From: a virus
Virus record (IMG/VR): IMGVR_UViG_3300030108_003783
Coordinates: 69,731 to 133,730 of that record
Length of the DNA stretch: 64,000 nucleotides
Strand: one strand, 5' to 3'
Shown: piece after piece, positions 1-64,000 of the stretch
Layout: the number at the start of each line of letters is the position of its first letter
How positions within the stretch are numbered: position 1 is the stretch's first letter
The notes under the pieces: model-generated
The model's database searches: none
What the model was told of the DNA's origin: nothing
What the model saw: the letters and a program-made list of their open reading frames with translations, nothing else
Position numbers and translations under genes: made by a program

Positions 1-1
1 A

Positions 2-517
2 TTAAATTATAATGAGTTTGCTTGTTATGATGACAATTCATGTATAGAAGTTATTACAGGTTGTACGGATGTAGCAGCATACAATTATAATCCAATAGCA
101 AATGTTTCAGATTCTACAGCTTGTTTATACGATGCAGGATGCTACGGAGGACCAGGTATACCTTATTGGTTAAACGATGGATGTTATGCTTGGGTAATAG
201 ATGTAGACTCTTATTGTTGTACTGACGAATGGGATGCATCATGTCAATCAATGTATGATTATTGTCAATTAGGCTGGCCAACATCAATAGATGAATTAGG
301 AGATAAAGCAATTATGATTTATCCAAACCCATCTAAAGATATTTTCAATATAGAAACAAGATTAGATATAGAAACAGAAATTTACGATTTAACTGGTAAA
401 AGAATAATATCTACAAAAGATAAACGAATTTCTTTAGCTGGTTATCCTTCTGGAGTATACAATATGATAATTATATACAACGAACTCAGAATAAATAAGA
501 GGGTAATAAAACAATGA
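2..517 (+). CDS. T9SS type-A C-terminal sorting domain protein with Cys-rich GCTD-x-AxNYN repeat (5' partial)
   Basis: Frame is open from window start (LNYNEFACYDDNSC..GCTDVAAYNYNPIAN..) and ends in IYPNPSKDIFNI..IYDLTGK..GVYNMII..KRVIKQ, a typical T9SS CTD. Confidence 0.8.
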   Translation, partial: LNYNEFACYDDNSCIEVITGCTDVAAYNYNPIANVSDSTACLYDAGCYGGPGIPYWLNDGCYAWVIDVDSYCCTDEWDASCQSMYDYCQLGWPTSIDELGDKAIMIYPNPSKDIFNIETRLDIETEIYDLTGKRIISTKDKRISLAGYPSGVYNMIIIYNELRINKRVIKQ

Positions 518-1599
518 GAAAATCGATTTACATTTTAATAGCAATATTAGTTGCATCTTGTGCTGCTCCTAAAAAATGCTGTTCTCAAGACAATAACTTT
601 AAAAAAGAATTAAAAAAAGTATTTAAGTTTTCAACTTTTTATGGTGCAGTAAACGGTGGTAATTCTATTTCAGATGTAGATGTATTCTCTGTTACAAATG
701 GATTACAAACAAATACTGTTAAAACTCCATTCGATTATTCAGTTACATTTGGAGTTAGAAAAATTGCTAGATTAGGTTATGAAAATAGAGCAAATACTTT
801 TTACAATGGAACTGAAAATTCTTTTTCTGATGCTGCTACAATTGGTAAAATAAAAGGTTTTGAATTTTTATTTGAAGGTGAATTAGCAAGACAACAAGGA
901 ATGGAGCTAATTAATCAACAACACTTTTTAAGATATGTTCATGACAAATTCATTATAAAAACAGAATATGTTATGGACGGCTTTGCAGATATAGAATACT
1001 TTGAAGCATCACAAAGATATAGATATAAAATTGGTAAAAAGCTTTCATTTAATATCGGAGCTGTACAAAGATTTGCAGAACCTTATGGGTATGATCCATT
1101 AGAAGAATGGTTATTATCAAATGGAAATTTACATTATACTCAATTAGCATTACAAGAAGGATACACAGTACAATTCGATGGAAACGGTGGTACAGAATAT
1201 TATAATCCATCCGGAGGTTTAGTAGCAGAGAATACTCAAATATGGGAAGGAGTTGTTATACCTCAAGTTTTATCTGATTATGTAGAAAAAGAAAGAAATA
1301 AATTAGATCAAACTTTACAGCATTCAATTGTAATAGGTTTTGATTACTATCATTATACAAAAGACTTTTGGCTCCATTCATGGGGTAACTTAATGCCTTA
1401 TCATTACGATGATGGCGGGGAATTCTCTTATCATAAATTCAACAATAACGAACAATGGTTAGATTATTCAGGCGGATTGATATTTGGATATTATATAATT
1501 CCAAAGAAACTAGGATTATTTATAGAAGGTAAATATAATAAATATTGGAATAGAAACTGGCATGATTTCAGTTTAGGTTTCAACTATGTAATACGATAA
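514..1599 (+). CDS. Putative outer-membrane beta-barrel/exported protein
   Basis: Signal peptide with lipobox-like LVASC; aromatic-rich amphipathic strands; C-terminal FSLGFNYVIR. Confidence 0.55.
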   Translation: MRKSIYILIAILVASCAAPKKCCSQDNNFKKELKKVFKFSTFYGAVNGGNSISDVDVFSVTNGLQTNTVKTPFDYSVTFGVRKIARLGYENRANTFYNGTENSFSDAATIGKIKGFEFLFEGELARQQGMELINQQHFLRYVHDKFIIKTEYVMDGFADIEYFEASQRYRYKIGKKLSFNIGAVQRFAEPYGYDPLEEWLLSNGNLHYTQLALQEGYTVQFDGNGGTEYYNPSGGLVAENTQIWEGVVIPQVLSDYVEKERNKLDQTLQHSIVIGFDYYHYTKDFWLHSWGNLMPYHYDDGGEFSYHKFNNNEQWLDYSGGLIFGYYIIPKKLGLFIEGKYNKYWNRNWHDFSLGFNYVIR

Positions 1600-1611
1600 C
1601 GGGATAAAAAA

Positions 1612-1896
1612 ATGGCTAAAGAATTAAATGAAGATTCAAGTTTCAAAGTAAGTATAAAAACTTTAATTGCTATCGGTATAGCTCTATCAACATTGATTGG
1701 TATGTGGTTTACGCTTCAAGCTGATATAGCAGAAGCAAAGGAATTACCTTTAGCTCCTCCACCAGATGTAACAAGGATGGAGTTCGATATGAAAGATAAG
1801 AATATTAGATTAACTATCGAAAATACTCAAGACGATGTTGAAGAGATTAAAGAAGATTTGAAACGTATTGAAGATAAAATCGATAGACTCAACTAG
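1612..1896 (+). CDS. Single-TM coiled-coil membrane protein
   Basis: One hydrophobic helix, then heptad-like C-terminus. Confidence 0.6.
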   Translation: MAKELNEDSSFKVSIKTLIAIGIALSTLIGMWFTLQADIAEAKELPLAPPPDVTRMEFDMKDKNIRLTIENTQDDVEEIKEDLKRIEDKIDRLN

Positions 1897-1905
1897 GAGA
1901 ACAAC

Positions 1906-2262
1906 ATGAAACTAATTAAATTATTAATAATTTTGTTATTTCCAGTGCTTTGTCACAGTCAATCTGTAAAGACTATAAAAATTAATGGTGAATTAACTAT
2001 TGTGCATTTTAATGCAGATTGGAATTCTGCTAATGATGTAAAATGGTTTACAAAACTTTCTGATGCAAAGAAAATGAACTGCAATATTGCAAAAGATACA
2101 AAAGCTGGTGAAAAATATCAAATAGTTGTTGTTCCAACAATTATTATATTTCATGAAGGAGAAGAAGTAAAACGTTTTCAAGCTGATATTTCTTTTACTA
2201 TGAAAGCCACTAAAGAAGAAGTACAAGAGGAAATAGATAATATAGTATCGGAGAGCTTTTAA
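1906..2262 (+). CDS. Exported thioredoxin-fold protein lacking CxxC
   Basis: Signal peptide; VHFNADWNSAN in place of WCxxC; VVPTIIIF..GEEVKRF; AGGAG RBS. Confidence 0.6.
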   Translation: MKLIKLLIILLFPVLCHSQSVKTIKINGELTIVHFNADWNSANDVKWFTKLSDAKKMNCNIAKDTKAGEKYQIVVVPTIIIFHEGEEVKRFQADISFTMKATKEEVQEEIDNIVSESF

Positions 2263-2477
2263 TGTGGAAATTATTTAAAGATGAAAATGATATAAATGAA
2301 AAAGCAATCGTAGGATTTGCTTCTTTTGTTTTAATGGTTATATTTGCAATTTGCGATTTAATTACTGGATGGTGCGGAATGGAACTAGTAATTAATGAAG
2401 TAATATATAATTCTTTCGTGATAGTCACGTTAGGATCTTTTGGTATAAGTTCAATAGAAAAAATAAAAGGAAAATAA
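2262..2477 (+). CDS. Holin-like two-TM protein
   Basis: 71 aa, two hydrophobic segments, immediately before a putative lysin. Confidence 0.45.
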   Translation: MWKLFKDENDINEKAIVGFASFVLMVIFAICDLITGWCGMELVINEVIYNSFVIVTLGSFGISSIEKIKGK

Positions 2478-3080
2478 ATGTATACAAGAGAACAGGTTGA
2501 AGCTGCCGTAAAAGCTAAAGGGTATAAATGGTTTGAAAATGGTGATTACAATGTTAATATAGTTGGAATCAGAAATATGTCTGTTGGTGACAGAGTAACA
2601 AATAAATTTGATGATCACTTAACAATATCTTATAAAGTAGACGGGGAATGGTGTTATGAAATATTTAATTGCACTACTGATCCAGGTGATGATTGGATGG
2701 ATAAACCAATGCTAGAAAAAGGCTGTGCTATATTAGTACCAGGTCAATACAGAGGTTCACACAAATTAAGATTACACCAGGGAAGATATTTAGCTTTAGG
2801 ACAGCAAAGACCAGTTAAAGTTTATAGAGATAGAGATAAAGATGGTAAATATGATTTTGATCCTTCAACAATAGACGAAGGTTTATTTGGAATCAATATT
2901 CATAGAGCAACTAAACATGCTGGAAAAACTTCTACTTATGTAGATAAATGGTCTGCAGGTTGTCAAGTAATTGCAAGTAACGATGATTGGCATTGTTTCT
3001 TAGATATATGTCAAACAGCAAGAGATACTTGGAATAACAATTTTACATATACATTACTTGAATCTACTGACCTAACTTGA
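2478..3080 (+). CDS. Putative endolysin, YkuD/L,D-transpeptidase-like Cys-His enzyme
   Basis: GINIHRA-x12-WSAGCQV resembles the H..SxGC catalytic motif. Confidence 0.55.
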   Translation: MYTREQVEAAVKAKGYKWFENGDYNVNIVGIRNMSVGDRVTNKFDDHLTISYKVDGEWCYEIFNCTTDPGDDWMDKPMLEKGCAILVPGQYRGSHKLRLHQGRYLALGQQRPVKVYRDRDKDGKYDFDPSTIDEGLFGINIHRATKHAGKTSTYVDKWSAGCQVIASNDDWHCFLDICQTARDTWNNNFTYTLLESTDLT

Positions 3081-3087
3081 TATTTAT
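3078..3087 (+). promoter_or_regulatory. Putative late promoter TGATATTTAT
   Basis: Exact intergenic copies also at 12284, 23281, 31202, 48774, 59016, 63428; variants at 18128, 28415, 29238, 40615. Confidence 0.65.
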
Positions 3088-3105
3088 AACAAAGAGGATA
3101 ATAAA

Positions 3106-3585
3106 ATGGCACAATTTAACGATTCAAAATGGCGAAGAGAAATATTAGAAGGTAAACATCAATTGAAGGAGTTTACTGAATATAACTTTGACCCGATGGA
3201 CATGTACAGTAGAAATACTAAAAATGCAGATAAAGTAGAAAGAATTTTAAAGAAGGCAGGTTTTTCAAAAGTAAACCTTAGGAAAGCTCAAAAGCAAGTA
3301 GTATTTATAGATCAAAATATGCACAGAACTAGAGGAGTTATGTTTGTTCATATCCAATATCATGTAGTTAAAGGAAAAGATGGAAAGACTTATTTCATAC
3401 ACCAAACGCAATATTATCATAGAGATTTTGGAACTGGAGTTGTCAATCTAACTGCAGTGATGGTAGAGGAACAACCTAATTATCCATCTGATAAAGGTGA
3501 AAAATTTATAGGGAGAGCAGTTTTTCTTAAAGATGATTTCTTAGATGGTATAAGAAATGTTGAAGTATTGAAAAGAGCATCATAA
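3106..3585 (+). CDS. Hypothetical protein, possible virion-internal protein
   Basis: GAGGA RBS; N-terminal ILE/LKE segments. Confidence 0.7.
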   Translation: MAQFNDSKWRREILEGKHQLKEFTEYNFDPMDMYSRNTKNADKVERILKKAGFSKVNLRKAQKQVVFIDQNMHRTRGVMFVHIQYHVVKGKDGKTYFIHQTQYYHRDFGTGVVNLTAVMVEEQPNYPSDKGEKFIGRAVFLKDDFLDGIRNVEVLKRAS

Positions 3586-3599
3586 AATAGGAGATTATA

Positions 3600-3881
3600 A
3601 TGAAATTAAAGAAAATAATTAAAGAACATTCTTTAGGAGAATTACCTTCTTCTAAATTGATGAAAATGAAATGGAATCCCGTTACAGATCCAAAACCAGT
3701 AAATGAAAGATTATCTAGACAAGCTTTAGACAGATTAGAAGGGCTTCATAATATAAGAGTAATGAAAACTTTTTTAGCTGCTGGTAAAGATTTAGCAAAA
3801 GAACTTTATGATGAAGGATTTGAAAACGATGAAATTTTAGATTTCTTTTATTACAAATTACAAAGAGCGGGTATAAGATGA
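3600..3881 (+). CDS. Leader-bearing hypothetical protein (MKLKKIIKE)
   Basis: AGGAG RBS; shared N-terminal motif. Confidence 0.7.
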   Translation: MKLKKIIKEHSLGELPSSKLMKMKWNPVTDPKPVNERLSRQALDRLEGLHNIRVMKTFLAAGKDLAKELYDEGFENDEILDFFYYKLQRAGIR

Positions 3882-4672
3882 AAATTTCAAAAATCATAGA
3901 AAATATATTATCAGAAAAGAATAAAGCATTAGACAATAAATCTAAGAAAACTGGTATTGCTTATGGTACATTAAAGAAAGTATACGATAGAGGAATGGCA
4001 GCATGGAATTCAGGACACAGACCAGGCTCAACTCAACAACAATGGGCAATGGGTAGAGTAAATTCTTTTATCACTGGTAAAGGTGGTGCTAGAAAAGCTG
4101 ATGCTGATCTTTGGAAGAAAAGAGGAAAGAGAAAAAAAGAAGGCGTTGAAGAAGCAAACCCTGCACCAAAACCAGAAGATTTCGGAACATCTGAATCAAC
4201 AAAAGAATATGGAAAGTCTCTTAGAAAAATAGCATTAGACAGACAATTAAAAAATATATCTAAAAAAGACAAAGAAACTTTATTGAAAATTGCTAATTTA
4301 ATGGCTAAAGCAAATGAAGTAGAAGTAGATGACGATACAGAATTTAAATTAGATCTTATGCATTTATTAAAAAAGCACGTTTCTAAAGGAGGATCTCCTG
4401 AAGTTGTTAAAGAAGCTACTAATCTTTGGAAACATTTCGATGCAAAAATGAAATTACAAGATACTATCATGGACTTAGAATATGATATGAAGATGATAAC
4501 TAAAGATTTATCTCAACTTTATAAAGATATGGAACAAGAAGCTGAACCAGAAGGTGGCCCTAAAGCTACTAGATATGGTAGAGAAATTGAAAAGAAAGAA
4601 AAAGAATACAAAAGGAAAAAAGCTGAATTTAAAAAGCTTATGGCTAAATTAGAAAAAATGGAAATGATGTAA
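3878..4672 (+). CDS. Leader-bearing modular basic protein (DUF5824-like module)
   Basis: MKISKIIENILSE; LKKVYDRGMAAW..QQWAMGRVNSF module recalled from viral proteins; coiled-coil C-terminus. Confidence 0.65.
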   Translation: MKISKIIENILSEKNKALDNKSKKTGIAYGTLKKVYDRGMAAWNSGHRPGSTQQQWAMGRVNSFITGKGGARKADADLWKKRGKRKKEGVEEANPAPKPEDFGTSESTKEYGKSLRKIALDRQLKNISKKDKETLLKIANLMAKANEVEVDDDTEFKLDLMHLLKKHVSKGGSPEVVKEATNLWKHFDAKMKLQDTIMDLEYDMKMITKDLSQLYKDMEQEAEPEGGPKATRYGREIEKKEKEYKRKKAEFKKLMAKLEKMEMM

Positions 4673-4677
4673 AAATC

Positions 4678-4881
4678 ATGATCCGTTTTACAAATATAAA
4701 AGGTCAACAAAGTATTCAAGAAATATGCGATAATTGTAAAACTGTAATAAAAGGTTTATCCATTTCAGATATAACAGTAAATAAAACTGAAAATGTAAAA
4801 ATATACGATGAATCAGGGAAAGAAATAAAAAGGACAGAAGCAAGACCCAAAATTTATTGCGATGATTGTAAAGATGACTAA
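4678..4881 (+). CDS. Small Zn-ribbon-like protein
   Basis: CDNC...CDDC. Confidence 0.55.
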   Translation: MIRFTNIKGQQSIQEICDNCKTVIKGLSISDITVNKTENVKIYDESGKEIKRTEARPKIYCDDCKDD

Positions 4882-5965
4882 AATAAGAAGAATAATAGAA
4901 TCAATGATAACCGAAGCTCCTTTCGGTTTTAAAGGTGTTCCATTTCCATCAGAAACTCCTAATGAATTTGCATACTTAGATTTTGCTAAGTATATAAAGA
5001 AAAACGAAAAGAAAATGATCAAGTTTCTTAAACCAATGAGACCAGATTCAATGTTTAAAGCTTTACAAAGTTTATGGAAAGAATGGGACAAGAAAACTAA
5101 TAAGGGTGAATATTCTAATATCAGAGGTAATAAGTTTGGTAGAGAATTAGTTAAAATGCTTTGGAAAGATAATTTATTATTTGATAAATCTGGAAATAGG
5201 ATTACAAAATTAAAAGAAGATAAAAAGAAAATAAAAGTTTCTAAAGATTATACAAAAGGGTTATCTAGAAAGAAAAAGAAATACGGTTCCAAAGATGCAA
5301 TGGAAAAGGAAATAGAAAAGTACAGAGGAACTGATACATACAAAAAAGATTGGGATGCTGATTACAAGAAAGATAAAAAGACTGGGAAGAAAACTAGAGT
5401 AAAAACAAAAAGATCAGCAGCATCTAAAGCTTTTGCTAAAATGTACGGAGAAGGTATAAACGAAGATTATTCTCAAAGAGCAAGAAACTTTAGAGTCAAC
5501 CTTAGAATGAGAATGAAAGACCTTAAGATTGGTGGTAAGATAAAAGCTTACAAAATGACCTTTACAAAAGAGGGACCCGATAAATACAGTTGGAAAGGAC
5601 CTCAAAAATGGAAAGCAGAAGCAGTTGTTCAAGCAATTAAAAAAGCAGCTGTCAATGATATAATGAAATGGAAAGGTGGAGCAAGAGGTGCACCTATGGT
5701 AAATGCTTTTCTAAAATTCGAAGGTAAACTAAATGAAAAAGGAAAAGGTCTTTGGCACAATATTCATAAGAAAAGAAAAAGAGGTGAAGCTCCAGCAAAG
5801 AAAGGTACAAAAGCATACAACAAAGCTGCAAAAGCAATAGATAGATTAAAAGAAGAAGCTCCTCCAGGAATGGAAGATGTAGTTTTAGCTTTAAAAAAGA
5901 AAAAAGATATTACTAACCCATATGCAGTAGCTTGGGCAATGTATAATAAAAAAAATAAAAAATAA
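4874..5965 (+). CDS. Leader-bearing, very basic multi-module protein
   Basis: Start at MTKIRRIIESMITE preferred; modules separated by LKE/INE/LNE/LKEE. Confidence 0.75.
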   Translation: MTKIRRIIESMITEAPFGFKGVPFPSETPNEFAYLDFAKYIKKNEKKMIKFLKPMRPDSMFKALQSLWKEWDKKTNKGEYSNIRGNKFGRELVKMLWKDNLLFDKSGNRITKLKEDKKKIKVSKDYTKGLSRKKKKYGSKDAMEKEIEKYRGTDTYKKDWDADYKKDKKTGKKTRVKTKRSAASKAFAKMYGEGINEDYSQRARNFRVNLRMRMKDLKIGGKIKAYKMTFTKEGPDKYSWKGPQKWKAEAVVQAIKKAAVNDIMKWKGGARGAPMVNAFLKFEGKLNEKGKGLWHNIHKKRKRGEAPAKKGTKAYNKAAKAIDRLKEEAPPGMEDVVLALKKKKDITNPYAVAWAMYNKKNKK

Positions 5966-5975
5966 AGGTTCAATT

Positions 5976-6308
5976 ATGATAAAGCTTAAGCATTTATTAG
6001 AAGAACCTAGAATTCCTAGAAAGAAAGGTCAAAAAAGACTTTCATCTAAACACTCAGATTTATATACAGATGAAAACCCAAAAGGAACAATAAAAGGGTT
6101 AAAATTTGCAACTGTTAAAGATGCAGCAGCTTCTGTGAGAAAAATAGACGCTTCTGGTAAAAAGCATGCTCATAAAATTCAAGCTGCTGTTGCAATGGAA
6201 CAAAGAGCTAAAGAAATGGGAAAAGTTTCAGCTGCTGGTGTATACAGAAAGTATATAAATAAAATGAAAAAGATAACCCAAAAAAGAAAAGAAAAAAAGA
6301 ATAAATAA
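5976..6308 (+). CDS. Leader-bearing basic protein (HSDLYTDENPKGT motif)
   Basis: MIKLKHLLEE leader. Confidence 0.75.
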   Translation: MIKLKHLLEEPRIPRKKGQKRLSSKHSDLYTDENPKGTIKGLKFATVKDAAASVRKIDASGKKHAHKIQAAVAMEQRAKEMGKVSAAGVYRKYINKMKKITQKRKEKKNK

Positions 6309-6309
6309 A

Positions 6310-6341
6310 TTTGGATAAGTCGTAAAAATTTATTATATTAA
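6310..6341 (+). promoter_or_regulatory. Bacteroidota-type -33/-7 promoter TTTG-GATAWGTC-N12-TATATT(T/A)A
   Basis: 13 copies with exact 20-nt spacing: 6310, 7394, 8438, 8780, 13457, 15585(TTTT), 15867, 18290, 19107, 20944(TTTC), 22236, 25560, 44684. Confidence 0.8.
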
Positions 6342-6345
6342 TATT

Positions 6346-6873
6346 ATGATTAAATTAAAGAGATTATTACAAGAAGCTAGAAGTTTAAGCGTATTTGATT
6401 TTGACGATACACTTGCTTTTACAGATTCTTGGGTTTATGTAAAAAAGAACGGTGGAGAATATAAATTAGATTCTGCTGAATTTGCTGTACATAAACTAAA
6501 GCCTGGTGAAAGCTACGATTTCAGAGACTTTGATAGAATGTTACGTAACCCAAAGATAATAAAGAAAAATGTAGACCTTCTTAAAAAACAATTGAAAAAA
6601 GTTGGTAGAAGGGTTACAATTTTAACAGCAAGAGCTGTTGGTTTCCCAGTAAAGCATTTCTTTAAAACATTGGGAATAGATGTTTATGTTGTTGCTGTTG
6701 GTTCAGCTGATCCTAAAGTTAAAGCTGATTGGATTGAAGATCATATTAAGAAAGGTTATAATCCAGTTTATTTCATGGATGATTCAGCTAAAAATATAGC
6801 AGCAGTAGATAAATTAAAAAAGAAATATCCAAGAACTAAAATACAAACAAAATTAGTTAAATTTCACAAATGA
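6346..6873 (+). CDS. HAD-superfamily phosphatase with MIKLKRLLQE leader
   Basis: VFDFDDTL motif I, ILTAR motif II, FMDD motif IV. Confidence 0.75.
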   Translation: MIKLKRLLQEARSLSVFDFDDTLAFTDSWVYVKKNGGEYKLDSAEFAVHKLKPGESYDFRDFDRMLRNPKIIKKNVDLLKKQLKKVGRRVTILTARAVGFPVKHFFKTLGIDVYVVAVGSADPKVKADWIEDHIKKGYNPVYFMDDSAKNIAAVDKLKKKYPRTKIQTKLVKFHK

Positions 6874-7409
6874 TAAAGCTTAAAAATATCATAGAAAGAT
6901 TTGCAATAAGATATCCAGATAAAGAGGATATGAAGAAGATTGCTAAAAAATTGAAAAAAGCAAGAGCATCAACAGATTCAAATAAAAAATATCAATATCA
7001 TTTAGCTGAAAGACTTGGTAAGAATAATATAATGGATGTAGTTAAAAAAGTATATCCTCAAATAGTTAAAGATCTTGGTGGTAGAGCAGTAAAAGTAGAA
7101 GTTCATAATAATATATACAAAAGAATGGGTGCTGTTGGAATAGAAGATTTAATGAAAGATAATAACCCATTTGCAGAATACGATTGGGATAGAAATAGAA
7201 TTTATTTATATGCATCAGCAATAACTAATGTTGAACAAATAATAAGATCTTTATTACATGAGCATACTCATACAAAGCAAGATAGAAAGAAATTTAAAGC
7301 TGGATATGATTCTGGTAAATATGATTATGCAACACACCCATATGAAAAGGCTGCTGTAAAATCAGAAAGAAATTGGAAAAAGTACTTAAAATATTTGGAT
7401 AAGTCGTAA
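6870..7409 (+). CDS. Zn metallopeptidase-like protein with MIKLKNIIE leader
   Basis: LLHEHTHTKQ (HExxH) and PYEKAA. Confidence 0.65.
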   Translation: MIKLKNIIERFAIRYPDKEDMKKIAKKLKKARASTDSNKKYQYHLAERLGKNNIMDVVKKVYPQIVKDLGGRAVKVEVHNNIYKRMGAVGIEDLMKDNNPFAEYDWDRNRIYLYASAITNVEQIIRSLLHEHTHTKQDRKKFKAGYDSGKYDYATHPYEKAAVKSERNWKKYLKYLDKS

Positions 7410-7429
7410 AAATTTATTATATTAACATT

Positions 7430-7933
7430 ATGATTAAATTATCAGAAATACTTATGGATACCTTTAAAGGTGAAAAATCAGCAGGAGCTATTATATTTAA
7501 TAGGAATGCAAATGGAATAGAATATTTATTACTTCATGGTGATAAAATAGGATGGTCATTTCCTAAGGGTCATATTGAACCAGGAGAAGCTCCTAGGGAA
7601 GCTGCTATCAGAGAAGTGAAAGAAGAGACTGGTATAACTATAGAACGTTTTATTCCGAATTTCGAAGTTTATTCTCATTACGTTATGACTCACGATTATA
7701 GATTTGACCCACCTAAACCTTTAGATAAATCAGATCAATTTGAAAAGATTGTTGTATATTATTTATCTGAAGTTAAAACAAAAGATGTTACAATATCTCA
7801 TGAGCATGACAATTATACATGGGTATCTCATAAAAAAGCTCAAACGTTATTAAAATTTGGAAATGACCTTTTAACAAAGGCACACAAAAGAATATCAAAT
7901 GAAACCAGAGATACAAGCATATCAAAAAGGTAG
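7430..7933 (+). CDS. Nudix hydrolase (Ap4A hydrolase-like) with MIKLSEIL leader
   Basis: Nudix box GHIEPGEAPREAAIREVKEETG; SHEH..Y.W. Confidence 0.85.
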   Translation: MIKLSEILMDTFKGEKSAGAIIFNRNANGIEYLLLHGDKIGWSFPKGHIEPGEAPREAAIREVKEETGITIERFIPNFEVYSHYVMTHDYRFDPPKPLDKSDQFEKIVVYYLSEVKTKDVTISHEHDNYTWVSHKKAQTLLKFGNDLLTKAHKRISNETRDTSISKR

Positions 7934-8075
7934 AAAGATTATAAGAAGCTGTGAAAATACAGCTCAAATTTTCAATGCATACAATTGGGTATGGTTATAT
8001 AAGAATATGTACGGAGAAACAGATCTTTGGAAAAAATTATACAATTATTGCACACAAAGGAGAAACAGGTTATGA
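7899..8075 (+). CDS. Small hypothetical protein (58 aa)
   Basis: Manual translation MKPEIQAYQKG..RRNRL; fills the gap. Confidence 0.5.
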   Translation: MKPEIQAYQKGRKIIRSCENTAQIFNAYNWVWLYKNMYGETDLWKKLYNYCTQRRNRL

Positions 8076-8142
8076 ATTACTGGACAACTACAACAACTAT
8101 CGGTGATATAGAAGTTATTTATCATATTAAGGAGAATAACTA

Positions 8143-8379
8143 ATGGGATTTCACAAAAGATATATAGATACAGAACAAGTTTGCTATAGATATAGAAATT
8201 ATGGAATGCAAGCTGTATTAGATTGGATGAGATCAGCAGATGCATTAATTTGCACTGATGAATTTACAATGGACTTGACAGATGTATTACATTCATCGGA
8301 AGATAAAATTAAAACTTGGAATAAAGCATCAGAAATGATATCAGCAAAATCTCTGGAAATCGAACAAAACTCTAAGTAA
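8143..8379 (+). CDS. Hypothetical protein
   Basis: AAGGAG RBS, ORF. Confidence 0.7.
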   Translation: MGFHKRYIDTEQVCYRYRNYGMQAVLDWMRSADALICTDEFTMDLTDVLHSSEDKIKTWNKASEMISAKSLEIEQNSK

Positions 8380-8383
8380 CCTA

Positions 8384-8428
8384 TGACAAATTGTCATTAA
8401 AAAACTTTGAAAAATGGACAAATTGTCA
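8384..8428. promoter_or_regulatory. Pair of palindromic operators TGACAAATTGTCA
   Basis: Copies at 8384 and 8416; further pairs at 15541/15563 and 18225/18268. Confidence 0.7.
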
Positions 8429-8496
8429 CCTAAATTATTTGGATATGTCAAATATTTTTCTTATATTTATATATAAATAATAAAACATTAAACACT

Positions 8497-8733
8497 ATGA
8501 CAAAAAAGGAATTAATTTACAAGTACCAATTAGGAAAAGATTATCAAATCGAGCTGAATAACAACATGTTATACTATAAAAGACGTAACGAATTCAACGA
8601 TTTCGATTTAATTAAAGCTACTGAAGCTCCATCGAAAATGTATGGTCATCACGAATTAAAAGAACATGTTCAAGATTTATCTAAAAAAATGGGATTACCT
8701 ATTTTAAATGCTATAACCGGTTCAGCTGTCTAA
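8497..8733 (+). CDS. Early hypothetical protein
   Basis: Follows operator+promoter unit. Confidence 0.7.
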   Translation: MTKKELIYKYQLGKDYQIELNNNMLYYKRRNEFNDFDLIKATEAPSKMYGHHELKEHVQDLSKKMGLPILNAITGSAV

Positions 8734-8734
8734 T

Positions 8735-8765
8735 TGTTAATAACTATTTCAAAAATGTTAATAAC
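8735..8765. promoter_or_regulatory. Pair of TGTTAATAAC boxes
   Basis: 8735 and 8756; also 15822, 15843, 18246, 19072, 20910. Confidence 0.7.
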
Positions 8766-8839
8766 TTCAGTCCAATTTATTTGGATATGTCAATAATTAA
8801 TCTTATATTTATATATAAATAATAACAATCACTACTAAT

Positions 8840-10729
8840 ATGGGTTATACAAAATCAAACAATTTTTCTTCTTTCTGGTTAGATGGTTCTAACAATATAG
8901 ATATCCTAACTGGAGAAAAGATTTCAAGTGGTAAAGATTACATCAAAATGGCTTCAACATTAAAAGCTATCGGAAACTTTGTTAAAATCGTTTCTGGTAA
9001 TGATGTTAAAGTTGAATATAGCAATAGAGATGAATCTTACACAGATGGTAAAACAGTTACTATCACTTCAAAAGTAAACGGTAAATCATTTGATTCTACT
9101 GTTGGTCTTGCTTTACACGAAGGATCTCACGTTAAATTATCAGACTTTAGTTTACTTAAACATTTAATGAGTTACCAAGGTAAAGATTTATTAAAAACAA
9201 GATTTAATTTCGAAATCACTGATGATATGGAATTAAAAGGTTTATCAGTTATGATGCTTAAAGACCTTATCAATGTTATCGAGGATAGAAGAATCGATTA
9301 TCATATCTTTACTACTGCTCCAGGTTATCAAGGTTATTACAATGCTTTATACGATAGATACTTTCATGCTAAAGTAATAGATAAAGCTATATTATCTTCA
9401 GAGCATAGAGAAGAAAATATTCAATCTTACATGTTTAGAATTATTAATATAACTAATTCAAACAGAGATTTATCTGCTCTTAAAGGTTTAAAAGAAATTT
9501 ACAATATAATCGACCTTGCTAATATTTCAAGATTAAAAACAACAGGAGAGGTAATTGAAACAGCTATTAAGGTTTTCAAAGCTTTAGATAAATACATTCC
9601 AATTACAACACAAGATGGTGAATCAAAAACTACTGGTAAAGATAAAAAATCAGATTTATCTCCAAATGAAAAAAGCAAGTTAAAAAAAGCTATTCAAAAG
9701 CAAAAAGATTTCATCAGAAACAATATTCAAAAGTCTTCTATACGTAAATCAGAAAAGAATAAAATAAATGCTATTAATAGCTCAAAAGCTACATACGAAA
9801 AAGTTGGTGATCAATTTCAAAGTCACTGGCTTAAATCTTCTGGAGTTGATTGCTTAGTTGTTAGAAACATAAACAAAGCTGTTATCAATTCTAATATCTT
9901 TGAGACTATCAAATCAGAAGGTCATTACTATCACAGAACAAAAGACAATCAAGAATCTATCGATAGAGGTATTACATTAGGTACTCAGCTTGGTAGAAAG
10001 CTTCAAGTTAGAAATGATTCAAGAAGCTTACAATTCAATCGATTAAATCAAGGAAAGATTGATAAAAGAATGATTGCTTCAGCTGGTTTTGGTAATGAAA
10101 ATATATTTCAACAAGTTTTTATTGACAATCACAAAGATGCTAATGTTCATATTTCCATTGATGCTTCTGGTTCTATGTCAGGTACAAAATGGGACAAATC
10201 AATAACATCAGCAGTTGCTATTGCTAAAGCTGCTTCAATGGTTGGTAATTTAAATGTTACTATATCTTTCCGTTCAACAGAGCAACAAGGAAAGAAATAC
10301 ATTCCAGCTATTTTCATTGCTTACGATTCAAAGGTTGATAAAATTTCAAAGATTCAAAATCTATTTAAATACATCACTTGTCCTGGTACTACACCAGAAG
10401 GTTTATGCTTCGAAGCTATTCAAAGAGAAATCGTTCAATCTTCAAACAATTTAGATAGTTACTTCATAAACTTTTCAGATGGTGAACCTTATTTTGAAAA
10501 TGGACAAATTCAATACTGGGGAGATTCAGCTGCAAAACATACAGCAACTGAAATCAAAAAGTTTAGAGATAAAGGTATCAAAGTTTTATCTTACTTTATT
10601 ACTGGTTCTGATGAATCAACAACTTCATCCAATTTTAAAACTATGTACGGACCAGATGCTAGCAATGTTAACGTCAATAATCTTAATCAGTTAGCTAAAA
10701 CGCTTAACAATATGTTTATAGAGAAATAA
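8840..10729 (+). CDS. Metallopeptidase-like + vWA domain protein (CobT-like partner of MoxR AAA)
   Basis: LHEGSH, NVIEDRRID; C-terminal MIDAS DASGSM, GTTPE, FSDGEP. Confidence 0.8.
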   Translation: MGYTKSNNFSSFWLDGSNNIDILTGEKISSGKDYIKMASTLKAIGNFVKIVSGNDVKVEYSNRDESYTDGKTVTITSKVNGKSFDSTVGLALHEGSHVKLSDFSLLKHLMSYQGKDLLKTRFNFEITDDMELKGLSVMMLKDLINVIEDRRIDYHIFTTAPGYQGYYNALYDRYFHAKVIDKAILSSEHREENIQSYMFRIINITNSNRDLSALKGLKEIYNIIDLANISRLKTTGEVIETAIKVFKALDKYIPITTQDGESKTTGKDKKSDLSPNEKSKLKKAIQKQKDFIRNNIQKSSIRKSEKNKINAINSSKATYEKVGDQFQSHWLKSSGVDCLVVRNINKAVINSNIFETIKSEGHYYHRTKDNQESIDRGITLGTQLGRKLQVRNDSRSLQFNRLNQGKIDKRMIASAGFGNENIFQQVFIDNHKDANVHISIDASGSMSGTKWDKSITSAVAIAKAASMVGNLNVTISFRSTEQQGKKYIPAIFIAYDSKVDKISKIQNLFKYITCPGTTPEGLCFEAIQREIVQSSNNLDSYFINFSDGEPYFENGQIQYWGDSAAKHTATEIKKFRDKGIKVLSYFITGSDESTTSSNFKTMYGPDASNVNVNNLNQLAKTLNNMFIEK

Positions 10730-10731
10730 TT

Positions 10732-11076
10732 ATGAAAATAACAATTTGGATACATAAATCAGAAGCAATTTCTGGTAATATAACAAAATATCATACTCAT
10801 GGCCTTCCGCAAACTTCTAATTGGCCAGATTATGTTCAAGTGCAAATCTCTCAAGACGAATTTGCAAGGCTAGAAGATAACAATGTAGAATATGTTTCAG
10901 AAGAAGAAATGGATAAATTAGAAGCTAAATATGGTTCTGAAGAAATTCCTATGATTCACGAAAGAAATCCTGATACTGGAGATGTACGTTCTAGGCCAGC
11001 TTCATGGTATGTTGATCAATATAATAGAAATAGAGATCCAAAAGACCATATAACTCATAAAAGTCAAATAAAATGA
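10732..11076 (+). CDS. Hypothetical protein
   Basis: ORF packing. Confidence 0.65.
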   Translation: MKITIWIHKSEAISGNITKYHTHGLPQTSNWPDYVQVQISQDEFARLEDNNVEYVSEEEMDKLEAKYGSEEIPMIHERNPDTGDVRSRPASWYVDQYNRNRDPKDHITHKSQIK

Positions 11077-11432
11077 ATATAGAAAGAAAACAATATAAGC
11101 TTAGAGAATATAAAAAATTCTTAAACAGAAAGTTTAAAGGTATAGAAACTAAAATGGCACCAAATGGTGGTTTTTACGTTTCAGATTCAAAAGGTAATAA
11201 TTTAATAGGTAATAAATACCCAGACTTGGCTATATCACCAGACGTTTACACAGCATATAAAAATGCTTACATAGTAGAACATTGGAATAGAATGGAAGCA
11301 AGACAAGTCAAAGGTATTAGAAAAGATATTCAAAACAATACAGTTCAAGGTGGAGAAGGATTAGCAAAAGCTATACATGAATACTTTGAGGATGAATATG
11401 AAATGTATGACGAAGAAAATTTAAATGAGTAG
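11073..11432 (+). CDS. Hypothetical protein
   Basis: ORF packing. Confidence 0.65.
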   Translation: MNIERKQYKLREYKKFLNRKFKGIETKMAPNGGFYVSDSKGNNLIGNKYPDLAISPDVYTAYKNAYIVEHWNRMEARQVKGIRKDIQNNTVQGGEGLAKAIHEYFEDEYEMYDEENLNE

Positions 11433-12042
11433 TATACAAGGACCGAAAGGTAAAATAACAAAGCATCATCAAAGAGGTAGACCTTTAAGGTATTTACTTC
11501 AATCTGAAGTGGAAGAAGCTATGGAGAATACTAAATCTAATCTTGCTGCTTCTAAATGGTGTAAAGTTTCATTTACTACTTATAAAAAATATGCTTCAAA
11601 TTATTACGATGAAAATGGTGTTTCATTATATGAAAAACATAAAAATCAAACTGGTAGAGGTATATCACAGTTCAGAGAAGGACACCATGGTAATCAATAT
11701 CCATTAGAAGATATTTGCGAAGGAAAACATCCAGAATATCCTACATGGAAACTATTAAAAAGATTAATAAAGCATAAAGTAAAAGATGAATGCTGTGAAA
11801 TTTGTGGTTTTGCTGAAAAACGTAAAGGTGATGGTAAAGTTCCATTGATACTTGGTTTTGACGACAGAAACAAATTAAACAGGAAACTTAAAAATTTAAT
11901 AGTAATGTGCTACAATTGTTTCTTCATTCATCAGGGTAAATTAGCTGGAGGTAAGAATGCTCCATACCCACGCAAAAACAGCGCATTATTAAAAAAAGAT
12001 AATCTTGATGAGCAAGATTACGAAATGTTAAGAAATCTATAA
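11425..12042 (+). CDS. HNH-like Zn-binding protein (degenerate active site)
   Basis: CEICG..LILGFDDRNKLN..NLIVMCYNC. Confidence 0.55.
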   Translation: MSSIQGPKGKITKHHQRGRPLRYLLQSEVEEAMENTKSNLAASKWCKVSFTTYKKYASNYYDENGVSLYEKHKNQTGRGISQFREGHHGNQYPLEDICEGKHPEYPTWKLLKRLIKHKVKDECCEICGFAEKRKGDGKVPLILGFDDRNKLNRKLKNLIVMCYNCFFIHQGKLAGGKNAPYPRKNSALLKKDNLDEQDYEMLRNL

Positions 12043-12269
12043 TGAAAAGGGAATTAGTTATGTATTATTTAGGAAGAGTAGAATTCATCACGCTAATAGA
12101 CACAAAAGGTGGTGGCACAAAAGAAAAGAAAACAAGAAGACAATATTTAGTAAATGCAATGACTTGCACAGAAGCTGAAGCAAAGATTGTAGAGCAATTG
12201 AAAGATTCAGTTGAAGATTACGAAATAAAAGGTGTTCAACAGTCAAAAATTATTGAAGTTTTTGAATAA
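12042..12269 (+). CDS. DUF4494-like protein
   Basis: QYLVNAMTCTEAEAKI resembles the Bacteroidota YLVDAxSxTEAE motif. Confidence 0.55.
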   Translation: MKRELVMYYLGRVEFITLIDTKGGGTKEKKTRRQYLVNAMTCTEAEAKIVEQLKDSVEDYEIKGVQQSKIIEVFE

Positions 12270-12387
12270 AAACTGTTTGAACTTGATATTTATCTACGAG
12301 GATCCGGGGAAAAGATAATACTAACCGGACCTTAAATTAAGTATACTGGATGGGTATTTAATTTTTAAAACATTTTAGGAGTTTATT

Positions 12388-12804
12388 ATGACAAGATTAC
12401 AATTTCACGAGCGGTTGTTTCCAACCGACCTTCTGTTCAAAAATTTCTTTGAAACAGATTCACACTTTCAATCTCATGCTGAAATAAAACCGAACTATCC
12501 TTGCGATTTGTTCACAGACGATGACGGTTTACATATTGAGATTGCTGCAGTTGGTATTAATAAAAAGGATATCAAAATAGAAACAGCAGAAAATCAAATT
12601 AAGGTTATTTATGATAAGACTGGTGATGACCCATCAGTCGATTATATTCATAGAGGTATTGCTAGAAGATCTTTTAACTTAGGGTGGAAGATATCTCCAA
12701 AATTTAACTTGAATAGAGTTAAAGCTGATATGAATAATGGGTTACTTTCAATCTTCATTCCAATTGCTGATGAAGCTAAACCGAAAGCAATTACAATAGG
12801 ATAA
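12388..12804 (+). CDS. Small heat-shock protein Hsp20/IbpA-like
   Basis: YIHRGIARRSF, ADMNNGLLSIFIP..KPKAITI. Confidence 0.9.
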   Translation: MTRLQFHERLFPTDLLFKNFFETDSHFQSHAEIKPNYPCDLFTDDDGLHIEIAAVGINKKDIKIETAENQIKVIYDKTGDDPSVDYIHRGIARRSFNLGWKISPKFNLNRVKADMNNGLLSIFIPIADEAKPKAITIG

Positions 12805-12855
12805 TAATATCCGCAATACCCATCCGGTATTAGTTATATAAAAAAGGAAATAGTT

Positions 12856-13026
12856 ATGGAATTAACAGCAATAATAATTTTTGGAATAGCATGTTTTGCA
12901 TTAGGAATGTATTTTACTACACAAATTTCTGAATGGATAAGCGACAGAACACAGCACAAAAAATTTATAAAGAATTTAGAGAATTATGGCAAAGAAAAGA
13001 ACACTAGACGAACTAAGACAAAGTAA
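12856..13026 (+). CDS. Small single-TM protein (56 aa)
   Basis: Manual translation MELTAIIIFGIACFALG..; AAGGA upstream. Confidence 0.5.
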   Translation: MELTAIIIFGIACFALGMYFTTQISEWISDRTQHKKFIKNLENYGKEKNTRRTKTK

Positions 13027-13465
13027 AACTTTCGGTTATAAAGCTCCAATCTCCAAAAGACAAAAGAAACTAGATGAGACATATATTAAAATGGCTGAAA
13101 TCTGGTCAAAACAATCTCATTGCGAAAGAGCTCAAGTTGGAGCATTAATAGTTAAAGACAAAATGATAATCTCAGACGGATATAATGGAATGCCATCTGG
13201 CTTTAAAAACACTTGTGAAATGGGAGATTCAACAAGATGGGAAGTTTTACATGCAGAAGCAAATGCAATTTTAAAATGTGCTAAACATGGTAAATCTTGC
13301 GATGGAGCTACATTATATTTAACTATGAGTCCATGTAGAGATTGTAGTAAATTAATACATCAAGCAGGCATTATTCGAGTTGTATACAAAGATGAATATA
13401 GAGAAAGAGCTGGTATTGATTTTTTACAATCTGCTGGCGTAATTGTTGATAAAATATTTGGATAA
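12986..13465 (+). CDS. dCMP deaminase
   Basis: GYNGMPSG, HAEANA, SPCRDC. Confidence 0.92.
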   Translation: MAKKRTLDELRQSKTFGYKAPISKRQKKLDETYIKMAEIWSKQSHCERAQVGALIVKDKMIISDGYNGMPSGFKNTCEMGDSTRWEVLHAEANAILKCAKHGKSCDGATLYLTMSPCRDCSKLIHQAGIIRVVYKDEYRERAGIDFLQSAGVIVDKIFG

Positions 13466-13507
13466 GTCGCAAAATTTTCTTATATTTATATTATATAAGA
13501 GGAAAAC

Positions 13508-13669
13508 ATGATAACGTATTTATTAATAGGTATATTGCTAATGTGGATAATAGAGATAGGCTCACCTTATCTTTGGACCATTCAAGAAAGAATCGGTATA
13601 ATTTTACTTTGGCCTTTTGCTGCAATGATTATGCTAAACGCACTTTGGAAGAGATTTAATGATGAATGA
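13508..13669 (+). CDS. Small membrane protein (53 aa)
   Basis: Manual translation MITYLLIG..LLWPFAA; follows promoter 13457. Confidence 0.5.
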   Translation: MITYLLIGILLMWIIEIGSPYLWTIQERIGIILLWPFAAMIMLNALWKRFNDE

Positions 13670-13793
13670 AATAGATAAACTAAAGATAAAAATAGTTAAT
13701 TCTAAATTAGCAAATAAACCTTTTGGATACATCAGAATGTTACAACAAAAATTAGATAAACTAATAAGGGCCAAAAAAGATGGGACATTATGA
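13662..13793 (+). CDS. Small hypothetical protein (43 aa)
   Basis: Manual translation; overlaps both neighbours. Confidence 0.4.
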   Translation: MNEIDKLKIKIVNSKLANKPFGYIRMLQQKLDKLIRAKKDGTL

Positions 13794-13977
13794 AGATTTA
13801 TTTTACGAAATTACAGAATCTTTAAATAATTTAGGATTGAGACAACAATTCGATGATCAACTAGAAAAGATGAGATATCAAGATAAACATCGTTATAAAG
13901 AAACCCGAGATAAATGGGATTATGCATATAATAAAGTTATAAAAAAATATGAAAACAAAAGAAATAAAAAAATTTAA
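13780..13977 (+). CDS. Hypothetical protein
   Basis: ORF packing. Confidence 0.6.
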   Translation: MGHYEDLFYEITESLNNLGLRQQFDDQLEKMRYQDKHRYKETRDKWDYAYNKVIKKYENKRNKKI

Positions 13978-14341
13978 AAGACGCAGAGCACTAGTCTGCA
14001 AGATGGTAAGAAAATCTGTATCCAATCCAGAATACTTTAGATATGAAGTAACAGTTGGAGAATTAGATGGAACAATTACTAAGCACCCAGTTTATGGGAA
14101 AGATATGCAAGACGCAATATCAAGGCTTATCAATAAAGAAAGAACCGAAAAGATAGAAAAGAAAATGGAAAAGAATCCATTAATATTCTTTTTAATATGG
14201 ATGCTCGTAATGGCTATTCCAGTTATATGGCACGGAGATCTGACTTATACTCCTTGGTTCATATTATACATGTTTGCAACTTTTACTGCAATGTTTGCAT
14301 TTGCAGGATGGTGGCAAAGTTATTTAGAAAAAGGAAAATAA
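13949..14341 (+). CDS. Membrane protein with two C-terminal TM helices
   Basis: Hydropathy. Confidence 0.65.
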   Translation: MKTKEIKKFKRRRALVCKMVRKSVSNPEYFRYEVTVGELDGTITKHPVYGKDMQDAISRLINKERTEKIEKKMEKNPLIFFLIWMLVMAIPVIWHGDLTYTPWFILYMFATFTAMFAFAGWWQSYLEKGK

Positions 14342-14575
14342 ATGAAAATATCAACAGCATTAGCAGTATTAGGATTAGCAATATTCTTCATACTAATATT
14401 AGTATTAGAAATCATGTCAGCACCTACAGCTGAAGACAATGAAGATGGAACAGAAAAAATACCACCACTAACAAGAGAACAAGAAAGATATCAATTTGCA
14501 TCAAAGATGTGTTTTTATGGTATATTAGGTATGGTATTCACAATAGTAATAACAGCATTAGAATCTTGCAATTAA
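14342..14575 (+). CDS. Two-TM membrane protein
   Basis: Hydropathy. Confidence 0.6.
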   Translation: MKISTALAVLGLAIFFILILVLEIMSAPTAEDNEDGTEKIPPLTREQERYQFASKMCFYGILGMVFTIVITALESCN

Positions 14576-14632
14576 CCCCACGCGTATATAATAACTTGGT
14601 TGCGCAATAGGTGCAAGCACCAGATAAAAATT

Positions 14633-14821
14633 ATGAAAAGTGTAAAGATAAAATTTTCTCAACCCGTTAAGTTAAATAAGGATGATGCCGTAAAGGAAGT
14701 TATAGTTGATGGTGATGGACATAACACAATTGAAAGAAATGTACAATATGTATTGTGTAATGCAATGAGTGATATGAAATATCAAGGACTAAAATCATTT
14801 ACAGTAGAATATATAGATTAA
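14633..14821 (+). CDS. Hypothetical protein
   Basis: ATG start preferred over TTG 14600. Confidence 0.55.
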   Translation: MKSVKIKFSQPVKLNKDDAVKEVIVDGDGHNTIERNVQYVLCNAMSDMKYQGLKSFTVEYID

Positions 14822-14822
14822 T

Positions 14823-15146
14823 ATGAAAAGAAAAGTTTGGACAGTAGAAAACAGTGATATTCATGGAAAAGGAATACATGCAATCATGGATATAGCAAAA
14901 GAACAATCGCTAGGCATTGCATATACATTAATAGGAAAAGTAAACGACAATCATATTGCAGGAGAAATACATGAACTTGGAATGTATGTAAATCACAGTA
15001 AAATGCCTTCAGCACAACCAAGATTATCAGGAACATCAGTGATACTGGTGTCATTGCATAAAATTAAATCGCAATCAGAAATAACAGTTAATTACAACGA
15101 TTTTGTAAAATTAGGAATAGTAAATTTAGAGAGACCATCATGGTAA
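14823..15146 (+). CDS. SET-domain protein (putative lysine methyltransferase)
   Basis: SDIHGKGIHA, YVNHSKMP, EITVNY. Confidence 0.8.
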   Translation: MKRKVWTVENSDIHGKGIHAIMDIAKEQSLGIAYTLIGKVNDNHIAGEIHELGMYVNHSKMPSAQPRLSGTSVILVSLHKIKSQSEITVNYNDFVKLGIVNLERPSW

Positions 15147-15334
15147 ATTGGAATTCAAAAAAACATGCTTATACACCAATACACACAGACAGTGTAAAAG
15201 ACATGGCAAGAAAAGCAAAGTATCTTCAATCATTGGGTATTAGTATAGACAGTATAGCAATCATGCTTGATCGCAGTAAATCTCGGGTATACGAGTACCT
15301 GAAGCCTCAATTAAATAATACACACAAGCTATAG
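15140..15334 (+). CDS. Small HTH DNA-binding protein
   Basis: GISIDSIAIMLDRSKSRVYEYL. Confidence 0.65.
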   Translation: MVNWNSKKHAYTPIHTDSVKDMARKAKYLQSLGISIDSIAIMLDRSKSRVYEYLKPQLNNTHKL

Positions 15335-15641
15335 GTAATGGCGTTTATTATATAAGAGTATAGCTATATATGAATATACAAAGGCTGAAAATAATTTGCT
15401 AAATAATCTAAAAATGCTGGGCCGTGTGTCCCGAGAATAGCTTTTTTTTGCCGGCTAACACAGTTATTTTAGGCCCAAATAGGCTAAGGCCATACGGGAT
15501 ACCAAGGTCATACACACGCTTATATGAGCTAATACACCGATGCCAAATTGTCATAGAGGTTTTGACAAATTGTCACCTAAAAAATTTTTTTATGTCGAAA
15601 ATTTTTCTTATATTTATATATAAATTAAAACATTCATCACT

Positions 15642-15827
15642 ATGACAAACGTATTTGCTTTAATCGGTGCTACCTTATCTTTCTTTACTGCGTATCTTAC
15701 AGGTACTGGAAAGATCTTACAAATAATTTCTTTTGCTGATCCTTTAAATGAAATGGGATTCTTTATTGCTTGTATTATGCTTGGCACTTGTTGTTTATTT
15801 TCAATTGAAACTAAAAAGAATTGTTAA
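15642..15827 (+). CDS. Early two-TM membrane protein
   Basis: Follows operator+promoter; hydrophobic. Confidence 0.6.
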   Translation: MTNVFALIGATLSFFTAYLTGTGKILQIISFADPLNEMGFFIACIMLGTCCLFSIETKKNC

Positions 15828-15926
15828 TAACTTTACTAATATTGTTAATAACTAACCGCTAAAATATTTGGATATGTCGAATATTTGTCTTATATTTATA
15901 CTATAATTAATTAAACACTACACTAC

Positions 15927-17126
15927 ATGAAGTACATTTTAAAAATTAATGATGTTACCGAAACAGTAAACTGCTCTGTTGGTAAACATACATTTAGCTT
16001 TCCTCAACCGTTAGCTATTAAAAAAGCAAAAGCAGCTTTAAGAAAAGGCAACAACTTAACCGTTGATGCTACTACTATAGAGTCTAAAGCTTTTGGGACT
16101 AGCTCTCAAAAAGTTAGCACATTCAAAAAAGTTCCAAAGGACTTAGAGCCTTTCTGGAACGAATATACTCCTCCGGTTAATCAAGAACATGCAGATATGA
16201 TGTCATTCATACACAATGATTCTGTTGCTCTTAGACCTTCGCTATTAATGCTACCAGATCTTAAATGGAAATATTTAATAAGGTCTGCAATGAGAGGAAA
16301 GAATATTATGATGACTGGAGCTGCTGGTTCCGGTAAAACAATGGCCGCTAAGGCACTGGCTAATTCATTAGATAGACCAGAGTTCTATTTCAATCTAGGT
16401 GCTACTCAAGATCCTAGAGCTACATTAGTTGGTAATACTCACTTCTCTAAAGATTCAGGGACTTTCTTCTCAGAGAGCTCTTTCGTCAAAGCTATTCAAA
16501 CACCTGATGCTATTATTCTACTAGACGAGTTATCAAGAGCTCACCCTGAAGCTTGGAATATACTAATGACAGTATTAGACCCAGGTCAAAGATACTTAAG
16601 ATTAGATGAAGCAAAGGACTCACCTACTATTCAGGTTGCTAAGGGAGTTTGCTTTATCGCTACTGCTAATATAGGAAATGAATATACCTCAACAAGAGTT
16701 ATAGATAGAGCCTTATTAGACAGATTTACAATTATTGAAATGGACCTTCTTTCAAAAGAAAAAGAAGAAAGCCTTTTACTTCAAATGTTTCCAGAAGCAG
16801 ACAAAGACATGATTGCTAATATAGCTTCCATAGTATCTGCTACTAGAGATGAAATGAAAACTGAAATACCACGTATTAGTACATCAGTTTCAACAAGAGC
16901 TTCAGTTGAATTTGCTTCTTTATGTTATGATGGCTTCTCACTCGAGGAAGCTGCATCGGTTACAGTATATCCATTATACGATGATGCTGGTGGTCTTGAT
17001 TCTGAAAGAACATTCATCAAACAGCTAGTTCAAAAGTTCATACCTGCTAATACGGATGAAAATTTATTTAATACTGAGTCTGAAGAGGAATTATTCACTG
17101 AAGACGATATAAATCAAACAAGTTAA
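15927..17126 (+). CDS. MoxR/CbbQ/CobS-like AAA+ ATPase
   Basis: GAAGSGKT, ILLDELSRA, ATANIG, DRALLDRF, STR. Confidence 0.88.
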   Translation: MKYILKINDVTETVNCSVGKHTFSFPQPLAIKKAKAALRKGNNLTVDATTIESKAFGTSSQKVSTFKKVPKDLEPFWNEYTPPVNQEHADMMSFIHNDSVALRPSLLMLPDLKWKYLIRSAMRGKNIMMTGAAGSGKTMAAKALANSLDRPEFYFNLGATQDPRATLVGNTHFSKDSGTFFSESSFVKAIQTPDAIILLDELSRAHPEAWNILMTVLDPGQRYLRLDEAKDSPTIQVAKGVCFIATANIGNEYTSTRVIDRALLDRFTIIEMDLLSKEKEESLLLQMFPEADKDMIANIASIVSATRDEMKTEIPRISTSVSTRASVEFASLCYDGFSLEEAASVTVYPLYDDAGGLDSERTFIKQLVQKFIPANTDENLFNTESEEELFTEDDINQTS

Positions 17127-17315
17127 TCATGTAGTGATGATTGATCCGAAGAGAGCTTACAGCCCCCAAAAAAGTTTTTTGTAAGCTACTCTTTGGGTTG
17201 TATAGGGGAGGGCGTTAGGCCGTTTATATGCCGAGCTCCAATTTTTTACCCGGGGAATTTACTTTCCACCACTATAAGTAATACTTAATAAAATAATATA
17301 CTAAATAATATACGC

Positions 17316-17570
17316 ATGCTAAATAATAAAATACACGAGAAAAGGAAGTACAGAGTAGAAGGAATATTTTGGATACCAGGATATAAAGACTTTGATTTCC
17401 ACGATTTCGAAATAGAAGCTTACAATAAGCGTCAAGCAAAAGCAAAAGCTAAATTACATCCTATGTGGCAATTGGCTAAGAAGCCACCTGCGATTAGCAG
17501 GATATACACTAACCATGAAATACTAGAAAGCATGGCGGATGATTATTGTAATTCAGATATAAACAGATAA
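17316..17570 (+). CDS. Hypothetical protein
   Basis: ORF. Confidence 0.6.
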   Translation: MLNNKIHEKRKYRVEGIFWIPGYKDFDFHDFEIEAYNKRQAKAKAKLHPMWQLAKKPPAISRIYTNHEILESMADDYCNSDINR

Positions 17571-17580
17571 TAAAATTAAT

Positions 17581-17844
17581 ATGAAAAAAACTACTGCACA
17601 ATACCTATTCGATAAATTTGAAAAGCTGGAAACAGCATTAAAAGCACAGGGAGAATCAAACCCTGAATGGTTAAACAATGCCCTACTTGTATTTAATAAA
17701 CATATACAATTAGATACCATGAAGCAATGCTCTGATGCTTTACATGCTCAATACGATTTTGCAGCTTTTGGTACCCTTAGAGATTACATGGTTAAAGCTA
17801 ATTCTTTATGGAAAGAAGTTAGAGTACATCCTATGTTTAAGTAA
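17581..17844 (+). CDS. Hypothetical protein
   Basis: ORF. Confidence 0.6.
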   Translation: MKKTTAQYLFDKFEKLETALKAQGESNPEWLNNALLVFNKHIQLDTMKQCSDALHAQYDFAAFGTLRDYMVKANSLWKEVRVHPMFK

Positions 17845-18044
17845 TGATTAATTACAAGGTTATTAATATAAACGGTAAGCTTTACAAGATCAAGCGTATA
17901 TTGCCTGTGAAACGTATAAAGATGATTGATGGCTGGGCTGAAGTTCTGCGAACCCTTTATGTTGCCGATATTATATTTAAGCAAAAAGATCAATTGTATA
18001 TATGCGAAAACATAGATGACATAGATTACGACCCTATACCCTAA
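17844..18044 (+). CDS. Hypothetical protein
   Basis: TAATG coupling. Confidence 0.6.
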   Translation: MINYKVININGKLYKIKRILPVKRIKMIDGWAEVLRTLYVADIIFKQKDQLYICENIDDIDYDPIP

Positions 18045-18351
18045 CGCGCTAACCAAGTAGTTAATAATAGCGCGGGGGAAATTTAACATAAAATTAATAT
18101 ACTGTTAACATACCGATATGAAAGAAAATATATTTATTAATATGAAAAGTAAACCAATAGATATTACACCTGTGATTTACATAGTCATTATGGCTATTGT
18201 ATTTACTTTAGGTATTTTATAATAAGACAAATTGTCATATGCAATTGTTAATAACTTTTGCAAAAGTGGACAAATTGTCATATAAAATATTTGGATAAGT
18301 CGTATTTTTTGATTATATTTATATATAAATAATTAACTAATACTTACTACT

Positions 18352-18663
18352 ATGACCTATTTAAAATCATTACCTACTCTTACCGTTAAAGAACAACAAT
18401 CAGCAATAACTAATTTAGTTGTTAATTTTTTAAAAGAGCTAGGGTTTGAATATCTCGATTCCGATTATGGAAGAGATCATATCTTTGAAAATTCAAATGG
18501 CGATCAACTTACTTTCTATGCTGGTTACTTCGGTGCTAATTCTGAACCTTCTATTTTAGGGAATTGGTACAACGGAGATGACATTGATCCTTCAGCTGAG
18601 GAAGCTGTTAATCAAGTTGACACTTATCTTTCAGAACTTAAAAAATCAATCTTAAATAAATAA
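18352..18663 (+). CDS. Early hypothetical protein
   Basis: Follows operator+promoter unit. Confidence 0.7.
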   Translation: MTYLKSLPTLTVKEQQSAITNLVVNFLKELGFEYLDSDYGRDHIFENSNGDQLTFYAGYFGANSEPSILGNWYNGDDIDPSAEEAVNQVDTYLSELKKSILNK

Positions 18664-18666
18664 AAT

Positions 18667-19077
18667 ATGAATTTCGAAATTAAAGACGATCTTATATACT
18701 CTGACTATCTTAATAGCTGGGTATTCATTGAAGACTATCTACTAATGATAGTAAACGATGCTGCTGAAACAATGAAGTCTTCAGCTACATTAAAATTTGT
18801 TTCTGCTAGCGATTCAGATGGTAATCGTTGGAAGTATCCCACTATTGGAGTTTCTAATTCTCATCAAGCCGAATTGGTTTGTCAGTCTTTGCTAGACCAA
18901 GGTATTACAGCTCAGGTTGATCTTTATGAAGATGATGATGGTTATCCTGGTCAGCTAAGACAGATCTGGTCTGTTACTATTCCAGATATGGTATTCAAAG
19001 ATATTAATCTACCCAATTACGTAGACGACACAGTTTACAAATGGGATTCTGAAACAATGTCCTATGTTACCTGTTAA
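18667..19077 (+). CDS. Acidic hypothetical protein
   Basis: ORF. Confidence 0.7.
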   Translation: MNFEIKDDLIYSDYLNSWVFIEDYLLMIVNDAAETMKSSATLKFVSASDSDGNRWKYPTIGVSNSHQAELVCQSLLDQGITAQVDLYEDDDGYPGQLRQIWSVTIPDMVFKDINLPNYVDDTVYKWDSETMSYVTC

Positions 19078-19163
19078 TAACTTGTTTAAAAGTTTCTCTC
19101 TTTTTATTTGGATATGTCAAATAAATTTCTTATATTTAACTATAATTTAAAAATCACTACTAT

Positions 19164-19388
19164 ATGGCACAATGCATTAAATGTTTAGGACCTATGCCTC
19201 AAGGTCGATTAGATCTAGGATATAAGGTTTGCGTCAATTGCTCTACAACACAAGCATACAGTTGTATTGCAATCACCAATCACAAGACTGGTAATAATAT
19301 ACAAATAGTTTCTCAAGCTACTGCTTCTGCTTTTCGCAAAGCAACGCAAAGAAAGGGCTATGGTATTATGGCTGGCGTTAAAGGATAA
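19164..19388 (+). CDS. Small Zn-finger protein
   Basis: CIKC..GRLDLG..CVNC. Confidence 0.65.
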   Translation: MAQCIKCLGPMPQGRLDLGYKVCVNCSTTQAYSCIAITNHKTGNNIQIVSQATASAFRKATQRKGYGIMAGVKG

Positions 19389-19389
19389 T

Positions 19390-19497
19390 ATGAAAGGTTG
19401 TTTAACTATATTACTATTCGGTTTCCTTATTGGTACAGGTCAATGGCTTTTATTTTTTATTTGCCTTTGGCTTTTATCAATTTGTGATTGCGATTAA
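19390..19497 (+). CDS. Small hydrophobic protein (35 aa)
   Basis: Manual translation MKGCLTILLFG..CDCD. Confidence 0.4.
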   Translation: MKGCLTILLFGFLIGTGQWLLFFICLWLLSICDCD

Positions 19498-19500
19498 TTT

Positions 19501-19574
19501 GGACCGGTAGCTCAGCTGGATAGAGCATTAGCCTTCTAAGCTAACGGTCGAAGGTTCGAATCCTTCCCGGTTCA
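19501..19574 (+). tRNA. tRNA-Arg(UCU)
   Basis: Cloverleaf GGACCGG/CCGGTTC, D arm GCTC/GAGC, anticodon arm TTAGC-CTTCTAA-GCTAA, T arm GAAGG-TTCGAAT-CCTTC; CCA not encoded. Confidence 0.95.
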
Positions 19575-19598
19575 CTAACTTAAAATAAAATTACTACT

Positions 19599-20915
19599 AT
19601 GAATAAATTTAACGAAAACGGAAAAATGATTTACCACCACCCATGGAGAATGCTCCAGCACTTTGTAGAAGACATGAAAGGTACAACTTCTACATTAAAG
19701 AAAAAAGAAATAATTGAAAGATACTCTGAAAATGAGTTTGTAAAGAAATGTCTAAGATATACTCTTGACCCATTCAAGATGTATTATGTTACTAGTAAAA
19801 ATATTAAAAAGCTAGGGGAGAAATATCGTTCAGCTGAAGCTTATGAAAATATATTTGAGCTATTAGACGATTTAGATAAAAGAGTTATCACTGGCCACGA
19901 GGCAATATCAGAGGTAAATGCTTTTTGCGAAAACAAAGAAAAATTCGTTACAGATCTTGTTCATTCTATTATAGACAAGAATCTTCAAATCAGAGCTAAT
20001 GCTAAATTGATAAACAAAGTAATTCCTGGATTGATTCCTACATTCGAGTTAGCTCTTGCCAATTCTTATGATCCTAAACATGTAAACTTACAAGAAGAAA
20101 CTTGGTTAGCTTCTAGAAAATTAGATGGCGTTAGATGTATTGCTATCTGCGATTCTAATGGTAACGTTAAGTTACATTCTAGAGCTGGTAAAGAATTTGA
20201 TACATTAGATAATGTTAAAAAAGAATTAATTCAGATAATGAAACCTAATACTGTATGGGATGGAGAGATTTGTATTTTAGATAAAGAGGGTAATGAATCT
20301 TTCCAAGGTATTATGAAAGAGATACGTAGAAAAGATCATACTATACCAAACCCTACATTTTTAGTTTTCGATACTTTAACATTGGAAGAATTTAATTCTG
20401 GTACAAGCACTAGGAAGCTGTCAGAAAGACAATTAATTACGCTTAAAGGTTTCGATACTTTACAAGCTTTGGAAATGACTAAAGTAGATAGCTTTGAACA
20501 AATACAATCAATGGCTGATGAAGCAGATTCATTAGGGCACGAAGGTATTATGATTCGTAAAGATTGTGAATACAAAGGTAAGCGTTCTAATGATATTCTT
20601 AAAGTAAAGAAAATGCACGATGAAGAATATGAAATAGTTGGTTTTGATTTTGCTGATCATAGGGTTATTGAAAATGGCAAAGAAGTAAAAGAAAGAATGC
20701 TATCTCAAATATACATTGAGCACAAAGGAAACAAGGTTGGAGTTGGATCTGGCTTTTCAAAAGAGCAAAGAAGATACTACACTAAAAACTTTGATGAGCT
20801 TACAGGAAAGACAGCTACTATCCAGTACTTTGAAGAAACCTTAAACGAGGATGGACTATACTCTTTAAGATTCCCAGTTGTAAAACATATATACAACAAC
20901 GGTAGAAATTGTTAA
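19599..20915 (+). CDS. lig: ATP-dependent DNA ligase
   Basis: KLDGVR, DGE, EGIMIR, LKVK, VGSGF, LRFP. Confidence 0.93.
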   Translation: MNKFNENGKMIYHHPWRMLQHFVEDMKGTTSTLKKKEIIERYSENEFVKKCLRYTLDPFKMYYVTSKNIKKLGEKYRSAEAYENIFELLDDLDKRVITGHEAISEVNAFCENKEKFVTDLVHSIIDKNLQIRANAKLINKVIPGLIPTFELALANSYDPKHVNLQEETWLASRKLDGVRCIAICDSNGNVKLHSRAGKEFDTLDNVKKELIQIMKPNTVWDGEICILDKEGNESFQGIMKEIRRKDHTIPNPTFLVFDTLTLEEFNSGTSTRKLSERQLITLKGFDTLQALEMTKVDSFEQIQSMADEADSLGHEGIMIRKDCEYKGKRSNDILKVKKMHDEEYEIVGFDFADHRVIENGKEVKERMLSQIYIEHKGNKVGVGSGFSKEQRRYYTKNFDELTGKTATIQYFEETLNEDGLYSLRFPVVKHIYNNGRNC

Positions 20916-21000
20916 TAACTTTTTCAAAATAGTCCTCAAAAAATTTCGATAAGTCGATTTTTTTGATTATATTTATATATAAATAATTAACTAATAATAA

Positions 21001-21480
21001 ATGACAAATAAGAAAATTTTATACATTGATATGGATGGAGTCCTTTGTGACTTCGATAGTAAAGCTGCTATGTCACCAAAACATATCAAAGATAAATATG
21101 GTGATAATCTTCATCGAGTTCCTGGGTTCTATAGAGATCTCCAACCTCTGCCAGGTGCAATTAAAGCTTACAAAGAATTATGCAAACACTATGATGTTTA
21201 TATTGCTTCAACACCAAGTTGGAGTAATCCTTCATGCTGGATAGATAAGAGACTTTGGGTTCAACAATATCTCGGACAAGATGCTTACAAAAAGCTTATA
21301 CTAACAAGTAACAAAGGGTTACTTAAAGGTACTGATGATGAGGGTGAACCTTATACATTAATCGACGACAATACATGGAATGGAGTTGAAGATTTCCAAG
21401 GAGATCATATACACTTCGGAACTGATGTCAATGCTATGAACTGGGACGATGTCCTTAAATTACTTTTGCCTAATGTTTAG
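21001..21480 (+). CDS. 5'(3')-deoxyribonucleotidase (NT5C-like HAD)
   Basis: IDMDGVLCDF, STPSW, K..W, LIDD. Confidence 0.85.
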   Translation: MTNKKILYIDMDGVLCDFDSKAAMSPKHIKDKYGDNLHRVPGFYRDLQPLPGAIKAYKELCKHYDVYIASTPSWSNPSCWIDKRLWVQQYLGQDAYKKLILTSNKGLLKGTDDEGEPYTLIDDNTWNGVEDFQGDHIHFGTDVNAMNWDDVLKLLLPNV

Positions 21481-21976
21481 ATCTTGGACTACAGAAGAAA
21501 TATTATTATTAGATCAAGCTGTTAAGAATCACTTAACTACTGAAGATATTTATGAGCTTGCTAAATTGATTGATAGATCATATCAAGCAACTAGAAAGAA
21601 AATATTAGAGATTGCTAATATCATTCCTTCTAGCAGATTAGTTAAAGTGTTAAGAAGGAATGGTCAGTTAACTTATGATGAAACCTCAGATTTTCCTAAA
21701 GATATAGATCATAGTTATATACCACCTGTAATATTCAATGATGTTCTTAAAATGCGCAAGAAGAAGCTTAAACCAGGCGACAAGGTGTTGATCCGAACGA
21801 TAGAACAAATTAAAGGTATGACAGAGTTTGAAACTGATGGTGCTTTCAATTATGCTGATAAAATTATTACGGTCGGATTGGTTTCTGGTAAATCTTTTTA
21901 TGCAATAGAAGATGACAATGATTATCCTATAAGGTTCCATTTAGATTTAGTTAAAGATATTTATTATAAAGTATGA
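21473..21976 (+). CDS. Hypothetical protein with Myb-like N-terminus
   Basis: SWTTEEILLL..LAKLIDRS. Confidence 0.55.
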   Translation: MFRSWTTEEILLLDQAVKNHLTTEDIYELAKLIDRSYQATRKKILEIANIIPSSRLVKVLRRNGQLTYDETSDFPKDIDHSYIPPVIFNDVLKMRKKKLKPGDKVLIRTIEQIKGMTEFETDGAFNYADKIITVGLVSGKSFYAIEDDNDYPIRFHLDLVKDIYYKV

Positions 21977-22224
21977 CAGACAAATCTATAAATATCGAAA
22001 AGATGATTGCACTCTTTAATCATATAGCAATGAGAGAAGGGTACAATATGATTGTAAACGAAATAGACCCTTTAAAGTTTTTTAGCTCTAAAGAAAAGTT
22101 TTACAACATGATTGACAAGATGATAGAGTATTATATAGAATCTGAAGAGTACGAGAAATGCGCAATATTGTTACAAATAAAAAAACAAAATGGTTGGAAA
22201 GAACCAAAGGTTATTACAAATTAA
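21973..22224 (+). CDS. UVR-like motif protein
   Basis: YYIESEEYEKCAILLQIK. Confidence 0.55.
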   Translation: MTDKSINIEKMIALFNHIAMREGYNMIVNEIDPLKFFSSKEKFYNMIDKMIEYYIESEEYEKCAILLQIKKQNGWKEPKVITN

Positions 22225-22433
22225 TTACTAAAACATTTGGATAAGTCGAAAAAATTTATTATATTTAGTTAAAAACTTAAAATAAGTTATTACTCAATAA
22301 TCTTAACTTAATATAACTTATTAACTAATATAAAATATAACTAATATAATATTATTACAAATAGGAATTGTATATAATATTTAAGGAGGTAAGCCGAAAA
22401 TCCTTTTTAGAGTAGGCACATTTTAAAAATTAT

Positions 22434-22766
22434 ATGAAAAGATATAACAATAAATTTAGAAAGTTTGATAAGCGTACAAAGCATAATCAAAACAAACCGT
22501 TTGAACCAGGTAGATATGGTAAGAACTGGGGTAGTATTAAAGTTGAATTAGCAAAGGGTGCAAAAGCAATTAACCCTATACCACCTGCAACACAACCTAT
22601 AATTGGTACGTTGATTGTTGGTAACATGAAAGTAGATATTACTTTCTCTGAAGCAAATAGAATTATGGAGGAGTTAAACGACGCCAAACATAGATACAAT
22701 GTTGCTAGCAGAATGGGTATGTTAGATGCTACAACTGGTACTCCTAGTATTTATAGAGAAAGTTAA
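22434..22766 (+). CDS. Hypothetical protein
   Basis: ORF after promoter 22236 and a long leader. Confidence 0.7.
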   Translation: MKRYNNKFRKFDKRTKHNQNKPFEPGRYGKNWGSIKVELAKGAKAINPIPPATQPIIGTLIVGNMKVDITFSEANRIMEELNDAKHRYNVASRMGMLDATTGTPSIYRES

Positions 22767-22778
22767 AAGGAGAAAGTT

Positions 22779-22997
22779 ATGGAAAGTATATGGCTATTTA
22801 TTATTGGATTGTTAGTTGGAAGTATTTCAATGTACATCTATATGAGAAAACAAGGAGTTGAACTAAAAGAATTATACACTGATAGTTTGCTTAAAAATAA
22901 ATTCTTGAAAGAGCACGTTGAAAAATCTAAGCCAAGTAAGCCAAAGAATTGGAACAAGAAGAAAAGATACTATGGCAAATCAAAGCAACAATCTTAA
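22779..22997 (+). CDS. Single-TM protein with basic tail
   Basis: AAGGAG RBS; hydropathy. Confidence 0.65.
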   Translation: MESIWLFIIGLLVGSISMYIYMRKQGVELKELYTDSLLKNKFLKEHVEKSKPSKPKNWNKKKRYYGKSKQQS

Positions 22998-23283
22998 AGA
23001 AACTGTTATTACTATTATTAGTGAATGGGGAAAAGAGTTCACTGGTAATAGTACAACAGTAGATAAATATGATAAAGTACTAAGTTTAATATCTTGCAAT
23101 ATTAAGTTATCTTCTGATAATAGAAATTTCGATTTAAAAGAAATGAGAATAGATAAATCTACTGTATTTAATTATAAGATGAAGTATTCAACTACTGGTA
23201 ATATAAGTAAAAATGATATTTCAGAATTAAATACTATTTTTCAGAAACATAAGAAAATTGCAAAATTGCTTACTAGTAACTGA
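22972..23283 (+). CDS. Hypothetical protein
   Basis: ATG start MANQSNN preferred. Confidence 0.6.
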   Translation: MANQSNNLKETVITIISEWGKEFTGNSTTVDKYDKVLSLISCNIKLSSDNRNFDLKEMRIDKSTVFNYKMKYSTTGNISKNDISELNTIFQKHKKIAKLLTSN

Positions 23284-23291
23284 TATTTATA

Positions 23292-23516
23292 ATTGAATCG
23301 CTAGTACTTATATTAGCTGCATTTATGGACCCGGGTTCGACTCCCGGCATCTCCACTAAAAGATTTACACGATATGGGGATGATTGGTTTTGACAGAATG
23401 ATAAGGGTATAAGGATGATTCACTGCAACAACTGGCAAACAAGTTGAATATGCAATGGCTGCCTAATTAGGTACCCAGAGCAAACGGTTAACAGGGACCA
23501 CGTCGTAAAAGTCCCG
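23292..23516 (+). ncRNA. ssrA: Circularly permuted (two-piece) tmRNA; acceptor piece ~23292-23355, coding piece from 23376, tag (A)GKQVEYAMAA*
   Basis: T arm CCGGG-TTCGACT-CCCGG plus CATCTCC-A precede GGGGATG (G3.U70 pair); TGGTTTTGAC D region; tag ORF 23434-23466; outer ends approximate. Confidence 0.9.
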
Positions 23517-23550
23517 GAGGTTAGAGGTAATAATATAAAGGAGTAATACT

Positions 23551-23934
23551 ATGACACAAGATGAATGGAACAGTGCTGAAGAATATTTAGAAGGTTACAT
23601 GTTAGATTTAACATACGAAATAGTTACTCAAAAAAGAAAATTAAAAGATCTAATAAATTCTGATGAAGAAGTAATATTATCTTACGACCCATTTTTAGTT
23701 GGAGAGATAGATCAAGTTTGGTTAATAGAAGATTTGATAGATTGGTATGTTGGCGAAGAGGAATACGAAAAATGCGCTGAGCTTTTAAAGTTGAAAATAA
23801 AAGTAGAAAAGGGTATTGTAGATTTAAGTAATATTATATACTTAAGAGATGAAGATTTTATAACTGCTCAAGAAGACAATGCAATAAAAGAGCTACTAAG
23901 AAATTTATTAGATAATAACTATAATAAAAATTAG
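23551..23934 (+). CDS. Acidic UVR-like motif protein
   Basis: WYVGEEEYEKCAELLKLK; AAGGAG RBS. Confidence 0.6.
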   Translation: MTQDEWNSAEEYLEGYMLDLTYEIVTQKRKLKDLINSDEEVILSYDPFLVGEIDQVWLIEDLIDWYVGEEEYEKCAELLKLKIKVEKGIVDLSNIIYLRDEDFITAQEDNAIKELLRNLLDNNYNKN

Positions 23935-23936
23935 TT

Positions 23937-25013
23937 ATGAAAAAATATTTATTACCTATTACAATAGCACTATCGGCATTATCAGTATCTGGTTCTGCTG
24001 CATTTTATTCTGTGTTTGGTTTAAGTAAATTATTCGCCGGAGCTTCTTTTCAAGTAATAATAATGGCTGGTTCTTTGGAATTTGCTAAATTAGTTACAGC
24101 CTCTTTATTATATCAATACTGGAATACTATAAATAAGTTTATGAGGTTTTATTTATCTGTAGCAGTATTTGTTTTAATGGTAATTACTAGTGGAGGTATC
24201 TACGGTTTTCTATCTGGTGCTTATCAAGAGACTGCAACTAAGTCTGAATTTTTAGATAAATCATTATTAGTATTACAAACAAAGCAAAATAGGTTTGAAG
24301 AAAATAAAGCCGATTTAAATATAGAAAAAACTCAATTGAATAATACCATAAATGATTTAAGAACTTCTTTATCTAATCCAGCCCAAGTTCAATATGTAGA
24401 TAGAGAGTCTGGGCAATTGATAACTACAACTTCTTCATCTACGAGAAAAGCTTTACAAAAAGAATTGCAAATAACAATAGAAGATAGAAATTCTATAAAT
24501 CTAAAGCTAGAAGCTGTACAAGATTCTATTATGAGATTAGACAATGAATTGCTTGATTTAGAAATAGGTAACGAAGAACAAAGAGAATTAGGGCCATTAA
24601 AATATTTATCTGAAATAACAGGAAAAGAAATGAGTTCTGTAGTAAATTGGTTTTTGTTACTAATTATATTTGTATTTGATCCATTAGCAATTGCATTAGT
24701 AGTAGCAGCAAACTTTGCTTTTGCTCAAATAAAAAATGAAGAGAAAGAGTTTTACGTAGAACCAGAATTTTTTACAGGAGAAGTAACTGGATCTGTTCCT
24801 CCGGGGTTGAAATATAATACTCCTTACACTATGGAAGAAATTAAAGCTGCAATGGAAAGTGAAGAAGAACCTGTAAAATATGAAGTATACGGTGAAAAGC
24901 TAAATAATGACTATAAAGATTTAAAAGCAAAGTATAGAAAACAGTCAACTATACCAAATGCAGAATTTGAAAAATTAATAGATAAGTATAAAAGTTATGG
25001 CAAAGAAAACTAG
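23937..25013 (+). CDS. Multi-TM membrane protein with long coiled coil
   Basis: 3 N-terminal TMs, coiled coil, LGPLKY, IFVFDPLA. Confidence 0.75.
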   Translation: MKKYLLPITIALSALSVSGSAAFYSVFGLSKLFAGASFQVIIMAGSLEFAKLVTASLLYQYWNTINKFMRFYLSVAVFVLMVITSGGIYGFLSGAYQETATKSEFLDKSLLVLQTKQNRFEENKADLNIEKTQLNNTINDLRTSLSNPAQVQYVDRESGQLITTTSSSTRKALQKELQITIEDRNSINLKLEAVQDSIMRLDNELLDLEIGNEEQRELGPLKYLSEITGKEMSSVVNWFLLLIIFVFDPLAIALVVAANFAFAQIKNEEKEFYVEPEFFTGEVTGSVPPGLKYNTPYTMEEIKAAMESEEEPVKYEVYGEKLNNDYKDLKAKYRKQSTIPNAEFEKLIDKYKSYGKEN

Positions 25014-25554
25014 AAAAGCAACACGTATCAAAAATAAAAAGAAACTAGATCAAGAAACAGAATATATAGTACAATATAAAAAGGGTACTAAATGGAATCA
25101 AAGATCTGATACGATGTATAGATATATGTCATGTAAAGTTTGCGGACAAATGGAAGTTGTGGGAGAAACTACTACAGCAGTTACTTGTTCAGATTGCGTT
25201 ATGGAAATGGTTGAGCCACCACAACAATCAAAAAGAAAAATTTCATCGGGTCGTCCAGCTGGATGGCATTTCATGGCAGAGTATGTAGATAAAGATGGTA
25301 ACGTATTTCATAGAGGAAAAGAACAACCAAACTTGAAAGGCACAAAAGAACCTACTGTTATAGAAAAGAAACAAAAGATTTCAAAGAACGAAAGAAATGC
25401 AATGATTACTGAAGCTAATGTTAAAGTGCATAAGCTAAAAAAAGAATTATTAAAAGCTAAACTTAAAAAAGATATTAAAAGAATAAAAAGAGAAATAGCA
25501 AGGAATAGCAAAATTGGTAGAGGAAAAATACCAAGGTCTATGAGATTTAAGTAA
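24997..25554 (+). CDS. Basic Zn-finger protein
   Basis: CKVC..CSDC; GRPAGWHF. Confidence 0.65.
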   Translation: MAKKTRKATRIKNKKKLDQETEYIVQYKKGTKWNQRSDTMYRYMSCKVCGQMEVVGETTTAVTCSDCVMEMVEPPQQSKRKISSGRPAGWHFMAEYVDKDGNVFHRGKEQPNLKGTKEPTVIEKKQKISKNERNAMITEANVKVHKLKKELLKAKLKKDIKRIKREIARNSKIGRGKIPRSMRFK

Positions 25555-25627
25555 AAACATTTGGATAAGTCAAAAAAAATTGTTATATTGTATACTAATA
25601 TAAACCAACTCGTATTAGGAGAATATA

Positions 25628-25846
25628 ATGGAGCACGATAAACTTATTTACTTAAGAAGCGAATCTAGCAGAGAAGCAAAAAAGATAGAAATGGATATTC
25701 CACCAAATCTAACTATTTCCGAATTTAAAATAGTATGTAGAAGATTAGCTGCATCATTAGGTTATGGTCAAGAATCAATTGGAAAGGCTTTTGGTTATGA
25801 TAAAGAAGTTGGAAACGAAAATCAATTAAAATTATTATTAGATTAA
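25628..25846 (+). CDS. Hypothetical protein
   Basis: AGGAG RBS, promoter 25560. Confidence 0.7.
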   Translation: MEHDKLIYLRSESSREAKKIEMDIPPNLTISEFKIVCRRLAASLGYGQESIGKAFGYDKEVGNENQLKLLLD

Positions 25847-25856
25847 ATTATATATT

Positions 25857-26405
25857 ATGAAAGACTCTGTAAAATTATTTTTATGGATAGCAATGATATT
25901 TTTTATTAGTATCTATGTTATCTTAACTATGGTTAGTTATGAAAAGCAAATAGAAATATTAAAATGCGAAGTAGAAACGCAACAAAATTATATTGACAGT
26001 TTAATGTTAGAAATTGACACTCTAACATGGGAAACTGAATTATGGGATTTCAATATAGAAAATAACAAGACTCATTTATTGTCAGCATTAATATTTGTTG
26101 AAAGTGGAAACAATGATTCAGCACATGCTATAGGAGAAGATGCTGTTGGATGTTTACAAATCAGAAAAACAATGGTAGACGATGTAAATAGAATATTAAA
26201 GAGACAAGGAAAAGATTACACGTTTACATATGATGATAGATGGTTAAGAGATAAATCTATTAAAATGTTTGATATCTATTGTAAACATTATGGTCTAACA
26301 ACTGCAGAAGAAATAGCAAGATGTTGGAACGGTGGACCAAGGGGAATGAATAAAGATGCAACTGTTTATTATTGGAATAAAGTACAAGAGGAGATGAACT
26401 CATGA
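25857..26405 (+). CDS. Membrane-anchored lysozyme/lytic transglycosylase-like protein
   Basis: N-terminal TM; VESG, AVGCLQI, ARCWNGGP. Confidence 0.75.
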   Translation: MKDSVKLFLWIAMIFFISIYVILTMVSYEKQIEILKCEVETQQNYIDSLMLEIDTLTWETELWDFNIENNKTHLLSALIFVESGNNDSAHAIGEDAVGCLQIRKTMVDDVNRILKRQGKDYTFTYDDRWLRDKSIKMFDIYCKHYGLTTAEEIARCWNGGPRGMNKDATVYYWNKVQEEMNS

Positions 26406-27130
26406 ATTTAGATGAAAGAAAAATATTAGAAAATTGGAATGATTTATTAAAAGTTATTAATGACAATTTTGATGGTGAAAGAAAAAAGAATCTTAAATCA
26501 ATGTACAATAAGTTAGCTGAAAGAATGATGTTAGCACCGGCATCTGGAATAGTGCATTATCATAATTGTTTTGCTGGTGGTTATGTAGATCACGTCTTAA
26601 GAGTTATAAAATGCGCAAAGCAATTACATTTAGTATGGAAAGAAATGGGAGCTGAACAAAATTACACCGAAGAAGAATTAATATTCTCAGCACTTAATCA
26701 CGACTTAGGTAAAGTTGGAGATATGGAGCATGACTATTATATTCCAAACCCAAGTGAATGGCACAGAAAGAATCAGGGTAAGCTTTATAAGTTTAATCCA
26801 GAATTAGATTATATGTCTGTACCAGAAAGATCCTTATTCTTATTATCTCAAAATGATATTAAGTATTCGTACAACGAAGCCATGGCAATTAGATTACACG
26901 ATGGATTATATGACGATGCTAATGTACAATACTTAAAAACTTTTAATACTGATAAAGAAATTAAAAGTAATCTGCCAACGATTTTACATCATGCAGATCA
27001 TATGGCTTCAAGAATAGAACATGACAGTGTAGAGAAACCAATTGTAAAACCAAACAAGAGAGCAAAGAAAGTTGTCAGCACTGCTGGTACTTCTGCTCAA
27101 GATTTATTTAACGATTTTTTTAAGGAGTAA
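26402..27130 (+). CDS. HD-domain phosphohydrolase
   Basis: H..GGYVDH, HDLGK, RLHDG, HHAD. Confidence 0.85.
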   Translation: MNLDERKILENWNDLLKVINDNFDGERKKNLKSMYNKLAERMMLAPASGIVHYHNCFAGGYVDHVLRVIKCAKQLHLVWKEMGAEQNYTEEELIFSALNHDLGKVGDMEHDYYIPNPSEWHRKNQGKLYKFNPELDYMSVPERSLFLLSQNDIKYSYNEAMAIRLHDGLYDDANVQYLKTFNTDKEIKSNLPTILHHADHMASRIEHDSVEKPIVKPNKRAKKVVSTAGTSAQDLFNDFFKE

Positions 27131-27134
27131 AATT

Positions 27135-27356
27135 ATGATGGAAATGATTATGAACGCATTATTTGCAGAAGCAAATGCAAAAGAAACAAGAGCAGCAGCA
27201 AATTTACAGAACTATATGAACAATTCAGTTGGTGTTGGTGAACACCCAGATATAGTTGCAGAATGTAATAAGTTAGTCAAAGAAATTGCAGAAGCAAGAG
27301 AGATGAAGTCTACTATACAAAGCTTGTTACCAAAAGAAGAAAGCGAGAAACAATAA
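27135..27356 (+). CDS. Hypothetical protein (VGVGEHPD motif)
   Basis: AAGGAG RBS before ATG 27135. Confidence 0.7.
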   Translation: MMEMIMNALFAEANAKETRAAANLQNYMNNSVGVGEHPDIVAECNKLVKEIAEAREMKSTIQSLLPKEESEKQ

Positions 27357-27634
27357 TGATATTAGAAATAATTTTATTTGTACTTTTGATTATTATATCT
27401 TTCTTGTTTTATAGACAAGATAAAACGATTAGCAAACAAATAGAATATATAGATTCAATTGAATTGAAATTACTTAATACTTTTGAATCTATAAAAAAAG
27501 CTTTAGATGATATTAAAGAAATAGATGAAAAAGGTGGTTTCGAATCTGATGATGAAGTAGGACAAATATTTTCTAATATAAAAGACGTAATAACTAAATT
27601 AGATAACGAGATAAATTATGATGATGAATCATAG
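27356..27634 (+). CDS. Single-TM coiled-coil protein
   Basis: Hydropathy; FESDDEVG. Confidence 0.65.
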   Translation: MILEIILFVLLIIISFLFYRQDKTISKQIEYIDSIELKLLNTFESIKKALDDIKEIDEKGGFESDDEVGQIFSNIKDVITKLDNEINYDDES

Positions 27635-28373
27635 CCCAGTAGATAAGTTCTATTTAAATTTGCAATCTAAAAATGTAGAGGAAGTAAAAACTTCTAAAAG
27701 AGGTAGACCAAGAAAGAAAAAGATGTACTTCACTGAAGATACGCAAGATGCAATTATAGCTTATAATCTTGAAACAGATAATGCAAAAAGAAATAAAGTT
27801 TGGAATGAGTTTATAAATAAACCTATAGATAAGCTTGCTGAAAATATTATTAACAGATTTAGATTTATGTATATGGATGGTGGAATAAAAGAAGTAAAAT
27901 CAGAAGTAGTTTCTTTTTTATTAACTAAGTTACCTAAGTATACAGAAGACAAAGGTAAAGCATTTTCTTACTTTTCAATTGTTGCAAAAAACTATTTGAT
28001 ACAAAATAACAATAAAAATTATAAAAGGTTAACGTCTAAAGCAAGTGTTAACCATATAGATTGGCAAAGGAATATATCTAATGAAGTACAAAGAGAGATG
28101 GTATTAGATGGTGTAGTAGACTTTATGGATCTATTTATAGAATGGTATGAAGATAAAGTGGAAGAAAAGTTTAGATTGAAAAGGGATAAAGCAATAGCAT
28201 ACGCAGTTTTATATTTGTTTAAAACTAGAGATAATATTGAAACGTATAATAAAAAAGCATTATACATTTTAATAAGAGAAATGACCGATGCAAAAACTCA
28301 GTATATAACTAAGGTTGTAAAGGTCATAAAAAAAGAGTACGAATTTTACTATAAAAAATATCAAGGCTTATAG
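27618..28373 (+). CDS. Phage RNA polymerase sigma factor (T4 gp55-like)
   Basis: KYTEDKGKAFSYFSIVAKNYL resembles sigma region 2.3-2.4; LAENII. Confidence 0.65.
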   Translation: MMMNHSPVDKFYLNLQSKNVEEVKTSKRGRPRKKKMYFTEDTQDAIIAYNLETDNAKRNKVWNEFINKPIDKLAENIINRFRFMYMDGGIKEVKSEVVSFLLTKLPKYTEDKGKAFSYFSIVAKNYLIQNNNKNYKRLTSKASVNHIDWQRNISNEVQREMVLDGVVDFMDLFIEWYEDKVEEKFRLKRDKAIAYAVLYLFKTRDNIETYNKKALYILIREMTDAKTQYITKVVKVIKKEYEFYYKKYQGL

Positions 28374-28478
28374 TTATATAAAAGGTTATATAGAAAGGTT
28401 TCTAAAAAAGGTTATGATATTTTTATACTCCGAAAGCATGTAGATTTTTATTAATTGAAAGAATACAAGGAGAATTTT

Positions 28479-28886
28479 ATGAGAACATTAATTTTAACAA
28501 TAGCTTTAGTATGCGGTTTAACTGCAACTCAAGCACAAACTCAAGGAGACTGGTACGTAGGTACTGGTGATGTAGCAAATGTAGCATGGACTGATTGGTC
28601 TGTGTCTCCAACAATAGGCTACGGTGTAATGGAAAACTTAATGGTTGGTGCGTCGATAAACCAAGCAGATTCAACTGCTGATATGAATATCGATTTCCAT
28701 GCAAGATATTTTGTAAAAGGTTATTTTGCATATGTTGCAACTGACGGACTATCTACAGATGGTATGTCAATTGGAGCTGGGAAAATGTTTACTTTAAGGA
28801 ACAATATTTACGTTGATCCTAAAGTGGTTTATAACACAGGAGAAAAAACTACAAACCTTACATTAGGGTTTGGGTTTAGATTCTAA
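28479..28886 (+). CDS. Small outer-membrane beta-barrel protein
   Basis: Signal peptide (..TQA-QTQG); alternating strands; terminal GFGFRF. Confidence 0.7.
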   Translation: MRTLILTIALVCGLTATQAQTQGDWYVGTGDVANVAWTDWSVSPTIGYGVMENLMVGASINQADSTADMNIDFHARYFVKGYFAYVATDGLSTDGMSIGAGKMFTLRNNIYVDPKVVYNTGEKTTNLTLGFGFRF

Positions 28887-28960
28887 ATACCCATAGAGGG
28901 GTCAACATGCTTTCGACGGCAATACTGCCACAGAACAATAAATTGAATTAGGAGAAAACA

Positions 28961-29185
28961 ATGGATTCAGTAATCAAACACGTAAATGGATTTTTCGGTG
29001 GACTAGCAACTCTTATGTTAGCTATCTTACCAGTAACAATCCTTTGGCAAGTACTTACAGGTACTAACGTTTTTGGGATGGATGTAATTGCAAATTTATC
29101 TGCTCTTGTAAGTTCACTAGGTAATGGTGGGTTTGTAGGATTAGTAGTATTAGTAATTATTGCATCTTTCTTTATGAAGAAATAG
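28961..29185 (+). CDS. Small two-TM membrane protein
   Basis: AGGAG RBS; hydropathy. Confidence 0.7.
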   Translation: MDSVIKHVNGFFGGLATLMLAILPVTILWQVLTGTNVFGMDVIANLSALVSSLGNGGFVGLVVLVIIASFFMKK

Positions 29186-29196
29186 TTATTATAATT

Positions 29197-29228
29197 AAAA
29201 GGGCCCTAGTTAATTCTAGGGCTTTTTT
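29197..29228 (+). terminator. Rho-independent terminator
   Basis: GCCCTAG-ttaatt-CTAGGGC followed by TTTTTT. Confidence 0.8.
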
Positions 29229-29259
29229 GTGCGTTTAATATATTTATACTAAAGGGATA

Positions 29260-29607
29260 ATGTCTATGGATAAAGAAATATTTAAAGGAAAAACTTTTTC
29301 AAGCTTAATGGAAGACATATATAAAAATTCAATTAAGAAAGAAAAACAAATAACATCTTTAATTAAAGATTTACAACCAATGATTAAATCTATTGGTGAT
29401 GCAACTGTAGTTGTTCCAATTATAAAAGAGTATTTAGAAGTTGGTGTAAAAAATGATGAGCATTTAATAAAGATGGCAGCAATTGTTCAAAGAGCACAAG
29501 CAAGAGCTGAATCTACTGAAACTGGTGGAATGCTTTTAACAGAAGAGGAAAAGAAACACTTATTGGAAACTGTAGAGGAAATTAAATCGGAGGATAAAGA
29601 TGTATGA
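29260..29607 (+). CDS. Hypothetical helical protein
   Basis: ORF after late-promoter variant. Confidence 0.7.
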   Translation: MSMDKEIFKGKTFSSLMEDIYKNSIKKEKQITSLIKDLQPMIKSIGDATVVVPIIKEYLEVGVKNDEHLIKMAAIVQRAQARAESTETGGMLLTEEEKKHLLETVEEIKSEDKDV

Positions 29608-30655
29608 TGCAGAAGTAGATAGTCCTTTAGGTTCTAATGATACTTTTGGCCCCAAACAATCAGGGTTAACAATATATCAATGTAGAGTGTTTTCATTATA
29701 TTTAGATGAAGATGATAATACTTCATATGGAAGAATAAGAGGGCAAATACTAATTGATAACAAAGATTTAGAGGGAAATAAATTTACAGAGATAGAAGCT
29801 TACCCTTTAGATATATACAATTATACTTTACCAGCACCAAATGAATCTGTGATAGTTGTTAAAGCAGAGAACGGTCAATTTTTTTATTCTTCTATACCAC
29901 CTGTTAATTTTATAGAACAAGCTGTAATAGACGACGAGGATAACCCTATGCCTATTTATGCTGAGGAAGAAGAAGACCCAGAAGAAAATTTACAAATCAA
30001 TGTAAGTTCTTTTAAAAACTTTTCAATAAACGACGATGCTGACGAAGAGATATATGGTAGAACATTTACAGAAGATCTTGTAGCAGCAACTGATGTAGTT
30101 CAAGCTCGTAAAGTAAGAGAAGGAGATAAGATAATACAAAGTAGATTTGGTAGTTCTATTAAGTTTACATGCAAGAATGAATTAAATGAAACTGCTTGGT
30201 CATTAGATGGAGAAGATGGCCAACCTGTTATTGTAATAAGAAATGGCCAAGACCCAGAACCTAATATTGCAACAGATAATTCTTTTATATATTTGTTATC
30301 TGATCAATCTTTAGATTATGGCGACTTTACACCATCGCCAGAAAGTGCAAATGTTTCGGATCCGAATGATGCATATGTTGGAGGTCAAGTTGTAATAGGT
30401 GCAGACAGATTAACCTTTATATCTAAGACCGACGATATATCTTTATCTTCTACTGGTATAATATCTATGGCTACTCCAAAGTGGGCAGTAGATTTAGATG
30501 TGCTAATGGATCAAGTAAAAGCACTAGCAGAACAAGTTGCAGCTTTAACAAAAGGTGAAGCAACATTTACAACAGGTGTTGGCCCAACTGGTCCAGCAAC
30601 AAATGCAGCTGACGTTGCAACTATAGTTCAAGAAATATCTGGGTTAGAACAATAA
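29600..30655 (+). CDS. Baseplate hub/spike (gp5/GpV-like)
   Basis: N-terminal OB-like P..NE.V; GDKIIQSRFGSSIKF; C-terminal TGVGPT; context. Confidence 0.55.
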   Translation: MYDAEVDSPLGSNDTFGPKQSGLTIYQCRVFSLYLDEDDNTSYGRIRGQILIDNKDLEGNKFTEIEAYPLDIYNYTLPAPNESVIVVKAENGQFFYSSIPPVNFIEQAVIDDEDNPMPIYAEEEEDPEENLQINVSSFKNFSINDDADEEIYGRTFTEDLVAATDVVQARKVREGDKIIQSRFGSSIKFTCKNELNETAWSLDGEDGQPVIVIRNGQDPEPNIATDNSFIYLLSDQSLDYGDFTPSPESANVSDPNDAYVGGQVVIGADRLTFISKTDDISLSSTGIISMATPKWAVDLDVLMDQVKALAEQVAALTKGEATFTTGVGPTGPATNAADVATIVQEISGLEQ

Positions 30656-31194
30656 TGGCAATAGTTTGGCAAAATTTAGAAAAAGAAATAACAGATTGGC
30701 TTGAAGATCTAGGTGAAAAAACAACAGATGACACAGCTAAATTTTTTGCTGATTCTTATGCTTCTGCCGTAACAGCTGGAGCAGAACCAATAGGGAATGC
30801 AGTAATTGATCCTGCAAAGGAAGCTGCTATAGAACAAGCCTGGAAAGCAGCATTTGCACAACAAGCTGCATCAGATACTCCATTAGGTGTACCGTGTTGG
30901 TTACCTGTTGCAACTTCGATAGTATTATATTGGACAGGAGCTTTATTTGAATTTAAAATTCCACATCCCGGAACGGTATCGGGTGTATCTAATTTAGTTA
31001 CATTCCCTGGTGCTCCACCACCAATAGCAGCAGCAATAGACAAAGCTTTTAAACAAGAAGAAGCACCAAAAGTTGCAAAGGAATTAGTAAATGGGTATAA
31101 GACTCATCTGTCAACGGTTACTGGTTTATTCACAGGATTAACACCACCACCAGCATCTGCACCATTACCTGTTCCTTGGGCTGGTATAAAGTAA
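30655..31194 (+). CDS. Putative baseplate spike-associated protein
   Basis: Ala/Pro-rich; context. Confidence 0.45.
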   Translation: MAIVWQNLEKEITDWLEDLGEKTTDDTAKFFADSYASAVTAGAEPIGNAVIDPAKEAAIEQAWKAAFAQQAASDTPLGVPCWLPVATSIVLYWTGALFEFKIPHPGTVSGVSNLVTFPGAPPPIAAAIDKAFKQEEAPKVAKELVNGYKTHLSTVTGLFTGLTPPPASAPLPVPWAGIK

Positions 31195-31245
31195 CTCTTT
31201 CTGATATTTATTATTAGAAAAAGGTTTATAAAAGAGGAGTATATA

Positions 31246-31599
31246 ATGACAAAAAAAGATTTAGTTAGAATTATTAGAGAAGTTGTTAGAAAAGAAGTAA
31301 AACAACAAATCGGTAATGTACTAACAGAAATGGAACATAAAAAAGCTCAAGATAAGAACCCTATGTCTTTGAATGAAGCATTAAATCAAACTGATCCATT
31401 TCCAACAATGCAAGGAAAGACTTTTACTTCTGCTGATGCAAGAGCGCAATTTGCTTCTATGCAAAATGGTTTCAATCCTTCATCTCAACCGCAAACAGAT
31501 TTATCTGGAAAGCCTGTTAATGTAAATCAATTAGGTGGTGGTTTAGATAAAGCTTTAACAAGAGATTATTCAGAATTAGTAAAAAGGTTTAATAAATAA
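31246..31599 (+). CDS. Hypothetical late protein (IIREVVRKE N-terminus)
   Basis: Late promoter 31202, GAGGAG RBS. Confidence 0.7.
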   Translation: MTKKDLVRIIREVVRKEVKQQIGNVLTEMEHKKAQDKNPMSLNEALNQTDPFPTMQGKTFTSADARAQFASMQNGFNPSSQPQTDLSGKPVNVNQLGGGLDKALTRDYSELVKRFNK

Positions 31600-32015
31600 T
31601 GCCAAACGATCCAATACAAATAAACCCAATAGATCTTGAAGATGATGTAGCCTTAGGTATAATGTTTCCTATGAACGCACCAAACGGTGGCGGTTTAAAT
31701 AGTACCTTCTACACTAAAGATCAAGTAAAAGCTAATATGCATTTACTTTTTAGCACAATGATTGGTGAAAGAGTTATGATGCCAACGTTTGGAACTTATT
31801 TGTATAATTTATTATTTGAACCTTCTGATACTGATTTAAAAGAGAAACAAATAAGGAATGAAGTAGATAGAGCAATTTCAACATGGATACCAATAGTAGA
31901 AGTTGTTGATGTAACATTTCCAGAAGTAGTAGATGAAAAGTTTATTAGATTAAGTATATTCTATAGAATTCCAAACTTTAATATAGAAGACGAATTAGTA
32001 TTACAGGTGAATTAA
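31599..32015 (+). CDS. Baseplate wedge protein gp25-like
   Basis: GERVMMPTFG..LLFEP. Confidence 0.85.
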   Translation: MPNDPIQINPIDLEDDVALGIMFPMNAPNGGGLNSTFYTKDQVKANMHLLFSTMIGERVMMPTFGTYLYNLLFEPSDTDLKEKQIRNEVDRAISTWIPIVEVVDVTFPEVVDEKFIRLSIFYRIPNFNIEDELVLQVN

Positions 32016-32018
32016 GAT

Positions 32019-33902
32019 ATGGCAGAAAAAGATATAAAATATGTAGGTAGAGACTTTGATGGGTTTAGAGCAAACCTAATGGAGTTTGCAAAAAACTATT
32101 TTCCTACAACATACAATGATTTTTCAACATCTTCTCCAGGGCAGATGTTTATAGAAATGGCTTCTTATGTTGGTGATGTACTTTCTTATTATACGGATTA
32201 CGCTTTAAAAGAAAGTATGATTCATAAAGCAACGGAAAGAAAAAACTTATACGATTTAGCACAAGCTTTTGGTTATAAACCAAAGATATCAGTTGCTTCT
32301 ACATGTAAGTTAGATGTTTATTTAAAGATACCCTCAACGTTTAAATCTACAGATGGAGCTGAAGGCTCTGCAGTAGCATCTCAACCAGATTGGGATTATG
32401 CTCCTATAATAGAAGAAGGCATGGTAGTTAAAACTGAAGGTGATATTAAATTCAGAACTGTATCTGCAATAGATTTTCAATCGTCTTCATCTTTAGACCC
32501 AACTAATGTAACTGTTCATACAGCTAATGCAACTACGGGTCAACCTGAATTTTATTTATTGAAAAAAAGCGTAACTGTAATAAGTGGTGAAACTAAAACT
32601 ACATCTTTTACTGGTAACAATAAAAAGTCGCAAACTTTTACAATACCAGAAGATAATGTAATAGAAATTGTTTCTTGCTTAGATTCAGATAATAACAAAT
32701 GGTACGAAGTTCCTTTCTTAGCTCAAGATACAGTCTTTGAAGAAAATGTTAACAATAATGCTTTTGATCCTTCTAGATCTACACAAAAAGTTGGAACCCC
32801 TTATATTTTAAGTTTAAGAAAAACGGGAAGAAGATTCGTTGTAAGAGTAAACGATAACAACAGACCAGTATTACAATTTGGAAGTGGCATAAGCTCTAAT
32901 TCAGATGTATCTATTTTACCAAACCCAAACAATGTAGGTTCTAATTTGCCAGGGTCATCAACTAATTTAAACAAAGCTTTTGACCCAAGTAATTTTATGT
33001 TCACTAAGTCTTATGGTAAAGCTCCAGATTCTAGTATGACTATAACGTATACTGTTGGTAAAGGGTTAGATTCTAATGTTGAGCAAGGTCTAATAAATAA
33101 AATAGAAAGCAAAACTTTAACACAAAACTCTGACCAAGTAACACCAACATTACTTGCAATAGTAGAAGCTTCATTAGCTGTAGATAATCCTGAACCAGCT
33201 AGAGGTGGTAAATCTCAAGAAAGCTTAGAAGAGATAAGACAAAATGCATTAGGTCATTTTGCAACTCAAAGAAGAGCAGTAACAAGAGAAGATTATATTA
33301 TAAGAGCATATTCAATGCCATCTAAATTTGGATCAGTAGAAAAAGTATTTATAACTAATGATACACAAATAGATGAAAAGACCAAAGAGGAAGTAGCTAA
33401 TCCAATGGCTTTAAATATGTATACTTTAGGTTATAACAATGTTAATAATTTAACTGCAGTAAATGAAGCAACAAAAAATAACTTGAAAAATTATTTATCT
33501 CAACATAGAATATTAACAGATGCTGTAAATATAAAAGACGGATATATAATAAACCTAGGAGTTGATTTTGAAATAGTAGCACTAGCAGGTTTTAATTCAA
33601 GAGAAGTAGTTTTAAAATGTATAGAAGAAGTAAAGAGGTTAATGCATATAGATAGAATGCAATTTAACCAACCAATTATAATAAAAGATTTAACGTTAGC
33701 TTTAGCAAAAGTAGACGGTGTTCAATCTGTTATGAAATTTGACATAATAAATAAGTGGCGAACAAGTTTAGGTTATTCTGGTAATAAATATAATTTAGAA
33801 GACGCTAACAGAGGAGGAGTAATTTATCCTTCACTAGATCCTTCTGTATTCGAAATAAAATATCCGAATATAGATATACAAGGAAGAGCAACTACATACT
33901 AG
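32019..33902 (+). CDS. Baseplate wedge protein gp6-like
   Basis: YNDF..SSPG.MFIEMASYVGDVLSYY; QRRAVTREDY. Confidence 0.85.
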   Translation: MAEKDIKYVGRDFDGFRANLMEFAKNYFPTTYNDFSTSSPGQMFIEMASYVGDVLSYYTDYALKESMIHKATERKNLYDLAQAFGYKPKISVASTCKLDVYLKIPSTFKSTDGAEGSAVASQPDWDYAPIIEEGMVVKTEGDIKFRTVSAIDFQSSSSLDPTNVTVHTANATTGQPEFYLLKKSVTVISGETKTTSFTGNNKKSQTFTIPEDNVIEIVSCLDSDNNKWYEVPFLAQDTVFEENVNNNAFDPSRSTQKVGTPYILSLRKTGRRFVVRVNDNNRPVLQFGSGISSNSDVSILPNPNNVGSNLPGSSTNLNKAFDPSNFMFTKSYGKAPDSSMTITYTVGKGLDSNVEQGLINKIESKTLTQNSDQVTPTLLAIVEASLAVDNPEPARGGKSQESLEEIRQNALGHFATQRRAVTREDYIIRAYSMPSKFGSVEKVFITNDTQIDEKTKEEVANPMALNMYTLGYNNVNNLTAVNEATKNNLKNYLSQHRILTDAVNIKDGYIINLGVDFEIVALAGFNSREVVLKCIEEVKRLMHIDRMQFNQPIIIKDLTLALAKVDGVQSVMKFDIINKWRTSLGYSGNKYNLEDANRGGVIYPSLDPSVFEIKYPNIDIQGRATTY

Positions 33903-33914
33903 AGGAATAACAAT

Positions 33915-35000
33915 ATGAAACATTTTATATATCCAATAAAAGATACAACAATATATTCATACTCAGCAAGTATGAATACAGGTATTGACGAGATATTAGA
34001 AATAGAAAAAACTATACCAGTTGGTACAGAGCCTATACATAAAGCTCGTGCAATTATAGGATTTGATTTTGATACAGAATGGAAACAATTAACATCAAGC
34101 TTTTCTTCTTTTTCATCATCATGGGCAGCAGATACTTGGGCTAGTAAATTTAGATTGTATACAACTAAAGCTGAAAAGATAAGATACTCTTATGTAATAG
34201 AAGCCTCCCCAATAAAAATATCTTCAACTGGTAATTGGCAAATGGGTTTAGGAAGAAGATCCCACACTCCAATAACTGAAGAAGGTTGTAGCTGGGCTTT
34301 TAGAACAGAATCTGGATCAGATGCATGGTTACAACCAGGTGGTGATTTTTGGCAATATCCTAATATTACAACTCAAGCTTTTGAATATGAAAGTACTGAT
34401 ATAGCAATTGAAGCTTCACATTCCATAGCAAAATGGCAAACAACTACTGATGGAGATAAAAAAGGCGTTATATTTAAATTCTCTTCAAGCTTAGAAGAAG
34501 ACACTTTAGAATATGGATGTATAAAATTCTTTTCAAGAGATACTAATACAATATATTCTCCAAGACTAGAGTTAGCTTGGGATGATTCTGAATTTAGCAC
34601 TGGATCTTTATCTGCAGCAACATCTGATGAAATATTAGTTTATGTAAAAAATAATAAATACGAATACAATGAAAATGAAGTTGTAAGATTTGAAGTAAGA
34701 GCAAGAGATACTTATGTAACTCAAACCTATGGAACATCTTCTGCTGCACTGGAAACATTTTATTTACCAACTGGTTCTTATTATGCAATCAAAGATGCAG
34801 AAACAGAAGAAGCTGTTATAGACTTTGATACAAGTTATACTAAGATAAGTTGTACATCGTCTGGTAATTTCTTTAATGTATATATGAAAGCTTTAACACC
34901 AGAAAGATTATACAAATTAGTATTAAAAGTAAACAATAGAAAATATAATGGTCAAGTAGAACACTTTGATCCTAATATAGTATTTAGAATAGCTAGGTAA
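33915..35000 (+). CDS. Structural protein
   Basis: KDTTIYS..NTGIDEILE; FFSRDT..YSPRL; baseplate context. Confidence 0.6.
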   Translation: MKHFIYPIKDTTIYSYSASMNTGIDEILEIEKTIPVGTEPIHKARAIIGFDFDTEWKQLTSSFSSFSSSWAADTWASKFRLYTTKAEKIRYSYVIEASPIKISSTGNWQMGLGRRSHTPITEEGCSWAFRTESGSDAWLQPGGDFWQYPNITTQAFEYESTDIAIEASHSIAKWQTTTDGDKKGVIFKFSSSLEEDTLEYGCIKFFSRDTNTIYSPRLELAWDDSEFSTGSLSAATSDEILVYVKNNKYEYNENEVVRFEVRARDTYVTQTYGTSSAALETFYLPTGSYYAIKDAETEEAVIDFDTSYTKISCTSSGNFFNVYMKALTPERLYKLVLKVNNRKYNGQVEHFDPNIVFRIAR

Positions 35001-35004
35001 TATT

Positions 35005-36882
35005 ATGCCAAAAAGAAAAGTAACATCAGAGAACATAGAACAAACTCTAAGAGATGCTAGGGTTAATAGAAGATCTTCTAAAGATAGCAGAGAAAAACTA
35101 GCAGATGATATTAGAAATAAAGGGCTCAATGCTGATTTAGATAAACGACCTACTATATTTAATGACTCTTTGGTTTTAAGTAATAGAGAATCTGTAAATA
35201 CAACTTTAGAGTTTGATAATACTAGAGAATATTATAGTCAAGAAAGCTTTGAAAACAACTTCGATGTAGAATTAACAGAGCTTATAACAAAAGCTCCAGA
35301 GCCAGAACCAGATCCAGTTCCAGAAGTAAGAAAACCACCTGCTCCTTCTCTTATACAAATACAAGGAACAAACAATCACTGGACACTAGACGGTAAACTT
35401 GGTAGAAGAGATAAAGATACAAACTCTTGGCAAAATAATTATCATCCAGAAGGAAACAACCCAGGTGGTGGTTATTTATATATACCAGATGATCATCCTT
35501 TATTTTATTTAAGAAAATGCGAGCCAAAAAATGCAAGAGCATCTTTTAATTACGAATGGAAAGTAAATGGTGAAGTAGTTTCAGATAAACCTTTTTTACA
35601 ACTATATAATATTGATGACCAAGGAAAAAAGGATGAAGGAGATGATAAATCAAGGTGGAGAAATCAAGACGATATAATAATTGAATGCAGAGTTTGGAAT
35701 GAATCTGGTCAATTAAAAGCAGATACTAAAATGAGATGCGCAAGGGACGTTAGAAATGAAAACGAGCTAGAAGCAGACGAAGTAACTGGAAAGCCAAGAT
35801 GGAAATGGAAAGGTTATAGAGAATTTAAAGAAGAAGTTTTTATGAACGGTGACTACAGAGTATTAACTGATTATATTCAAGATCCTAAATATAAACAAAG
35901 AAATATAGTAGTAAAAGAATTTGATATATTTGATTTTAACAAAGATGCATTTACAACTCCCTCTAGATATGAAGCAAAGCCTTGGTCTAAAAAGCAATTG
36001 ATAAACGTTTCTCAACAATTAGCTAGACCACCATTTGTACCTAAAGACGATTTTCCAAGCCCTCAGGAAATAGATAAGTTAAGAAAAGAAGCAAATCAAG
36101 GAAATGAAACTTCTGCAAAAGAATTAAGAAAAATGGGTTTTAAGCTAGGTCAAAGAAATTACGATGAATATGAAACTGCAATATTAAACGACGCAGAAGA
36201 AGCTAAAAGAAATGCAGAAGATTATGACAGGTATGTAAGAACTAATAAAAATTTAATTAACGAAAGAGCTAAAAATTTCAAAGATGATCATGACTCTTTA
36301 ATAAATAAAATTTGCAGACCTTATACTAAAGATGATTCTTTTATAGGTAGAGTTTATGAAAAAGGTAAATGGGTAACATTTAAAGAATTTTGGTCTGGCT
36401 ATGATGTTAAAGATCCATATGACTTAAAAAACTTTATGAGAACAAATGCAAAAGGCGAATTAGATCCAGAAGGTTCTACAGCTATGGAAAGAGTAAATAA
36501 ACCTTTTCAAGTATCTGCAAGACCAGGAGACGAAGCAGTATTAGGTTTTGTTTTTGGATATGCTAAAACGTTAAAAGATTCTAAAAAAGTTTTCAAGCTT
36601 TATTCAAAGATTTATAGAAGAAGAATTAAAGAAGACGACGGAGATCAAATAGATGTTGTATTAAAACCGCGTATAGAAGAAATAACTTATTATGGTAAAA
36701 ACGATAATGCTACAAAGTTTTTAAGTGAAGAAATAAAAAGAGCTAAAAAGTTTACACCATCATTTATAGCAGGTCAAAAGAAAAAAATAGCAACAGCAAA
36801 GGTTAAAGAACTTTTAGATAGGACAGGAAGATTTTTAGGTTCAAGAAGCAATAGAAGAAGAAATAGGCCAAGAGGATATTAA
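35005..36882 (+). CDS. Hypothetical protein with Ig-like segment and Arg-rich C-terminus
   Basis: YEWKVNG..ECRVWNESG; long ORF. Confidence 0.6.
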   Translation: MPKRKVTSENIEQTLRDARVNRRSSKDSREKLADDIRNKGLNADLDKRPTIFNDSLVLSNRESVNTTLEFDNTREYYSQESFENNFDVELTELITKAPEPEPDPVPEVRKPPAPSLIQIQGTNNHWTLDGKLGRRDKDTNSWQNNYHPEGNNPGGGYLYIPDDHPLFYLRKCEPKNARASFNYEWKVNGEVVSDKPFLQLYNIDDQGKKDEGDDKSRWRNQDDIIIECRVWNESGQLKADTKMRCARDVRNENELEADEVTGKPRWKWKGYREFKEEVFMNGDYRVLTDYIQDPKYKQRNIVVKEFDIFDFNKDAFTTPSRYEAKPWSKKQLINVSQQLARPPFVPKDDFPSPQEIDKLRKEANQGNETSAKELRKMGFKLGQRNYDEYETAILNDAEEAKRNAEDYDRYVRTNKNLINERAKNFKDDHDSLINKICRPYTKDDSFIGRVYEKGKWVTFKEFWSGYDVKDPYDLKNFMRTNAKGELDPEGSTAMERVNKPFQVSARPGDEAVLGFVFGYAKTLKDSKKVFKLYSKIYRRRIKEDDGDQIDVVLKPRIEEITYYGKNDNATKFLSEEIKRAKKFTPSFIAGQKKKIATAKVKELLDRTGRFLGSRSNRRRNRPRGY

Positions 36883-36884
36883 AA

Positions 36885-39800
36885 ATGATAGGCAATGAAA
36901 ATTTAAGTATAGAGTTTGATGAAAAGAAGCAAAGTGAATTGTTATCTTTTGAAGCTGTATTACCAGGAAGAGAAATACAGCCAACTGATTTTCTTTACCT
37001 TTTAGTTTATTCTGATGGAGAATTAATAAATACTCATTGGCTAGAAATAGCTTCAACTGAAAGAGTTAATGTAGAAGGTCAAGCTTTAGAAATAGATTTT
37101 TATGAATTATTAGTAGAAGATTTAGATTACAATGAAGGGAGTTATACAATAGAATATTGTGTAAAGAGAGAAGCAATACCTCCTAATAATTTTGCTATAG
37201 TAAAAGAAATTTCAAAAAGTAAAAAAGAAATTAGAATAGATGCTCCAGATGAAGAAGGTCTATTATCTATTAGACCAGCTTTAATTGATCAAGAATATTA
37301 TGCACCGATAGATGTATTTTGCGAAGGAGACTTTTATAAAATAGTTTCTTGGGTATTTGATGAGTATTATGAAGATCAAACTTTAATATTAAAATTTGCT
37401 GATGTAGTACCTAGAAAAATAAAAGTTGGTAAAGAAATAGAATTATGGGATAGTCTTACAAGTACAAGATTTTTCGATTTAATAATAGATATAGATTTAC
37501 CAAAAGGATTAGAAGAATATACAGAATTAAATGGTCCTAATGTAACTGTAGAATATGATATTAAAATAGCAAAGCCAACTCAATATCAATCATACGATTC
37601 TATATTAACAGGGTCTTCAGATATCAATCAGAGAGTGATAAATACAACTCTATCTTCTTCTGGTGCAGAGCTAAATATAGATTACAGAAGATTTCAAAAC
37701 TTTATACATTTTTCGTCAGCAAGAGAGAGGTTAGTAAACTTTCAATATAAACTTTCCTTAATAGAATTTTACGCTTCAAAGTCTGTTGGTCATTCTTCAG
37801 CTTTAAGTGGTCAAGCTTCATCTTCTGTTACTGGGTCTAATTTATATGTTTCTTTATCTGCAGATTTTGATTTGCAAAAAAATAAAGTAATAGGAACCTT
37901 TGATAATTATGAAAAGTTTTTATATTATGAATCTGCTTCTGGTGAAACTGCAGATGGTATAACATATTATCCAAGTACTTTTCCAAAAAGTAACTCTAAA
38001 AAAGAATATGTAAATTATTCTATATCTTCTTCTCAAGGTCAAGCTTGGTTAACTGGATCATTAGCTTCTGCATCTAGATACGATGAAGACAACTTAAATT
38101 TATTAAATAAAACAATACCAGCAGCTGTTAGATTAGATCCTAGCAATTCTAACTTTGTATTATTTGTAGATATGGTATCTCAACACTTTGATATATTATA
38201 TAATTACATAGACAGACTTGGAGAGCAAAGAGTTAGAAATGAAGATTTAAATACTGGTATATCTAAAGATCTAATATTTGACACATTAAAATCTTTTGGC
38301 TGGAAACCGCAATCTGGTTTAGATTTAGAAACGATATGGGAATATTTCATAGGTTCAGATGCAGATGGATTATATCAAACAACATCTTCAGCAGATCATC
38401 CAACAGCAGCAGAAACTATATTCGTACAATCAGAGTCATTAAGTAGAAGAGATTTAGAATTAGAACCTTTGTCTAGAGTAATAAACAATTTACCATATAT
38501 ATTAAAAACAAAAGGAACAAAAAATTCTGTTAGAGCTTTATTAAATTGTTATGGAATACCACAATCGTTTTTTAAAATTCAAGAGTTTGGAGGACCAGAT
38601 CCAAAAAGATCAGAGAGTAATTACACTGCTTCTTTAAGACCAATAGATGTACAAAATCAAGCATTAGAATTTCAAGGGGGATTACACGATTCATTAAGTA
38701 CTAAAGTTTCTTTTGTAAGTGGAACCTTTGCTGATGGGACTGCTAACGATTTTCAAAGTGTAAGCTTAAGGTTTAAAACGTCTTATCAAAATTCTCAATC
38801 CTTACTTATAACTGCACAAAACCCTTTACCTTTTGCAACTGGAAGACAAAATTTATTTTTAATTCCTTCTAGATCTGTTGGAGATCCTGATACTAAATAT
38901 GCATTTTTAAAATACTCATTTGCAGATACAAATCAAACTACTTATGTTTCTGCTTCATTAGGAAAATTACCATTATTAGATAATGATTGGTGGAATGTAT
39001 TTTTAACAAAAAATGACACAACTAAACAAGTAACTTTAACTTGTCAAAAAGCACCAGATCATGCTAATGGAAAAATTACTCATGTATCTTCTTCCGTATT
39101 AGATTATGTTTCAACAGCTGCAGGAAGACCCTTTGGTTGGGATGCAGAACAAAACGATATATTCTATTTAGGTCATGCTAGAACAATGGGAACAACAGTA
39201 TTTACTGATGCTGCATTAGGTGGAGGCCAAGCAAAACTAGATTGCTTTTCAGGCAGCATGCAAGAATTTAGAATATGGACAGAGGAACTAAATAAAGATG
39301 CAAGAGATGCACACACTATAGCTCCAACGTCAATAGTTGGAAATAATTATTCTTCATCTTATGATAACTTGGTATTTAGATTACCAATGGGAACAGATAA
39401 TAATTTTAGTTATAATACAGCATCAAACAATACTTTCACTTCTGCTCACCCTGACCAAAGTAAAACTAGAGGGGTATCAACACAAATAGTACACTTGAGT
39501 GGTTCTTTTCAATGGGAAGATCAAGAAGAAGTCTATTACGTTTCAGCTCCAAACTCTTTTGGGTTAAGAGCTATTGGTGATAAAATAAGAATAGAGAATA
39601 ATACAATAGATGGAGTATTAGATCCATTTGAAAAAATAGAAATATCTTCTGCAGATACTAATCCAATAGATTTACCTGACTTATACGTTGTATCTTCTCC
39701 ACAAGACGATTTAGATATCGATATAGCAAAACAATTTGGTAATATAGATTTAGATGAATACATTGGAGATCCAAGAGACAGATATAAAACAGATTATCAA

Positions 39801-40601
39801 AGATTGATAACTTTAAGAAAAGATTATTTTAAAAAGTATTCTGGTCCACAAAGTATACAAGCTTATGTTAGAGTAATGAAATTTATAAACACAGCTTTAT
39901 ATGATCAAATAGAACAATTGCTTCCAGCAAGAGGTACTAATGTTATTGGTATGATGATAAAACCCACAATGCTAGAAAGATCAAAAGTTGCATTTGAGCC
40001 ATCATTCTCTTTGGAAGAAAACCATTATTTAGGAAAAACAAACAGAGATTTACAAAACCTAGAACACTATACACAAAGTATACAAACATTTAATAATAGT
40101 TATTTATCTTCTTCCGATGATTATGACGCAATGGTATTTACTAGAGAAGATGGAAGTACTTCTCAATTTTCAATATTAACAGACACTGTAAAAACTGAAG
40201 CTGGTAATGAACCCAATAGATACACATTTAATCAGACAACTATACAAAATGGAGTATTTAATGATGTAACATTTACTGAAGCTGGTGTAATGCCATATTA
40301 TCATGATCAAAGATCTAGTAGTAAATACTTTAAAACTATATTCCAATATAGTTCATCTTTATCAGCATCACTAGGGAAAAGTTATTCATCATCTTTTTCA
40401 CCAACAACTTTTGTACCACAAGACGACTTTTTAGGTCTTGCAAATTCTTTTTACAAAGGTTGTAGAATGACTTCAGACGATTTTAATATAGATAGTCCAG
40501 ATACAATAGACGGTAAACCAGTAGTAGAATTTATAGTTGGTAACCCTAATACACTAATAGCAGATCAACCTTCATTCAAAGGTGACCTAGATGTTAGATA
40601 A
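36885..40601 (+). CDS. Large baseplate protein (gp7-like region plus LamG-like domain)
   Basis: LPYILKTKGT..LLNCYGI; FSGSMQEFRIW. Confidence 0.6.
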   Translation: MIGNENLSIEFDEKKQSELLSFEAVLPGREIQPTDFLYLLVYSDGELINTHWLEIASTERVNVEGQALEIDFYELLVEDLDYNEGSYTIEYCVKREAIPPNNFAIVKEISKSKKEIRIDAPDEEGLLSIRPALIDQEYYAPIDVFCEGDFYKIVSWVFDEYYEDQTLILKFADVVPRKIKVGKEIELWDSLTSTRFFDLIIDIDLPKGLEEYTELNGPNVTVEYDIKIAKPTQYQSYDSILTGSSDINQRVINTTLSSSGAELNIDYRRFQNFIHFSSARERLVNFQYKLSLIEFYASKSVGHSSALSGQASSSVTGSNLYVSLSADFDLQKNKVIGTFDNYEKFLYYESASGETADGITYYPSTFPKSNSKKEYVNYSISSSQGQAWLTGSLASASRYDEDNLNLLNKTIPAAVRLDPSNSNFVLFVDMVSQHFDILYNYIDRLGEQRVRNEDLNTGISKDLIFDTLKSFGWKPQSGLDLETIWEYFIGSDADGLYQTTSSADHPTAAETIFVQSESLSRRDLELEPLSRVINNLPYILKTKGTKNSVRALLNCYGIPQSFFKIQEFGGPDPKRSESNYTASLRPIDVQNQALEFQGGLHDSLSTKVSFVSGTFADGTANDFQSVSLRFKTSYQNSQSLLITAQNPLPFATGRQNLFLIPSRSVGDPDTKYAFLKYSFADTNQTTYVSASLGKLPLLDNDWWNVFLTKNDTTKQVTLTCQKAPDHANGKITHVSSSVLDYVSTAAGRPFGWDAEQNDIFYLGHARTMGTTVFTDAALGGGQAKLDCFSGSMQEFRIWTEELNKDARDAHTIAPTSIVGNNYSSSYDNLVFRLPMGTDNNFSYNTASNNTFTSAHPDQSKTRGVSTQIVHLSGSFQWEDQEEVYYVSAPNSFGLRAIGDKIRIENNTIDGVLDPFEKIEISSADTNPIDLPDLYVVSSPQDDLDIDIAKQFGNIDLDEYIGDPRDRYKTDYQRLITLRKDYFKKYSGPQSIQAYVRVMKFINTALYDQIEQLLPARGTNVIGMMIKPTMLERSKVAFEPSFSLEENHYLGKTNRDLQNLEHYTQSIQTFNNSYLSSSDDYDAMVFTREDGSTSQFSILTDTVKTEAGNEPNRYTFNQTTIQNGVFNDVTFTEAGVMPYYHDQRSSSKYFKTIFQYSSSLSASLGKSYSSSFSPTTFVPQDDFLGLANSFYKGCRMTSDDFNIDSPDTIDGKPVVEFIVGNPNTLIADQPSFKGDLDVR

Positions 40602-40652
40602 AACTTAAGAAAACGTATATTTATTAGTATAAAATAAAGAGAGGAAAAACAC

Positions 40653-41300
40653 ATGGGATATTTAGATAATACAAGTTTAACTGTAGATGCTATCCTAACT
40701 AAAAAAGGAAGACAGCTTCTATCAGAAGGTGCATTAGAAATAACTAAATTTGCACTAGCAGACGATGAAATCGATTATAGATTATGGGATGCAGCCCACT
40801 CATTGGGAACAAATTTTTACGGACAGGCAATAGAAAATATGCCTTTATTAGAAGCATTTGCAAATGAAACTCAAATGATGAGATATAAATTAATAACGCT
40901 TCCAAAGAATACAACTAAATTACCTTTAGTTGAAATAGGACAAACATCAATAAATCATACAAGACCAGGTCTTAGAACTGTTATATCTCCAACTACAGTA
41001 AATCTACAAGGTGGTAACAGACAAGCTGGTTATACTTGTATATTATCTAACTCTGCAATAGCAACACTAGCAGTAGCTCCTGGTGGTGAAGTTGATGCAG
41101 ATACTAACTTCTCTGCGATAGGCGATGATTCAGCAACAGCAGTATCAGTAGCAGGTACAAGATTCGTATTAACCTCGAAAACTGTTACAGCAGATACAAC
41201 AACTAATATTACTATAATAGGAAATGAAACTGGTGGTTTTGTAACAATACCTTACACAGTTAAAAGAGATCCTGAATTAGATGTAGTAACTAGTTCATAA
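40653..41300 (+). CDS. Baseplate/tail structural protein
   Basis: ILTKKGR..ITKFALADDEIDY; context. Confidence 0.6.
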   Translation: MGYLDNTSLTVDAILTKKGRQLLSEGALEITKFALADDEIDYRLWDAAHSLGTNFYGQAIENMPLLEAFANETQMMRYKLITLPKNTTKLPLVEIGQTSINHTRPGLRTVISPTTVNLQGGNRQAGYTCILSNSAIATLAVAPGGEVDADTNFSAIGDDSATAVSVAGTRFVLTSKTVTADTTTNITIIGNETGGFVTIPYTVKRDPELDVVTSS

Positions 41301-41312
41301 GAGGAATAAAAA

Positions 41313-42425
41313 ATGGCAAAAAGAATTTCAAGAATAAATAAAAGAGCTTTGAGAGAAGCAAGATTAAGAAGATCATTTAGAGGAGTAGGTGTTAGTGCTT
41401 TTAATAGATTCGATGAAGAAGATGTAATAGAATCAGATGTAGCTAAATCGATTACTTCTGCTTTATGGTCTGGTAACACTAGTACAATGGCATATGGAGG
41501 TTTTTATACAAGCTCTACACAAACAGCTTCTGCAGCTGGTGGATATCAATATGAAGTATATTCTTCCAATCCGCAAACTAATTCATCAGCATCAGTTCAG
41601 TTCAGTATTGCTTATGGTCATTATGCTGGGTCTGGTTCAGTAACTTCTTCTGGTGCATCTAATCAAGGTAACACACCATCAAAAGCAGTTTACACAGCTT
41701 TTGCAAATCAATTACTTGCAGCAGGCGATGATAAATTTACAGTAGATTCTGCTGATCAAGATTTTATGTATTTCTTAACTGTTCAAAGAGAAAGATTTAA
41801 AGAGAAAATGAACCCAGGGGGTTGGGAATTAAGATTAAAGAATGGCTCAAAGCAAGTTCATTTAATAGATGATAGTTCGATAAACTCTTCTGGAGACTCA
41901 AACGGAAACAGAGTATTTAATATTATATCCGGTACACTAGCTACAGGTCAATCTTCAACTACTGCAAATCACGGTTTCTTTTACCCAGACTTAGGTATAC
42001 TTGCTATAGCAACTAAAGTTATAAATGATAATGCAAATTCTGGTGGAGATATAGGAGATAATACTCCAGATAATATGTCAGCAGGTGGATCTACAACAGA
42101 TCAAAATTTAGCTATGTATACAGCAATATCAGGATCATCAGCATTAGGTGGATACTTTAAAGCAAGAGCAGAAGAAGATATAACTTCTACTCATTATTTT
42201 GTTAGAGTTAAAAATTCAGAATACAATTTTTCAAATAATCCAACTTTTTCTACAACAACTGGTCAATTGCAAAACGCTTCAATGCAAGGTGATCCTTCTG
42301 TTTATATAACATCAGTTGGTTTATACAATGATGAAAACGAATTAGTAGCAACAGCTAAATTAAGTAAACCTTTATTAAAATCTTTTGCAAGAGAGGCAAC
42401 AATTCGCGTAAAACTTGATTACTAA
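41313..42425 (+). CDS. Tail/baseplate structural protein
   Basis: C-terminal YITSVGLYNDENELVATAKLSKP, shared with next gene. Confidence 0.6.
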   Translation: MAKRISRINKRALREARLRRSFRGVGVSAFNRFDEEDVIESDVAKSITSALWSGNTSTMAYGGFYTSSTQTASAAGGYQYEVYSSNPQTNSSASVQFSIAYGHYAGSGSVTSSGASNQGNTPSKAVYTAFANQLLAAGDDKFTVDSADQDFMYFLTVQRERFKEKMNPGGWELRLKNGSKQVHLIDDSSINSSGDSNGNRVFNIISGTLATGQSSTTANHGFFYPDLGILAIATKVINDNANSGGDIGDNTPDNMSAGGSTTDQNLAMYTAISGSSALGGYFKARAEEDITSTHYFVRVKNSEYNFSNNPTFSTTTGQLQNASMQGDPSVYITSVGLYNDENELVATAKLSKPLLKSFAREATIRVKLDY

Positions 42426-42442
42426 TAAGGCTAGGGTATGTT

Positions 42443-44251
42443 ATGTCTGAAGTCTATAAACATTTTAAGTCTGGTGAAAAAAAGATAACTAATGCGGTTA
42501 CTCACAAACACTGGGAATTAAATTCAAATACAACTGCTTCTTTAAAGGTACTAACCTTAACTGGTAGTCTGTCTTCACAAGCTGGCGGGATAGCTTTTGC
42601 TTTAAATGATGATAACCAAGGTGCTAGTGCAAATGAAATTTTAAATACGCATAACGGTTTTTCATATTATCCCTTTTTATTATATCACTCTATATACAAT
42701 CTGTATTACGACAGAGGAGATACTAGTTATGATCAATTTTGTAATTCTTCTCCAAGCAAATCTTATAGATTAGAATATGGCGACAAAACTACAGTTTTAT
42801 CTATACCTGGTAATATATATGGAGAAAAAATAAAACCAGGTAGTTTAATTATATCTCAATCGGAACATTATTATACAGACGATAAATTTGGTAATTTAAT
42901 AGATACAACTGACACTTCTGGGTCTGCTGCATTACCTATAATTTTATCTTCTTCTATAAATCTAACATTCGATAAAAATATGGTTGATTTATTGAATATA
43001 AATGGTACAGCAAAAACAAGCGGATTAGAATATGAGAATCAAACAACTGCTTCAATAGCAGGTGGAAATTATGGATTATATGATGGTAGAGCATTTAACG
43101 TATCATTTGCCAACGACACTTCAGGTGTTAATGGTCCTTATGTAAGATTGCATGGTTCTCATAGTTTACAAGAGTCACACTCTGTAGCTGTACCTCATGA
43201 TAATAGCATTATAGAAATATATGATACAAAAGGCTTTGAAATGCCTGATGATTGGAGTATTTCTTTTTATGTAAATTGTCCGCCTTCTCAATCGGTAACT
43301 TCATCGTACTCTGGAAACTTTAGTGGAGATAATTCAAAGATAGTTAGAGAATTTAAAAGTAGAGATACAAATGTAATATTAACTTCTAGAGAATGGTTCG
43401 GAGGAAATTGCCCATTTGAAATAGCAGTATATAATAGTAGTAATGTTGATAATAAAGGAAAAGTAAAATTCTTTGCTAAATCTAAATCTGGTCCACAATC
43501 TTTAACTATAAATTCAACAGCAACAATTAATGATGGAGATTGGCATCACATACTTGTAACAAAAAATAGCAGCTTATCTACAAATAATGTACAATTTTAT
43601 ATTGATGGAGCATCTCAAGGTCAAGGGACATACCCAACGAATAACACTAAAGCTCCTATCAATTTTCACATAGGAGCAAGACCCTATAACTTTAAACAGA
43701 AACGCTACGACGATAGAACACAAAAATTTAGAACCGATAAAAAGAATAGAAATTATTTAGATCCTTTTTCGGGTTCATTAGACGGTTTGATAATTTCCAA
43801 TTATTATGTTCCAGATACTAATGTAGCAAATGTAAGTTCAAGCTTTGGTCACAATTACGTTGGAAATGTATTTTATGATCACGGTATCATTAACATTAAT
43901 CATAATACTAAAGCTGGTAAATATAATCAAAAATATCGAAGATTTAATAGTGCATTTACAGAATTAAAATTTAGAGGTACTCATATGATTAAAGAGCATC
44001 TATATGTTTGTAATATATTAGATGGTGAATTTAATGCAACGTACAATCCAACAGCAAGAGAAAAATTTGACCCAAGGAATTCTAATTTACAAGCTTACAC
44101 TACACATTCTGAATTTAATCCTTATGTAACTTCTATAGGTTTGTACGACGATTATAATAATTTAATAGCAGTTGGAAAATTAGCACAACCTATAAAAAAT
44201 CAAGATGATTATGATAATTCTTTTGTTATAAGGTTTGATACAACAGTTTAA
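42443..44251 (+). CDS. Tail structural protein with LamG domain
   Basis: DGDWHHILVT..FYIDG..FSGSLD; C-terminal YVTSIGLYDD..LIAVGKLAQP. Confidence 0.65.
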   Translation: MSEVYKHFKSGEKKITNAVTHKHWELNSNTTASLKVLTLTGSLSSQAGGIAFALNDDNQGASANEILNTHNGFSYYPFLLYHSIYNLYYDRGDTSYDQFCNSSPSKSYRLEYGDKTTVLSIPGNIYGEKIKPGSLIISQSEHYYTDDKFGNLIDTTDTSGSAALPIILSSSINLTFDKNMVDLLNINGTAKTSGLEYENQTTASIAGGNYGLYDGRAFNVSFANDTSGVNGPYVRLHGSHSLQESHSVAVPHDNSIIEIYDTKGFEMPDDWSISFYVNCPPSQSVTSSYSGNFSGDNSKIVREFKSRDTNVILTSREWFGGNCPFEIAVYNSSNVDNKGKVKFFAKSKSGPQSLTINSTATINDGDWHHILVTKNSSLSTNNVQFYIDGASQGQGTYPTNNTKAPINFHIGARPYNFKQKRYDDRTQKFRTDKKNRNYLDPFSGSLDGLIISNYYVPDTNVANVSSSFGHNYVGNVFYDHGIININHNTKAGKYNQKYRRFNSAFTELKFRGTHMIKEHLYVCNILDGEFNATYNPTAREKFDPRNSNLQAYTTHSEFNPYVTSIGLYDDYNNLIAVGKLAQPIKNQDDYDNSFVIRFDTTV

Positions 44252-44252
44252 A

Positions 44253-44699
44253 ATGAGTCATTGGTTATATAAAAATAAAATCTTAGAAGAAGCGCCTGAA
44301 GGAGCTTTTGGTTTTGTATACTTAATTACAAATATTGAAAATGGTAAAATGTATATAGGAAGGAAATACTTTGGAAAAACTAGAAGAGTTAAAAAGAAAG
44401 GTAATAAAAGAAGAAAGGTTATTAGAAAAGATTCAGACTGGAGAACATATATAGGAAGCTCCAAAATCTTACAAGAGCAAATTCAAAAAAATAAAAATAA
44501 GTTTACATTTGAAATATTAGTATTTGGAAAGACCAAAGGGCAAGTTAATTATATAGAAGAAAATATACATCATAAATATCACGTAGCAAATTCAGATAAA
44601 TTTTATAACGATTGTATAGGTCCTAGAAGATTTGCAAGGGTTTCATTAGATTCAAAAGTAATTAAAAAAATAAAAGCTATAAATTTGGATAAGTCATAA
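44253..44699 (+). CDS. GIY-YIG (Seg-like) nuclease-family protein
   Basis: GFVYLITN..GKMYIGRK..YIGSS..E..FYN. Confidence 0.75.
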   Translation: MSHWLYKNKILEEAPEGAFGFVYLITNIENGKMYIGRKYFGKTRRVKKKGNKRRKVIRKDSDWRTYIGSSKILQEQIQKNKNKFTFEILVFGKTKGQVNYIEENIHHKYHVANSDKFYNDCIGPRRFARVSLDSKVIKKIKAINLDKS

Positions 44700-44720
44700 A
44701 TTTTTGTTATATTTAGATTG

Positions 44721-45641
44721 ATGATAAAAACACGATTAAAGCGGTTAATGACTGCATTATTAGGCAGAGGCCTAGAAAGAAATAATGATGACGTATGGTA
44801 CAAGTGCCCATATTGCAATCATCCTAAACAAAAAATGAGTGTAAACTTAAAAAGTGAAAAATGGCATTGTTGGCATTGTAACGCTAAAGGTAGAAAACTT
44901 TTTGTTTTATTGAAAAAAGCTAACGCAACAAAAAAGCAATTAGAAGAATTAAAAGATATAACTGGCGATAAAACTAATTATGTTGTATCAAAGAAAAGAG
45001 ATGAGCACGTTTCTTTACCTTTAGAATTTATACCTCTTTTACATGGTAATATTAATTCGCCTCATTATAAAAATGCAATACATTATTTAAAGAAGAGAGG
45101 TTTAACTAAAATAGATATATTACGGCATAATATAGGATATGCTGAAAGTGGAGAATATAATGGTATGATAATAATACCAAGCTATGACGACGAAGGAATT
45201 GTAAATTACTTTGTTAGTAGAGCTTTCTATGATACAGATTATAAGCACAAGAACCCAAAAGTATCTAAGGATATAGTGGGTTTTGATTTATTAATTAATT
45301 GGGATGAACCTGTAAATATAGTAGAAGGAGCTTTTGATGCAATAGCAACTGGTGAAAATTCAATACCCTTGTTTGGTAAAATCTTACCAGATTCACTAAG
45401 AAAAAAGATAATAGAAAAGAAAGTAAAACGGATAAATATAATTTTAGACAATGACGCACTAGCATCTGCAATAAAACATTCTGAATTTTTTATGGGTTAT
45501 GGCATAGACGTACATTTAATTTATTTACCAGATAAAGACCCAAGTGATTTAGGTAAAGATATCGTAAATGATATGATAAGCAAATCAGAAAAATTAACGT
45601 TTGGAAAGATTATGGAGTATAAGATAAATGCAACATATTAA
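44721..45641 (+). CDS. dnaG: DNA primase (Zn finger + TOPRIM)
   Basis: CPYC..CWHC; VEGAFD; LDND; DPSD. Confidence 0.88.
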   Translation: MIKTRLKRLMTALLGRGLERNNDDVWYKCPYCNHPKQKMSVNLKSEKWHCWHCNAKGRKLFVLLKKANATKKQLEELKDITGDKTNYVVSKKRDEHVSLPLEFIPLLHGNINSPHYKNAIHYLKKRGLTKIDILRHNIGYAESGEYNGMIIIPSYDDEGIVNYFVSRAFYDTDYKHKNPKVSKDIVGFDLLINWDEPVNIVEGAFDAIATGENSIPLFGKILPDSLRKKIIEKKVKRINIILDNDALASAIKHSEFFMGYGIDVHLIYLPDKDPSDLGKDIVNDMISKSEKLTFGKIMEYKINATY

Positions 45642-48600
45642 AATTAACTTTGATGAAGTAGATAAGATTTTACATATTGCTGACGTTCATATAAGAAATT
45701 ATCAAAGGCACAAAGAATATAGATCTATATTTAAAGAGTTGTACAAAGCTGTCAAGGCTTTACCTAATAATTCTTTAGTTTATATTGCGGGTGATATAGT
45801 TCACAATAAAACTGATATATCACCAGAGCTTATAGAGATAACCTCAGAATTTCTAAAGAATCTAGCCGACCTAAAACCTACTATCATTATCAAAGGTAAT
45901 CATGACACTAATCTAAACAATGATACGAGGCTAGATACGCTGTCACCTATAGTTAAAAATTTAAATCATCCTAATTTATTTTATTTAGATAAAACTGAAG
46001 TTTACAAAATAGCAGATTGTAATTTCTCTGTTTTCGAAATATCAGATGATCCAAAAAATTATATTAAAGCAAAAGATATAGAAGGAAATAATAAAATAGC
46101 TTTATTTCACGGAGCTATAGATTCATCAGCAACAGATGCAGGTTTTAAAGTTGCAAACGAAGAACATAAAATTAACATGTTTGATAATTATGATTTAGTA
46201 TTACTTGGAGATATACATAAAAGACAATTTTTAAATAAAGAGAAAACTGTTTGCTATGCTGGCTCTTTAATACAACAAAACTTTGGTGAAGCTTATGAAA
46301 ACCATGGTTACATAGTTTGGGATGTAAAAACTAAAACGCATAAGGAATATAACATAAAAAATGAATATGGATATTATACTGTTCATATACAAGATGGGCA
46401 TATAGAACAAAATTTAAATGATATTCCAAAGTACCCTAGGTTAAGATTTAAAACTATAAATACTACACAAGCTCAAATAAAAGAAGTTGTAAAAGAAATA
46501 AGAAAAAAGTGCAAAGTACAAGACGTTATAGTAATAAGAGAAGACAAGATAAAAGGTTCTTCAGAAAACAAATCTTCTAGGAGATTAACTAAAGACGTTA
46601 GGAATGTTGATTATCAAAATCAAATGATACAAGAGTATTTAGAAAAGAATCATCAAATACAAGATGATATAACAAAAGAGATAAAAATTATTAATAGGAA
46701 TTTAAATAAAAATCTATCTGATATAGAAGTTGGTAGAGGAATAGACTGGAAACCTATAAAATTTGAATTTTCTAATATGTTTTCTTATGGTCCTAACAAT
46801 TCTGTAGAATTTGAAAAGTTAAATGGGTTAATAGGTATATTTGCTCCAAACCATATAGGTAAATCGGCATTATTAGATGCATTATCTTTTTGCTTATTCG
46901 ATAGATGCAGTAGAGGAAAAAAAGCAGACGATATAATGAATACACAGAAATCAACCTTTTCCTGTAAACTGCATTTTAAAATAGAAGAGATAGATTATTA
47001 TATAGAACGTAGAGCTAAGAGAAGAAGAAACAATACAAAGATTAGAGTAGACGTTGACTTTTGGTACATAGACGAAGGCGGAGAAAGAGTAGATTTAAAC
47101 GGTGAACAAAGAAGAGATACAGATAAAAACATTAGAGGTATAGTTGGTGAATATGAAGATTTTATCTTAACAGCTTTATCTGTACAAGGTAATAATACAG
47201 GGTTTATAGAAAAAACTCAAACTGAAAGAAAAGAGTTACTTTCACAATTTTTAGATATAACAGTATTTGAAGAATTATATCAATTGGCAAATGAAGATAT
47301 AAAAGAAGTTCAAATATTATTAAAAGACTTCAATAAAACCAATTATGATTCTGAATTGATAGAAGCAGAAGAAGAGTTAAAAGTTTTTCAAAAAGAATAT
47401 AAATCAAGCAGTTCTAAAGTTTCTAAAATCAAAGAAAAGATTAAATTTGTAAATGAAGAAATTAAAGAAATGTATAAATCTTTGAAAAAGATAAAAAAAG
47501 ATTATGATATAGATGAGCTTGAAGCAAATAAAAAGCAACTCTTAAAAGAAATAGAAATTGACTTGCAAAAGCTTGAGAAGTATTCAAACTATACAAATGC
47601 TAATAAAATAAAATACAAAGAATTAGATACAAAGATTTGTTCTTTAGATATAGAAAATGAAAGAGAAAAACATAGAGTAGCTTTACTAAAAGAAAAAGAA
47701 ATACAATCTTTAAAAAGTAGACTAGAAGTATTAAAAACAAATGCTAAAAGCGCAAAGGAAAAAATTGAAGCTATAGGAACATTCGACCCAAACTGCAGTT
47801 TTTGTAAAGACAATTCTTTTGTTAAAAGCGCAGAAAAATTAAAAAGTGATTTGTTATCGTATAAAGATTTGTATATAGAAATAAGTAATAAATTAAAAGA
47901 ATGCGAAAAAGAGTTTAAAGCTTCTGGTGATACTGAAACTATATTAGAAGAATATGCAAAATGGATGTCTAATCTTTCACAGATTAAAGTTTACCAATCA
48001 GAGATAAAAGTTAAGACCGTAACTAGAAAGGCAAATATAAAACGTTGCAAATCGGAAATAAGAGCAATAGAAAAAGATATAAAGAAATATTACGAAAAAG
48101 AAGAGGCTATACTTTTTAATGAAAAAGTTAATTCGAATATATCAAAGAAAGAATTTGAAAAGAAAAAATGGGAAGCTGACTTAGAGTTAAAAGAAGAAAG
48201 CTTATTGCAAAATCATTCTTCTGTTAATTTATGGAAAACAAAAGTAGAAGATATAAATAACACAATAGAAAAAGCGCATCAATTAGAAATAAAATTAAAA
48301 TCGTATGAATATTATTTAGAAGCAATCCAAAGAGATGGTATACCCTACGAAATAATTTCAGAAGTGTTACCTTATATACAAGAAGAGGTAAATACTATTT
48401 TATCTCAAATGGTAGATTTCAAAATAGAATTTGAAGTAGATGGTAAATCTGTTTTAACGTATATTGTTTATGATGATAAAAGATGGTCTTTAGAATTAAC
48501 TTCTGGAATGGAAAAATTTATATCTTCATTAGCAATAAGAGTAGCTTTAATAAACGTTTCTAATTTACCTAGACCAAACTTTCTAGCTATAGACGAAGGC

Positions 48601-48771
48601 TTTGGAACATTAGATTCTGAAAATCTAAGTTCAATGGAAAGCATGTTCAGTTATTTAAAATCTGAATTTGACTATATTATTATCATATCTCATATAGAGT
48701 CACTAAAAGATGTAACAGATTCTTTAATAGAAATAAATAGGAAAGGAGATTTCTCTAACGTTATTTGTTAA
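45628..48771 (+). CDS. Fused SbcD/Mre11 nuclease - SbcC/Rad50 ATPase
   Basis: ADVH, AGD, GNHD, GDIH; Walker A APNHIGKS; CSFC hook; TSGME; IDEGFG; ISH. Confidence 0.9.
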   Translation: MQHIKINFDEVDKILHIADVHIRNYQRHKEYRSIFKELYKAVKALPNNSLVYIAGDIVHNKTDISPELIEITSEFLKNLADLKPTIIIKGNHDTNLNNDTRLDTLSPIVKNLNHPNLFYLDKTEVYKIADCNFSVFEISDDPKNYIKAKDIEGNNKIALFHGAIDSSATDAGFKVANEEHKINMFDNYDLVLLGDIHKRQFLNKEKTVCYAGSLIQQNFGEAYENHGYIVWDVKTKTHKEYNIKNEYGYYTVHIQDGHIEQNLNDIPKYPRLRFKTINTTQAQIKEVVKEIRKKCKVQDVIVIREDKIKGSSENKSSRRLTKDVRNVDYQNQMIQEYLEKNHQIQDDITKEIKIINRNLNKNLSDIEVGRGIDWKPIKFEFSNMFSYGPNNSVEFEKLNGLIGIFAPNHIGKSALLDALSFCLFDRCSRGKKADDIMNTQKSTFSCKLHFKIEEIDYYIERRAKRRRNNTKIRVDVDFWYIDEGGERVDLNGEQRRDTDKNIRGIVGEYEDFILTALSVQGNNTGFIEKTQTERKELLSQFLDITVFEELYQLANEDIKEVQILLKDFNKTNYDSELIEAEEELKVFQKEYKSSSSKVSKIKEKIKFVNEEIKEMYKSLKKIKKDYDIDELEANKKQLLKEIEIDLQKLEKYSNYTNANKIKYKELDTKICSLDIENEREKHRVALLKEKEIQSLKSRLEVLKTNAKSAKEKIEAIGTFDPNCSFCKDNSFVKSAEKLKSDLLSYKDLYIEISNKLKECEKEFKASGDTETILEEYAKWMSNLSQIKVYQSEIKVKTVTRKANIKRCKSEIRAIEKDIKKYYEKEEAILFNEKVNSNISKKEFEKKKWEADLELKEESLLQNHSSVNLWKTKVEDINNTIEKAHQLEIKLKSYEYYLEAIQRDGIPYEIISEVLPYIQEEVNTILSQMVDFKIEFEVDGKSVLTYIVYDDKRWSLELTSGMEKFISSLAIRVALINVSNLPRPNFLAIDEGFGTLDSENLSSMESMFSYLKSEFDYIIIISHIESLKDVTDSLIEINRKGDFSNVIC

Positions 48772-48830
48772 CTTGATATTTATATATGAAACTTAAGGTA
48801 GACTTAAGTTGATATAAATAGGAGAAAAAA

Positions 48831-50918
48831 GTGATTCGTAAAAGAGCAAAGAGAAAGAACCTTGCCGGTGGTCAAAACTATTTGATCACGGATAACAAGT
48901 ACGATTCAGCCTATTTTAAAGTATCAGAATTAAAATCAGAATTACATGGTGGAAAGAATATCTTTAAATTAAAAGGTAATTCAGCTTTATTAGAAAAGGG
49001 TTATCCTGTAGAAATAGAAGTAACTATGGAAAACCAGGAAGAGCCAATCTATCATGAAGTAAATAAGTTTATAGATTCTTCTCAAAGGAGAATTATAACT
49101 ATCTATATATACCCAGAGCAAGATCCAGGTATTGCAACAATAACAATTGTTGGTGTAGCAAGAAGAAGACCTAATGGCAGATTAATACCTGAATCTTTTA
49201 AAGGTAAACGGAATGTAATATGGCAAAGAGAAGTTTTTGTAGATGCAGAAAAACCAAACATTACCGATATACTATTTGCACAGCAACCAAGAATAACTAT
49301 CAATGAACATGTAAAATCTGTTCTAAGTGAATCTTTCCAACAAGGTACAACATCAGAAGTAACATTACAAAACCAAGGAAGTATATCGTATTCTTATCCT
49401 CAAGAAAGCCCAGTTGGAGGTTTTGGTAGTAAAGGAGCTAATGTTCCCAATATAATTGCAACTGCAACGGGATTTACATTTTCTTCATCTATGGAAGGTG
49501 GAACTTTAACTATACCTAATCCAACTTCTACTGCAAACCCACAACCTAACAGCAATCTAACAAATATACCAGCTTTTAAAGCTAGTGGACAACCTAATAC
49601 TACAGATTACACTGCTTCTATAGTCCAAGTGATTAATTCTACTACAGCAAAACTTTCTACGCCATATCAATATGAATATTTTTATTCTCATACTACTTCC
49701 CCTTCAAAAGGGTTCCAAGGTCCAGTTTCATATGATATAAGAATTACATACTCACCATTTACTTTTTCTTCTAATACTTATAAGATAGCTTATAATCAAG
49801 AAGCCATAGATTTAACAGTGTCTTCTTTAAACAAAGTTTCTTATGCAAATATTATATTAGCAAATATAGATCCAATAGGTGGAGATGTATATAGAACAAA
49901 GGTGTCGATGAGAACTGCTGGGCTTCAAACTTTTGATTTACTAGCAGATGAAGTAATAGAGTCTAATGAATTATTAGTAGATGAAAATAACGTATTTAAA
50001 ATTCAAAAATTAGGCTTCTTCCCATCTGGTGATTCTGGACAAGCTATAACAAAATGGAATGCTACTATAGTAAAAAAAGACCCAACGTTTACAGCTACAC
50101 CTGAAATAAAAAGAGACTCTGAAACGCTAATAGATGCAATGATGATATCTGGTTCATTAGCATTATCTGGTTCAGCAAATAGAGATCAAAATTATGTAAG
50201 AGTTAATTGCACTAAACCTATACAAGTTTTTAAAGATTGTAATTATGTAATATCTTTTAAAACAAGAGCATTTACTGAATTAGACGACGAAAGAAATTCT
50301 AATAATAAAGGTAGAGCTGAAATGAGAGTTTATTTATCAGGTTCTGCAGTTGACGAATTTGTACCAGGATTAGGTGCTAGATTAGATGCTGGTCAATTAA
50401 GAGGCCCATCAGTATCACCTGTTAATATATTTAATCCTATAGATTTTAAAAATAATAATTTTAATGCTAATCCTCAAATGTTTATGAATGTTGCTAAGTC
50501 AAGTACAGTAGCTTTTGGAACACCAACAACAGAAGTAGGAATACCAGACATAGGAGCTAATTCATTACCAGCCGTTGATAAAGATCTTATGATCTTTGAT
50601 TTTACACCAGTTAGAGATGGAACTATAGTACCAGTATTTCAAGTAAAATTTGGTAAATGGGTTGTATCTCAAATTTCTATAAAGTCTGGTATAGAATCAG
50701 GTTTTACACCTAATCACACTATTATAGAAGCAAGAGTGCCAGAATATCAAAATGACGATATATTAGATTTTAAAATTGAATTTTTTAATATCAATAGTGT
50801 TAGATCCGATTTAATATTATTAAAAGAAAATATAAGTTTTGAAGGTGGTAATACTTATATAAATAATGAAGGATTTCTTGGTGAAGGTATAATTTTCGAT
50901 GGGAAGATAGGAGCATAA
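48831..50918 (+). CDS. Structural protein (tail-associated)
   Basis: Late promoter, AGGAG+GTG; beta-rich. Confidence 0.6.
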   Translation: MIRKRAKRKNLAGGQNYLITDNKYDSAYFKVSELKSELHGGKNIFKLKGNSALLEKGYPVEIEVTMENQEEPIYHEVNKFIDSSQRRIITIYIYPEQDPGIATITIVGVARRRPNGRLIPESFKGKRNVIWQREVFVDAEKPNITDILFAQQPRITINEHVKSVLSESFQQGTTSEVTLQNQGSISYSYPQESPVGGFGSKGANVPNIIATATGFTFSSSMEGGTLTIPNPTSTANPQPNSNLTNIPAFKASGQPNTTDYTASIVQVINSTTAKLSTPYQYEYFYSHTTSPSKGFQGPVSYDIRITYSPFTFSSNTYKIAYNQEAIDLTVSSLNKVSYANIILANIDPIGGDVYRTKVSMRTAGLQTFDLLADEVIESNELLVDENNVFKIQKLGFFPSGDSGQAITKWNATIVKKDPTFTATPEIKRDSETLIDAMMISGSLALSGSANRDQNYVRVNCTKPIQVFKDCNYVISFKTRAFTELDDERNSNNKGRAEMRVYLSGSAVDEFVPGLGARLDAGQLRGPSVSPVNIFNPIDFKNNNFNANPQMFMNVAKSSTVAFGTPTTEVGIPDIGANSLPAVDKDLMIFDFTPVRDGTIVPVFQVKFGKWVVSQISIKSGIESGFTPNHTIIEARVPEYQNDDILDFKIEFFNINSVRSDLILLKENISFEGGNTYINNEGFLGEGIIFDGKIGA

Positions 50919-50921
50919 TAA

Positions 50922-53900
50922 ATGGCAAATTTAAGAACACTAGATTATATGGGATTCAAAGCTGCTAGTTCTTCTTTAGGAACAAGCGGATGGATGTTCT
51001 GGTCTGGTTCAAAAGTTTTAACTGGATCTGGTGCAGCAAATGGTCTTGATACGACATACGATGGTATAGGGTTAGAAGCAGCTTTACATTCCGAAAGCTT
51101 TTTCAGATATTCAGCCTCTTCAGCTGGATCTGGTTTAGAAATTAGAACTGATACATTTTTCTTAGGATCTTCGGCACAATTTATTTCTGGGTCTGGTGGT
51201 AACATAGGAATATCTTCTTCTAACTTTGAATTAACTTCTGATGGTAATGTTACAATGCAAGGAACTATTACAGCTACTGCTGGTGATATTGGTGGCTTTA
51301 CAATTACTGATAAAGCTATAGCAAGTTCTGATCTTGCTTTAGTATTATCTGGGTCAGGAGTTATAACTGCATCATCTGGTAAGATTGGTGGCTTTGTATT
51401 AAGTGCAACATCAATAAGTAGTTCTGGTTTATTATTAAAATCTTCTGGACAGATAACCGGTAGTAAAGTTCAATTTACTGGAGGAGATATAGGAGGATTC
51501 GCATTAACATCAACTCAAATAAGTAGCTCTGGTTTATTGTTAAAATCTTCTGGACAGATCACTGGTTCAAAAGTATTATTCACTGGTGGAAAGATCGCAG
51601 GGTGGACTATAGATGAAGAAAAACTATCAAATACTGGTGTACATGTAAGTGCAAGTTATGGTATAAAAGCTTTTGACGCTACAGCTGCAAATAACGATTT
51701 TGTAGAATTAAAGTATAAAGCAAACGATAATTTTGGTATTATAGGAAAATCTGCAGGAAATACAATTTTCTCTTTAGGTAAGAATCTAATATCTGGTGTT
51801 GCAAATAATCAAATAGCTGGCTGGGAATTTGACAATGAAAAACTTACTGGTGGTGCAATGATTATTAGAAAAGATGGAACTATCGAATCTGATGGTTTTG
51901 CTTCAAATTTAGCTGGGTCTGGTTTTAGATTAACTGCTGCAAGTGGTGGTTTCTTAGAAGTAGAGAATGCAAGGATTAGAGGAACTCTGTCAACAGCTGT
52001 ATTTGAAAAAGAAGCAGTCAATGCAGTTGGTGGTCAATTGTATGTTGCAAACTCTACTACTTTAACTGGCTCTACATTCCCAACTACATTAGAACCTTCT
52101 GGATACACTTCTTCAGAGTATCCTGCAAATGAAACAACAATGTCAGTAGTAAATGTTACGGGCTTTGCAGTAGGAGAAATATTAACTGCAAAGAAAATAA
52201 CTGATACAGGTTTTGCAACAGAATATATGAAAGTTGAATCTTCTTCTAGATTTGCTGGAAGTAGTGATAATGACTTTACTGGTGCAATTTATGTAGAAAG
52301 AGGATTAGGTCAAAGTTTCGCTGGAGCTTCTGGTTCTCTTGGAGATGGAGGTGGTTCTGCTCAAGCATACTCTGGGTCACAAGTAATAGTATCAACTGGT
52401 AAACGGGGTACAGGGTATATTAGATTAAATGCTAATCCAAACGACCCAACAACGCCATATATAGATATAGTAGAAAGAACCGGGTCAGATGTTTATGATG
52501 TAGATTTAAAAGCAAGACTTGGAGATTTATCTGGAGTTACTGATTCTAAATTTAGCGATGGAGTAACTGGTTTTGGTTTATATACACAAAACGGGTATTT
52601 TTCTGGTAAGATAGAAGTCGCAAGTTTACCAGGGTTACCAACAAAAGATCCAACCTATCATTATGACTTTAATACAGGAAATGGATCAGTAGTATACAAT
52701 ACAGTTGGTACTGACTTAAATCATATTAGCGGTACTATTGTTAACCCTAATGATTGTTGGGTTTCTGGAAGTGGAAATTTTATAACAGGTGGTAAAGCTT
52801 TAAAATTTGAATCGGGTAAAAATACTCGTATAGAAATAGAAGATAGAGAATGGTACTATCCAGGAGGTTCAACTACTCCAATTAATTCTGCTAGTTTATC
52901 TGTTTGGATAAAACCTGAAAACGTTGCTCATACTGAACCGCAAATTGTTTGGGAAGCTGGGGGAGCATCAAATGGTAAATGTTTATACGTTAGTAGCAGT
53001 CACGTTTGGTTTACAGTTTGGGAAGGGTCTTCAAATAATTACGATGCTTTAAAGGTTTCTGCATCTATAGAATCTAATGTTTGGACTCATGTTGCAGCCA
53101 CAACTTATCATGGTACAGCAAGTATATATTTAAATGGTACTCACAAAAAGACTGAAACTGGGCATCCTGATATAAACACGAATGGAGTAAATTATTCAGG
53201 GTTTACAGGAATAGGAGCATCACATAATGATTCTGCAATAATAACTTCTAGTTTTACACAAACTTCAGGAGCTGTTTCTGGGGATGGTAAAAATCCTTTT
53301 ACTGGTTCTATAGACGAACTAAGAGTTTATGGTCATCACAAATTAACAGCCAATAATATTACAGCTTTATATCAATCGCCAGCAGGAACAGTTGGTGGAT
53401 CAACAGTTATAGAAGGTAATAGAATAAAAACTGGTAGAATACTTTCAACAAATTATGGAGCTTCAGTTGGTTCTGAAATAGATTTAGATAATGGTACAAT
53501 AAAATTAGGTGGCTCATCTGCTCCAGATTTTGCAGTAGATGAATCGGGAGCAGTAACTGCAAGTGCTGGTAAAATTGCAAGTTGGACAATTAATGCTTCT
53601 ACTTTAACTGGTGGTTCAACTACATTGAATTCAAATGGTACAATTACATGTGCAGATTTACAAGCATCAACTGGTGGAAACATTGCTGGCTGGACTATAT
53701 CTTCAACAAAGCTTTCAAAGAATGGTACTTCTAATGCAAATTATATGGCCTTAGATGCAGGAAATCAAAAATTACAAATTGGAGGAAATAGTAAAACAAG
53801 AGTAGAGCTTAGCGGAGGTTCATTACAATATTTCTCTGGGTCAAATAATACAGCATTTTTACAGACTGTAACATCTCCATCAACTATAGAAGTGATTACA

Positions 53901-54974
53901 AAACAAATAAAGTGGATGTCAATGAACAACACTCCAGATAATCTAGACACAAATAGAAAGTTTGCTGGATTAATAATAAGCGCTTCAAATCCCTCGTATA
54001 ATTTCTTTGGCCAAATGACAGCTTCGTATTATAATACTATGGGTATGCCTTTTACAAATACGGGTGACACCTTCTCTCCTACTGAATGGCATGGTCCAGG
54101 TACATTACAAGGTACATTTGCTAGTAACGGTTGGACTCAAACTCCCGAGTTTGTAGAATACGGTATAAACTTAAAAACGCCGGGATCTTTTTCTACTTTA
54201 TATGCATATCAACATAAATCTGAAAATAGAGTTCAACTTCCTACTGGTACATGGTATGGTCCAAGTCAAGGGCCACAGCCATCTCCAGGTGGTAATTTTG
54301 GAGGTAATAGTCTAGGAGGAATACCTTCTACAGATCATACAAAGGTTTTAGTTGGAGGAAGAGAGCAAGAATATTTTTCTCATAGATTTGCAACTTCCGG
54401 TAGTCACTCTTTACAAGGAGCGTTTTGGAATACTGCAAATGCAAATATTTCAAATGTACTATCAGAGATAGATTTTACATACAATAATACATATTCAGCT
54501 CCACAAGTATATGGGTTTCATTGCCAAATATCATCCACATCAACAACAGCTGCTAATCGTTATTGCTTTTATGGAGACGGAGGACATATTTATACTACAG
54601 GAGATGTCAGAGCTGGTGGAGATGTTGTTGCATTTCAAACGTCTGATAAAAGATTAAAATATGATATTAATACAATAGATTCTGCATTAACAAAACTTGA
54701 TAAAATAAATGGTGTATCTTTTAGATGGAAAAAATTAAACGATGAAAGAGCTCAAAAAATATCTAGAAATCACTTAATAACAAAGGGATTAGATTATGGA
54801 GTAATAGCTCAAGAAATTGAGAAAGTATTACCAGAAGTTGTAAGAACTGGAGATCATGGGTATAAATCTGTTAGATATGAAAAGATAATACCTTTGTTAA
54901 TAGAATCTATAAAAGAATTAAATGAAGAAGTAAAAACATTAAAGAAAAAATTAGGAGATAAAGATGCCGGGTAA
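50922..54974 (+). CDS. Tail fibre with LamG domain and C-terminal intramolecular chaperone (peptidase S74)
   Basis: G-I-G/AG-F/W repeats; WTHVA..FTGSIDELRVY; SDKRLK..GVIAQE..V.Y..IIPLLIESIKEL. Confidence 0.85.
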   Translation: MANLRTLDYMGFKAASSSLGTSGWMFWSGSKVLTGSGAANGLDTTYDGIGLEAALHSESFFRYSASSAGSGLEIRTDTFFLGSSAQFISGSGGNIGISSSNFELTSDGNVTMQGTITATAGDIGGFTITDKAIASSDLALVLSGSGVITASSGKIGGFVLSATSISSSGLLLKSSGQITGSKVQFTGGDIGGFALTSTQISSSGLLLKSSGQITGSKVLFTGGKIAGWTIDEEKLSNTGVHVSASYGIKAFDATAANNDFVELKYKANDNFGIIGKSAGNTIFSLGKNLISGVANNQIAGWEFDNEKLTGGAMIIRKDGTIESDGFASNLAGSGFRLTAASGGFLEVENARIRGTLSTAVFEKEAVNAVGGQLYVANSTTLTGSTFPTTLEPSGYTSSEYPANETTMSVVNVTGFAVGEILTAKKITDTGFATEYMKVESSSRFAGSSDNDFTGAIYVERGLGQSFAGASGSLGDGGGSAQAYSGSQVIVSTGKRGTGYIRLNANPNDPTTPYIDIVERTGSDVYDVDLKARLGDLSGVTDSKFSDGVTGFGLYTQNGYFSGKIEVASLPGLPTKDPTYHYDFNTGNGSVVYNTVGTDLNHISGTIVNPNDCWVSGSGNFITGGKALKFESGKNTRIEIEDREWYYPGGSTTPINSASLSVWIKPENVAHTEPQIVWEAGGASNGKCLYVSSSHVWFTVWEGSSNNYDALKVSASIESNVWTHVAATTYHGTASIYLNGTHKKTETGHPDINTNGVNYSGFTGIGASHNDSAIITSSFTQTSGAVSGDGKNPFTGSIDELRVYGHHKLTANNITALYQSPAGTVGGSTVIEGNRIKTGRILSTNYGASVGSEIDLDNGTIKLGGSSAPDFAVDESGAVTASAGKIASWTINASTLTGGSTTLNSNGTITCADLQASTGGNIAGWTISSTKLSKNGTSNANYMALDAGNQKLQIGGNSKTRVELSGGSLQYFSGSNNTAFLQTVTSPSTIEVITKQIKWMSMNNTPDNLDTNRKFAGLIISASNPSYNFFGQMTASYYNTMGMPFTNTGDTFSPTEWHGPGTLQGTFASNGWTQTPEFVEYGINLKTPGSFSTLYAYQHKSENRVQLPTGTWYGPSQGPQPSPGGNFGGNSLGGIPSTDHTKVLVGGREQEYFSHRFATSGSHSLQGAFWNTANANISNVLSEIDFTYNNTYSAPQVYGFHCQISSTSTTAANRYCFYGDGGHIYTTGDVRAGGDVVAFQTSDKRLKYDINTIDSALTKLDKINGVSFRWKKLNDERAQKISRNHLITKGLDYGVIAQEIEKVLPEVVRTGDHGYKSVRYEKIIPLLIESIKELNEEVKTLKKKLGDKDAG

Positions 54975-55368
54975 TAATAAAAAAATTAATGAACTTTGGA
55001 AAGCAACACCAGGTGGATTAGGGTTAATGTATGCAGTTCAAGGGCCGCCTTATTTAAATCAAAGAGGAAACCAATATGCACCTTCAGCTGGTCCAGGAAC
55101 TCCTAACTCTTCTTTAAGACAAAGATACGACGATTGTAAAGCATTAGCAGATGTATATTCACCTTTCAATCCTAATGGTTATACTTTCGATGATGGTAAT
55201 TTAGTGGGAGGGTCTGTAGCTAATCAAAAAATTAGTCACTTCCAAAATACAGATTTAGATGGGGGCTCTGGTTTAGTAGGGGGGACATTTATTAACAGGA
55301 TTATAACCTTTGATTTTTCAACATGGACAATGGTAATTACGAACCAAAATGATTTAAAATTTGGATAG
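54964..55368 (+). CDS. Hypothetical protein, fibre-associated
   Basis: AGGAG RBS. Confidence 0.65.
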   Translation: MPGNNKKINELWKATPGGLGLMYAVQGPPYLNQRGNQYAPSAGPGTPNSSLRQRYDDCKALADVYSPFNPNGYTFDDGNLVGGSVANQKISHFQNTDLDGGSGLVGGTFINRIITFDFSTWTMVITNQNDLKFG

Positions 55369-55377
55369 GAGTATTAT

Positions 55378-57861
55378 ATGCCAATAACACAAAACGCTTT
55401 AATGCCTATATCAGGAGGATTTGCATTTATCCCATCAGCTTCAAACGAAGTGCCGGGAACAGCAATCACAGCTTCTACTTCAGAAATTGTAAAATTAAAT
55501 TTTTTAAATAATCCAGTTTCTCTTTCAACTTATTCTGGTTCTAACTTTACAGGATTGGAATACTTTTTTGCAGCTGGCCCTTATTATAATCATTTATTTT
55601 ATTTCGTTTCTACTTCAAATACTGAACCAGTAATAGAAAGTCACTTTGCTCTAGAGGGTCCATTGTCTGCTTCTACTCTAACAACACAAAATACTCATTT
55701 TTACAAAGTAGCATTAGCTTCTTCATCTACTCATGTAGATATGATTAGAGCTTTTACTGCTTCTGTAGCTTCTGCTGGAACAAGTGGTTCTTATATATTC
55801 TTAAGTTCATCTGAAGCTAATAGGTCTGTTGATGTAAGGTTTTTAGCTGGAACACCTTCTCATTCTTCACATTATCCAACGTCTTCTTTTATTTCTACTT
55901 TTTCTGCTTCAACTGATTCTTATGTTAGTAGTTCAATAGTACAAAGAGGATCTGGTGAAGTTAATACTGCTTTCTTTTCTGGGACTCCAAACGTTTTATC
56001 TTCTTCAACTGAAATGTTTATTGATAAAAATGATGGGACTTCATTTATAATTACAGGATCTTCCAATGCTAAATTTTATTTATCAGGATCTGGTAAAATT
56101 GGAATCGGAACAGAAGAGCCTCTAGCAGATATAGATTTAAGAGCAGATCAATTGCAAATACAAAATCAATCTAATAGAAGAGGAATTAAATTAAATGATG
56201 AAGGAAACATAGAAAGCTTTGATAGAACTTCTGGGGGAGCAACAACTGGAAGTGAATTAATATTAAGATATTCAAGAGGAGTTACTGTTTCTAGAGCTAT
56301 GTTATTAGCAGTTACTGGTGACGATTTTGATACTGAAGAAGGTGCTACAAATGCTTTTAATGATTTCCCGCCAGATGTACAACAAAGCATATTAAGCAAA
56401 GGTGAAGCTCTTGGGTTTATTTCTCCTGGTCAAGCTGGAGATACACTAGGAGCTATAAGATGGGTAGCTGAATCTGGCTCTTTAGGTGATTATGATGAAA
56501 GAGTCTCTGGAGAGGCTGCAGTAATAAAAGCAGTTATTGACGATAACGATGCAACTGGAACAGCAGCAGATTTAGTTTTCATGACAGCCGGAAAATCTGG
56601 AGCAGCAGTCCAAAGATTATTATTAGAATCTAATGGTGCAAATCAAATAACAGGGTCTTTATCTATAAATGGAACCGTAAGACAAACTGGTAATCATATT
56701 GTAGGAGGCTATGTAAGTATGAGTGGCCATTTAAAAGGTAAAAATTCTGGAGATGGTTCTTCTGATATAAGCGGTTTTGATGACTTAAGTATATTCGGTA
56801 ATGCAACATTAGGTAACAATGGAAATGAGATTCATACATTCTATGGAAACTTAACTGGGTCAACACTTAGTAGTGGAGGAAATATAAAAGCAAAAAATAT
56901 AAATCTTTCTGGAGATTTAACTGCAACTAATATTAATGCTACTAGTTTAACAGTTACAAATATAACTTCTTCTAATTTAACTTCTTCTATAATAATAACA
57001 AGCGGATCAAATATCTTTGGAGATACCTCTGCAGATACACATACTTTCAATGGAAGTATTACAGCATCTAATGATATAAAGGTAAGTGGTAAAGTTATAG
57101 CAGATCTTGCCAATGGATTATATTTAGGCACTACTCAAGCTGTATATGTTGATAGCGGAATATTCTATGTTGGAGCTGCTGGTGCTAATTCTCATATAGA
57201 TGGAGCAGATATAGAATTAGATGCAACAGGAGATATAGATTTTGATGCTGCAGGTAATGAGGTAAAATTTTCAAAAGCAGGAACAACGAGAGTTACTATA
57301 AATACTCTCACAGGTAATATAACAGCTTCAGGTGATATAAGTGCAAGTGGAGAAATATACTCTGCAACAAAACAATATTGGTCAACAACTGGTAGATTAG
57401 TAGTTTCTAATAATACAACAAATTATTATGGTCCAAACAATCAAGGTGTTAATTATTATTATTGGAATAGAGATTTAGGAACATCATCAACTACGATTAC
57501 AAGCAAAACTCAAACACTGAATTCTGGCTTCAAGTTACCTTATAAAGCTATATTAACTGGTTATCATTTAAATATACAAGGAAGATCTACTACCGACGAT
57601 ATTAAATTTACATTAGTATATTCTAATGGAATGTTTGATGGAGATGTTACAAGTACTTCTCAAACTCTAGCAGAAGCAGAATCTGAACAAACTATAACTA
57701 TATCAGCACAAAATAATTTTTATGAACTAGACAGAAGAGGTCAATTTGCAATAGCAGTTAATCCTATGACAATGCTATACCCAAGATTTAGAAAAGCAGC
57801 TGCAACTGGTGGAACAAATTACGACTTTCAATTAGCTGTAGAATATATAATAGCAAAATAG
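55378..57861 (+). CDS. Tail fibre-like protein
   Basis: GKIGIGT, GSNIFGD..DTHTFNGS, GNITASGDISASG. Confidence 0.7.
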   Translation: MPITQNALMPISGGFAFIPSASNEVPGTAITASTSEIVKLNFLNNPVSLSTYSGSNFTGLEYFFAAGPYYNHLFYFVSTSNTEPVIESHFALEGPLSASTLTTQNTHFYKVALASSSTHVDMIRAFTASVASAGTSGSYIFLSSSEANRSVDVRFLAGTPSHSSHYPTSSFISTFSASTDSYVSSSIVQRGSGEVNTAFFSGTPNVLSSSTEMFIDKNDGTSFIITGSSNAKFYLSGSGKIGIGTEEPLADIDLRADQLQIQNQSNRRGIKLNDEGNIESFDRTSGGATTGSELILRYSRGVTVSRAMLLAVTGDDFDTEEGATNAFNDFPPDVQQSILSKGEALGFISPGQAGDTLGAIRWVAESGSLGDYDERVSGEAAVIKAVIDDNDATGTAADLVFMTAGKSGAAVQRLLLESNGANQITGSLSINGTVRQTGNHIVGGYVSMSGHLKGKNSGDGSSDISGFDDLSIFGNATLGNNGNEIHTFYGNLTGSTLSSGGNIKAKNINLSGDLTATNINATSLTVTNITSSNLTSSIIITSGSNIFGDTSADTHTFNGSITASNDIKVSGKVIADLANGLYLGTTQAVYVDSGIFYVGAAGANSHIDGADIELDATGDIDFDAAGNEVKFSKAGTTRVTINTLTGNITASGDISASGEIYSATKQYWSTTGRLVVSNNTTNYYGPNNQGVNYYYWNRDLGTSSTTITSKTQTLNSGFKLPYKAILTGYHLNIQGRSTTDDIKFTLVYSNGMFDGDVTSTSQTLAEAESEQTITISAQNNFYELDRRGQFAIAVNPMTMLYPRFRKAAATGGTNYDFQLAVEYIIAK

Positions 57862-57870
57862 GAGATAAAA

Positions 57871-58857
57871 ATGGCAATAAAGAAGTTTTTAGATTTAGAA
57901 AATGAAACAGATAGCAAATTTAACGTTGTTAAAGCTGCTGTTAAAAGAGCTAATATAACAGAAAGATTTGACGATTCAACAGATAATGATAATCCTTATG
58001 ATGATGCATTACAATACATGAATAAAAAAATGGATCAATGTATTGATACTATAAATGCAAATAATAGTGCATCAGGATCTTTAGAAACGAAAGTTAAATC
58101 TTTAACTGCAGCTTCTGCATCTTTTTCTACAAGAGTAACTGCAAATGATGCAAAGACTCCATTAGTGATAGGTACAAAATCTAATCAAGCTTTAAGAGGT
58201 GACACTGTTACTATTACAAATGATCAAGCAAATGCAATAACTGCTAACACTGCAAAAGTTAGTATGGTAATAGGGTCAAAACCAACACAAGCCATGGCAG
58301 GTAATACTACAACTATATCAGATAGTCAAGCTGAAGCTATTACTACTAATTCAGCTAAAACTGGAATAACAACTTCTCAAGCAAATGCAATAACTGCTAA
58401 CACTGCAAAAAGAGATGCAAGATATATTTATTTTCCTGTTATTGCAAATTTCAGTGGTAATATAAACACAGAACAATTTGTACCCTTATCAGATGGTGAA
58501 ACAGAAGCAACTAATCAATTATTAAGAAGAAATAATTTTATAGCACCATGCGCAGGAAATATTCATAAAGTTTTTGTTAGAAGTAATTCAAGTTTATTAA
58601 CTAAAGGTAAGGGTGTAAGTATAACTGCAAAATTGCATAAATACATTAGTGGTACTAATTCAGACGTTTTAACATCAACAGCTACTGCAACAACAGGTGC
58701 TGGTGGAACAACTACGACTATAGATTTATCTGATGCTTCTGGCAATAGTTTTACAGCTGGTACTAGATTATTAGTTGGATTACAAGCTCCGTTGAATGCT
58801 ACTAAAAATTATTATGTAACAGTAGTATTTAAATTAGATCAAAGTGATTTGGATTAA
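57871..58857 (+). CDS. Fibre-like protein with QANAITANTAK repeats
   Basis: Internal repeats; beta-rich C-terminus. Confidence 0.65.
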   Translation: MAIKKFLDLENETDSKFNVVKAAVKRANITERFDDSTDNDNPYDDALQYMNKKMDQCIDTINANNSASGSLETKVKSLTAASASFSTRVTANDAKTPLVIGTKSNQALRGDTVTITNDQANAITANTAKVSMVIGSKPTQAMAGNTTTISDSQAEAITTNSAKTGITTSQANAITANTAKRDARYIYFPVIANFSGNINTEQFVPLSDGETEATNQLLRRNNFIAPCAGNIHKVFVRSNSSLLTKGKGVSITAKLHKYISGTNSDVLTSTATATTGAGGTTTTIDLSDASGNSFTAGTRLLVGLQAPLNATKNYYVTVVFKLDQSDLD

Positions 58858-58858
58858 G

Positions 58859-59014
58859 ATGAAAAAGAAATCAAAAGGATTAGGTGATACAATAGAAAAG
58901 ATCACCAAAGCAACTGGAATAAAGAAAATAGTTAAGAAAACAATTGGGAATGATTGTGGTTGTGACGAAAGAAAGCAACTCTTGAACAAAATATTTCCAT
59001 ATAAAGAAAAGTAA
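58859..59014 (+). CDS. Small conserved phage protein (GLGDT..CGC)
   Basis: Manual translation MKKKSKGLGDTIEKITKATGIKK..DCGCDERK..LN..FPY. Confidence 0.7.
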   Translation: MKKKSKGLGDTIEKITKATGIKKIVKKTIGNDCGCDERKQLLNKIFPYKEK

Positions 59015-59027
59015 GTGATATTTATAT

Positions 59028-59312
59028 ATGGCATTTATAGACTGGGATAAAGCTGATTTTAAATGGAATGAACTAGATCAATTTTGGAATTTAGTTCAAG
59101 AGATACTTAGTAAATCTACTGGTGGCGTTGACCCTTTAAAATTAGAAAAATTAGACAAGAAAAAGAAAAAGAAACTAATAAGGTTAATAATGCACATAAA
59201 AGGTGAAAAAATCTATGATGAAGAAAAAGAAGTAAAAAATATTTCTCATAGAATAGAAGATATAACTTTAATAGCAGAGGAGTTAAAAAGAAATGTACAA
59301 ATTATACACTGA
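59028..59312 (+). CDS. Hypothetical protein
   Basis: Directly after late promoter. Confidence 0.65.
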   Translation: MAFIDWDKADFKWNELDQFWNLVQEILSKSTGGVDPLKLEKLDKKKKKKLIRLIMHIKGEKIYDEEKEVKNISHRIEDITLIAEELKRNVQIIH

Positions 59313-59853
59313 TAAAATAGAAAACTTTGAAGCAAAGATACAATTAGAAGGTGCATCGTTAAAAAAGTCCAAAGCAAGATTGGTAATAGAATCAGAAGAC
59401 TTTGATTTAATGTTTAAAGGTACAATTACCGAATCTGGATTAGTTAAAGTACCAGTAAAAAGATTAAGAGGGCTTTTAGATGAAAATACTAAAGGCACAA
59501 TAAAATTAGAAGTAATTGCAGAAGATACATATTTTACACCTTGGGAATCTACGTTTGAAGTAGAAGCAAGTAAAAAAATAACTGTAGAAGTAAGATCACA
59601 AAGATCAAATGTTATAAAAGAATCTAAAGCTAAAGTTGAAGTAATTTCTCAACCAACAATTTCAGAAAAGCAACATGTAGTAAACATATTAAAAATGTTA
59701 ATTAAAGAAAAAATTAATTTTTCTAATTTAAGAATAAAGAAAAATAAATTAAATACAATCATTGCTGAGTATGTTCAAACTAACCCTATCAATGAAAATG
59801 CAAAGGGCACAATAATAGATAAAGTTGTAAAAGTTTTAGAAAAAAGAAAGTAA
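59293..59853 (+). CDS. Hypothetical structural protein
   Basis: LEVIAEDTYFTPW; GAGGAG RBS. Confidence 0.65.
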   Translation: MYKLYTDKIENFEAKIQLEGASLKKSKARLVIESEDFDLMFKGTITESGLVKVPVKRLRGLLDENTKGTIKLEVIAEDTYFTPWESTFEVEASKKITVEVRSQRSNVIKESKAKVEVISQPTISEKQHVVNILKMLIKEKINFSNLRIKKNKLNTIIAEYVQTNPINENAKGTIIDKVVKVLEKRK

Positions 59854-59863
59854 GGGGTTATAG

Positions 59864-62494
59864 ATGGCATTGCCTGATTTAACAAACCAAAAAATAAAAG
59901 ATACTTATCAAAGAGTATTGCAAGTATCTTCGAGTGGAGATATTACTGATGGTACGGGTTCATTGTTTATACCGCCAACTGCTTCTCATGCAATAACGGC
60001 TTTAACAGAGATTACAAAAGAAGTATCTTCTTCTTATTCTGAAACTGCATCAATGGCTTCTAGTAATTTTATAGTTCAAGGTAATATTACAGCCTCAGGT
60101 GATATAAGTTCAAGTGGTACTATATCTTCTAATATATTAGATATTGATAGTGATATACAAGTAGGTGGTGATTTAGTATTCACACAAAACGGTGCTCAAC
60201 AACAACATGTGCGTTTTTCTCAAAATAATGATCAAATTTATTGGGATGGTGATGCAATAATTATAGCTATTGATGATGAAGATCAATATAATTTTAGGAA
60301 TAGCGGTTTAGGTATATCTGGTAATATAACAGCTTCAGGTGATATAAGTTCAAGTGGGATTGTTACAGCATTATCTGGTTCATTTACAAGTTATCAAGGC
60401 AACTTTCTTTCAATAACTTCGGAAGAACAAAAGATAGGCGATCATACTGGTATAGATACGCAAACTCATATTAAACTTAGACAGTCATTAGGAAGGATGG
60501 ATGTTAATTGTTTGAATGGAACTGAGAAAAAAATCGTACTTAGTACTAAAAATCTAATAATTGATGATGAAAATAGTACTAATACCCAAAGAACTAAAAT
60601 TAATGGTAGTATAACATCATCAGGAGATATAAGTTCAAGTGGACTAATTTCTGCAGCAAATTTTCATGTTCCAGGACAAGGAAGAATATCATTTGATAAT
60701 GAAGTCACAGATGATCAATTTATTAAAGGTTTAGATAATTCTATTGTTATAGATGGTGATGATACTATAAGACTTAAAGCAGATAATTATGTTGAATTTG
60801 CAGATGATAGTAATAATGCTAAAGTAAGTATTGATGGTAATAATGGTCATATAACCGCTTCAAGCAATATAAGTTCAAGTGGAAAAATTATTGCAAAGGA
60901 ATTAGATATAGAAGGTAGTAATGTAAAATATGATGCATCTAATAATATATTAAAAATCGCAGATAATATTAAATTGGGAATAGGAACTGGAGTAGCAAAT
61001 ACAGTTGGCGATTTAACTATACAATCAGATGGTGCTAATGTAGACCTTACTGCTAACGCAGGAAACGTATTATTAAATTCCTCTGCAGGTAATACTATTA
61101 TAAAAAATAATTATGCAGGTGGTAATATATTATTACAATCAGATAAAGCTGGTAGTGGACAAGCAGGAGGTGTAGTATTGATATCTGGTTCTAATCCACA
61201 AGTAAGTTTAGATGTAAGAGGGAATATTACAGCCTCAGGGGATATAAGTTCAAGTGGAACTATAACTGCAGAAACTATAATGGGAGCAACTTCCGGTGAT
61301 ATTGGTTTATTAACTATTGGTACTAACGATAGACATCTAAAACTTCAAGGTGGCTACTCTGTCACTTCAACTAATCCAAAAATAACAAGTGATGATGCAT
61401 CTACAATAGAGATTGATAAAGACCTATTATTTTCAGCACAGACAAAGGCTATGTTTGATTCTACGGATACTTATATAGCTGCAGATTCAGATAACCCTGA
61501 AAATTTAGAAATACACGCAGACAATGATATTCAATTAATGGCTGACAGGTCAGTTGATATTTCAAGCAATGTTACAGCTTCGGGTAATATAAGTGCAAGT
61601 GGCAACATAATAGGAGCAACAGGTTCATTTACAGCTATAAGTGCTAGTGGTGGAATTTTCTTAGGTGCTACACCTAATGCTTCTAAACTTTCTTTTACTT
61701 CAATAGCAGATTCTGGTAATAAATCTTATGGAATGTTTCAAGTTGTAGCAGCTAATCATGTAAGATATTGTAGAGGTAGTGGGACAGAAAATTTATTAGA
61801 TCTATTAACAGCTCAAAATGATATTAATCCTGGCACAGCGCAAGGGATAATTCTTTCAGGCTCTTTAAAAATTGTAGATGGACTAAATTATCCAAACACT
61901 GGAAATATAGATGTATCAGGTGGATCAATATCAGCTTCAGCTGCTTTAGTTGATCAATCAATTTCTACTTCAACTGTAATAACAGATAGAATACAGCATC
62001 TACAAGGAATAGGCATAACAGTTGACCATCCAATATCTGCATCATCAGATATAAGCTGCAGTGCTGAATTAATAGCTCATAGAAGATTTGATACACCAGC
62101 AGATAGTCCAGATAATACATTAGGATCTGGTGCAGATATATTGTATCATGGACAAGGTTCAACTATCGCCGGAAGATTATATGTTATGGGAGCATCTAGT
62201 GAATGGGTTTATGCAAATGCAACAGCAGAAGAAACATCAACAGGTTTATTAGGTATTGCAAGAGGTACGAACCCAAATGTCGATGGAATGCTTATTAGAG
62301 GTACTGTTAAATTGTCTCAAGGCGATATTGGTTCTGCTGGAGAAATATTATATGTTGGTGAATCAAATGGTCAAATAACTAACACTAGACCTAGTACTGC
62401 AAATGATATAGTTAGAATAGTTGGTTATGCTTTAGATGATGAATACGGAAAAATATTTTTTGATCCAGATAAAACATTTGTAAAAGTAAGTTAA
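59864..62494 (+). CDS. Tail fibre-like modular protein
   Basis: Six GNITASGDISSSG-type repeats. Confidence 0.7.
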   Translation: MALPDLTNQKIKDTYQRVLQVSSSGDITDGTGSLFIPPTASHAITALTEITKEVSSSYSETASMASSNFIVQGNITASGDISSSGTISSNILDIDSDIQVGGDLVFTQNGAQQQHVRFSQNNDQIYWDGDAIIIAIDDEDQYNFRNSGLGISGNITASGDISSSGIVTALSGSFTSYQGNFLSITSEEQKIGDHTGIDTQTHIKLRQSLGRMDVNCLNGTEKKIVLSTKNLIIDDENSTNTQRTKINGSITSSGDISSSGLISAANFHVPGQGRISFDNEVTDDQFIKGLDNSIVIDGDDTIRLKADNYVEFADDSNNAKVSIDGNNGHITASSNISSSGKIIAKELDIEGSNVKYDASNNILKIADNIKLGIGTGVANTVGDLTIQSDGANVDLTANAGNVLLNSSAGNTIIKNNYAGGNILLQSDKAGSGQAGGVVLISGSNPQVSLDVRGNITASGDISSSGTITAETIMGATSGDIGLLTIGTNDRHLKLQGGYSVTSTNPKITSDDASTIEIDKDLLFSAQTKAMFDSTDTYIAADSDNPENLEIHADNDIQLMADRSVDISSNVTASGNISASGNIIGATGSFTAISASGGIFLGATPNASKLSFTSIADSGNKSYGMFQVVAANHVRYCRGSGTENLLDLLTAQNDINPGTAQGIILSGSLKIVDGLNYPNTGNIDVSGGSISASAALVDQSISTSTVITDRIQHLQGIGITVDHPISASSDISCSAELIAHRRFDTPADSPDNTLGSGADILYHGQGSTIAGRLYVMGASSEWVYANATAEETSTGLLGIARGTNPNVDGMLIRGTVKLSQGDIGSAGEILYVGESNGQITNTRPSTANDIVRIVGYALDDEYGKIFFDPDKTFVKVS
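60080..61602 (+). repeat. 38-nt dispersed direct repeat GGTAATATWACAGCYTCAGGTGATATAAGTTCAAGTGG
   Basis: Copies at 60080, 60320, 60605, 60845, 61220, 61565 and 57313. Confidence 0.85.
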
Positions 62495-62495
62495 T

Positions 62496-62723
62496 ATGAG
62501 TTTTATAAGAGTTACATATAATTTAGGTGTAATATCTAAAGAATCTGATTCAACAGAAATTGCAACTAATCAATCAAAGTACTGGACTACAGACGAAGGA
62601 ATAAATGACACTTTAGGTGTATGGGACGATGTAAATAAAAAATTTATACCAGATGGATGGTATGATGAAGATACAGGATGGCTTTGGCCAAAAGATTTAG
62701 ATTGGAGCAATTACAATGGCTGA
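62496..62723 (+). CDS. Small Trp-rich hypothetical protein
   Basis: ORF packing. Confidence 0.6.
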   Translation: MSFIRVTYNLGVISKESDSTEIATNQSKYWTTDEGINDTLGVWDDVNKKFIPDGWYDEDTGWLWPKDLDWSNYNG

Positions 62724-63426
62724 TACTGGTATACATGGACCCACATCAAACACGGGCATTGCAGGATCTACTAATTTCAGTCAACCGCAAAGAGTTCATG
62801 AAAATGTATCTGGTGCTTCTGCTTCAGGTTTTTCTGGTACAAACAGGGGTCATATATGGAAAGGTATATTTTCAAGCGAAATACCATCGGGGGCTACTGT
62901 AAATGGTTTTGAAATAATATCTACAATATATAATAGCTCTAGGGGAAACATAGGAACATTTGGCTCGACCGGTTCTAGTGAATCTGTAACATTTAATATT
63001 TTCTTATGGAATGGTGTTGATTTAAGTTCGGCAATTCCTTTTCAAAATGTTTCAACTGGGGTAAGTGGTATTTCTCTTGCAAATAGTGATAAAGATGTAA
63101 CTTTTTTAGGTCCGAATAAAAGACACCCAGCATTGCCATCAAGTAACCAAGGTAACGATACAGTTATGGCAGGCACACCAACTGAGACTGGAGGTTTATC
63201 TTGGAATGTTACCGATCAAGCTAATTGGGGCTTTGGTCTAAAAGCTATATCTATAACTAACACTCCTGTATACGGAGCAATTAGAGGAATAGGTTTAAAA
63301 TGTTACTTTACTGCAGCTGGAGGAGCAAGTGGTTATGCTAATGCAGTAATAGGTATAGATGGTTCTGATATAAGTCAAGTTAATCAAGTCGATACTGATT
63401 CAATTGATTCAATAATCGGGGTTTGA
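62716..63426 (+). CDS. Gly/Ser-rich structural protein
   Basis: Beta-rich; context. Confidence 0.6.
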   Translation: MADTGIHGPTSNTGIAGSTNFSQPQRVHENVSGASASGFSGTNRGHIWKGIFSSEIPSGATVNGFEIISTIYNSSRGNIGTFGSTGSSESVTFNIFLWNGVDLSSAIPFQNVSTGVSGISLANSDKDVTFLGPNKRHPALPSSNQGNDTVMAGTPTETGGLSWNVTDQANWGFGLKAISITNTPVYGAIRGIGLKCYFTAAGGASGYANAVIGIDGSDISQVNQVDTDSIDSIIGV

Positions 63427-63442
63427 TTGATATTTATTATAT

Positions 63443-64000
63443 ATGATAAAATTGAAAGAAATATTAAAAGAAGGAGTATACGACCCAGGTATATTTAAAG
63501 CAGTTTTCACTGCTGGTGGCCCTGGAAGTGGAAAATCATATACAGCTTCAACTTTATTTGGTATGCCAGAAAAAATGCCTTATGTTTCTGCACAAGGCCT
63601 TAAAGGGGTAAATTCAGATTCAGCATTTGAAACGTATTTAGATCAAGCTGGTTTATCTCACGATGTAAAATCTTTAAACCCAGATGAATATGCAAAAGCA
63701 ATGGAATTAAGAAATCAAGCAAAACGTGTAACTGTAAAAAGAATGCACGGTTATATAAATGGAAAGCTTGGTATGTTAATAGATGGTACAGGTAAGAATT
63801 ACGATAAAATTGCAAACATGAAAAAGCAATTACAAAAACATGGATACGATTGTTATATGATATTTGTAAATACAGACTTAGATGTTGCTTTAGAAAGAAA
63901 TAATAAAAGACCAAGAAAGTTACCAGAAGATATGGTTAAAAAATCTTGGCAAGCAGTACAAAATAACATGGGAAAATTTCAAACTCTATTTGGAGCAAAT
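63443..64000 (+). CDS. P-loop kinase (zeta-toxin/AAA_33-like) with MIKLKEILKE leader (3' partial)
   Basis: Manual translation: KAVFTAGGPGSGKS, VNSD, LIDGTG, FVNTDLDVALERN..R.R. Confidence 0.8.
   Translation, partial: MIKLKEILKEGVYDPGIFKAVFTAGGPGSGKSYTASTLFGMPEKMPYVSAQGLKGVNSDSAFETYLDQAGLSHDVKSLNPDEYAKAMELRNQAKRVTVKRMHGYINGKLGMLIDGTGKNYDKIANMKKQLQKHGYDCYMIFVNTDLDVALERNNKRPRKLPEDMVKKSWQAVQNNMGKFQTLFGAN

Follow-up and report, generated by a model that had tools for sequence, protein, structure and literature searches.

Genes and promoter-like motifs at the locus

The window analysed here, a stretch of 64,000 nucleotides, represents about half of the 133,730-bp (133.7-kb) genome of an uncultured T4-like phage; positions on the whole genome are written below as "genome n". 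About a dozen unrelated proteins of this phage, several of which are enzymes, share at their starts a ten-residue leader with the consensus M-(I)-K-[LI]-x-x-[LI]-[LI]-x-E. Eight leader starts had been listed for the window in an initial annotation, and all of them were read from the sequence at the positions collected in Table 1. Leader carriers beyond the window are located at genome 1975, 8242, 8967, and 32640. The ends of the contig, across which gene 63443 runs, overlap by ~100 bases, and L079, L084, and L106 are homologues of this gene that bear the leader. The start of 31246 resembles a longer leader variant seen at genome 8967.

Table 1. Leader genes, neighbouring genes, and promoter-like motifs (window coordinates)
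Feature	Position	Strand	Remarks
Late-type promoter-like motif (GATATTTATA)	3079..3089	+	26 nt 5' of the 3106 ATG; heads the gene run 3106-6308
Gene 3106, 159 aa, non-leader	3106..3585	+	Opens the late-type run
Leader gene, nine-residue form MKLKKIIKE, 93 aa, pI 9.4	3600..3881	+	Leader kept in the G001 ortholog
Leader gene (MKISKIIENILSE), 264 aa	3878..4672	+	DUF5824 (Pfam PF19141, E 3.1e-17) and K/E-rich tail
Leader gene (MTKIRRIIESMITE then APFGF...), 363 aa, pI 10.2, lysine-rich	4874..5965	+	
Leader gene MIKLKHLLEE, 110 aa, pI 10.5	5976..6308	+	Small basic domain behind the leader
Early-type promoter-like repeat (TTTGGATAAGTCG...TTATATTAA)	6310..6345	+	Ends 3 nt before the 6346 ATG
Leader gene MIKLKRLLQE, 175 aa	6346..6873	+	Predicted phosphatase of the HAD superfamily, nearest to the Pnk phosphatase domain of T4
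Leader gene MIKLKNIIER, 179 aa	6870..7409	+	Predicted small HExxH zincin-like protein
Early-type promoter-like repeat, second copy	7394..7429	+	Overlaps the 3' end of 6870
Leader gene MIKLSEILMD, 167 aa	7430..7933	+	Predicted Nudix hydrolase; Asp replaces Glu at position 10
Doubtful leader member (MTKKDLVRIIRE), 117 aa	31246..31599	+	Late-type motif upstream; baseplate region
Leader gene MIKLKEILKE, predicted P-loop kinase	63443..64000	+	Crosses the contig end and continues at genome 1-247

The late-type motif, so called because it associates with structural genes, also precedes those for the sheath, the head-tail adaptor, and the baseplate hub, as well as the post-portal gene, where the TTTGGATA box is absent; it is found upstream of 63443, too. 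In turn, the early-type repeat belongs to a class that lies also upstream of replication genes and small early genes, and its two copies, before 6346 and 7430, are 97% identical over the upstream 30 nt. Since an early-type promoter ends 3 nt before the ATG of each of these two genes, their early, non-virion expression is likely, at least in part, so that a purely virion role is not a given. In T4, their counterparts NudE and Pnk are not known as virion proteins.

Three of the enzymatic labels proposed initially could be substantiated. The Nudix assignment of 7430 is borne out by Pfam PF00293 (E 1.6e-20, 73.9 bits against a cut-off of 21.1), and that of a P-loop kinase for 63443 by Zeta_toxin PF06414 (E 1.3e-9, 38.2 bits against 22.3), with a further match to AAA_33 PF13671 (E 1.2e-8, 35.8 bits against 27). 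For 6346, labelled as HAD, the AlphaFold model has a pLDDT of 70.9 and its best Foldseek match is 2ia5_B (E 5.4e-4), T4 polynucleotide kinase/phosphatase, followed by other HAD phosphatases, and these top hits have probabilities of 0.98-1.00; residues D18, D20, and T22 of the DxDxT motif I are invariant across 47 sequences. The protein encoded at 6870 matches no Pfam family, and its fold matches, to minimal zinc peptidases (minigluzincins), are weak (E about 0.02, probability 0.96, TM 0.31-0.59); the HExxH residues H130, E131, and H134, as well as H156 and E159, are invariant in 55 sequences. No Pfam or PHROG family above cut-off was found for the 3106 protein. The small basic domain of 5976 is common to cyanophage and pelagiphage proteins, and homology to the P-TIM68 protein encoded directly after gp23 begins exactly past the leader. 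Besides several small proteins rich in lysine, the predicted cargo includes the HAD phosphatase, the P-loop kinase, and the Nudix hydrolase, as well as the small zincin-like protein and the protein with the DUF5824 domain.

Conservation and distribution of the leader peptide

For 10 of 159 genes, as listed by longest-ORF calls over the whole 133,730-bp genome, the first 14 residues of the product contain the core K[LI]xx[LI][LI]x(0-1)E, which occurs 3 times in 40,477 internal protein positions. Shuffles of the N-termini that preserved their columns produced 0.34 core carriers on average and 4 at most, with none of 5000 reaching 10. The leader observation is confirmed as real and far above chance. 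When a leader PSSM was applied, 12 of 169 N-termini exceeded the 99.9% internal quantile, and these are the 10 seeds together with genome 1975 and genome 8967. Two members proposed earlier as weaker ones did not stand up, with 3106 lying outside the 16 best N-termini and 31246 scoring 7.1 against a threshold of 10.5. The bodies are indeed unrelated, as BLASTP run without the first 12 residues groups no two of the window's eight proteins; the body of 5976 clusters solely with the out-of-window gene genome 32640.

Leu or Ile occupies positions 4 and 7 in all six ten-residue leaders, and Glu is found at position 10 in four of them, with Glu at position 9 in 6870 and Asp at position 10 in 7430. 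In the deviating leaders of 6870 and 3878, Glu appears one or two places early, and the G001 ortholog of 7430 has Glu at position 10. Among 55 homologues found through their bodies, and hence unbiased with respect to the leader, position 4 is Leu in 50 and Phe in 5, position 7 is Ile in 44 and Leu in 11, and Glu10 is present in 53.

Mean nucleotide identity among six leaders is 0.67 within the leader, 0.44 upstream, and 0.28 downstream, and where two leaders share a residue, the third codon positions are identical in 50% of cases (Leu, for instance, is written CTT, TTA, or TTG). The leader acts as a peptide, because synonymous codons differ between its copies and because fused homologues, which consist of two to three modules with leader copies at the domain junctions, hold an internal copy directly ahead of the cargo domain. 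In fused HExxH homologues, ...IKLKNLLSE, ...KIKLKNILLE, or ...LLVE immediately precedes the domain, and in longer HAD forms (19 among the 120 homologues listed) the same place is taken by a leader-like stretch ending in [LI]-x-E, such as ...KLKDILLE or ...IKERILKE. In G001, the counterpart of 3878 is fused with blocks of 4874 into a single 514-aa protein; the 4874 block that here follows MITE and then A is preceded inside the fused protein by ...VELEE and then APFGF. In the G001 ortholog of 6870, the leader is retained and ~38 of the residues behind it have been lost.

A search of IMG/VR with a pattern that fixed most leader residues, with all counts referring to the matches listed, gave 89 distinct matches, 83 of which start an ORF of at least 50 aa. 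The 91 leader proteins fall into 63 BLAST clusters, with at least 60 unrelated families among the matches listed, and the cargos in that set include ADP-ribosyltransferase, cell-wall hydrolase, HD, RNase_T, Nudix, and kinases; the residue following Glu varies. Of 80 matches in cellular genomes, taken as a control, only 10 are at the start of such an ORF, and 55 fall inside ORFs shorter than 50 aa. A PSSM scan of relatives found four matches in Mel-JY01, the leader genes 60276 and 62056 of which are mutual paralogues, and three in immuto; other AT-rich T4-like phages gave zero or one (P-TIM68 0 of 259, Melnitz 1 of 219, Mosig 1 of 202). These observations establish the leader as a real and portable element that is conserved at the level of the peptide and specific to viral contigs.

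Head genes and comparison with known tags

The other half of the genome encodes Portal_T4 (4.9e-76), Peptidase_S77, the gp21-family prohead protease (2e-28), and Gp23 (2.4e-71), and the leader cluster is ~65 kb away from these head genes. Leader genes genome 8242 and 8967 flank the protease, with 8242 directly after it. The T4 gp23 maturation site, FLTE/A, aligns with LITE/A here, with IVSE/A in immuto, and with LISE/A in Mel-JY01. The capsid gene is preceded by that of an acidic scaffold, which starts with MSKDLLKE/A, contains 18 [LIV]xE sites, and carries the leader core K[LI]xx[LI][LIV] in its C-terminal tail (...MKKLAGLL). The scaffold is the only protein that ends in this core (1 of 168 in G000, 1 of 179 in G001, 1 of 260 in Mel-JY01). 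S77 is found in 7 of 14 leader-bearing contigs, which are mostly fragments, including the sole complete one; the seven in which it was not found are all fragments, 2-68% complete. Each of five contigs with a second leader type, ending in I-N-E, encodes S77. A sister form of the leader reads MKxIKLFE[ED]FINE.

The capsid targeting sequence (CTS) of T4, present on IPI, IPII, IPIII, and Alt and as the gp24 propeptide, and removed by gp21, likewise comprises ~10 N-terminal residues on unrelated, mostly basic proteins. According to PMC9026906, the T4 tag comprises the first 10 residues, with positions 4 and 7 (the determinants in IPIII) responsible for targeting and positions 8 and 10 for processing; gp21 cleaves after L/I-X-E, and Asp at position 10 blocks processing. 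The starts of T4 ipII/ipIII, gp24, and alt (NC_000866) are hydrophobic at positions 4, 7, and 8 and have Glu at 10, a layout that the leader here repeats, with its Glu inside L/I-x-E. T4 internal proteins are described as basic, and 9 of 11 leader proteins here have a pI above 9, compared with 47 among the 142 remaining genes (Fisher p 0.002). Homologues of gp20, gp21, and gp23 are encoded by the present phage, and the cargo here lies in a plastic cluster beside lysozyme-like and Nudix genes, as T4 ipII/ipIII lie beside e and nudE. Unlike in T4, however, the letters are MIKLKxLLxE, the carriers number 10-12 per genome rather than about 5, the cargo is enzyme-rich, leader copies are found within fused multi-domain homologues, and the leader core recurs at the scaffold end; the system here is described from sequence patterns and by analogy. 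It probably represents a further form of T4 capsid targeting.

As described for phiKZ, 201phi2-1, and SPN3US in PMC5694885, giant phages also combine a gp21-related protease with cleavage after Glu, at (S/A/G)-x-E or A-x-E, and the N-terminal propeptides of their ejection and inner-body proteins are proposed to target the prohead. Those propeptides are mostly longer than 100 residues, with small P3 residues and no single shared short tag, whereas the tag here has 9-14 residues and Leu/Ile at P3. Iyer et al. 2017 (PMC5512222) predict packaging and injection for the polyvalent proteins of phages and conjugative elements, which are similar in having several conflict-type domains (metallopeptidase, ADP-ribosyltransferase, nucleotide-acting enzymes) and in the shuffling of these between relatives. 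The domains here are mostly separate genes, each with a leader of its own, and fusions are leader-joined and limited to two or three modules. Assignment to the polyvalent class, with its 2-15 conflict domains per polypeptide, was rejected, as the window genes encode one- or two-domain proteins (Pfam/PHROG); no MuF or portal fusion was seen. In encapsulins, a short portable peptide alone directs unrelated enzymes into an HK97-fold shell, as it may here, but these cargo-loading peptides are usually C-terminal and not known to be cleaved off by a protease, and they serve a compartment other than a virion. The literature searched describes such a tag for T4 and the giant phages only; the present leader was not found there.

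Readings of the leader and their implications

We consider it probable, at roughly 65%, that the leader is the version of the T4 capsid targeting sequence used by this phage lineage. Its carriers would be recruited into the assembling prohead, with the leader binding either the target of the similar C-terminal scaffold tail or the scaffold core itself. The gp21-family (S77) protease would then cut after the Glu of [LI]-x-E, as the T4 rule and the conserved capsid-protein site suggest, and the mostly basic cargo would stay with the DNA and, by analogy, probably be ejected into the host. The earlier proposal of a portable T4-like tag agrees with the head genes, the residue layout, the conservation as a peptide, the late-type promoter, and the specificity to viral contigs, and fails for 3106 and 31246.

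A genuine portable address or processing tag could also lead elsewhere, to the cell membrane, a replication compartment, or the tail and baseplate, or to timed degradation. The leader is modelled, at low confidence, as a short amphipathic helix (residues 4-14 and 2-9), two enzyme genes have early-type promoters, and the doubtful member 31246 lies among baseplate genes. We nevertheless regard another destination as rather unlikely, since the [LI]-x-E ending fits the probable specificity of the head protease (the capsid-protein site here is I-T-E/A), leader genes flank the protease gene, the scaffold resembles the leader at its N terminus and in its C-terminal tail, and the tag is found in S77-bearing phages. 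Less probable still is the loading of core- or scaffold-like assembly factors only, to be expelled or degraded after cleavage instead of being injected as effectors. The product of genome 8242 (pI 5.7, eight [LIV]xE sites) and the acidic scaffold look the part, yet the enzymatic cargos are folded proteins (by Pfam and, for 6346, by predicted structure) and cargos have few [LIV]xE sites after the leader, none in 6346 or 5976, and T4 proteins with a single N-terminal site (IPs, Alt) remain in the head and are then ejected.

It is quite improbable that the shared start is an expression cassette, with the first 30 nt kept for the initiation of transcription or translation and the peptide as a by-product. 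All leader codons are A/T-rich, and the nearly identical repeat ending just before the ATG of 6346 and 7430 suggests leaderless, or nearly leaderless, mRNAs. The shared upstream DNA is, however, limited to this pair; in 3878, 4874, and 6870, each of which overlaps the gene ahead of it, such an element is absent. The divergence of synonymous codons and the persistence of the leader within fused proteins, where no translation starts, also argue for a peptide; in AT-rich cellular genomes, most occurrences of the pattern are in short, non-coding ORFs, and other AT-rich T4-like phages do not have the leader. Common ancestry, with paralogues that retained their N-termini alone, can be almost dismissed: although some leader genes are paralogous (60276/62056 of Mel-JY01; 5976/genome 32640), the number of BLAST clusters and the unrelated folds (HAD, Nudix, P-loop kinase, zincin-like, ADP-ribosyltransferase) speak against it.

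An extension of the capsid-targeting reading is offered tentatively, as something possible but doubtful as a whole. The leader may mimic the conserved C-terminal tail of the scaffold as a lineage-specific address code, by which a large clade of aquatic T4-like phages would load open-ended, fast-changing cargos (at least 60 families, including a split Pnk-like kinase and phosphatase, Nudix hydrolase, zincin-like protein, and ADP-ribosyltransferase), either singly or in the form of polyproteins to be cleaved at the internal leader copies. If this mimicry is real, sequence alone would tell, through the leader and its sister leaders, which proteins uncultured phages inject. We can further speculate that the enzymes have an anti-defence role, with the Nudix hydrolase removing alarmones.

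Should the tag function like its T4 counterpart, proteins carried in the head, and probably injected, could be recognised from sequence alone by a ten-residue motif. Such proteins would act in the host before any other phage protein and would be prime candidates for counter-defence and takeover. Capsid targeting, a principle seen in a few T-even coliphage proteins, would extend to a large environmental clade that carries enzymes as cargo, the cargo set would be testable in cultured relatives, and phage engineering would gain new packaging tags.

The phage genome and its leader genes

The record is a single 133,730-bp contig of 31% G+C, of which the window covers bases 69,731-133,730; its two ends overlap by ~100 bases, and the genome is therefore probably complete and circularly permuted. 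All genome counts are based on mechanical longest-ORF calls; in the simple list for this genome, the + strand carries 158 of 166 ORFs. The T4-type head module (listed in the table), together with the identity of the capsid protein to those of the nearest named phages, Microcystis phage Mel-JY01 (51%), Flavobacterium phage vB_FspM_immuto (49%, here immuto), and Rhodothermus phage RM378 (36%), leads us to regard this phage as an uncultured, distant T4-like myophage. The scaffold, an acidic protein (pI 4.1, 35% Asp + Glu) encoded by the gene preceding the capsid gene (genome 10591-11577), starts with MSKDLLKE/A (slashes mark predicted cut points) and contains 18 [LIV]xE sites, compared to 1.53 per 100 residues proteome-wide. 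In both this phage (genome 10035-10367) and Mel-JY01 (22183-22410), the head module includes a gene for a ribosomal protein S21 homologue, in the region from the protease to the scaffold.

Several other genes are worth describing. A run of sugar-nucleotide genes at genome ~50152-63210 comprises two glycosyltransferases, a heptose-phosphate adenylyltransferase-like gene, an epimerase, and a UDP-glucose dehydrogenase; a role in modifying DNA or the surface is possible. The 1047-aa ORF at window 45628-48768, with SbcD-like (residues 7-347) and SbcC-like (233-1045) matches, is predicted to be a fused gp47/gp46-type protein. The 629-aa CobT/VWA-like protein (window 8840-10729) and the 399-aa AAA ATPase (window 15927-17123, PHROG 'porphyrin biosynthesis') resemble the cobS/cobT-like pair often found in marine phages.

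The initial annotation placed a shared N-terminal leader on eight genes named by their window starts (3600, 3878, 4874, 5976, 6346, 6870, 7430, and 63443), and all eight are found there. The ten-residue leader reads M-(I)-K-[LI]-x-x-[LI]-[LI]-x-E. Its core, K-[LI]-x-x-[LI]-[LI]-x(0-1)-E, is present inside the first 14 residues in 10 of 159 genes of the whole genome, compared to only 3 occurrences in 40,477 internal positions. In a scan with a PSSM of ten leaders, 12 of the 169 N-termini here scored above the 99.9% internal quantile, namely the ten seeds and genes at genome 1975 and 8967. Members outside the window are found at genome 8242 (directly 3' of the prohead protease), 8967 (the next gene), 32640, and 1975. 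Two genes described as weaker members fared worse, with 3106 failing the PSSM threshold and rejected, and 31246 below it and doubtful. The observation of the leader is otherwise confirmed and extended.

Features of the phage, with positions in the window unless marked otherwise
Feature	Position	Remark
DUF5824-bearing protein	3878	leader gene
Small basic domain	5976	leader gene; in cyanophage P-TIM68 within a 373-residue protein encoded directly after gp23
HAD phosphatase	6346	leader gene; nearest is the phosphatase domain of T4 polynucleotide kinase
Small HExxH protein	6870	leader gene; fold matches minigluzincin-like, weak
Nudix hydrolase	7430	leader gene
P-loop kinase, Zeta_toxin/AAA_33	63443	leader gene; PHROG matches include families labelled polynucleotide kinase and ATPase
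First-class promoter-like copies	6310-6345, 7394-7429, 8439-8470, 8781-8815, 13458-13490, 15868-15900	before early-looking genes
Further first-class copies	18291-18325, 19108-19140, 22237-22270, 25561-25595, 44685-44717	before early-looking genes
Second-class motif starts	3079-3089, 29240, 31204, 40617, 48776, 59018	before structural genes
Large terminase	genome half outside window	T4-type head module
Portal_T4	genome half outside window	E 4.9e-76
Peptidase_S77 (gp21 prohead-protease family)	genome half outside window	E 2e-28; genome 7610-8239
Gp23 major capsid protein	genome half outside window	E 2.4e-71
Tail sheath and tube	genome half outside window	same module

Leader copies in other proteins and other viruses

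A motif of this kind could be an artefact of AT-rich gene starts, or the visible part of a repeat or recombination cassette at the DNA level. The former is ruled out by three comparisons. Shuffling within N-terminal columns, which preserves the lysine- and isoleucine-rich start composition, gave a mean of 0.34 core matches, with none of 5000 shuffles reaching 10. In T4-like phages of similar G+C, PSSM matches number 1/282 in T4, 0/259 in P-TIM68, 1/202 in Mosig, and 1/219 in Melnitz, with ~0.2-0.3 expected in each. Finally, the back-translated pattern M-I-K-[LF]-K-x-Φ-[LF]-x-E (Φ, hydrophobic) was found in at least 129 stretches of IMG/VR, a sample that speaks to diversity and not to prevalence, as the pattern fixed most leader residues. 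Among 89 distinct matches in the 80 loci examined, 83 open an ORF of at least 50 residues no more than 25 codons from an upstream in-frame stop, and at least 13 contigs among the matches listed carry two to four. In the cellular-genome control (at least 121 stretches, 80 examined), the same pattern is found at such ORF starts in 10 cases and within ORFs shorter than 50 residues in 55, with no locus carrying two matches.

The cassette is rejected for the leader family, since upstream DNA is common only to 6346 and 7430, as a separate promoter-like repeat. The six MIKL-type leaders have a mean nucleotide identity of 0.67 over their 30 bases, compared to 0.44 over the preceding 30 bases and 0.28 downstream; codons for a residue common to two leaders have identical third positions in only 50% of cases, and leucine is encoded by CTT, TTA, or TTG. 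These comparisons indicate that the leader is a peptide and not a DNA or RNA element.

The strongest evidence for its peptide nature comes from homologues of the HExxH and HAD proteins that were retrieved through their bodies and independently of the leader (120 listed of 228 and of 840, respectively). Among the HExxH homologues listed, 55, of 130-150 residues, start with M55 I55 K54 L50 K46 x I44 L49 x E53 (subscripted counts written in line), whereas 37 others open with another leader, MKx[IL]KLFE[ED]x-I-N-E, in which Glu13 is present in 37/37 and is followed by Ala, Gly, or Ser in 36/37. Where the HExxH domain lies behind another domain, a copy of the leader lacking Met is found at the junction (...HENSIKLKNLLSE/S..., ...HEGKIKLKNILLE/G..., ...DIKLTVLLVE/G..., ...MNESLLVE/V...). 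Motif I lies no more than 22 residues from the start in 101 of the HAD homologues listed, and the decamer starts shown are leader variants throughout; the 19 longer forms have ...KLKDILLE/K, ...IKERILKE/G, or ...TKLKDIMNE/G directly before the HAD domain, and most of them bear a leader at their own N-terminus as well. Domain blocks also shift among leader genes in G001, a 138-kb IMG/VR contig 80-90% identical to this genome. The 4874 block, here behind MTKIRRIIESMITE/APFGF, sits inside a 514-residue G001 protein after ...GVELEE/APFGF, and the G001 ortholog of 6870 has lost ~38 residues behind the leader while retaining the leader itself. Thus, separate polypeptides and junctions each keep [LI]-x-E before the cargo.

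Cargo and promoters

With the leaders removed, BLAST sorts 91 proteins (81 from IMG/VR and ten of this genome) into 63 clusters, of which 52 are singletons. A Pfam match with E of at most 1e-5 was obtained for only ten of the 81 (three kinases, DUF5824, an ADP-ribosyltransferase that recalls T4 Alt, a cell-wall hydrolase, HD, RNase_T, DUF6934, and Nudix); the remaining 71 match none. In this phage, pI exceeds 9 in 9/11 leader proteins versus 47/142 other genes (Fisher p 0.002), and the homology of 5976 to its P-TIM68 counterpart begins exactly where the leader ends. BLASTP against T4 finds similarity at the level of motifs only (Nudix to NudE, E 2e-5; HAD to Pnk, 0.04), and sequence searches of solved structures with 6346, 6870, and 63443 gave nothing usable. 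That the kinase and phosphatase form a pair for RNA repair stays a guess, since PHROG scans of the submitted genes of this phage found no RNA ligase. A possible deficit of internal [LIV]xE sites in cargo proteins (12 in ~1250 residues versus 1.53 per 100 proteome-wide, hand count) was set aside as too weak.

The 63443 kinase gene spans the contig junction, and the next gene encodes a 389-aa paralogue, the N-terminal 150 residues of which matched no PHROG or Pfam family; together the two genes occupy window 63443-64000 and genome 1-1413. A 206-aa gene of G001 (L008:8820-9440), absent from this genome, starts with MGIKLKNVILLD and has motifs that we take to resemble the PAP2 phosphatase signature.

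Two promoter-like classes are enriched between genes, with the early and late labels inferred from the genes downstream of each motif. The first, TTTGGATA[AT]GTC...TTATATT (also written TTTGGATA[AT]GTC-N-TTATATT), precedes replication, nucleotide-metabolism, and small genes, and we read it as early; its resemblance to what we take to be the Bacteroidota -33/-7 type hints at a Bacteroidota host. Copies terminate 3 nt upstream of the start codons of 6346 and 7430, with the same 33-35 nt spacing at four further genes (six cases genome-wide, measured from TTGGATA to ATG), which suggests leaderless or nearly leaderless mRNAs at these genes. The second, GATATTTATA without the upstream box of the first, precedes sheath, adaptor, hub, fibre, and one head gene and is read as a candidate late promoter, likened in role to that of T4. 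One copy lies 26 nt before 3106 and the next motif of any kind is at 6310, so genes 3600-6308 follow a late-type promoter; the motif is also found directly before 63443 and 31246. Homologues of GroES and GroEL (genome 46145-48062; PHROG 1.5e-19 and 1.3e-163) stand behind a late-type motif.

Capsid targeting as a probable explanation of the leader

In T4 (NC_000866), the starts of ipII and ipIII (MKTYQEFIAE), gp24 (MAKINELLRE), alt (MELITELFDE), and gp22 (MLKEQLIAE) are hydrophobic at positions 4, 7, and 8, with Glu at position 9 or 10, the layout of MIKLKxLLxE. According to the review by Kuhn and Thomas (PMC9026906), gp21 cleaves C-terminal to L/I-X-E, the ten N-terminal residues of IPIII are sufficient for packaging, targeting depends on residues 4 and 7 and processing on residues 8 and 10, and Asp at 10 prevents processing while leaving targeting intact. 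The same review describes the internal proteins as basic, as present at ~300 copies each, and as co-purifying with gp22. The generic pattern M-x(1-2)-Φ-x-x-Φ-Φ-x-E opens 7 of 282 T4 ORFs, among them four known gp21 substrates (ipII, ipIII, gp24, alt), the head protein gp2, and one 54-residue ORF (18966-19130, minus strand), which starts with a T4-leader-like decamer ending in I-K-E.

The leader could accordingly be a T4-like capsid targeting sequence cut after Glu by the gp21-family protease (S77, PF03420). In the capsid-protein alignment, the maturation site FLTE/A of T4 gp23 corresponds to LITE/A here, IVSE/A in immuto, and LISE/A in Mel-JY01, and protease specificity is plausibly conserved. 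In both this phage and G001 the scaffold ends with ...NRMKKLAGLL; its tail is ...ERMKKLAGIVK in Mel-JY01 and ...SRWQKLAGIIK in immuto. The scaffold is the sole protein whose C-terminus matches the leader core K[LI]xx[LI][LIV] in this genome (1/168), G001 (1/179), and Mel-JY01 (1/260), and is accompanied in immuto by a 47-residue ORF (2/234); no protein of T4, P-TIM68, Mosig, or Melnitz ends in this way. As the pattern was defined on the leaders, the match is independent of them, and it suggests that leader and scaffold tail may bind the same site. The second leader, MKx[IL]KLFE[ED]FINE, which ends in I-N-E and shares E-F-I-x-E with that of T4, has 40 matches in 39 stretches of large viral contigs (loci L207-L245), all within 19 codons of an upstream stop and at ORF starts in 19 body clusters; PF03420 is present in 5/5 such contigs searched, with the S77 protease inside ORFs of 240-747 aa.

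Among contigs searched that bear the first leader, 7/14 (2/4, 3/5, 2/5) have PF03420, including the sole complete genome (368 kb); the other 13 contigs are fragments with an estimated completeness of 2-72%.

Several observations weigh against capsid targeting. No PF03420 was seen in the remaining seven contigs, although all of these are fragments. The residue after the leader Glu is variable in the IMG/VR set, the Nudix leader has Asp at 10, the Glu is shifted in 6870 and 3878, and leader genes are few in Mel-JY01 (predicted carriers include 60276 and 62056) and immuto (predicted carriers at 24569, 81525, and 113188). The early-type promoters of 6346 and 7430 argue that these enzymes act also as ordinary early proteins. 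Capsid targeting is nevertheless considered the best explanation of the leader, with a probability of about 0.65, whereas the particular enzyme roles suggested in the initial annotation are unsupported.

In the openly accessible literature covered by our search, the targeting sequence is discussed only for T4 and giant phages, the present leader is described in no phage paper, and no virion proteome of immuto or Mel-JY01 was found. In Rao and Black (PMC3012670), the internal proteins of T-even phages are described as diverse defence proteins with the targeting sequence as their sole common part. The order of a lysozyme-like gene, leader genes, and Nudix here (window 2478-3080 to 7430-7933) recalls nudE - e - ipIII - ipII of T4 (64939-67490), and this organisation of the internal-protein locus may be old.

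Follow-up and report, generated by a model that had tools for sequence, protein, structure and literature searches.

Two kinds of translation start in a marine myophage and a phage-encoded bS21 that may open host ribosomes to Shine-Dalgarno sequences

Introduction

Tyr54 of ribosomal protein bS21, a signature of its phylum, stacks on A1534 (PMC7797042). According to the relevant passages of PMC9976891, F. johnsoniae ribosomes without bS21 translate the Shine-Dalgarno (SD)-led rpsU better, and the Y54A substitution increases translation from SD-led reporters (by 70% to 3-fold in vivo, 3-fold in vitro) without affecting SD-less ones. The SD-ASD helix sterically shuts out host bS21, as described in the pertinent part of PMC13000457. 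In the portions of Chen 2022 (PMC9723584) considered here, its authors propose that phage-encoded bS21 is incorporated into host ribosomes in place of their own copy, to the advantage of phage transcripts in late infection; bS21 of phage HTVC008M enters E. coli ribosomes (cited in the section of PMC9976891 used here).

Here we analyse the right-hand 64 kb (the window, 64,000 nucleotides) of the 134-kb genome of a marine myophage distantly related to T4. An earlier note on this DNA had distinguished early genes lacking an SD from late genes led by AGGAG and had suggested that the phage frees the host anti-SD during infection. That interpretation as a whole is partly supported by the results below.

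Translation starts and promoter classes

Two kinds of start, SD-less and SD-led, are present in this phage. With SD-less defined as the absence of GGAG, GAGG and AGGA at -18 to -4, all 18 starts previously listed as SD-led have a core upstream, and all eight listed as SD-less (8497, 8840, 15642, 15927, 18352, 19164, 21001 and 19599) lack one, each with a duplex energy with the anti-SD of at least +2.9 kcal/mol. Genome-wide, a core precedes 68 of 166 ORF starts (41%) as against 7.3% of 2695 internal ATGs, and 70 of 163 starts in the plus-strand gene set (binomial p = 4e-36); these counts are underestimates because starts were set by a longest-ORF rule, which overlooked the SD-led starts at 22779, 27135 and 28479 and likewise misplaced the start of the capsid gene, which truly lies at genome 11613 behind AGGAG. 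The spacing between core and start codon is canonical, with 43 of 60 distances falling in the 6-8 nt peak; upstream of starts, G is most frequent at -11 to -9. SDs are scarce between 8.4 and 22.3 kb of the window, at 4 of 30 starts compared with 25 of 55 in the rest (Fisher p = 0.0037).

The genome contains 22 near-identical GTC-box promoters. Judged by predicted transcription start sites, their first genes comprise eight leaderless ones, eleven with a G-poor SD-less leader and two with an SD, the latter at 13508 and 25628. The leaderless class, overlooked in the earlier note, includes the starts at 6346, 7430 and 44721 and five more beyond the window. The eleven SD-less leaders are 20-37 nt long and about G-free; they had been described as purine-poor, whereas GTC-box leaders are in fact G-poor (3.7% G, where the genome has 17.9%) and A-rich (53% A). 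Two operators, GACAAATTGTC (five copies in the genome) and GTTAATAAC (nine copies, seven of them in the window), each lie directly upstream of GTC-box promoters; about two per strand would be expected by chance.

A second promoter-type box, ATATTTAT, precedes 19 first genes, 13 of which have an SD. SD use thus follows promoter class, as had been claimed (2/20 first genes behind the GTC-box vs 13/19 behind ATATTTAT; p = 2.4e-4); among genes with no promoter motif nearby, 55 of 124 have one. The further claim of a division into early SD-less and late SD-led genes does not hold cleanly, 'early' and 'late' being presumptive labels drawn from gene function and promoter motifs. SDs extend beyond structural genes to SSB, UvsX, RNR, dUTPase and SbcCD; TerL lacks an SD and several pre-late genes possess one, which speaks against the reading that we favour below. 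So does the absence of the F. johnsoniae TAHHTTTG consensus from the phage promoters, though those of the cultured Flavobacterium phage immuto lack it too.

Table 1. Promoters, leaders, gene starts and host marker in the window (window coordinates)
Coordinates	Strand	Feature
1892..1908	+	Start 1906, AGGAG-led
3080..3108	+	ATATTTAT box, SD (AGAGGA), ATG 3106
3586..3602	+	Start 3600, AGGAG-led
6310..6348	+	GTC-box, ATG 6346 six nt past TTATATT; predicted leaderless mRNA
7394..7432	+	GTC-box, ATG 7430 (NUDIX) six nt past TTATATT; predicted leaderless mRNA
8129..8145	+	Start 8143, AGGAG-led
8385..8499	+	2x GACAAATTGTC, GTC-box 8438-8467, G-less SD-less leader, ATG 8497
8736..8842	+	2x GTTAATAAC, GTC-box 8780-8809, SD-less leader, ATG 8840 (CobT-like, 629 aa)
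12286..12390	+	ATATTTAT box, long leader, AGGAG, ATG 12388 (Hsp20)
12986..13465	+	dCMP deaminase, main host marker, Flavobacteriaceae-like
13457..13510	+	Exception: GTC-box, first gene ATG 13508 with SD (AGAGGA)
15564..15644	+	GACAAATTGTC, GTC-box 15585-15614, SD-less leader, ATG 15642
15823..15929	+	2x GTTAATAAC, GTC-box 15867-15896, SD-less leader, ATG 15927 (MoxR/CobS-like AAA)
18226..18354	+	Three operator copies, GTC-box 18290-18319, SD-less leader, ATG 18352
19073..19166	+	GTTAATAAC, GTC-box 19107-19136, SD-less leader, ATG 19164
19501..19601	+	tRNA-Arg(TCT), then SD-less leader, ATG 19599 (DNA ligase)
20911..21003	+	GTTAATAAC, GTC-box 20944-20973, SD-less leader, ATG 21001 (nucleotidase)
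22236..22265	+	GTC-box, then non-coding DNA with DUF805b RNA match (22383-22418)
22765..22781	+	Start 22779, AGGAG-led
23537..23553	+	Start 23551, AGGAG-led
25560..25630	+	Exception: GTC-box, first gene ATG 25628 with AGGAG
27121..27137	+	Start 27135, AGGAG-led
28465..28481	+	Start 28479, AGGAG-led
28947..28963	+	Start 28961, AGGAG-led
29240..29262	+	ATATTTAT box, weak SD (AAGGGA), ATG 29260
31204..31248	+	ATATTTAT box, GAGGAG, ATG 31246 (baseplate block begins)
40617..40655	+	ATATTTAT box, GAGAGGA, ATG 40653
41299..41315	+	Start 41313, GAGGA-led
44684..44723	+	GTC-box, TTG 44718/ATG 44721 (primase) 4-7 nt past TTATATT; predicted leaderless mRNA
48776..48833	+	ATATTTAT box, AGGAG, GTG 48831 (695-aa tail/fibre block gene)
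50908..50924	+	Start 50922 (1350-aa tail fibre), AGGAG-led
54950..54966	+	Start 54964, AGGAG-led
55364..55380	+	Start 55378, AGGAG-led
57857..57873	+	Start 57871, AGGAG-led

A phage bS21 and its proposed role

A bS21 gene, which the earlier note thought worth seeking elsewhere in the genome, is present at genome 10035-10370, outside the window (PHROG S21 match, E 1.6e-11; Pfam, 48.9 bits vs a cut-off of 27). The best match of its product among solved structures, an entry identified through PMC12123416, is P. gingivalis bS21 (43.8 bits; all others at most 34.4). The protein has a basic N-terminal extension and a C-terminal part that is also basic and contains an invariant Trp; at the position of the Bacteroidia Tyr54 it has Arg. 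This column holds Arg in 34 of the 35 phage proteins from the clade and Tyr in 3/3 Flavobacteriales bS21; across 147 representatives it reads R in 78, K in 11 and Y in 33. Arg or Lys is the ordinary state outside Bacteroidia and, taken alone, indicates no more than a bS21 of other than the Bacteroidia type, which counts against the reading favoured below. The gene has its own GTC-box promoter and SD-less leader, as it does in 28 of 29 long-type relatives; the short-type bS21 genes of four relatives are SD-led.

The reading that we favour, to which we give a probability of roughly one half, is that the phage bS21 variant makes SD-blind Flavobacteriaceae ribosomes read the SDs of the phage, which would then use two translation channels. 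In host ribosomes the 16S rRNA anti-SD tail would be tucked under bS21, bS18 and bS6, so that SDs are ignored. A first, host-style channel would consist of GTC-box first genes, transcribed as leaderless mRNAs or with short A-rich, about G-free leaders that unmodified host ribosomes could translate; it would serve replication, nucleotide metabolism, small genes without known function and the phage bS21 itself. The second, private channel would comprise most structural and many operon-internal genes, whose start codons follow a canonical AGGAG at a distance of 6-8 nt. Phage bS21 would take the place of the host protein on 30S subunits without securing the 3' tail, and the anti-SD would become exposed; SD-led phage mRNAs, we propose, would then out-compete SD-less host mRNAs.

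The SD status of individual genes is conserved among relatives: comparison with one of 138 kb (mean amino acid identity 74%) gave the same status in 96 of 116 orthologue pairs, and comparison with one of 147 kb (identity 52%) did so in 40 of 51. Among the 37 loci of 80 that could be evaluated, bS21 lies upstream of the capsid gene in 30/30 SD-rich and 0/7 SD-poor loci. On the capsid tree one or two changes explain the SD/bS21 label, and as few as one or two evolutionary events may underlie this co-occurrence, a point against our reading. The cultured Flavobacterium phage immuto is syntenic with the studied phage and lacks bS21; SD cores precede 6/88 and 1/56 of its starts, and eight late orthologues carry an SD in 0/8 cases in immuto as against 7/8 here.

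Host assignment and alternative explanations

A Flavobacteriaceae host is the most likely on the gene comparisons, which covered Flavobacteriaceae and Pseudomonadota genomes. The best evidence agrees with the affiliation assumed in the earlier note, short of proving it, and comes from the dCMP deaminase, the tmRNA tag and a tRNA. A 20-kb query matched 395 of 401 Flavobacteriaceae genomes, and 150 of the 150 matches listed fall in the dCMP deaminase gene, in which phage and Flavobacteriaceae DNA are 68-75% identical; the protein is 59-67% identical to eight Flavobacteriaceae loci, and its nearest ESM Atlas clusters are Bacteroidota. The tRNA-Arg shares 89% and 85% identity with copies from Flavobacteriales and 80% with that of a methylophilaceae genome. 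A search of 50,697 phage records with a fibre C-terminus matched immuto and no other. Such a host lineage is SD-blind (across four 20-kb stretches of Flavobacteriales DNA, 1 of 83 genes has a core), with an extended SD at rpsU in one Flavobacteriales genome. A GroEL tree was uninformative on the host, and a sugar epimerase gave no Flavobacteriaceae signal (at most 32% in 41 genomes) and one 44% match among 41 Pseudomonadota.

The strongest alternative, which we hold to be unlikely, is that a marine cyanobacterium or proteobacterium reading SDs normally is the host, that the phage bS21, like those of other marine phages, is simply a copy of the non-Bacteroidia type, and that SD-less and leaderless starts are a promoter-proximal design choice. 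The Arg or Lys common at column 54 outside Bacteroidia would suit it, as would a promoter that can also be read as TTGGAT-N17-TATATT. Microcystis phage Mel-JY01, on which we found no publication, gave the closest capsid match of all phage records searched (51%, just ahead of immuto with 49%); it is SD-rich (23/43 starts), carries bS21 and has a cyanobacterium as its recorded host. Mel-JY01 and immuto together agree with a simpler rule, by which phages rich in SDs infect hosts that read them. Internal AGGAG is strongly avoided in the coding regions of two relatives, G005 and Mel-JY01 (O/E 0.32 and 0.20), which also favours this alternative, and is not avoided in the studied genome (O/E 0.93), contrary to our own reading. 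The phage tmRNA gene has the permuted two-piece form known from Alpha- and Betaproteobacteria and Cyanobacteria (PMC9004378, PMC11915505), yet its tag, GKQVEYAMAA, resembles Flavobacteriaceae GENNYAMAA, GEDNYALAA and GENNYALAA and not the two proteobacterial tags compared, which start with AND. Also against an SD-reading host, the dCMP deaminase reaches at most 40% identity in Pseudomonadota (12 of 121 genomes matched), the CobS-like ATPase has no cyanophage match and a Bacteroides phage among its matches, and immuto falls among the SD-rich clades of the capsid tree and has the cTTATATT promoter core in common with the studied phage. Nor would it explain why SDs and G are avoided in 18 of 20 promoter-proximal genes and at the bS21 gene of nearly all long-type relatives.

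Less probable still is a Bacteroidia host in which a natural pool of immature or stripped 30S subunits without bS21, perhaps enlarged by the phage in some other way, reads the SDs, phage bS21 having another job such as ribosome competition or stabilisation. The behaviour of bS21-less F. johnsoniae ribosomes and the steric exclusion of host bS21, both cited in part above, are compatible with this, and so are the SD-led short-type bS21 genes. The perfect co-occurrence of bS21 with SD-rich genomes and the near-universal loss of Tyr54 argue against it, and searches with PHROGs, Pfam and NCBIfam identified no protease or other candidate for removing bS21. We consider it very improbable that mRNA architecture accounts for the pattern with no ribosome switch at all, short 5' ends being unable to fit or not needing an SD and internal or long-leader genes depending on a purine tract resembling an SD to re-initiate or to open structure: eight of 22 promoters do leave no leader and SDs are frequent away from promoter motifs, but the eleven 20-37 nt leaders could fit an SD and are G-free, ATATTTAT-box leaders of similar length have AGGAG, conserved canonical SDs would lack a reader in an SD-blind host, and the sister phage immuto has no SDs on the same genes.

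Comparison with known systems

T4 follows a programme of early, middle and late transcription. The studied phage resembles it in having two promoter types that sort roughly with pre-late and late functions, the late-type box being a lone AT-rich -10-like element; searches with PHROGs, Pfam and NCBIfam found no homologue of gp55, gp33 or MotA. To our knowledge, promoter class in T4 is not coupled to SD use.

Other bS21 systems are closer in one feature each. The rpS21 of huge phages (Al-Shayeb 2020, PMC7162821) and HTVC008M bS21 (Mizuno 2019, PMC6375957) share a basic-rich N-terminal extension; the passages of these two papers that deal with the protein do not connect it with anti-SD sequestration, with Tyr54 or with a split of phage genes into SD and non-SD ones. 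In Francisella, following the part of PMC9578407 considered, swapping bS21 variants alters the mRNA preference of ribosomes, but these are cellular paralogues, with no phage takeover and no SD-blind ribosome. The freshwater Bacteroidetes phages of Chen 2022 are, in the sections of PMC9723584 covered, likewise myophages with bS21 in the TerL-portal-protease-capsid block. They differ in that position 54 is aromatic in all 61 of their proteins, read as host-like, and Arg in 34 of 35 proteins of the clade studied here, and in that their bS21 lies on the opposite strand, compared with the same strand and its own promoter in our phage; the SD content of phage genes is not discussed in those sections.

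The nearest parallel is the autoregulation of rpsU in F. johnsoniae, where the anti-SD is likewise hidden by bS21, bS18 and bS6 and where, in the passages concerned, ribosomes become able to read a strong SD when they lack functional bS21 or carry Y54A (Jha 2021, PMC7797042; McNutt 2023, PMC9976891; a 2026 structure, PMC13000457). Both systems place one class of SD-bearing mRNA in an otherwise SD-less setting. The host circuit is a one-gene feedback triggered by the absence of bS21, whereas in the phage a variant protein is proposed to act; if this is true, a phage-encoded bS21 variant switches ribosomes for dozens of phage genes.

A marine myophage and its relatives

The window is the final 64 kb of a single virus contig of 133,730 bp, referred to below as the genome (GC 31%, 158 of 166 ORFs on one strand, completeness estimated at 77% by a CheckV-type measure). 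From its gene content the phage is a myophage distantly related to T4: PHROG and Pfam scans revealed terminase, portal, prohead protease, gp23-like capsid protein, sheath, tube, gp25/gp6-like baseplate and fibre genes, together with UvsX, SSB, a split family-A polymerase, DnaB, primase, SbcCD, RNR, GroES/GroEL, Hsp20 and PhoH. A SegE-type GIY-YIG homing endonuclease gene separates the primase gene from a gene of the fibre block. The capsid protein shares 51% identity with that of Microcystis phage Mel-JY01, 49% with that of the cultured Flavobacterium phage vB_FspM_immuto (hereafter immuto), which is mostly syntenic with the studied phage, and 36% with that of Rhodothermus phage RM378. A megablast search of 8.6 kb of the phage against phage records gave no match, and neither did one tail protein among the same kind of records. 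Sequencing runs containing phage DNA are all marine metagenomes, and none of those listed is RNA.

A Shine-Dalgarno signal that follows promoter type

An earlier note had opposed early genes without a Shine-Dalgarno (SD) sequence to late genes led by AGGAG. Every coordinate it gave was confirmed: the eight starts it considered SD-less lack an SD core, and their duplex energies with the anti-SD (the 16S 3' tail) are positive, while all 18 starts it considered SD-led have AGGAG, GAGGA or GGAG upstream. Genome-wide, a GGAG, GAGG or AGGA core at -18 to -4 precedes 68 of 166 starts (41%) versus 7.3% of 2695 internal ATGs; in the + strand set the core is found at 70 of 163 starts (p = 4e-36). The core and the start codon are 6-8 nt apart in 43 of 60 cases, G frequency is highest at -11 to -9, and duplex energies of -6 kcal/mol or lower occur at 30% of starts versus 6-8% of controls. 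Complementary to the 16S 3' end and enriched over background, this signature reads as a canonical SD. Because starts were set by the longest-ORF rule, these counts are underestimates; the capsid gene, whose true start has AGGAG ahead, exemplifies such miscalls.

Counted by region, the SD core precedes 22 of the 31 structural-block starts (genome 1-30 kb), 8 of the 25 replication-block starts (30-50 kb) and 4 of the 30 starts in window 8.4-22.3 kb. The SSB, UvsX, RNR, dUTPase and SbcCD genes carry an SD, and TerL has none close to its start. A GGAGG does lie 37 nt upstream of TerL, followed by a short inverted repeat that might draw it nearer, as in split ribosome-binding sites.

Two promoter-like motifs were distinguished. 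The GTC-box is a 30-nt unit composed of TTTGGATAWGTC, 10-11 nt and TTATATT, with 22 copies in the genome, 13 of them in the window. Every copy of the palindromes GACAAATTGTC (n = 5) and GTTAATAAC (n = 9) lies directly upstream of a GTC-box promoter. The second motif, (G)ATATTTAT(A), is intergenic for 32 of its 62 + strand copies, though intergenic DNA makes up only 4% of the genome; this ATATTTAT box precedes the sheath, hub, adaptor, PhoH, baseplate and fibre blocks, and also RNR, Hsp20 and GroES. The Bacteroidia sigma-A promoter (TTTG / TAHHTTTG) has near-invariant T-6 and G-5 in its -7 element. Matches to TAHHTTTG are intergenic at 2 of 73 sites in the studied genome and 0 of 29 in immuto, and both phages use a cTTATATT core instead.

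Of the first genes behind the ATATTTAT box, 13 of 19 carry an SD core; of those that follow a GTC-box, 2 of 20 do (Fisher p = 2.4e-4). Since SD counts differ both by box and by region, the SD/non-SD split is real and tracks promoter type, and gene function more loosely. The two regimes of the earlier note thus stand insofar as SD status follows promoter type, but the divide between early and late genes is not clean, with pre-late genes that have an SD and a TerL gene that has none; 'early' and 'late' are labels that we infer.

A third class can be added to these two. At 8 of the 22 GTC-boxes the start codon lies 4-7 nt past TTATATT, an arrangement that would yield leaderless mRNAs. The 138-kb relative has the same promoter classes, with a leaderless-type arrangement at 8 of 24 promoters. 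The GTC-box leaders had been called purine-poor and are rather G-free (A 53%, G 3.7% versus 17.9% G in the genome); those of immuto resemble them. Bacteroidia-style SD-independent initiation relies on A-rich, weakly structured leaders without SD, with specific A at -3, -6, -12 and -13 (Baez 2019, PMC6847099); the GTC-box leaders match its overall composition in lacking an SD and being A-rich.

Several GTC-box units show additional features. The PNK-like and NUDIX genes have identical promoters, near-identical downstream bases and the same first four codons, and look like a duplicated leaderless expression cassette. Downstream of one GTC-box, a non-coding stretch of about 170 nt scores 40.5 bits for the DUF805b RNA motif (gathering score 35.6), with AAGGAGG inside the match, and may be a small RNA or leader element; a literature search on DUF805b returned nothing useful. 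Elsewhere, a two-codon ATG-TAA mini-ORF occupies the leaderless position of a GTC-box, 11 nt before the exonuclease start. A CobT-like protein of 629 aa and a MoxR/CobS-like AAA ATPase are both encoded behind operator-bearing GTC-box promoters. The closest phage homologues of the ATPase belong to Mel-JY01 (54%) and a 484-kb uncultured phage, followed by a Bacteroides phage, with no cyanophage CobS among the matches.

Coordinates of the features discussed (L001 and L002 are pieces of the studied genome)
Feature	Coordinates	Strand	Remarks
bS21 gene	genome 10035-10370	same as neighbours	111 aa; PHROG and Pfam matches
GTC-box, predicted leaderless starts	window 6346, 7430, 44721; genome 30019, 33970, 41884, 48331, 49523		n = 8
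GTC-box, SD-less leaders of 20-37 nt	window 8497, 8840, 15642, 15927, 18352, 19164, 21001; genome 10035, 33563, 37023, 43660		n = 11
GTC-box, first genes with SD	window 13508, 25628		n = 2
GTC-box before non-coding DNA	window 22236		n = 1; stretch 22236-22433
DUF805b match	window 22383-22418		
PNK-like and NUDIX promoter regions	window 6310-6357, 7394-7441		
Mini-ORF before exonuclease	genome 36981-37025 (L002:17981-18025)		outside window
TerL start region	L001:2680-2720		outside window
Capsid gene, true start	genome 11613		
CobT-like protein	window 8840-10729		
dCMP deaminase	window 12986-13465		
MoxR/CobS-like ATPase	window 15927-17126		
Permuted tmRNA gene	window 23283-23466		Rfam RF04321, 72.9 bits
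GIY-YIG homing endonuclease	window 44235-44699		
Tail protein without match	window 55378-57861		
Fibre protein	window 59864-62494		

A phage bS21 with arginine in place of Tyr54

As the earlier note had predicted, a bS21 gene is present elsewhere in the genome, outside the window, between protease/scaffold-like genes and the capsid gene. Its product matches PHROG 'ribosomal protein S21' (E 1.6e-11) and Pfam Ribosomal_S21 (PF01165; 48.9 bits against a cut-off of 27, and 50.6 bits in the genome search). The best relative in a solved ribosome is that of Porphyromonas gingivalis (43.8 bits; all others at most 34.4, Flavobacterium johnsoniae 26.2), an entry identified from the data-availability statement of PMC12123416. 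Phage residues 34-89 align ungapped with P. gingivalis residues 4-59 (E 2.5e-10), and about 30 further bS21 chains of solved ribosomes match as well, including F. johnsoniae 7jil_z. The gene sits behind a GTC-box promoter of its own, with an SD-less leader of 37 nt. The same lack of an SD is seen in 28 of 29 bS21 genes of long-type relatives, where TTATATT lies some 35 nt upstream, while the four short-type (65-aa) genes are SD-led. The latter form a subgroup of loci (L030, L037, L038, L039) without a promoter of their own for bS21.

In PMC7797042, Tyr54 of Bacteroidia bS21 is described as stacking on A1534, where the 16S tail bends to the bS18/bS6 pocket, and is called a phylum signature; the C-terminal part is described there as short and less basic than in other phyla. 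Arg84 of the phage protein aligns with Tyr54 in the ungapped alignment. When 34 unique proteins from relatives were aligned with the studied copy and five cellular copies, this column held Arg in 34 of 35 phage proteins, the short type included, and Tyr in one, versus Tyr in 3/3 Flavobacteriales and Lys in 2/2 proteobacterial proteins. The phage bS21 therefore departs from the Bacteroidia-type, anti-SD sequestering signature by its Arg at the Tyr54 site. Its C-terminal part is long and rich in Lys/Arg, host proteins ending acidic or neutral, and a Trp in this extension is common to 31 of 31 long-type phage proteins.

The nearest Atlas clusters of the phage bS21 are viral, and no clear donor emerges because its nearest representatives among 1.8 billion proteins mix Arg-type and Tyr-type. 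T4-style capsid-targeting leaders are marked by a Leu/Ile-x-Glu motif; this reading of the N-terminal extension was dropped because the motif is missing from it.

Co-occurrence and conservation

Among 80 capsid-gene loci on viral contigs, 37 were evaluable (non-duplicate, with 2 kb or more of sequence ahead of the capsid gene and 8 or more genes). A bS21 gene lies about 1.3 kb ahead of the capsid gene in every one of the 30 loci with an SD fraction of 0.25 or higher, and in none of the 7 below this fraction (Fisher 1e-7). In the capsid tree the SD-poor, bS21-less phages, including the cultured immuto, nest among SD-rich clades. The co-occurrence may represent only one or two events, since the label needs 2 changes on this tree and 1 is also possible. 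In immuto, 6 of 88 starts and 1 of 56 have an SD core, under its own background of 16%. Of eight late genes compared as orthologues (TerL, portal, protease, capsid, PhoH, adaptor, sheath, tube), 7 have an SD in the studied phage, none in immuto and about 7 in Mel-JY01.

In orthologue pairs with co-linear N-termini, SD status is the same in 96 of 116 pairs with the 138-kb relative (G001; 74% mean amino acid identity) and 40 of 51 with the 147-kb relative (G005; 52% identity), a pattern that selection appears to maintain. Avoidance of AGGAG inside coding regions might be expected under an active anti-SD; here the picture was mixed and not fully in line with the proposed mechanism. Observed/expected ratios were 0.93 in the studied genome, 1.00 in G001, 0.32 in G005, 0.20 in Mel-JY01, 1.33 in immuto and 1.01 in Flavobacteriales DNA, strong avoidance being confined to G005 and Mel-JY01 among these six DNA sets.

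A probable Bacteroidia host

The host probably belongs to the Bacteroidia. The dCMP deaminase gene shows 68-75% DNA identity to Flavobacteriaceae genomes; a 20-kb query matched 395 of 401 of these, and all of the 150 matches listed fall in this gene. The protein is 59-67% identical to those of eight Flavobacteriaceae, comparable to its G001 phage orthologue (66.7%), versus matches in 12 of 121 Pseudomonadota genomes at 31-40%, and its nearest Atlas clusters are mostly Bacteroidota. Its best phage matches are gut and crAss-type records (51-61%), then cyanophage S-TIM5 (50%). The tRNA-Arg shares 89% and 85% identity with two copies from Flavobacteriales, versus 80% for a methylophilaceae genome. 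These genome comparisons covered Flavobacteriaceae/Flavobacteriales and Pseudomonadota. Immuto also argues for Flavobacteriaceae, sharing the cTTATATT core and likewise lacking the host TAHHTTTG consensus; it is the sole match, among 50,697 phage records, to the last 130 residues of a fibre protein.

Against Flavobacteriaceae, the record of Mel-JY01, on which no paper was found in the literature, gives Microcystis as host. The permuted two-piece tmRNA gene, which lies directly behind a ATATTTAT box, points both ways: its tag, GKQVEYAMAA, favours this family by resembling Flavobacteriaceae tags (GENNYAMAA, GEDNYALAA, GENNYALAA; two proteobacterial tags begin with AND), but its form, the one known from Proteobacteria and Cyanobacteria, counts against it. 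Permuted tmRNA genes occur widely among marine phages and may differ from the form in the host (PMC9004378, PMC11915505). As to subtype, beta_tmRNA matched only below threshold (42 versus 84 bits).

Other candidate markers did not help. GroEL identities were highest with Bacteroidota (55-57% versus 49-55% for others), yet the tree is silent on the present host because in it the four phage GroELs group together, apart from every bacterial sequence. A sugar epimerase was rejected as uninformative, and an NCBIfam scan of 86 proteins gave no host-specific marker. In Flavobacteriales DNA (4 x 20 kb), an SD core was found at 1 of 83 genes; one rpsU there carries an extended SD, in line with published work.

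Proposed mechanism and comparison with known systems

We propose that unmodified host ribosomes would translate the leaderless and G-free-leader mRNAs, that of bS21 among them. The phage bS21 would then occupy the bS21 site of 30S subunits, unable to hold the 16S tail, and the freed anti-SD would favour AGGAG-led phage mRNAs, chiefly those of virion proteins, over SD-less host mRNAs. The phage bS21, with its Tyr54 to Arg change and its basic N-terminal and Trp-bearing C-terminal extensions, would thus be a switch making SD-blind Bacteroidia ribosomes SD-reading, a private channel for abundant late proteins, while its own and pre-late mRNAs keep the host-style leaderless or G-free form and sister phages that lost the protein would have lost every SD with it. 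We put the probability of this reading at about one half. The mechanism is that of the earlier note, to which the Tyr54-to-Arg change and the expression mode of the bS21 gene itself give a specific form. The note's interpretation is partly supported: its testable predictions held, and host, timing and ribosome remodelling are what we infer.

This clade joins two questions, namely why Bacteroidia keep a hidden anti-SD and what role the many phage-encoded bS21 proteins play. The prediction is that one small natural protein flips the mRNA selectivity of Flavobacterium ribosomes, and natural matched sets are at hand in the early and late initiation regions of the phage and in sister phages that have or lack the system. 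Should the prediction hold, a virus would clearly be reprogramming which mRNAs the ribosome selects, and not transcription alone, and the system would provide a tool for orthogonal translation in Bacteroidota.

Late transcription in T4-type phages uses a gp55-like sigma factor and a gp33 co-activator; in contrast, neither was matched in the studied phage with PHROGs (143 proteins scanned), Pfam and NCBIfam, in a genome about 77% complete. In F. johnsoniae, according to PMC9976891, the single change Y54A increases the output of strong-SD reporters both in vivo (by 70% to 3-fold) and in vitro (3-fold) and leaves SD-less reporters unaffected. PMC13000457 describes host bS21 as sterically excluded by the SD-anti-SD helix. 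The idea that phage bS21 redirects ribosomes is already known; the proposed link between a Tyr54-less bS21 and SD-led phage genes would be a new addition, no paper tying the two having been found in full-text searches, with subscription journals and supplements outside their scope. Phage rpS21 proteins with basic N-terminal extensions were observed by Al-Shayeb 2020 (PMC7162821). The freshwater Bacteroidetes phages of Chen 2022 (PMC9723584) likewise have bS21 in the TerL/portal/protease/capsid block. Unlike the studied phage, whose protein has Arg at position 54 and whose gene shares the strand of its neighbours, theirs all have an aromatic residue at this position, read as host-like in action, and a gene on the opposite strand.

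Follow-up and report, generated by a model that had tools for sequence, protein, structure and literature searches.

Organisation of the hsp20 locus

The window, i.e. the whole stretch of 64,000 nucleotides that was analysed, derived from the 133.7-kb IMG/VR record of an uncultured marine phage (31% G+C, estimated to be 77% complete) whose ORFs lay nearly all on the + strand. An hsp20 coding sequence of 138 aa (12388-12804, +; Pfam HSP20, E 2.7e-11) was followed by an ORF of 56 aa with a hydrophobic N-terminus (12856-13026, +). Upstream, ORF 12042-12269 (75 aa) matched Pfam DUF4494 in its C-terminal half only (profile positions 73-138 of 139), and ORFs 11073-11432 and 11425-12042, the latter Cys-rich, had no family match supplying the rest of DUF4494. 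The idea that a nuclease had been inserted into a split DUF4494 gene was rejected, since the upstream ORFs gave no DUF4494 or HNH match. Elsewhere in the window, positions 19501-19575 encoded a tRNA-Arg (anticodon TCT), and 22383-22418 matched the DUF805b RNA motif with 40.5 bits, its gathering score being 35.6.

A DNA search with positions 12200-12900 against cultured phages gave no match. The closest cultured hsp20 proteins were 27-34% identical. For DNA ligase, identity to cultured phages was ≤32%, none of them being a close relative, and no cultured member of the clade was found. Contigs with a near-identical hsp20 coding sequence were present in two metatranscriptome runs of one study. 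The RNA contigs of the locus, possibly including DNA, corresponded to 12001-12234 (X17), 12580-12741 (X18) and 12427-12590 (X19); within hsp20 they covered 12427-12741 only and were uninformative on transcript ends, strand and the arms described below.

A promoter-like motif ahead of hsp20

A promoter-like motif, TTGATATTTATC, lay at 12283-12294 (+) and belonged to a class without the upstream TTTGGATAAGTC element, probably late. Its core, ATATTTAT, was found in 49 copies on the + strand of the 133.7-kb record, 33 of them intergenic, and in 15 copies on the - strand, one of them intergenic, the intergenic share of the record being 6.7%. It also lay 5' of tail genes, baseplate genes and the tmRNA gene. 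This bias in strand and position, together with the kinds of genes that follow, indicated that ATATTTAT marks a phage promoter, probably a late one, in agreement with the late promoter that an earlier note on this DNA had placed ahead of the leader. Judged from the motif, transcription would start near 12298. The hsp20 leader was 94 nt, the usual leader behind this motif being 11-60 nt.

A second promoter-like class in the record consisted of TTTGGATAAGTC, a spacer of ~10 nt and TTATATT, and was often preceded by short palindromes (e.g. in the intergenic sites 6309-6345, 8380-8496 and 15555-15641 of the window). A 16-nt palindrome, TATTTATATATAAATA, occurred in at least five copies (8464, 8806, 15611, 18316 and 20970 of the window). 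The tmRNA gene was of the permuted, two-piece type (23263-23557, ARAGORN; tag peptide GKQVEYAMAA; Rfam tmRNA_permuted at 23308-23466, 72.9 bits), with ATATTTAT at 23283 just within the ARAGORN span and 25 nt 5' of the Rfam match. A permuted tmRNA on the phage may hint at its host group.

A long-range helix around hsp20 in the window

The earlier note had described the hsp20 message as closed by a 16-bp panhandle between its two untranslated regions. The two arms lay exactly where it had put them, the 5' arm at 12343-12358 (+) and the 3' arm at 12815-12830 (+), starting 11 nt after the stop codon, and formed 16 contiguous pairs. Fifteen of these were Watson-Crick, and T12347 opposite G12826 was, as had been claimed, the only other. 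Within the window family the 5' arm was invariant except at 12347 (U or C), and 12826 was G, or A in two members (L102 and L103). The stop codon itself was covered by a small hairpin (12799-12812, +; GGATA, 4-nt loop, TATCC), the stem of which was kept, with differing loops, in six of the eight family members and was absent from L102 and L103.

Between the 3' arm and the ORF starting at 12856 neither a T-run nor a promoter motif was seen, which suggests read-through past the 3' arm in this genome. Terminator-like sites were called neither between the hsp20 stop codon and the 3' arm nor at the 3' arm.

Taken alone, the window helix was at most weakly beyond chance and not significant against shuffles: nine of 100 shuffles gave at least two matches at ≤3 mismatches, and its score was 37 as compared with a maximum of 38 among 30 shuffles of the 600-nt downstream flank. 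Across the whole 133.7-kb record the hsp20 arms were the sole non-palindromic inverted repeat joining one intergenic region to another with a score of at least 30. Since the helix of the window by itself barely exceeded chance, its reality rests on the comparative evidence.

Recurrence of the helix in relatives

With the protein and an hsp20 alignment as queries, 419 relatives were found in IMG/VR and 414 in metagenome contigs, with identities of 44-88%; 94 and 80 loci, respectively, were retrieved. From the IMG/VR set of 89 loci three were dropped (short flank or no start codon), and the helix was present in all 86 that were analysed. Both flanks were available for 68 of the 80 metagenome loci; 60 of these scored ≥24 within 45 nt of the stop codon, against 0/68 in the reversed-flank control. 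In six of the other eight the 3' arm was found at +222 to +251 behind an extra gene, and the remaining two had 10-bp helices. Helix length across relatives was 10-26 bp, with a median uninterrupted core of 16 bp. Cognate flanks scored a median of 34, as opposed to a median of 17 and a maximum of 28 for reversed flanks. The 95th percentile of a non-cognate control was also 34 and was exceeded by 27 of 63 cognate scores; this control was blunt because relatives share arms, and the reversed-flank control was the cleaner one. In the minimum-energy folds of full-length lineage transcripts the helix was included in 20 of 20, with mean pair probabilities of 0.81-1.00.

The 5' arm was positioned 37-95 nt before the ATG, and a gap of 0-23 nt separated the stop codon of the last enclosed gene from the start of the 3' arm. 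Of 64 distinct loci, 47 had the promoter motif, at a median of 13 nt from motif end to 5' arm, so that the 5' arm would lie at or near the RNA 5' end in most lineages; the window family was an exception, its motif ending 49-50 nt before the arm. What followed the 3' arm depended on the lineage. Some, the window among them (25 nt), had the next gene 4-25 nt further on, others a T-run with a new promoter, and L015 a canonical terminator. Neighbouring genes also varied by lineage, with at least 10 families on each side of the module.

The extra gene of L013 encoded a DUF2061 protein (E 3.5e-23), and its stop codon lay 5 nt before the 3' arm. A DUF2061 membrane-protein gene after hsp20, with both genes enclosed, was seen in L009, L012-L014, L036-L038, L108 and L121, and further in L125, L137, L160 and L174. 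Thus, as it encloses either hsp20 or hsp20 plus DUF2061, the helix closes a module and not hsp20 as such. When the arms of all lineages were inspected by eye, the 5' arm nearly always carried a G-run (GGG or AGG, Shine-Dalgarno-like) and the 3' arm the matching C-run, not the reverse.

Four cultured cyanophages and pelagiphages with hsp20 (P-HM2, S-RSM4, MA10 and HTVC115P) had no gene-spanning helix, and three of these four carried an ordinary local hairpin plus T-run behind the gene. A search of genome contigs with the hsp20 alignment gave no cellular relative, and a metagenome scan gave no transcript-sized contigs.

Covariation of the arms and strand of selection

The arm sequences fell into ~19 unrelated families. 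Counted once per edge on a spanning forest within these families, 400 pairs were unchanged, 19 had changed on both sides in a compensatory way, 17 had moved between Watson-Crick and G.U by a change on one side, and 11 had been disrupted by a one-sided change. Since a MAFFT alignment over 45 lineages brought only ~15 into register at the arms, pairs were formally counted in a subfamily of 16 sequences. Here 89.9% of cells were paired, compared with 31-48% for slid controls, both sides had changed at 6 of 18 pairs, and the covariation value was 0.273 against 0.162, with none of 500 shuffles as high. At the wobble position of the window the family had C-G (1), U.G (5) and U-A (2).

Among 65 distinct arm pairs (147 loci) there were 892 Watson-Crick, 24 G.U, 6 A.C and 12 other pairs (binomial p 7e-4, counted per distinct arm pair and not per independent event), under a scoring that penalised G.T and A.C equally. 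The excess of G.U over A.C (24 vs 6) indicated a constraint on the sense RNA, as a constraint at the level of DNA would not favour one strand. The arms were conserved and covarying, with wobble favoured on the sense strand, which agrees with the selection at the RNA level proposed in the earlier note. Its picture of a looped-out coding sequence also stood, the arms covarying around hsp20; no terminator-like site preceded the 3' arm. As judged by these sequence comparisons, the helix is shown to be a real structure under selection for pairing, the selection acting on the sense-strand RNA, and this RNA reading is settled as far as sequence can settle it. Both arms would be carried by one RNA molecule.

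In DNA run X4, contig ends were recorded at 12357 (two records) and 12837 (one record), at the outer edges of both arms. These ends may reflect strain variation beside conserved arms.

Leader structures and the Shine-Dalgarno region

A leader hairpin was located at the predicted 5' end (12298-12333, +), with an outer stem of GAGG (12298-12301) and CCTT (12330-12333) and an inner stem of TCCGG (12303-12307) and CCGGA (12325-12329). By RNAalifold of eight family members the outer stem GAGG/CCUY was kept (G.U in five, G-C in three). The TCCGG/CCGGA hairpin of the earlier note was present in the window but proved to be window-specific, its inner pairs being broken in some of the eight. An AU-rich local hairpin holding the 5' arm (12334-12364, +; 12334-12340 with 12358-12364, and ATAC 12343-12346 with GTAT 12354-12357) had been put forward as a competitor of the long-range helix. 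Within the window family it was real, but in other lineages it recurred only weakly (mean score 12.0 vs 10.4 for shuffles; p ≤0.05 at 9 of 58 loci). In the full-length fold of the window the long-range helix beat this hairpin, with a mean pair probability of 0.95. The hairpin may hold the 5' arm until its 3' partner has been made.

The Shine-Dalgarno sequence of hsp20, AGGAG (12377-12381, +), was outside the helix, the 5' arm ending 19 nt before it. RNAalifold paired the Shine-Dalgarno region AUUUUAGGAG (12372-12381) with CUCCAAAAU (12695-12703) inside the hsp20 coding sequence through nine pairs and one bulge, and in L102/L103 a leader U-to-A change was matched by a synonymous A-to-U change in the coding sequence, a single compensatory event. 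This AUUUUAGGAG/CUCCAAAAU pairing is a possible second long-range contact, which would mask the ribosome-binding site. In lineages lacking a Shine-Dalgarno sequence (L045, L061, L062, L066, L069, L074, L083, L086 and L088), a hairpin of the form GCTGATCTTCGGACAGC, with variable loop letters, made up a second conserved leader element ~20-45 nt before the ATG.

Discussion

The reading that we favour, and to which we give about even chances of being correct, is that the helix works like the 5'/3'-UTR interaction of Bacillus subtilis hbs mRNA and controls ribonuclease access and message ends. As described in the available part of the report of Braun, Durand and Condon (2017, PMC5737220), a 14-nt perfect complementarity between the two UTRs of hbs restricts cleavage of the leader by RNase Y and slows decay, with compensatory mutants as proof. 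The phage transcript would start at the promoter motif at 12283-12294, and its leader segment 12343-12358 would pair with 12815-12830 behind the stop codon, closing the whole hsp20 message into one domain or, in some relatives, closing hsp20 and the DUF2061 gene together. With the leader held in duplex, the entry points of host ribonucleases would be controlled; this control of access would determine both the ends of the message and how long it persists, and the hsp20 product may be needed in large amounts late in infection. We thus infer an effect on stability or processing. The hbs-like reading is preferred because a leader duplexed with the tail of its message fits every lineage context. 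A simple protection of the 5' end would be a less suitable description for the window, where the 5' arm lies ~45 nt from the predicted 5' end and a hairpin already stands there, so that the helix would be unneeded for it. Since the next gene of the window follows at 25 nt with no terminator, the 3' arm may also be internal to a longer transcript.

So far as the available text on hbs goes, the two systems share several features: a leader segment is joined to a segment 3' of the stop codon (hbs being a short, highly expressed gene), the Shine-Dalgarno sequence stays outside the pairing in both, and in L015, as in hbs, the 3' arm comes just before a canonical terminator. They differ in that the phage element occurs in a DNA phage, linked to a single gene family, is known from natural covariation over ~150 loci whereas hbs, in the same text, is known from mutants, and in the window has a next gene and no terminator behind its 3' arm. 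A second comparison is with icaR of Staphylococcus aureus, in which, according to Ruiz de los Mozos et al. (2013, PMC3868564), initiation is blocked through pairing of a 3' motif with the Shine-Dalgarno region; the phage 5' arm lies at least 19 nt upstream of the Shine-Dalgarno sequence, and the modelled accessibility of the latter was hardly altered. Rfam 15 gave no match in or around 12298-12830, and none at E up to 1 across 11000-14500.

The earlier note had also considered excision by RNase III, end protection, circularisation and a translation switch. The main rival, which we regard as possible but rather unlikely, is that host RNase III might cut the helix and so release the hsp20 message, its ends paired, from a longer late transcript. 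Such a separation of cistrons would make sense in the window and in several families, where the next gene follows the 3' arm at 4-25 nt with no terminator. When flanks were included, the duplex reached a median of 25 pairs (≥20 in 56 of 61 loci). Far more pairing than from shuffled flanks was gained in the CTGCGGG family (e.g. -41.5 vs -30.6 kcal/mol), and some families extended to ~30 imperfect pairs, far exceeding shuffled flanks, which the window family did not. According to the available part of the icaR report, an RNase III substrate is created there by 5'/3'-UTR pairing (PMC3868564). Against this role, the uninterrupted core was short (median 16 bp, minimum 10). Over all loci, shuffled AT-rich flanks nearly matched the energy of the natural ones (-29.0 vs -31.9 kcal/mol), in the window family the flanks added nothing (-25.8 vs -27.7 kcal/mol), and no RNase III gene of the phage was found in the 133.7-kb record, 77% complete.

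RNase III cuts the stems of pre-rRNA and the early mRNAs of T7, and an RNase III stem has about two turns of double-stranded RNA. As in pre-rRNA, the flanks of a functional RNA pair in the phage and loop it out, and cleavage would leave protected paired ends; unlike the stems of pre-rRNA and T7 early mRNAs, the hsp20 cores are shorter, with their median of 16 bp. The RNase III sites of T7 are moreover local hairpins between genes and not gene-spanning helices.

A control of translation, whether by closed-loop re-initiation, by masking of the downstream initiation region or by a switch or thermometer for hsp20 itself, is improbable in our estimation. The 3' arm, 0-23 nt behind the stop codon, would be reachable by a terminating ribosome in most lineages, and several families have their next start codon within the arm or 4-12 nt beyond it. 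Masking cannot be the general role, as the next gene is ~40 nt away wherever the arm is followed by a T-run plus a new promoter. In the window the predicted accessibility of the Shine-Dalgarno sequence fell from 0.47 to 0.28 when the 3' arm was present, but this sequence was never part of the helix and in 14 of 16 lineages the difference with and without the 3' arm was ≤0.05, the window and L045 being the exceptions; the modelling thus speaks against the full-length translation switch of the earlier note. Bacterial small heat-shock genes are often under RNA thermometers, and the phage resembles these in having a structured leader before such a gene. Known thermometers (ROSE, fourU and the cyanobacterial hsp17 leader) are local, weak hairpins over the Shine-Dalgarno sequence or the AUG, whereas the phage helix is a long-range one that does not cover the Shine-Dalgarno sequence, and its predicted stability extends to 60 C. 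In the models of all 16 lineages its pair probability stayed at ≥0.99 between 10 and 60 C, which speaks against a temperature-dependent switch, and no Rfam thermometer was matched. Circularisation of the message was likewise unsupported, with no RNA ligase or RtcB found in the 133.7-kb record (77% complete).

A more speculative proposal, which we also consider improbable, is that the helix would be a checkpoint at the end of translation, a gene-spanning clamp abutted by the ribosome that terminates on hsp20, with either a closed loop or a split terminator as the outcome. In the first case the ribosome would be handed back to the adjacent leader, giving a bacterial closed loop. In the second, for lineages with a U-tract, the 5' end of the nascent RNA would serve as the upstream half of a terminator and the message as its loop. 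If true, either outcome would represent a way of closing an mRNA that we have not found described for a DNA phage.

Very improbable, in our view, is a split intrinsic terminator taken as a reading by itself, in which the long-range helix and a U-tract would stop transcription with the whole message as the loop; we know of no precedent for it. Although 24 of 64 distinct loci had at least five T in the 8 nt behind the helix, and 12 of the 17 loci with an early-type promoter behind the arm had such a T-run, the other 40 loci lacked one and the window tail TAGTTATA had four T of eight. The run in the main T-run family overlaps the upstream part of the next promoter and is able to pair with the A-rich terminus of the coding sequence, and L015 has its own canonical terminator behind the arm.

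An element acting as DNA (an invertible segment, terminal repeats of a mobile hsp20 cassette or a cruciform site) would suit inverted repeats of 10-26 bp that are ~470 bp apart, within the size range of invertons, and the differing neighbours (≥10 families on each side) would be expected of a mobile module, but we hold it to be extremely improbable: the sense-strand bias of G.U over A.C (24 vs 6) and the one-sided changes through wobble pairs are unexpected for DNA, the promoter lies outside the inverted repeat, the orientation of hsp20 was that of its neighbours in 61 of 62 cases upstream and 62 of 68 downstream (the exceptions being short, doubtful ORFs), run X4 listed no joint at the arms and no strand-change joint, and no serine or tyrosine recombinase (Resolvase, Phage_integrase) was matched in the 133.7-kb record, 77% complete.

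A literature search found no report of a helix around phage hsp20 or of such a helix in a DNA phage. The 5'/3'-UTR pairings of hbs (PMC5737220) and icaR (PMC3868564) were each, according to the available parts of these reports, worked out in one species. Across marine and freshwater phages the helix has been kept although its arms are of ~19 unrelated sequences, and it always surrounds hsp20; such natural conservation is strong evidence that end-to-end closure of a message is a selected design. The module is compact, ~560 nt of promoter, arm, gene and arm, and could be moved into a laboratory host; it could also serve as a natural insulator part for gene expression. Its conservation raises the question of why the small heat-shock gene of a phage in particular needs a helix that spans the gene.
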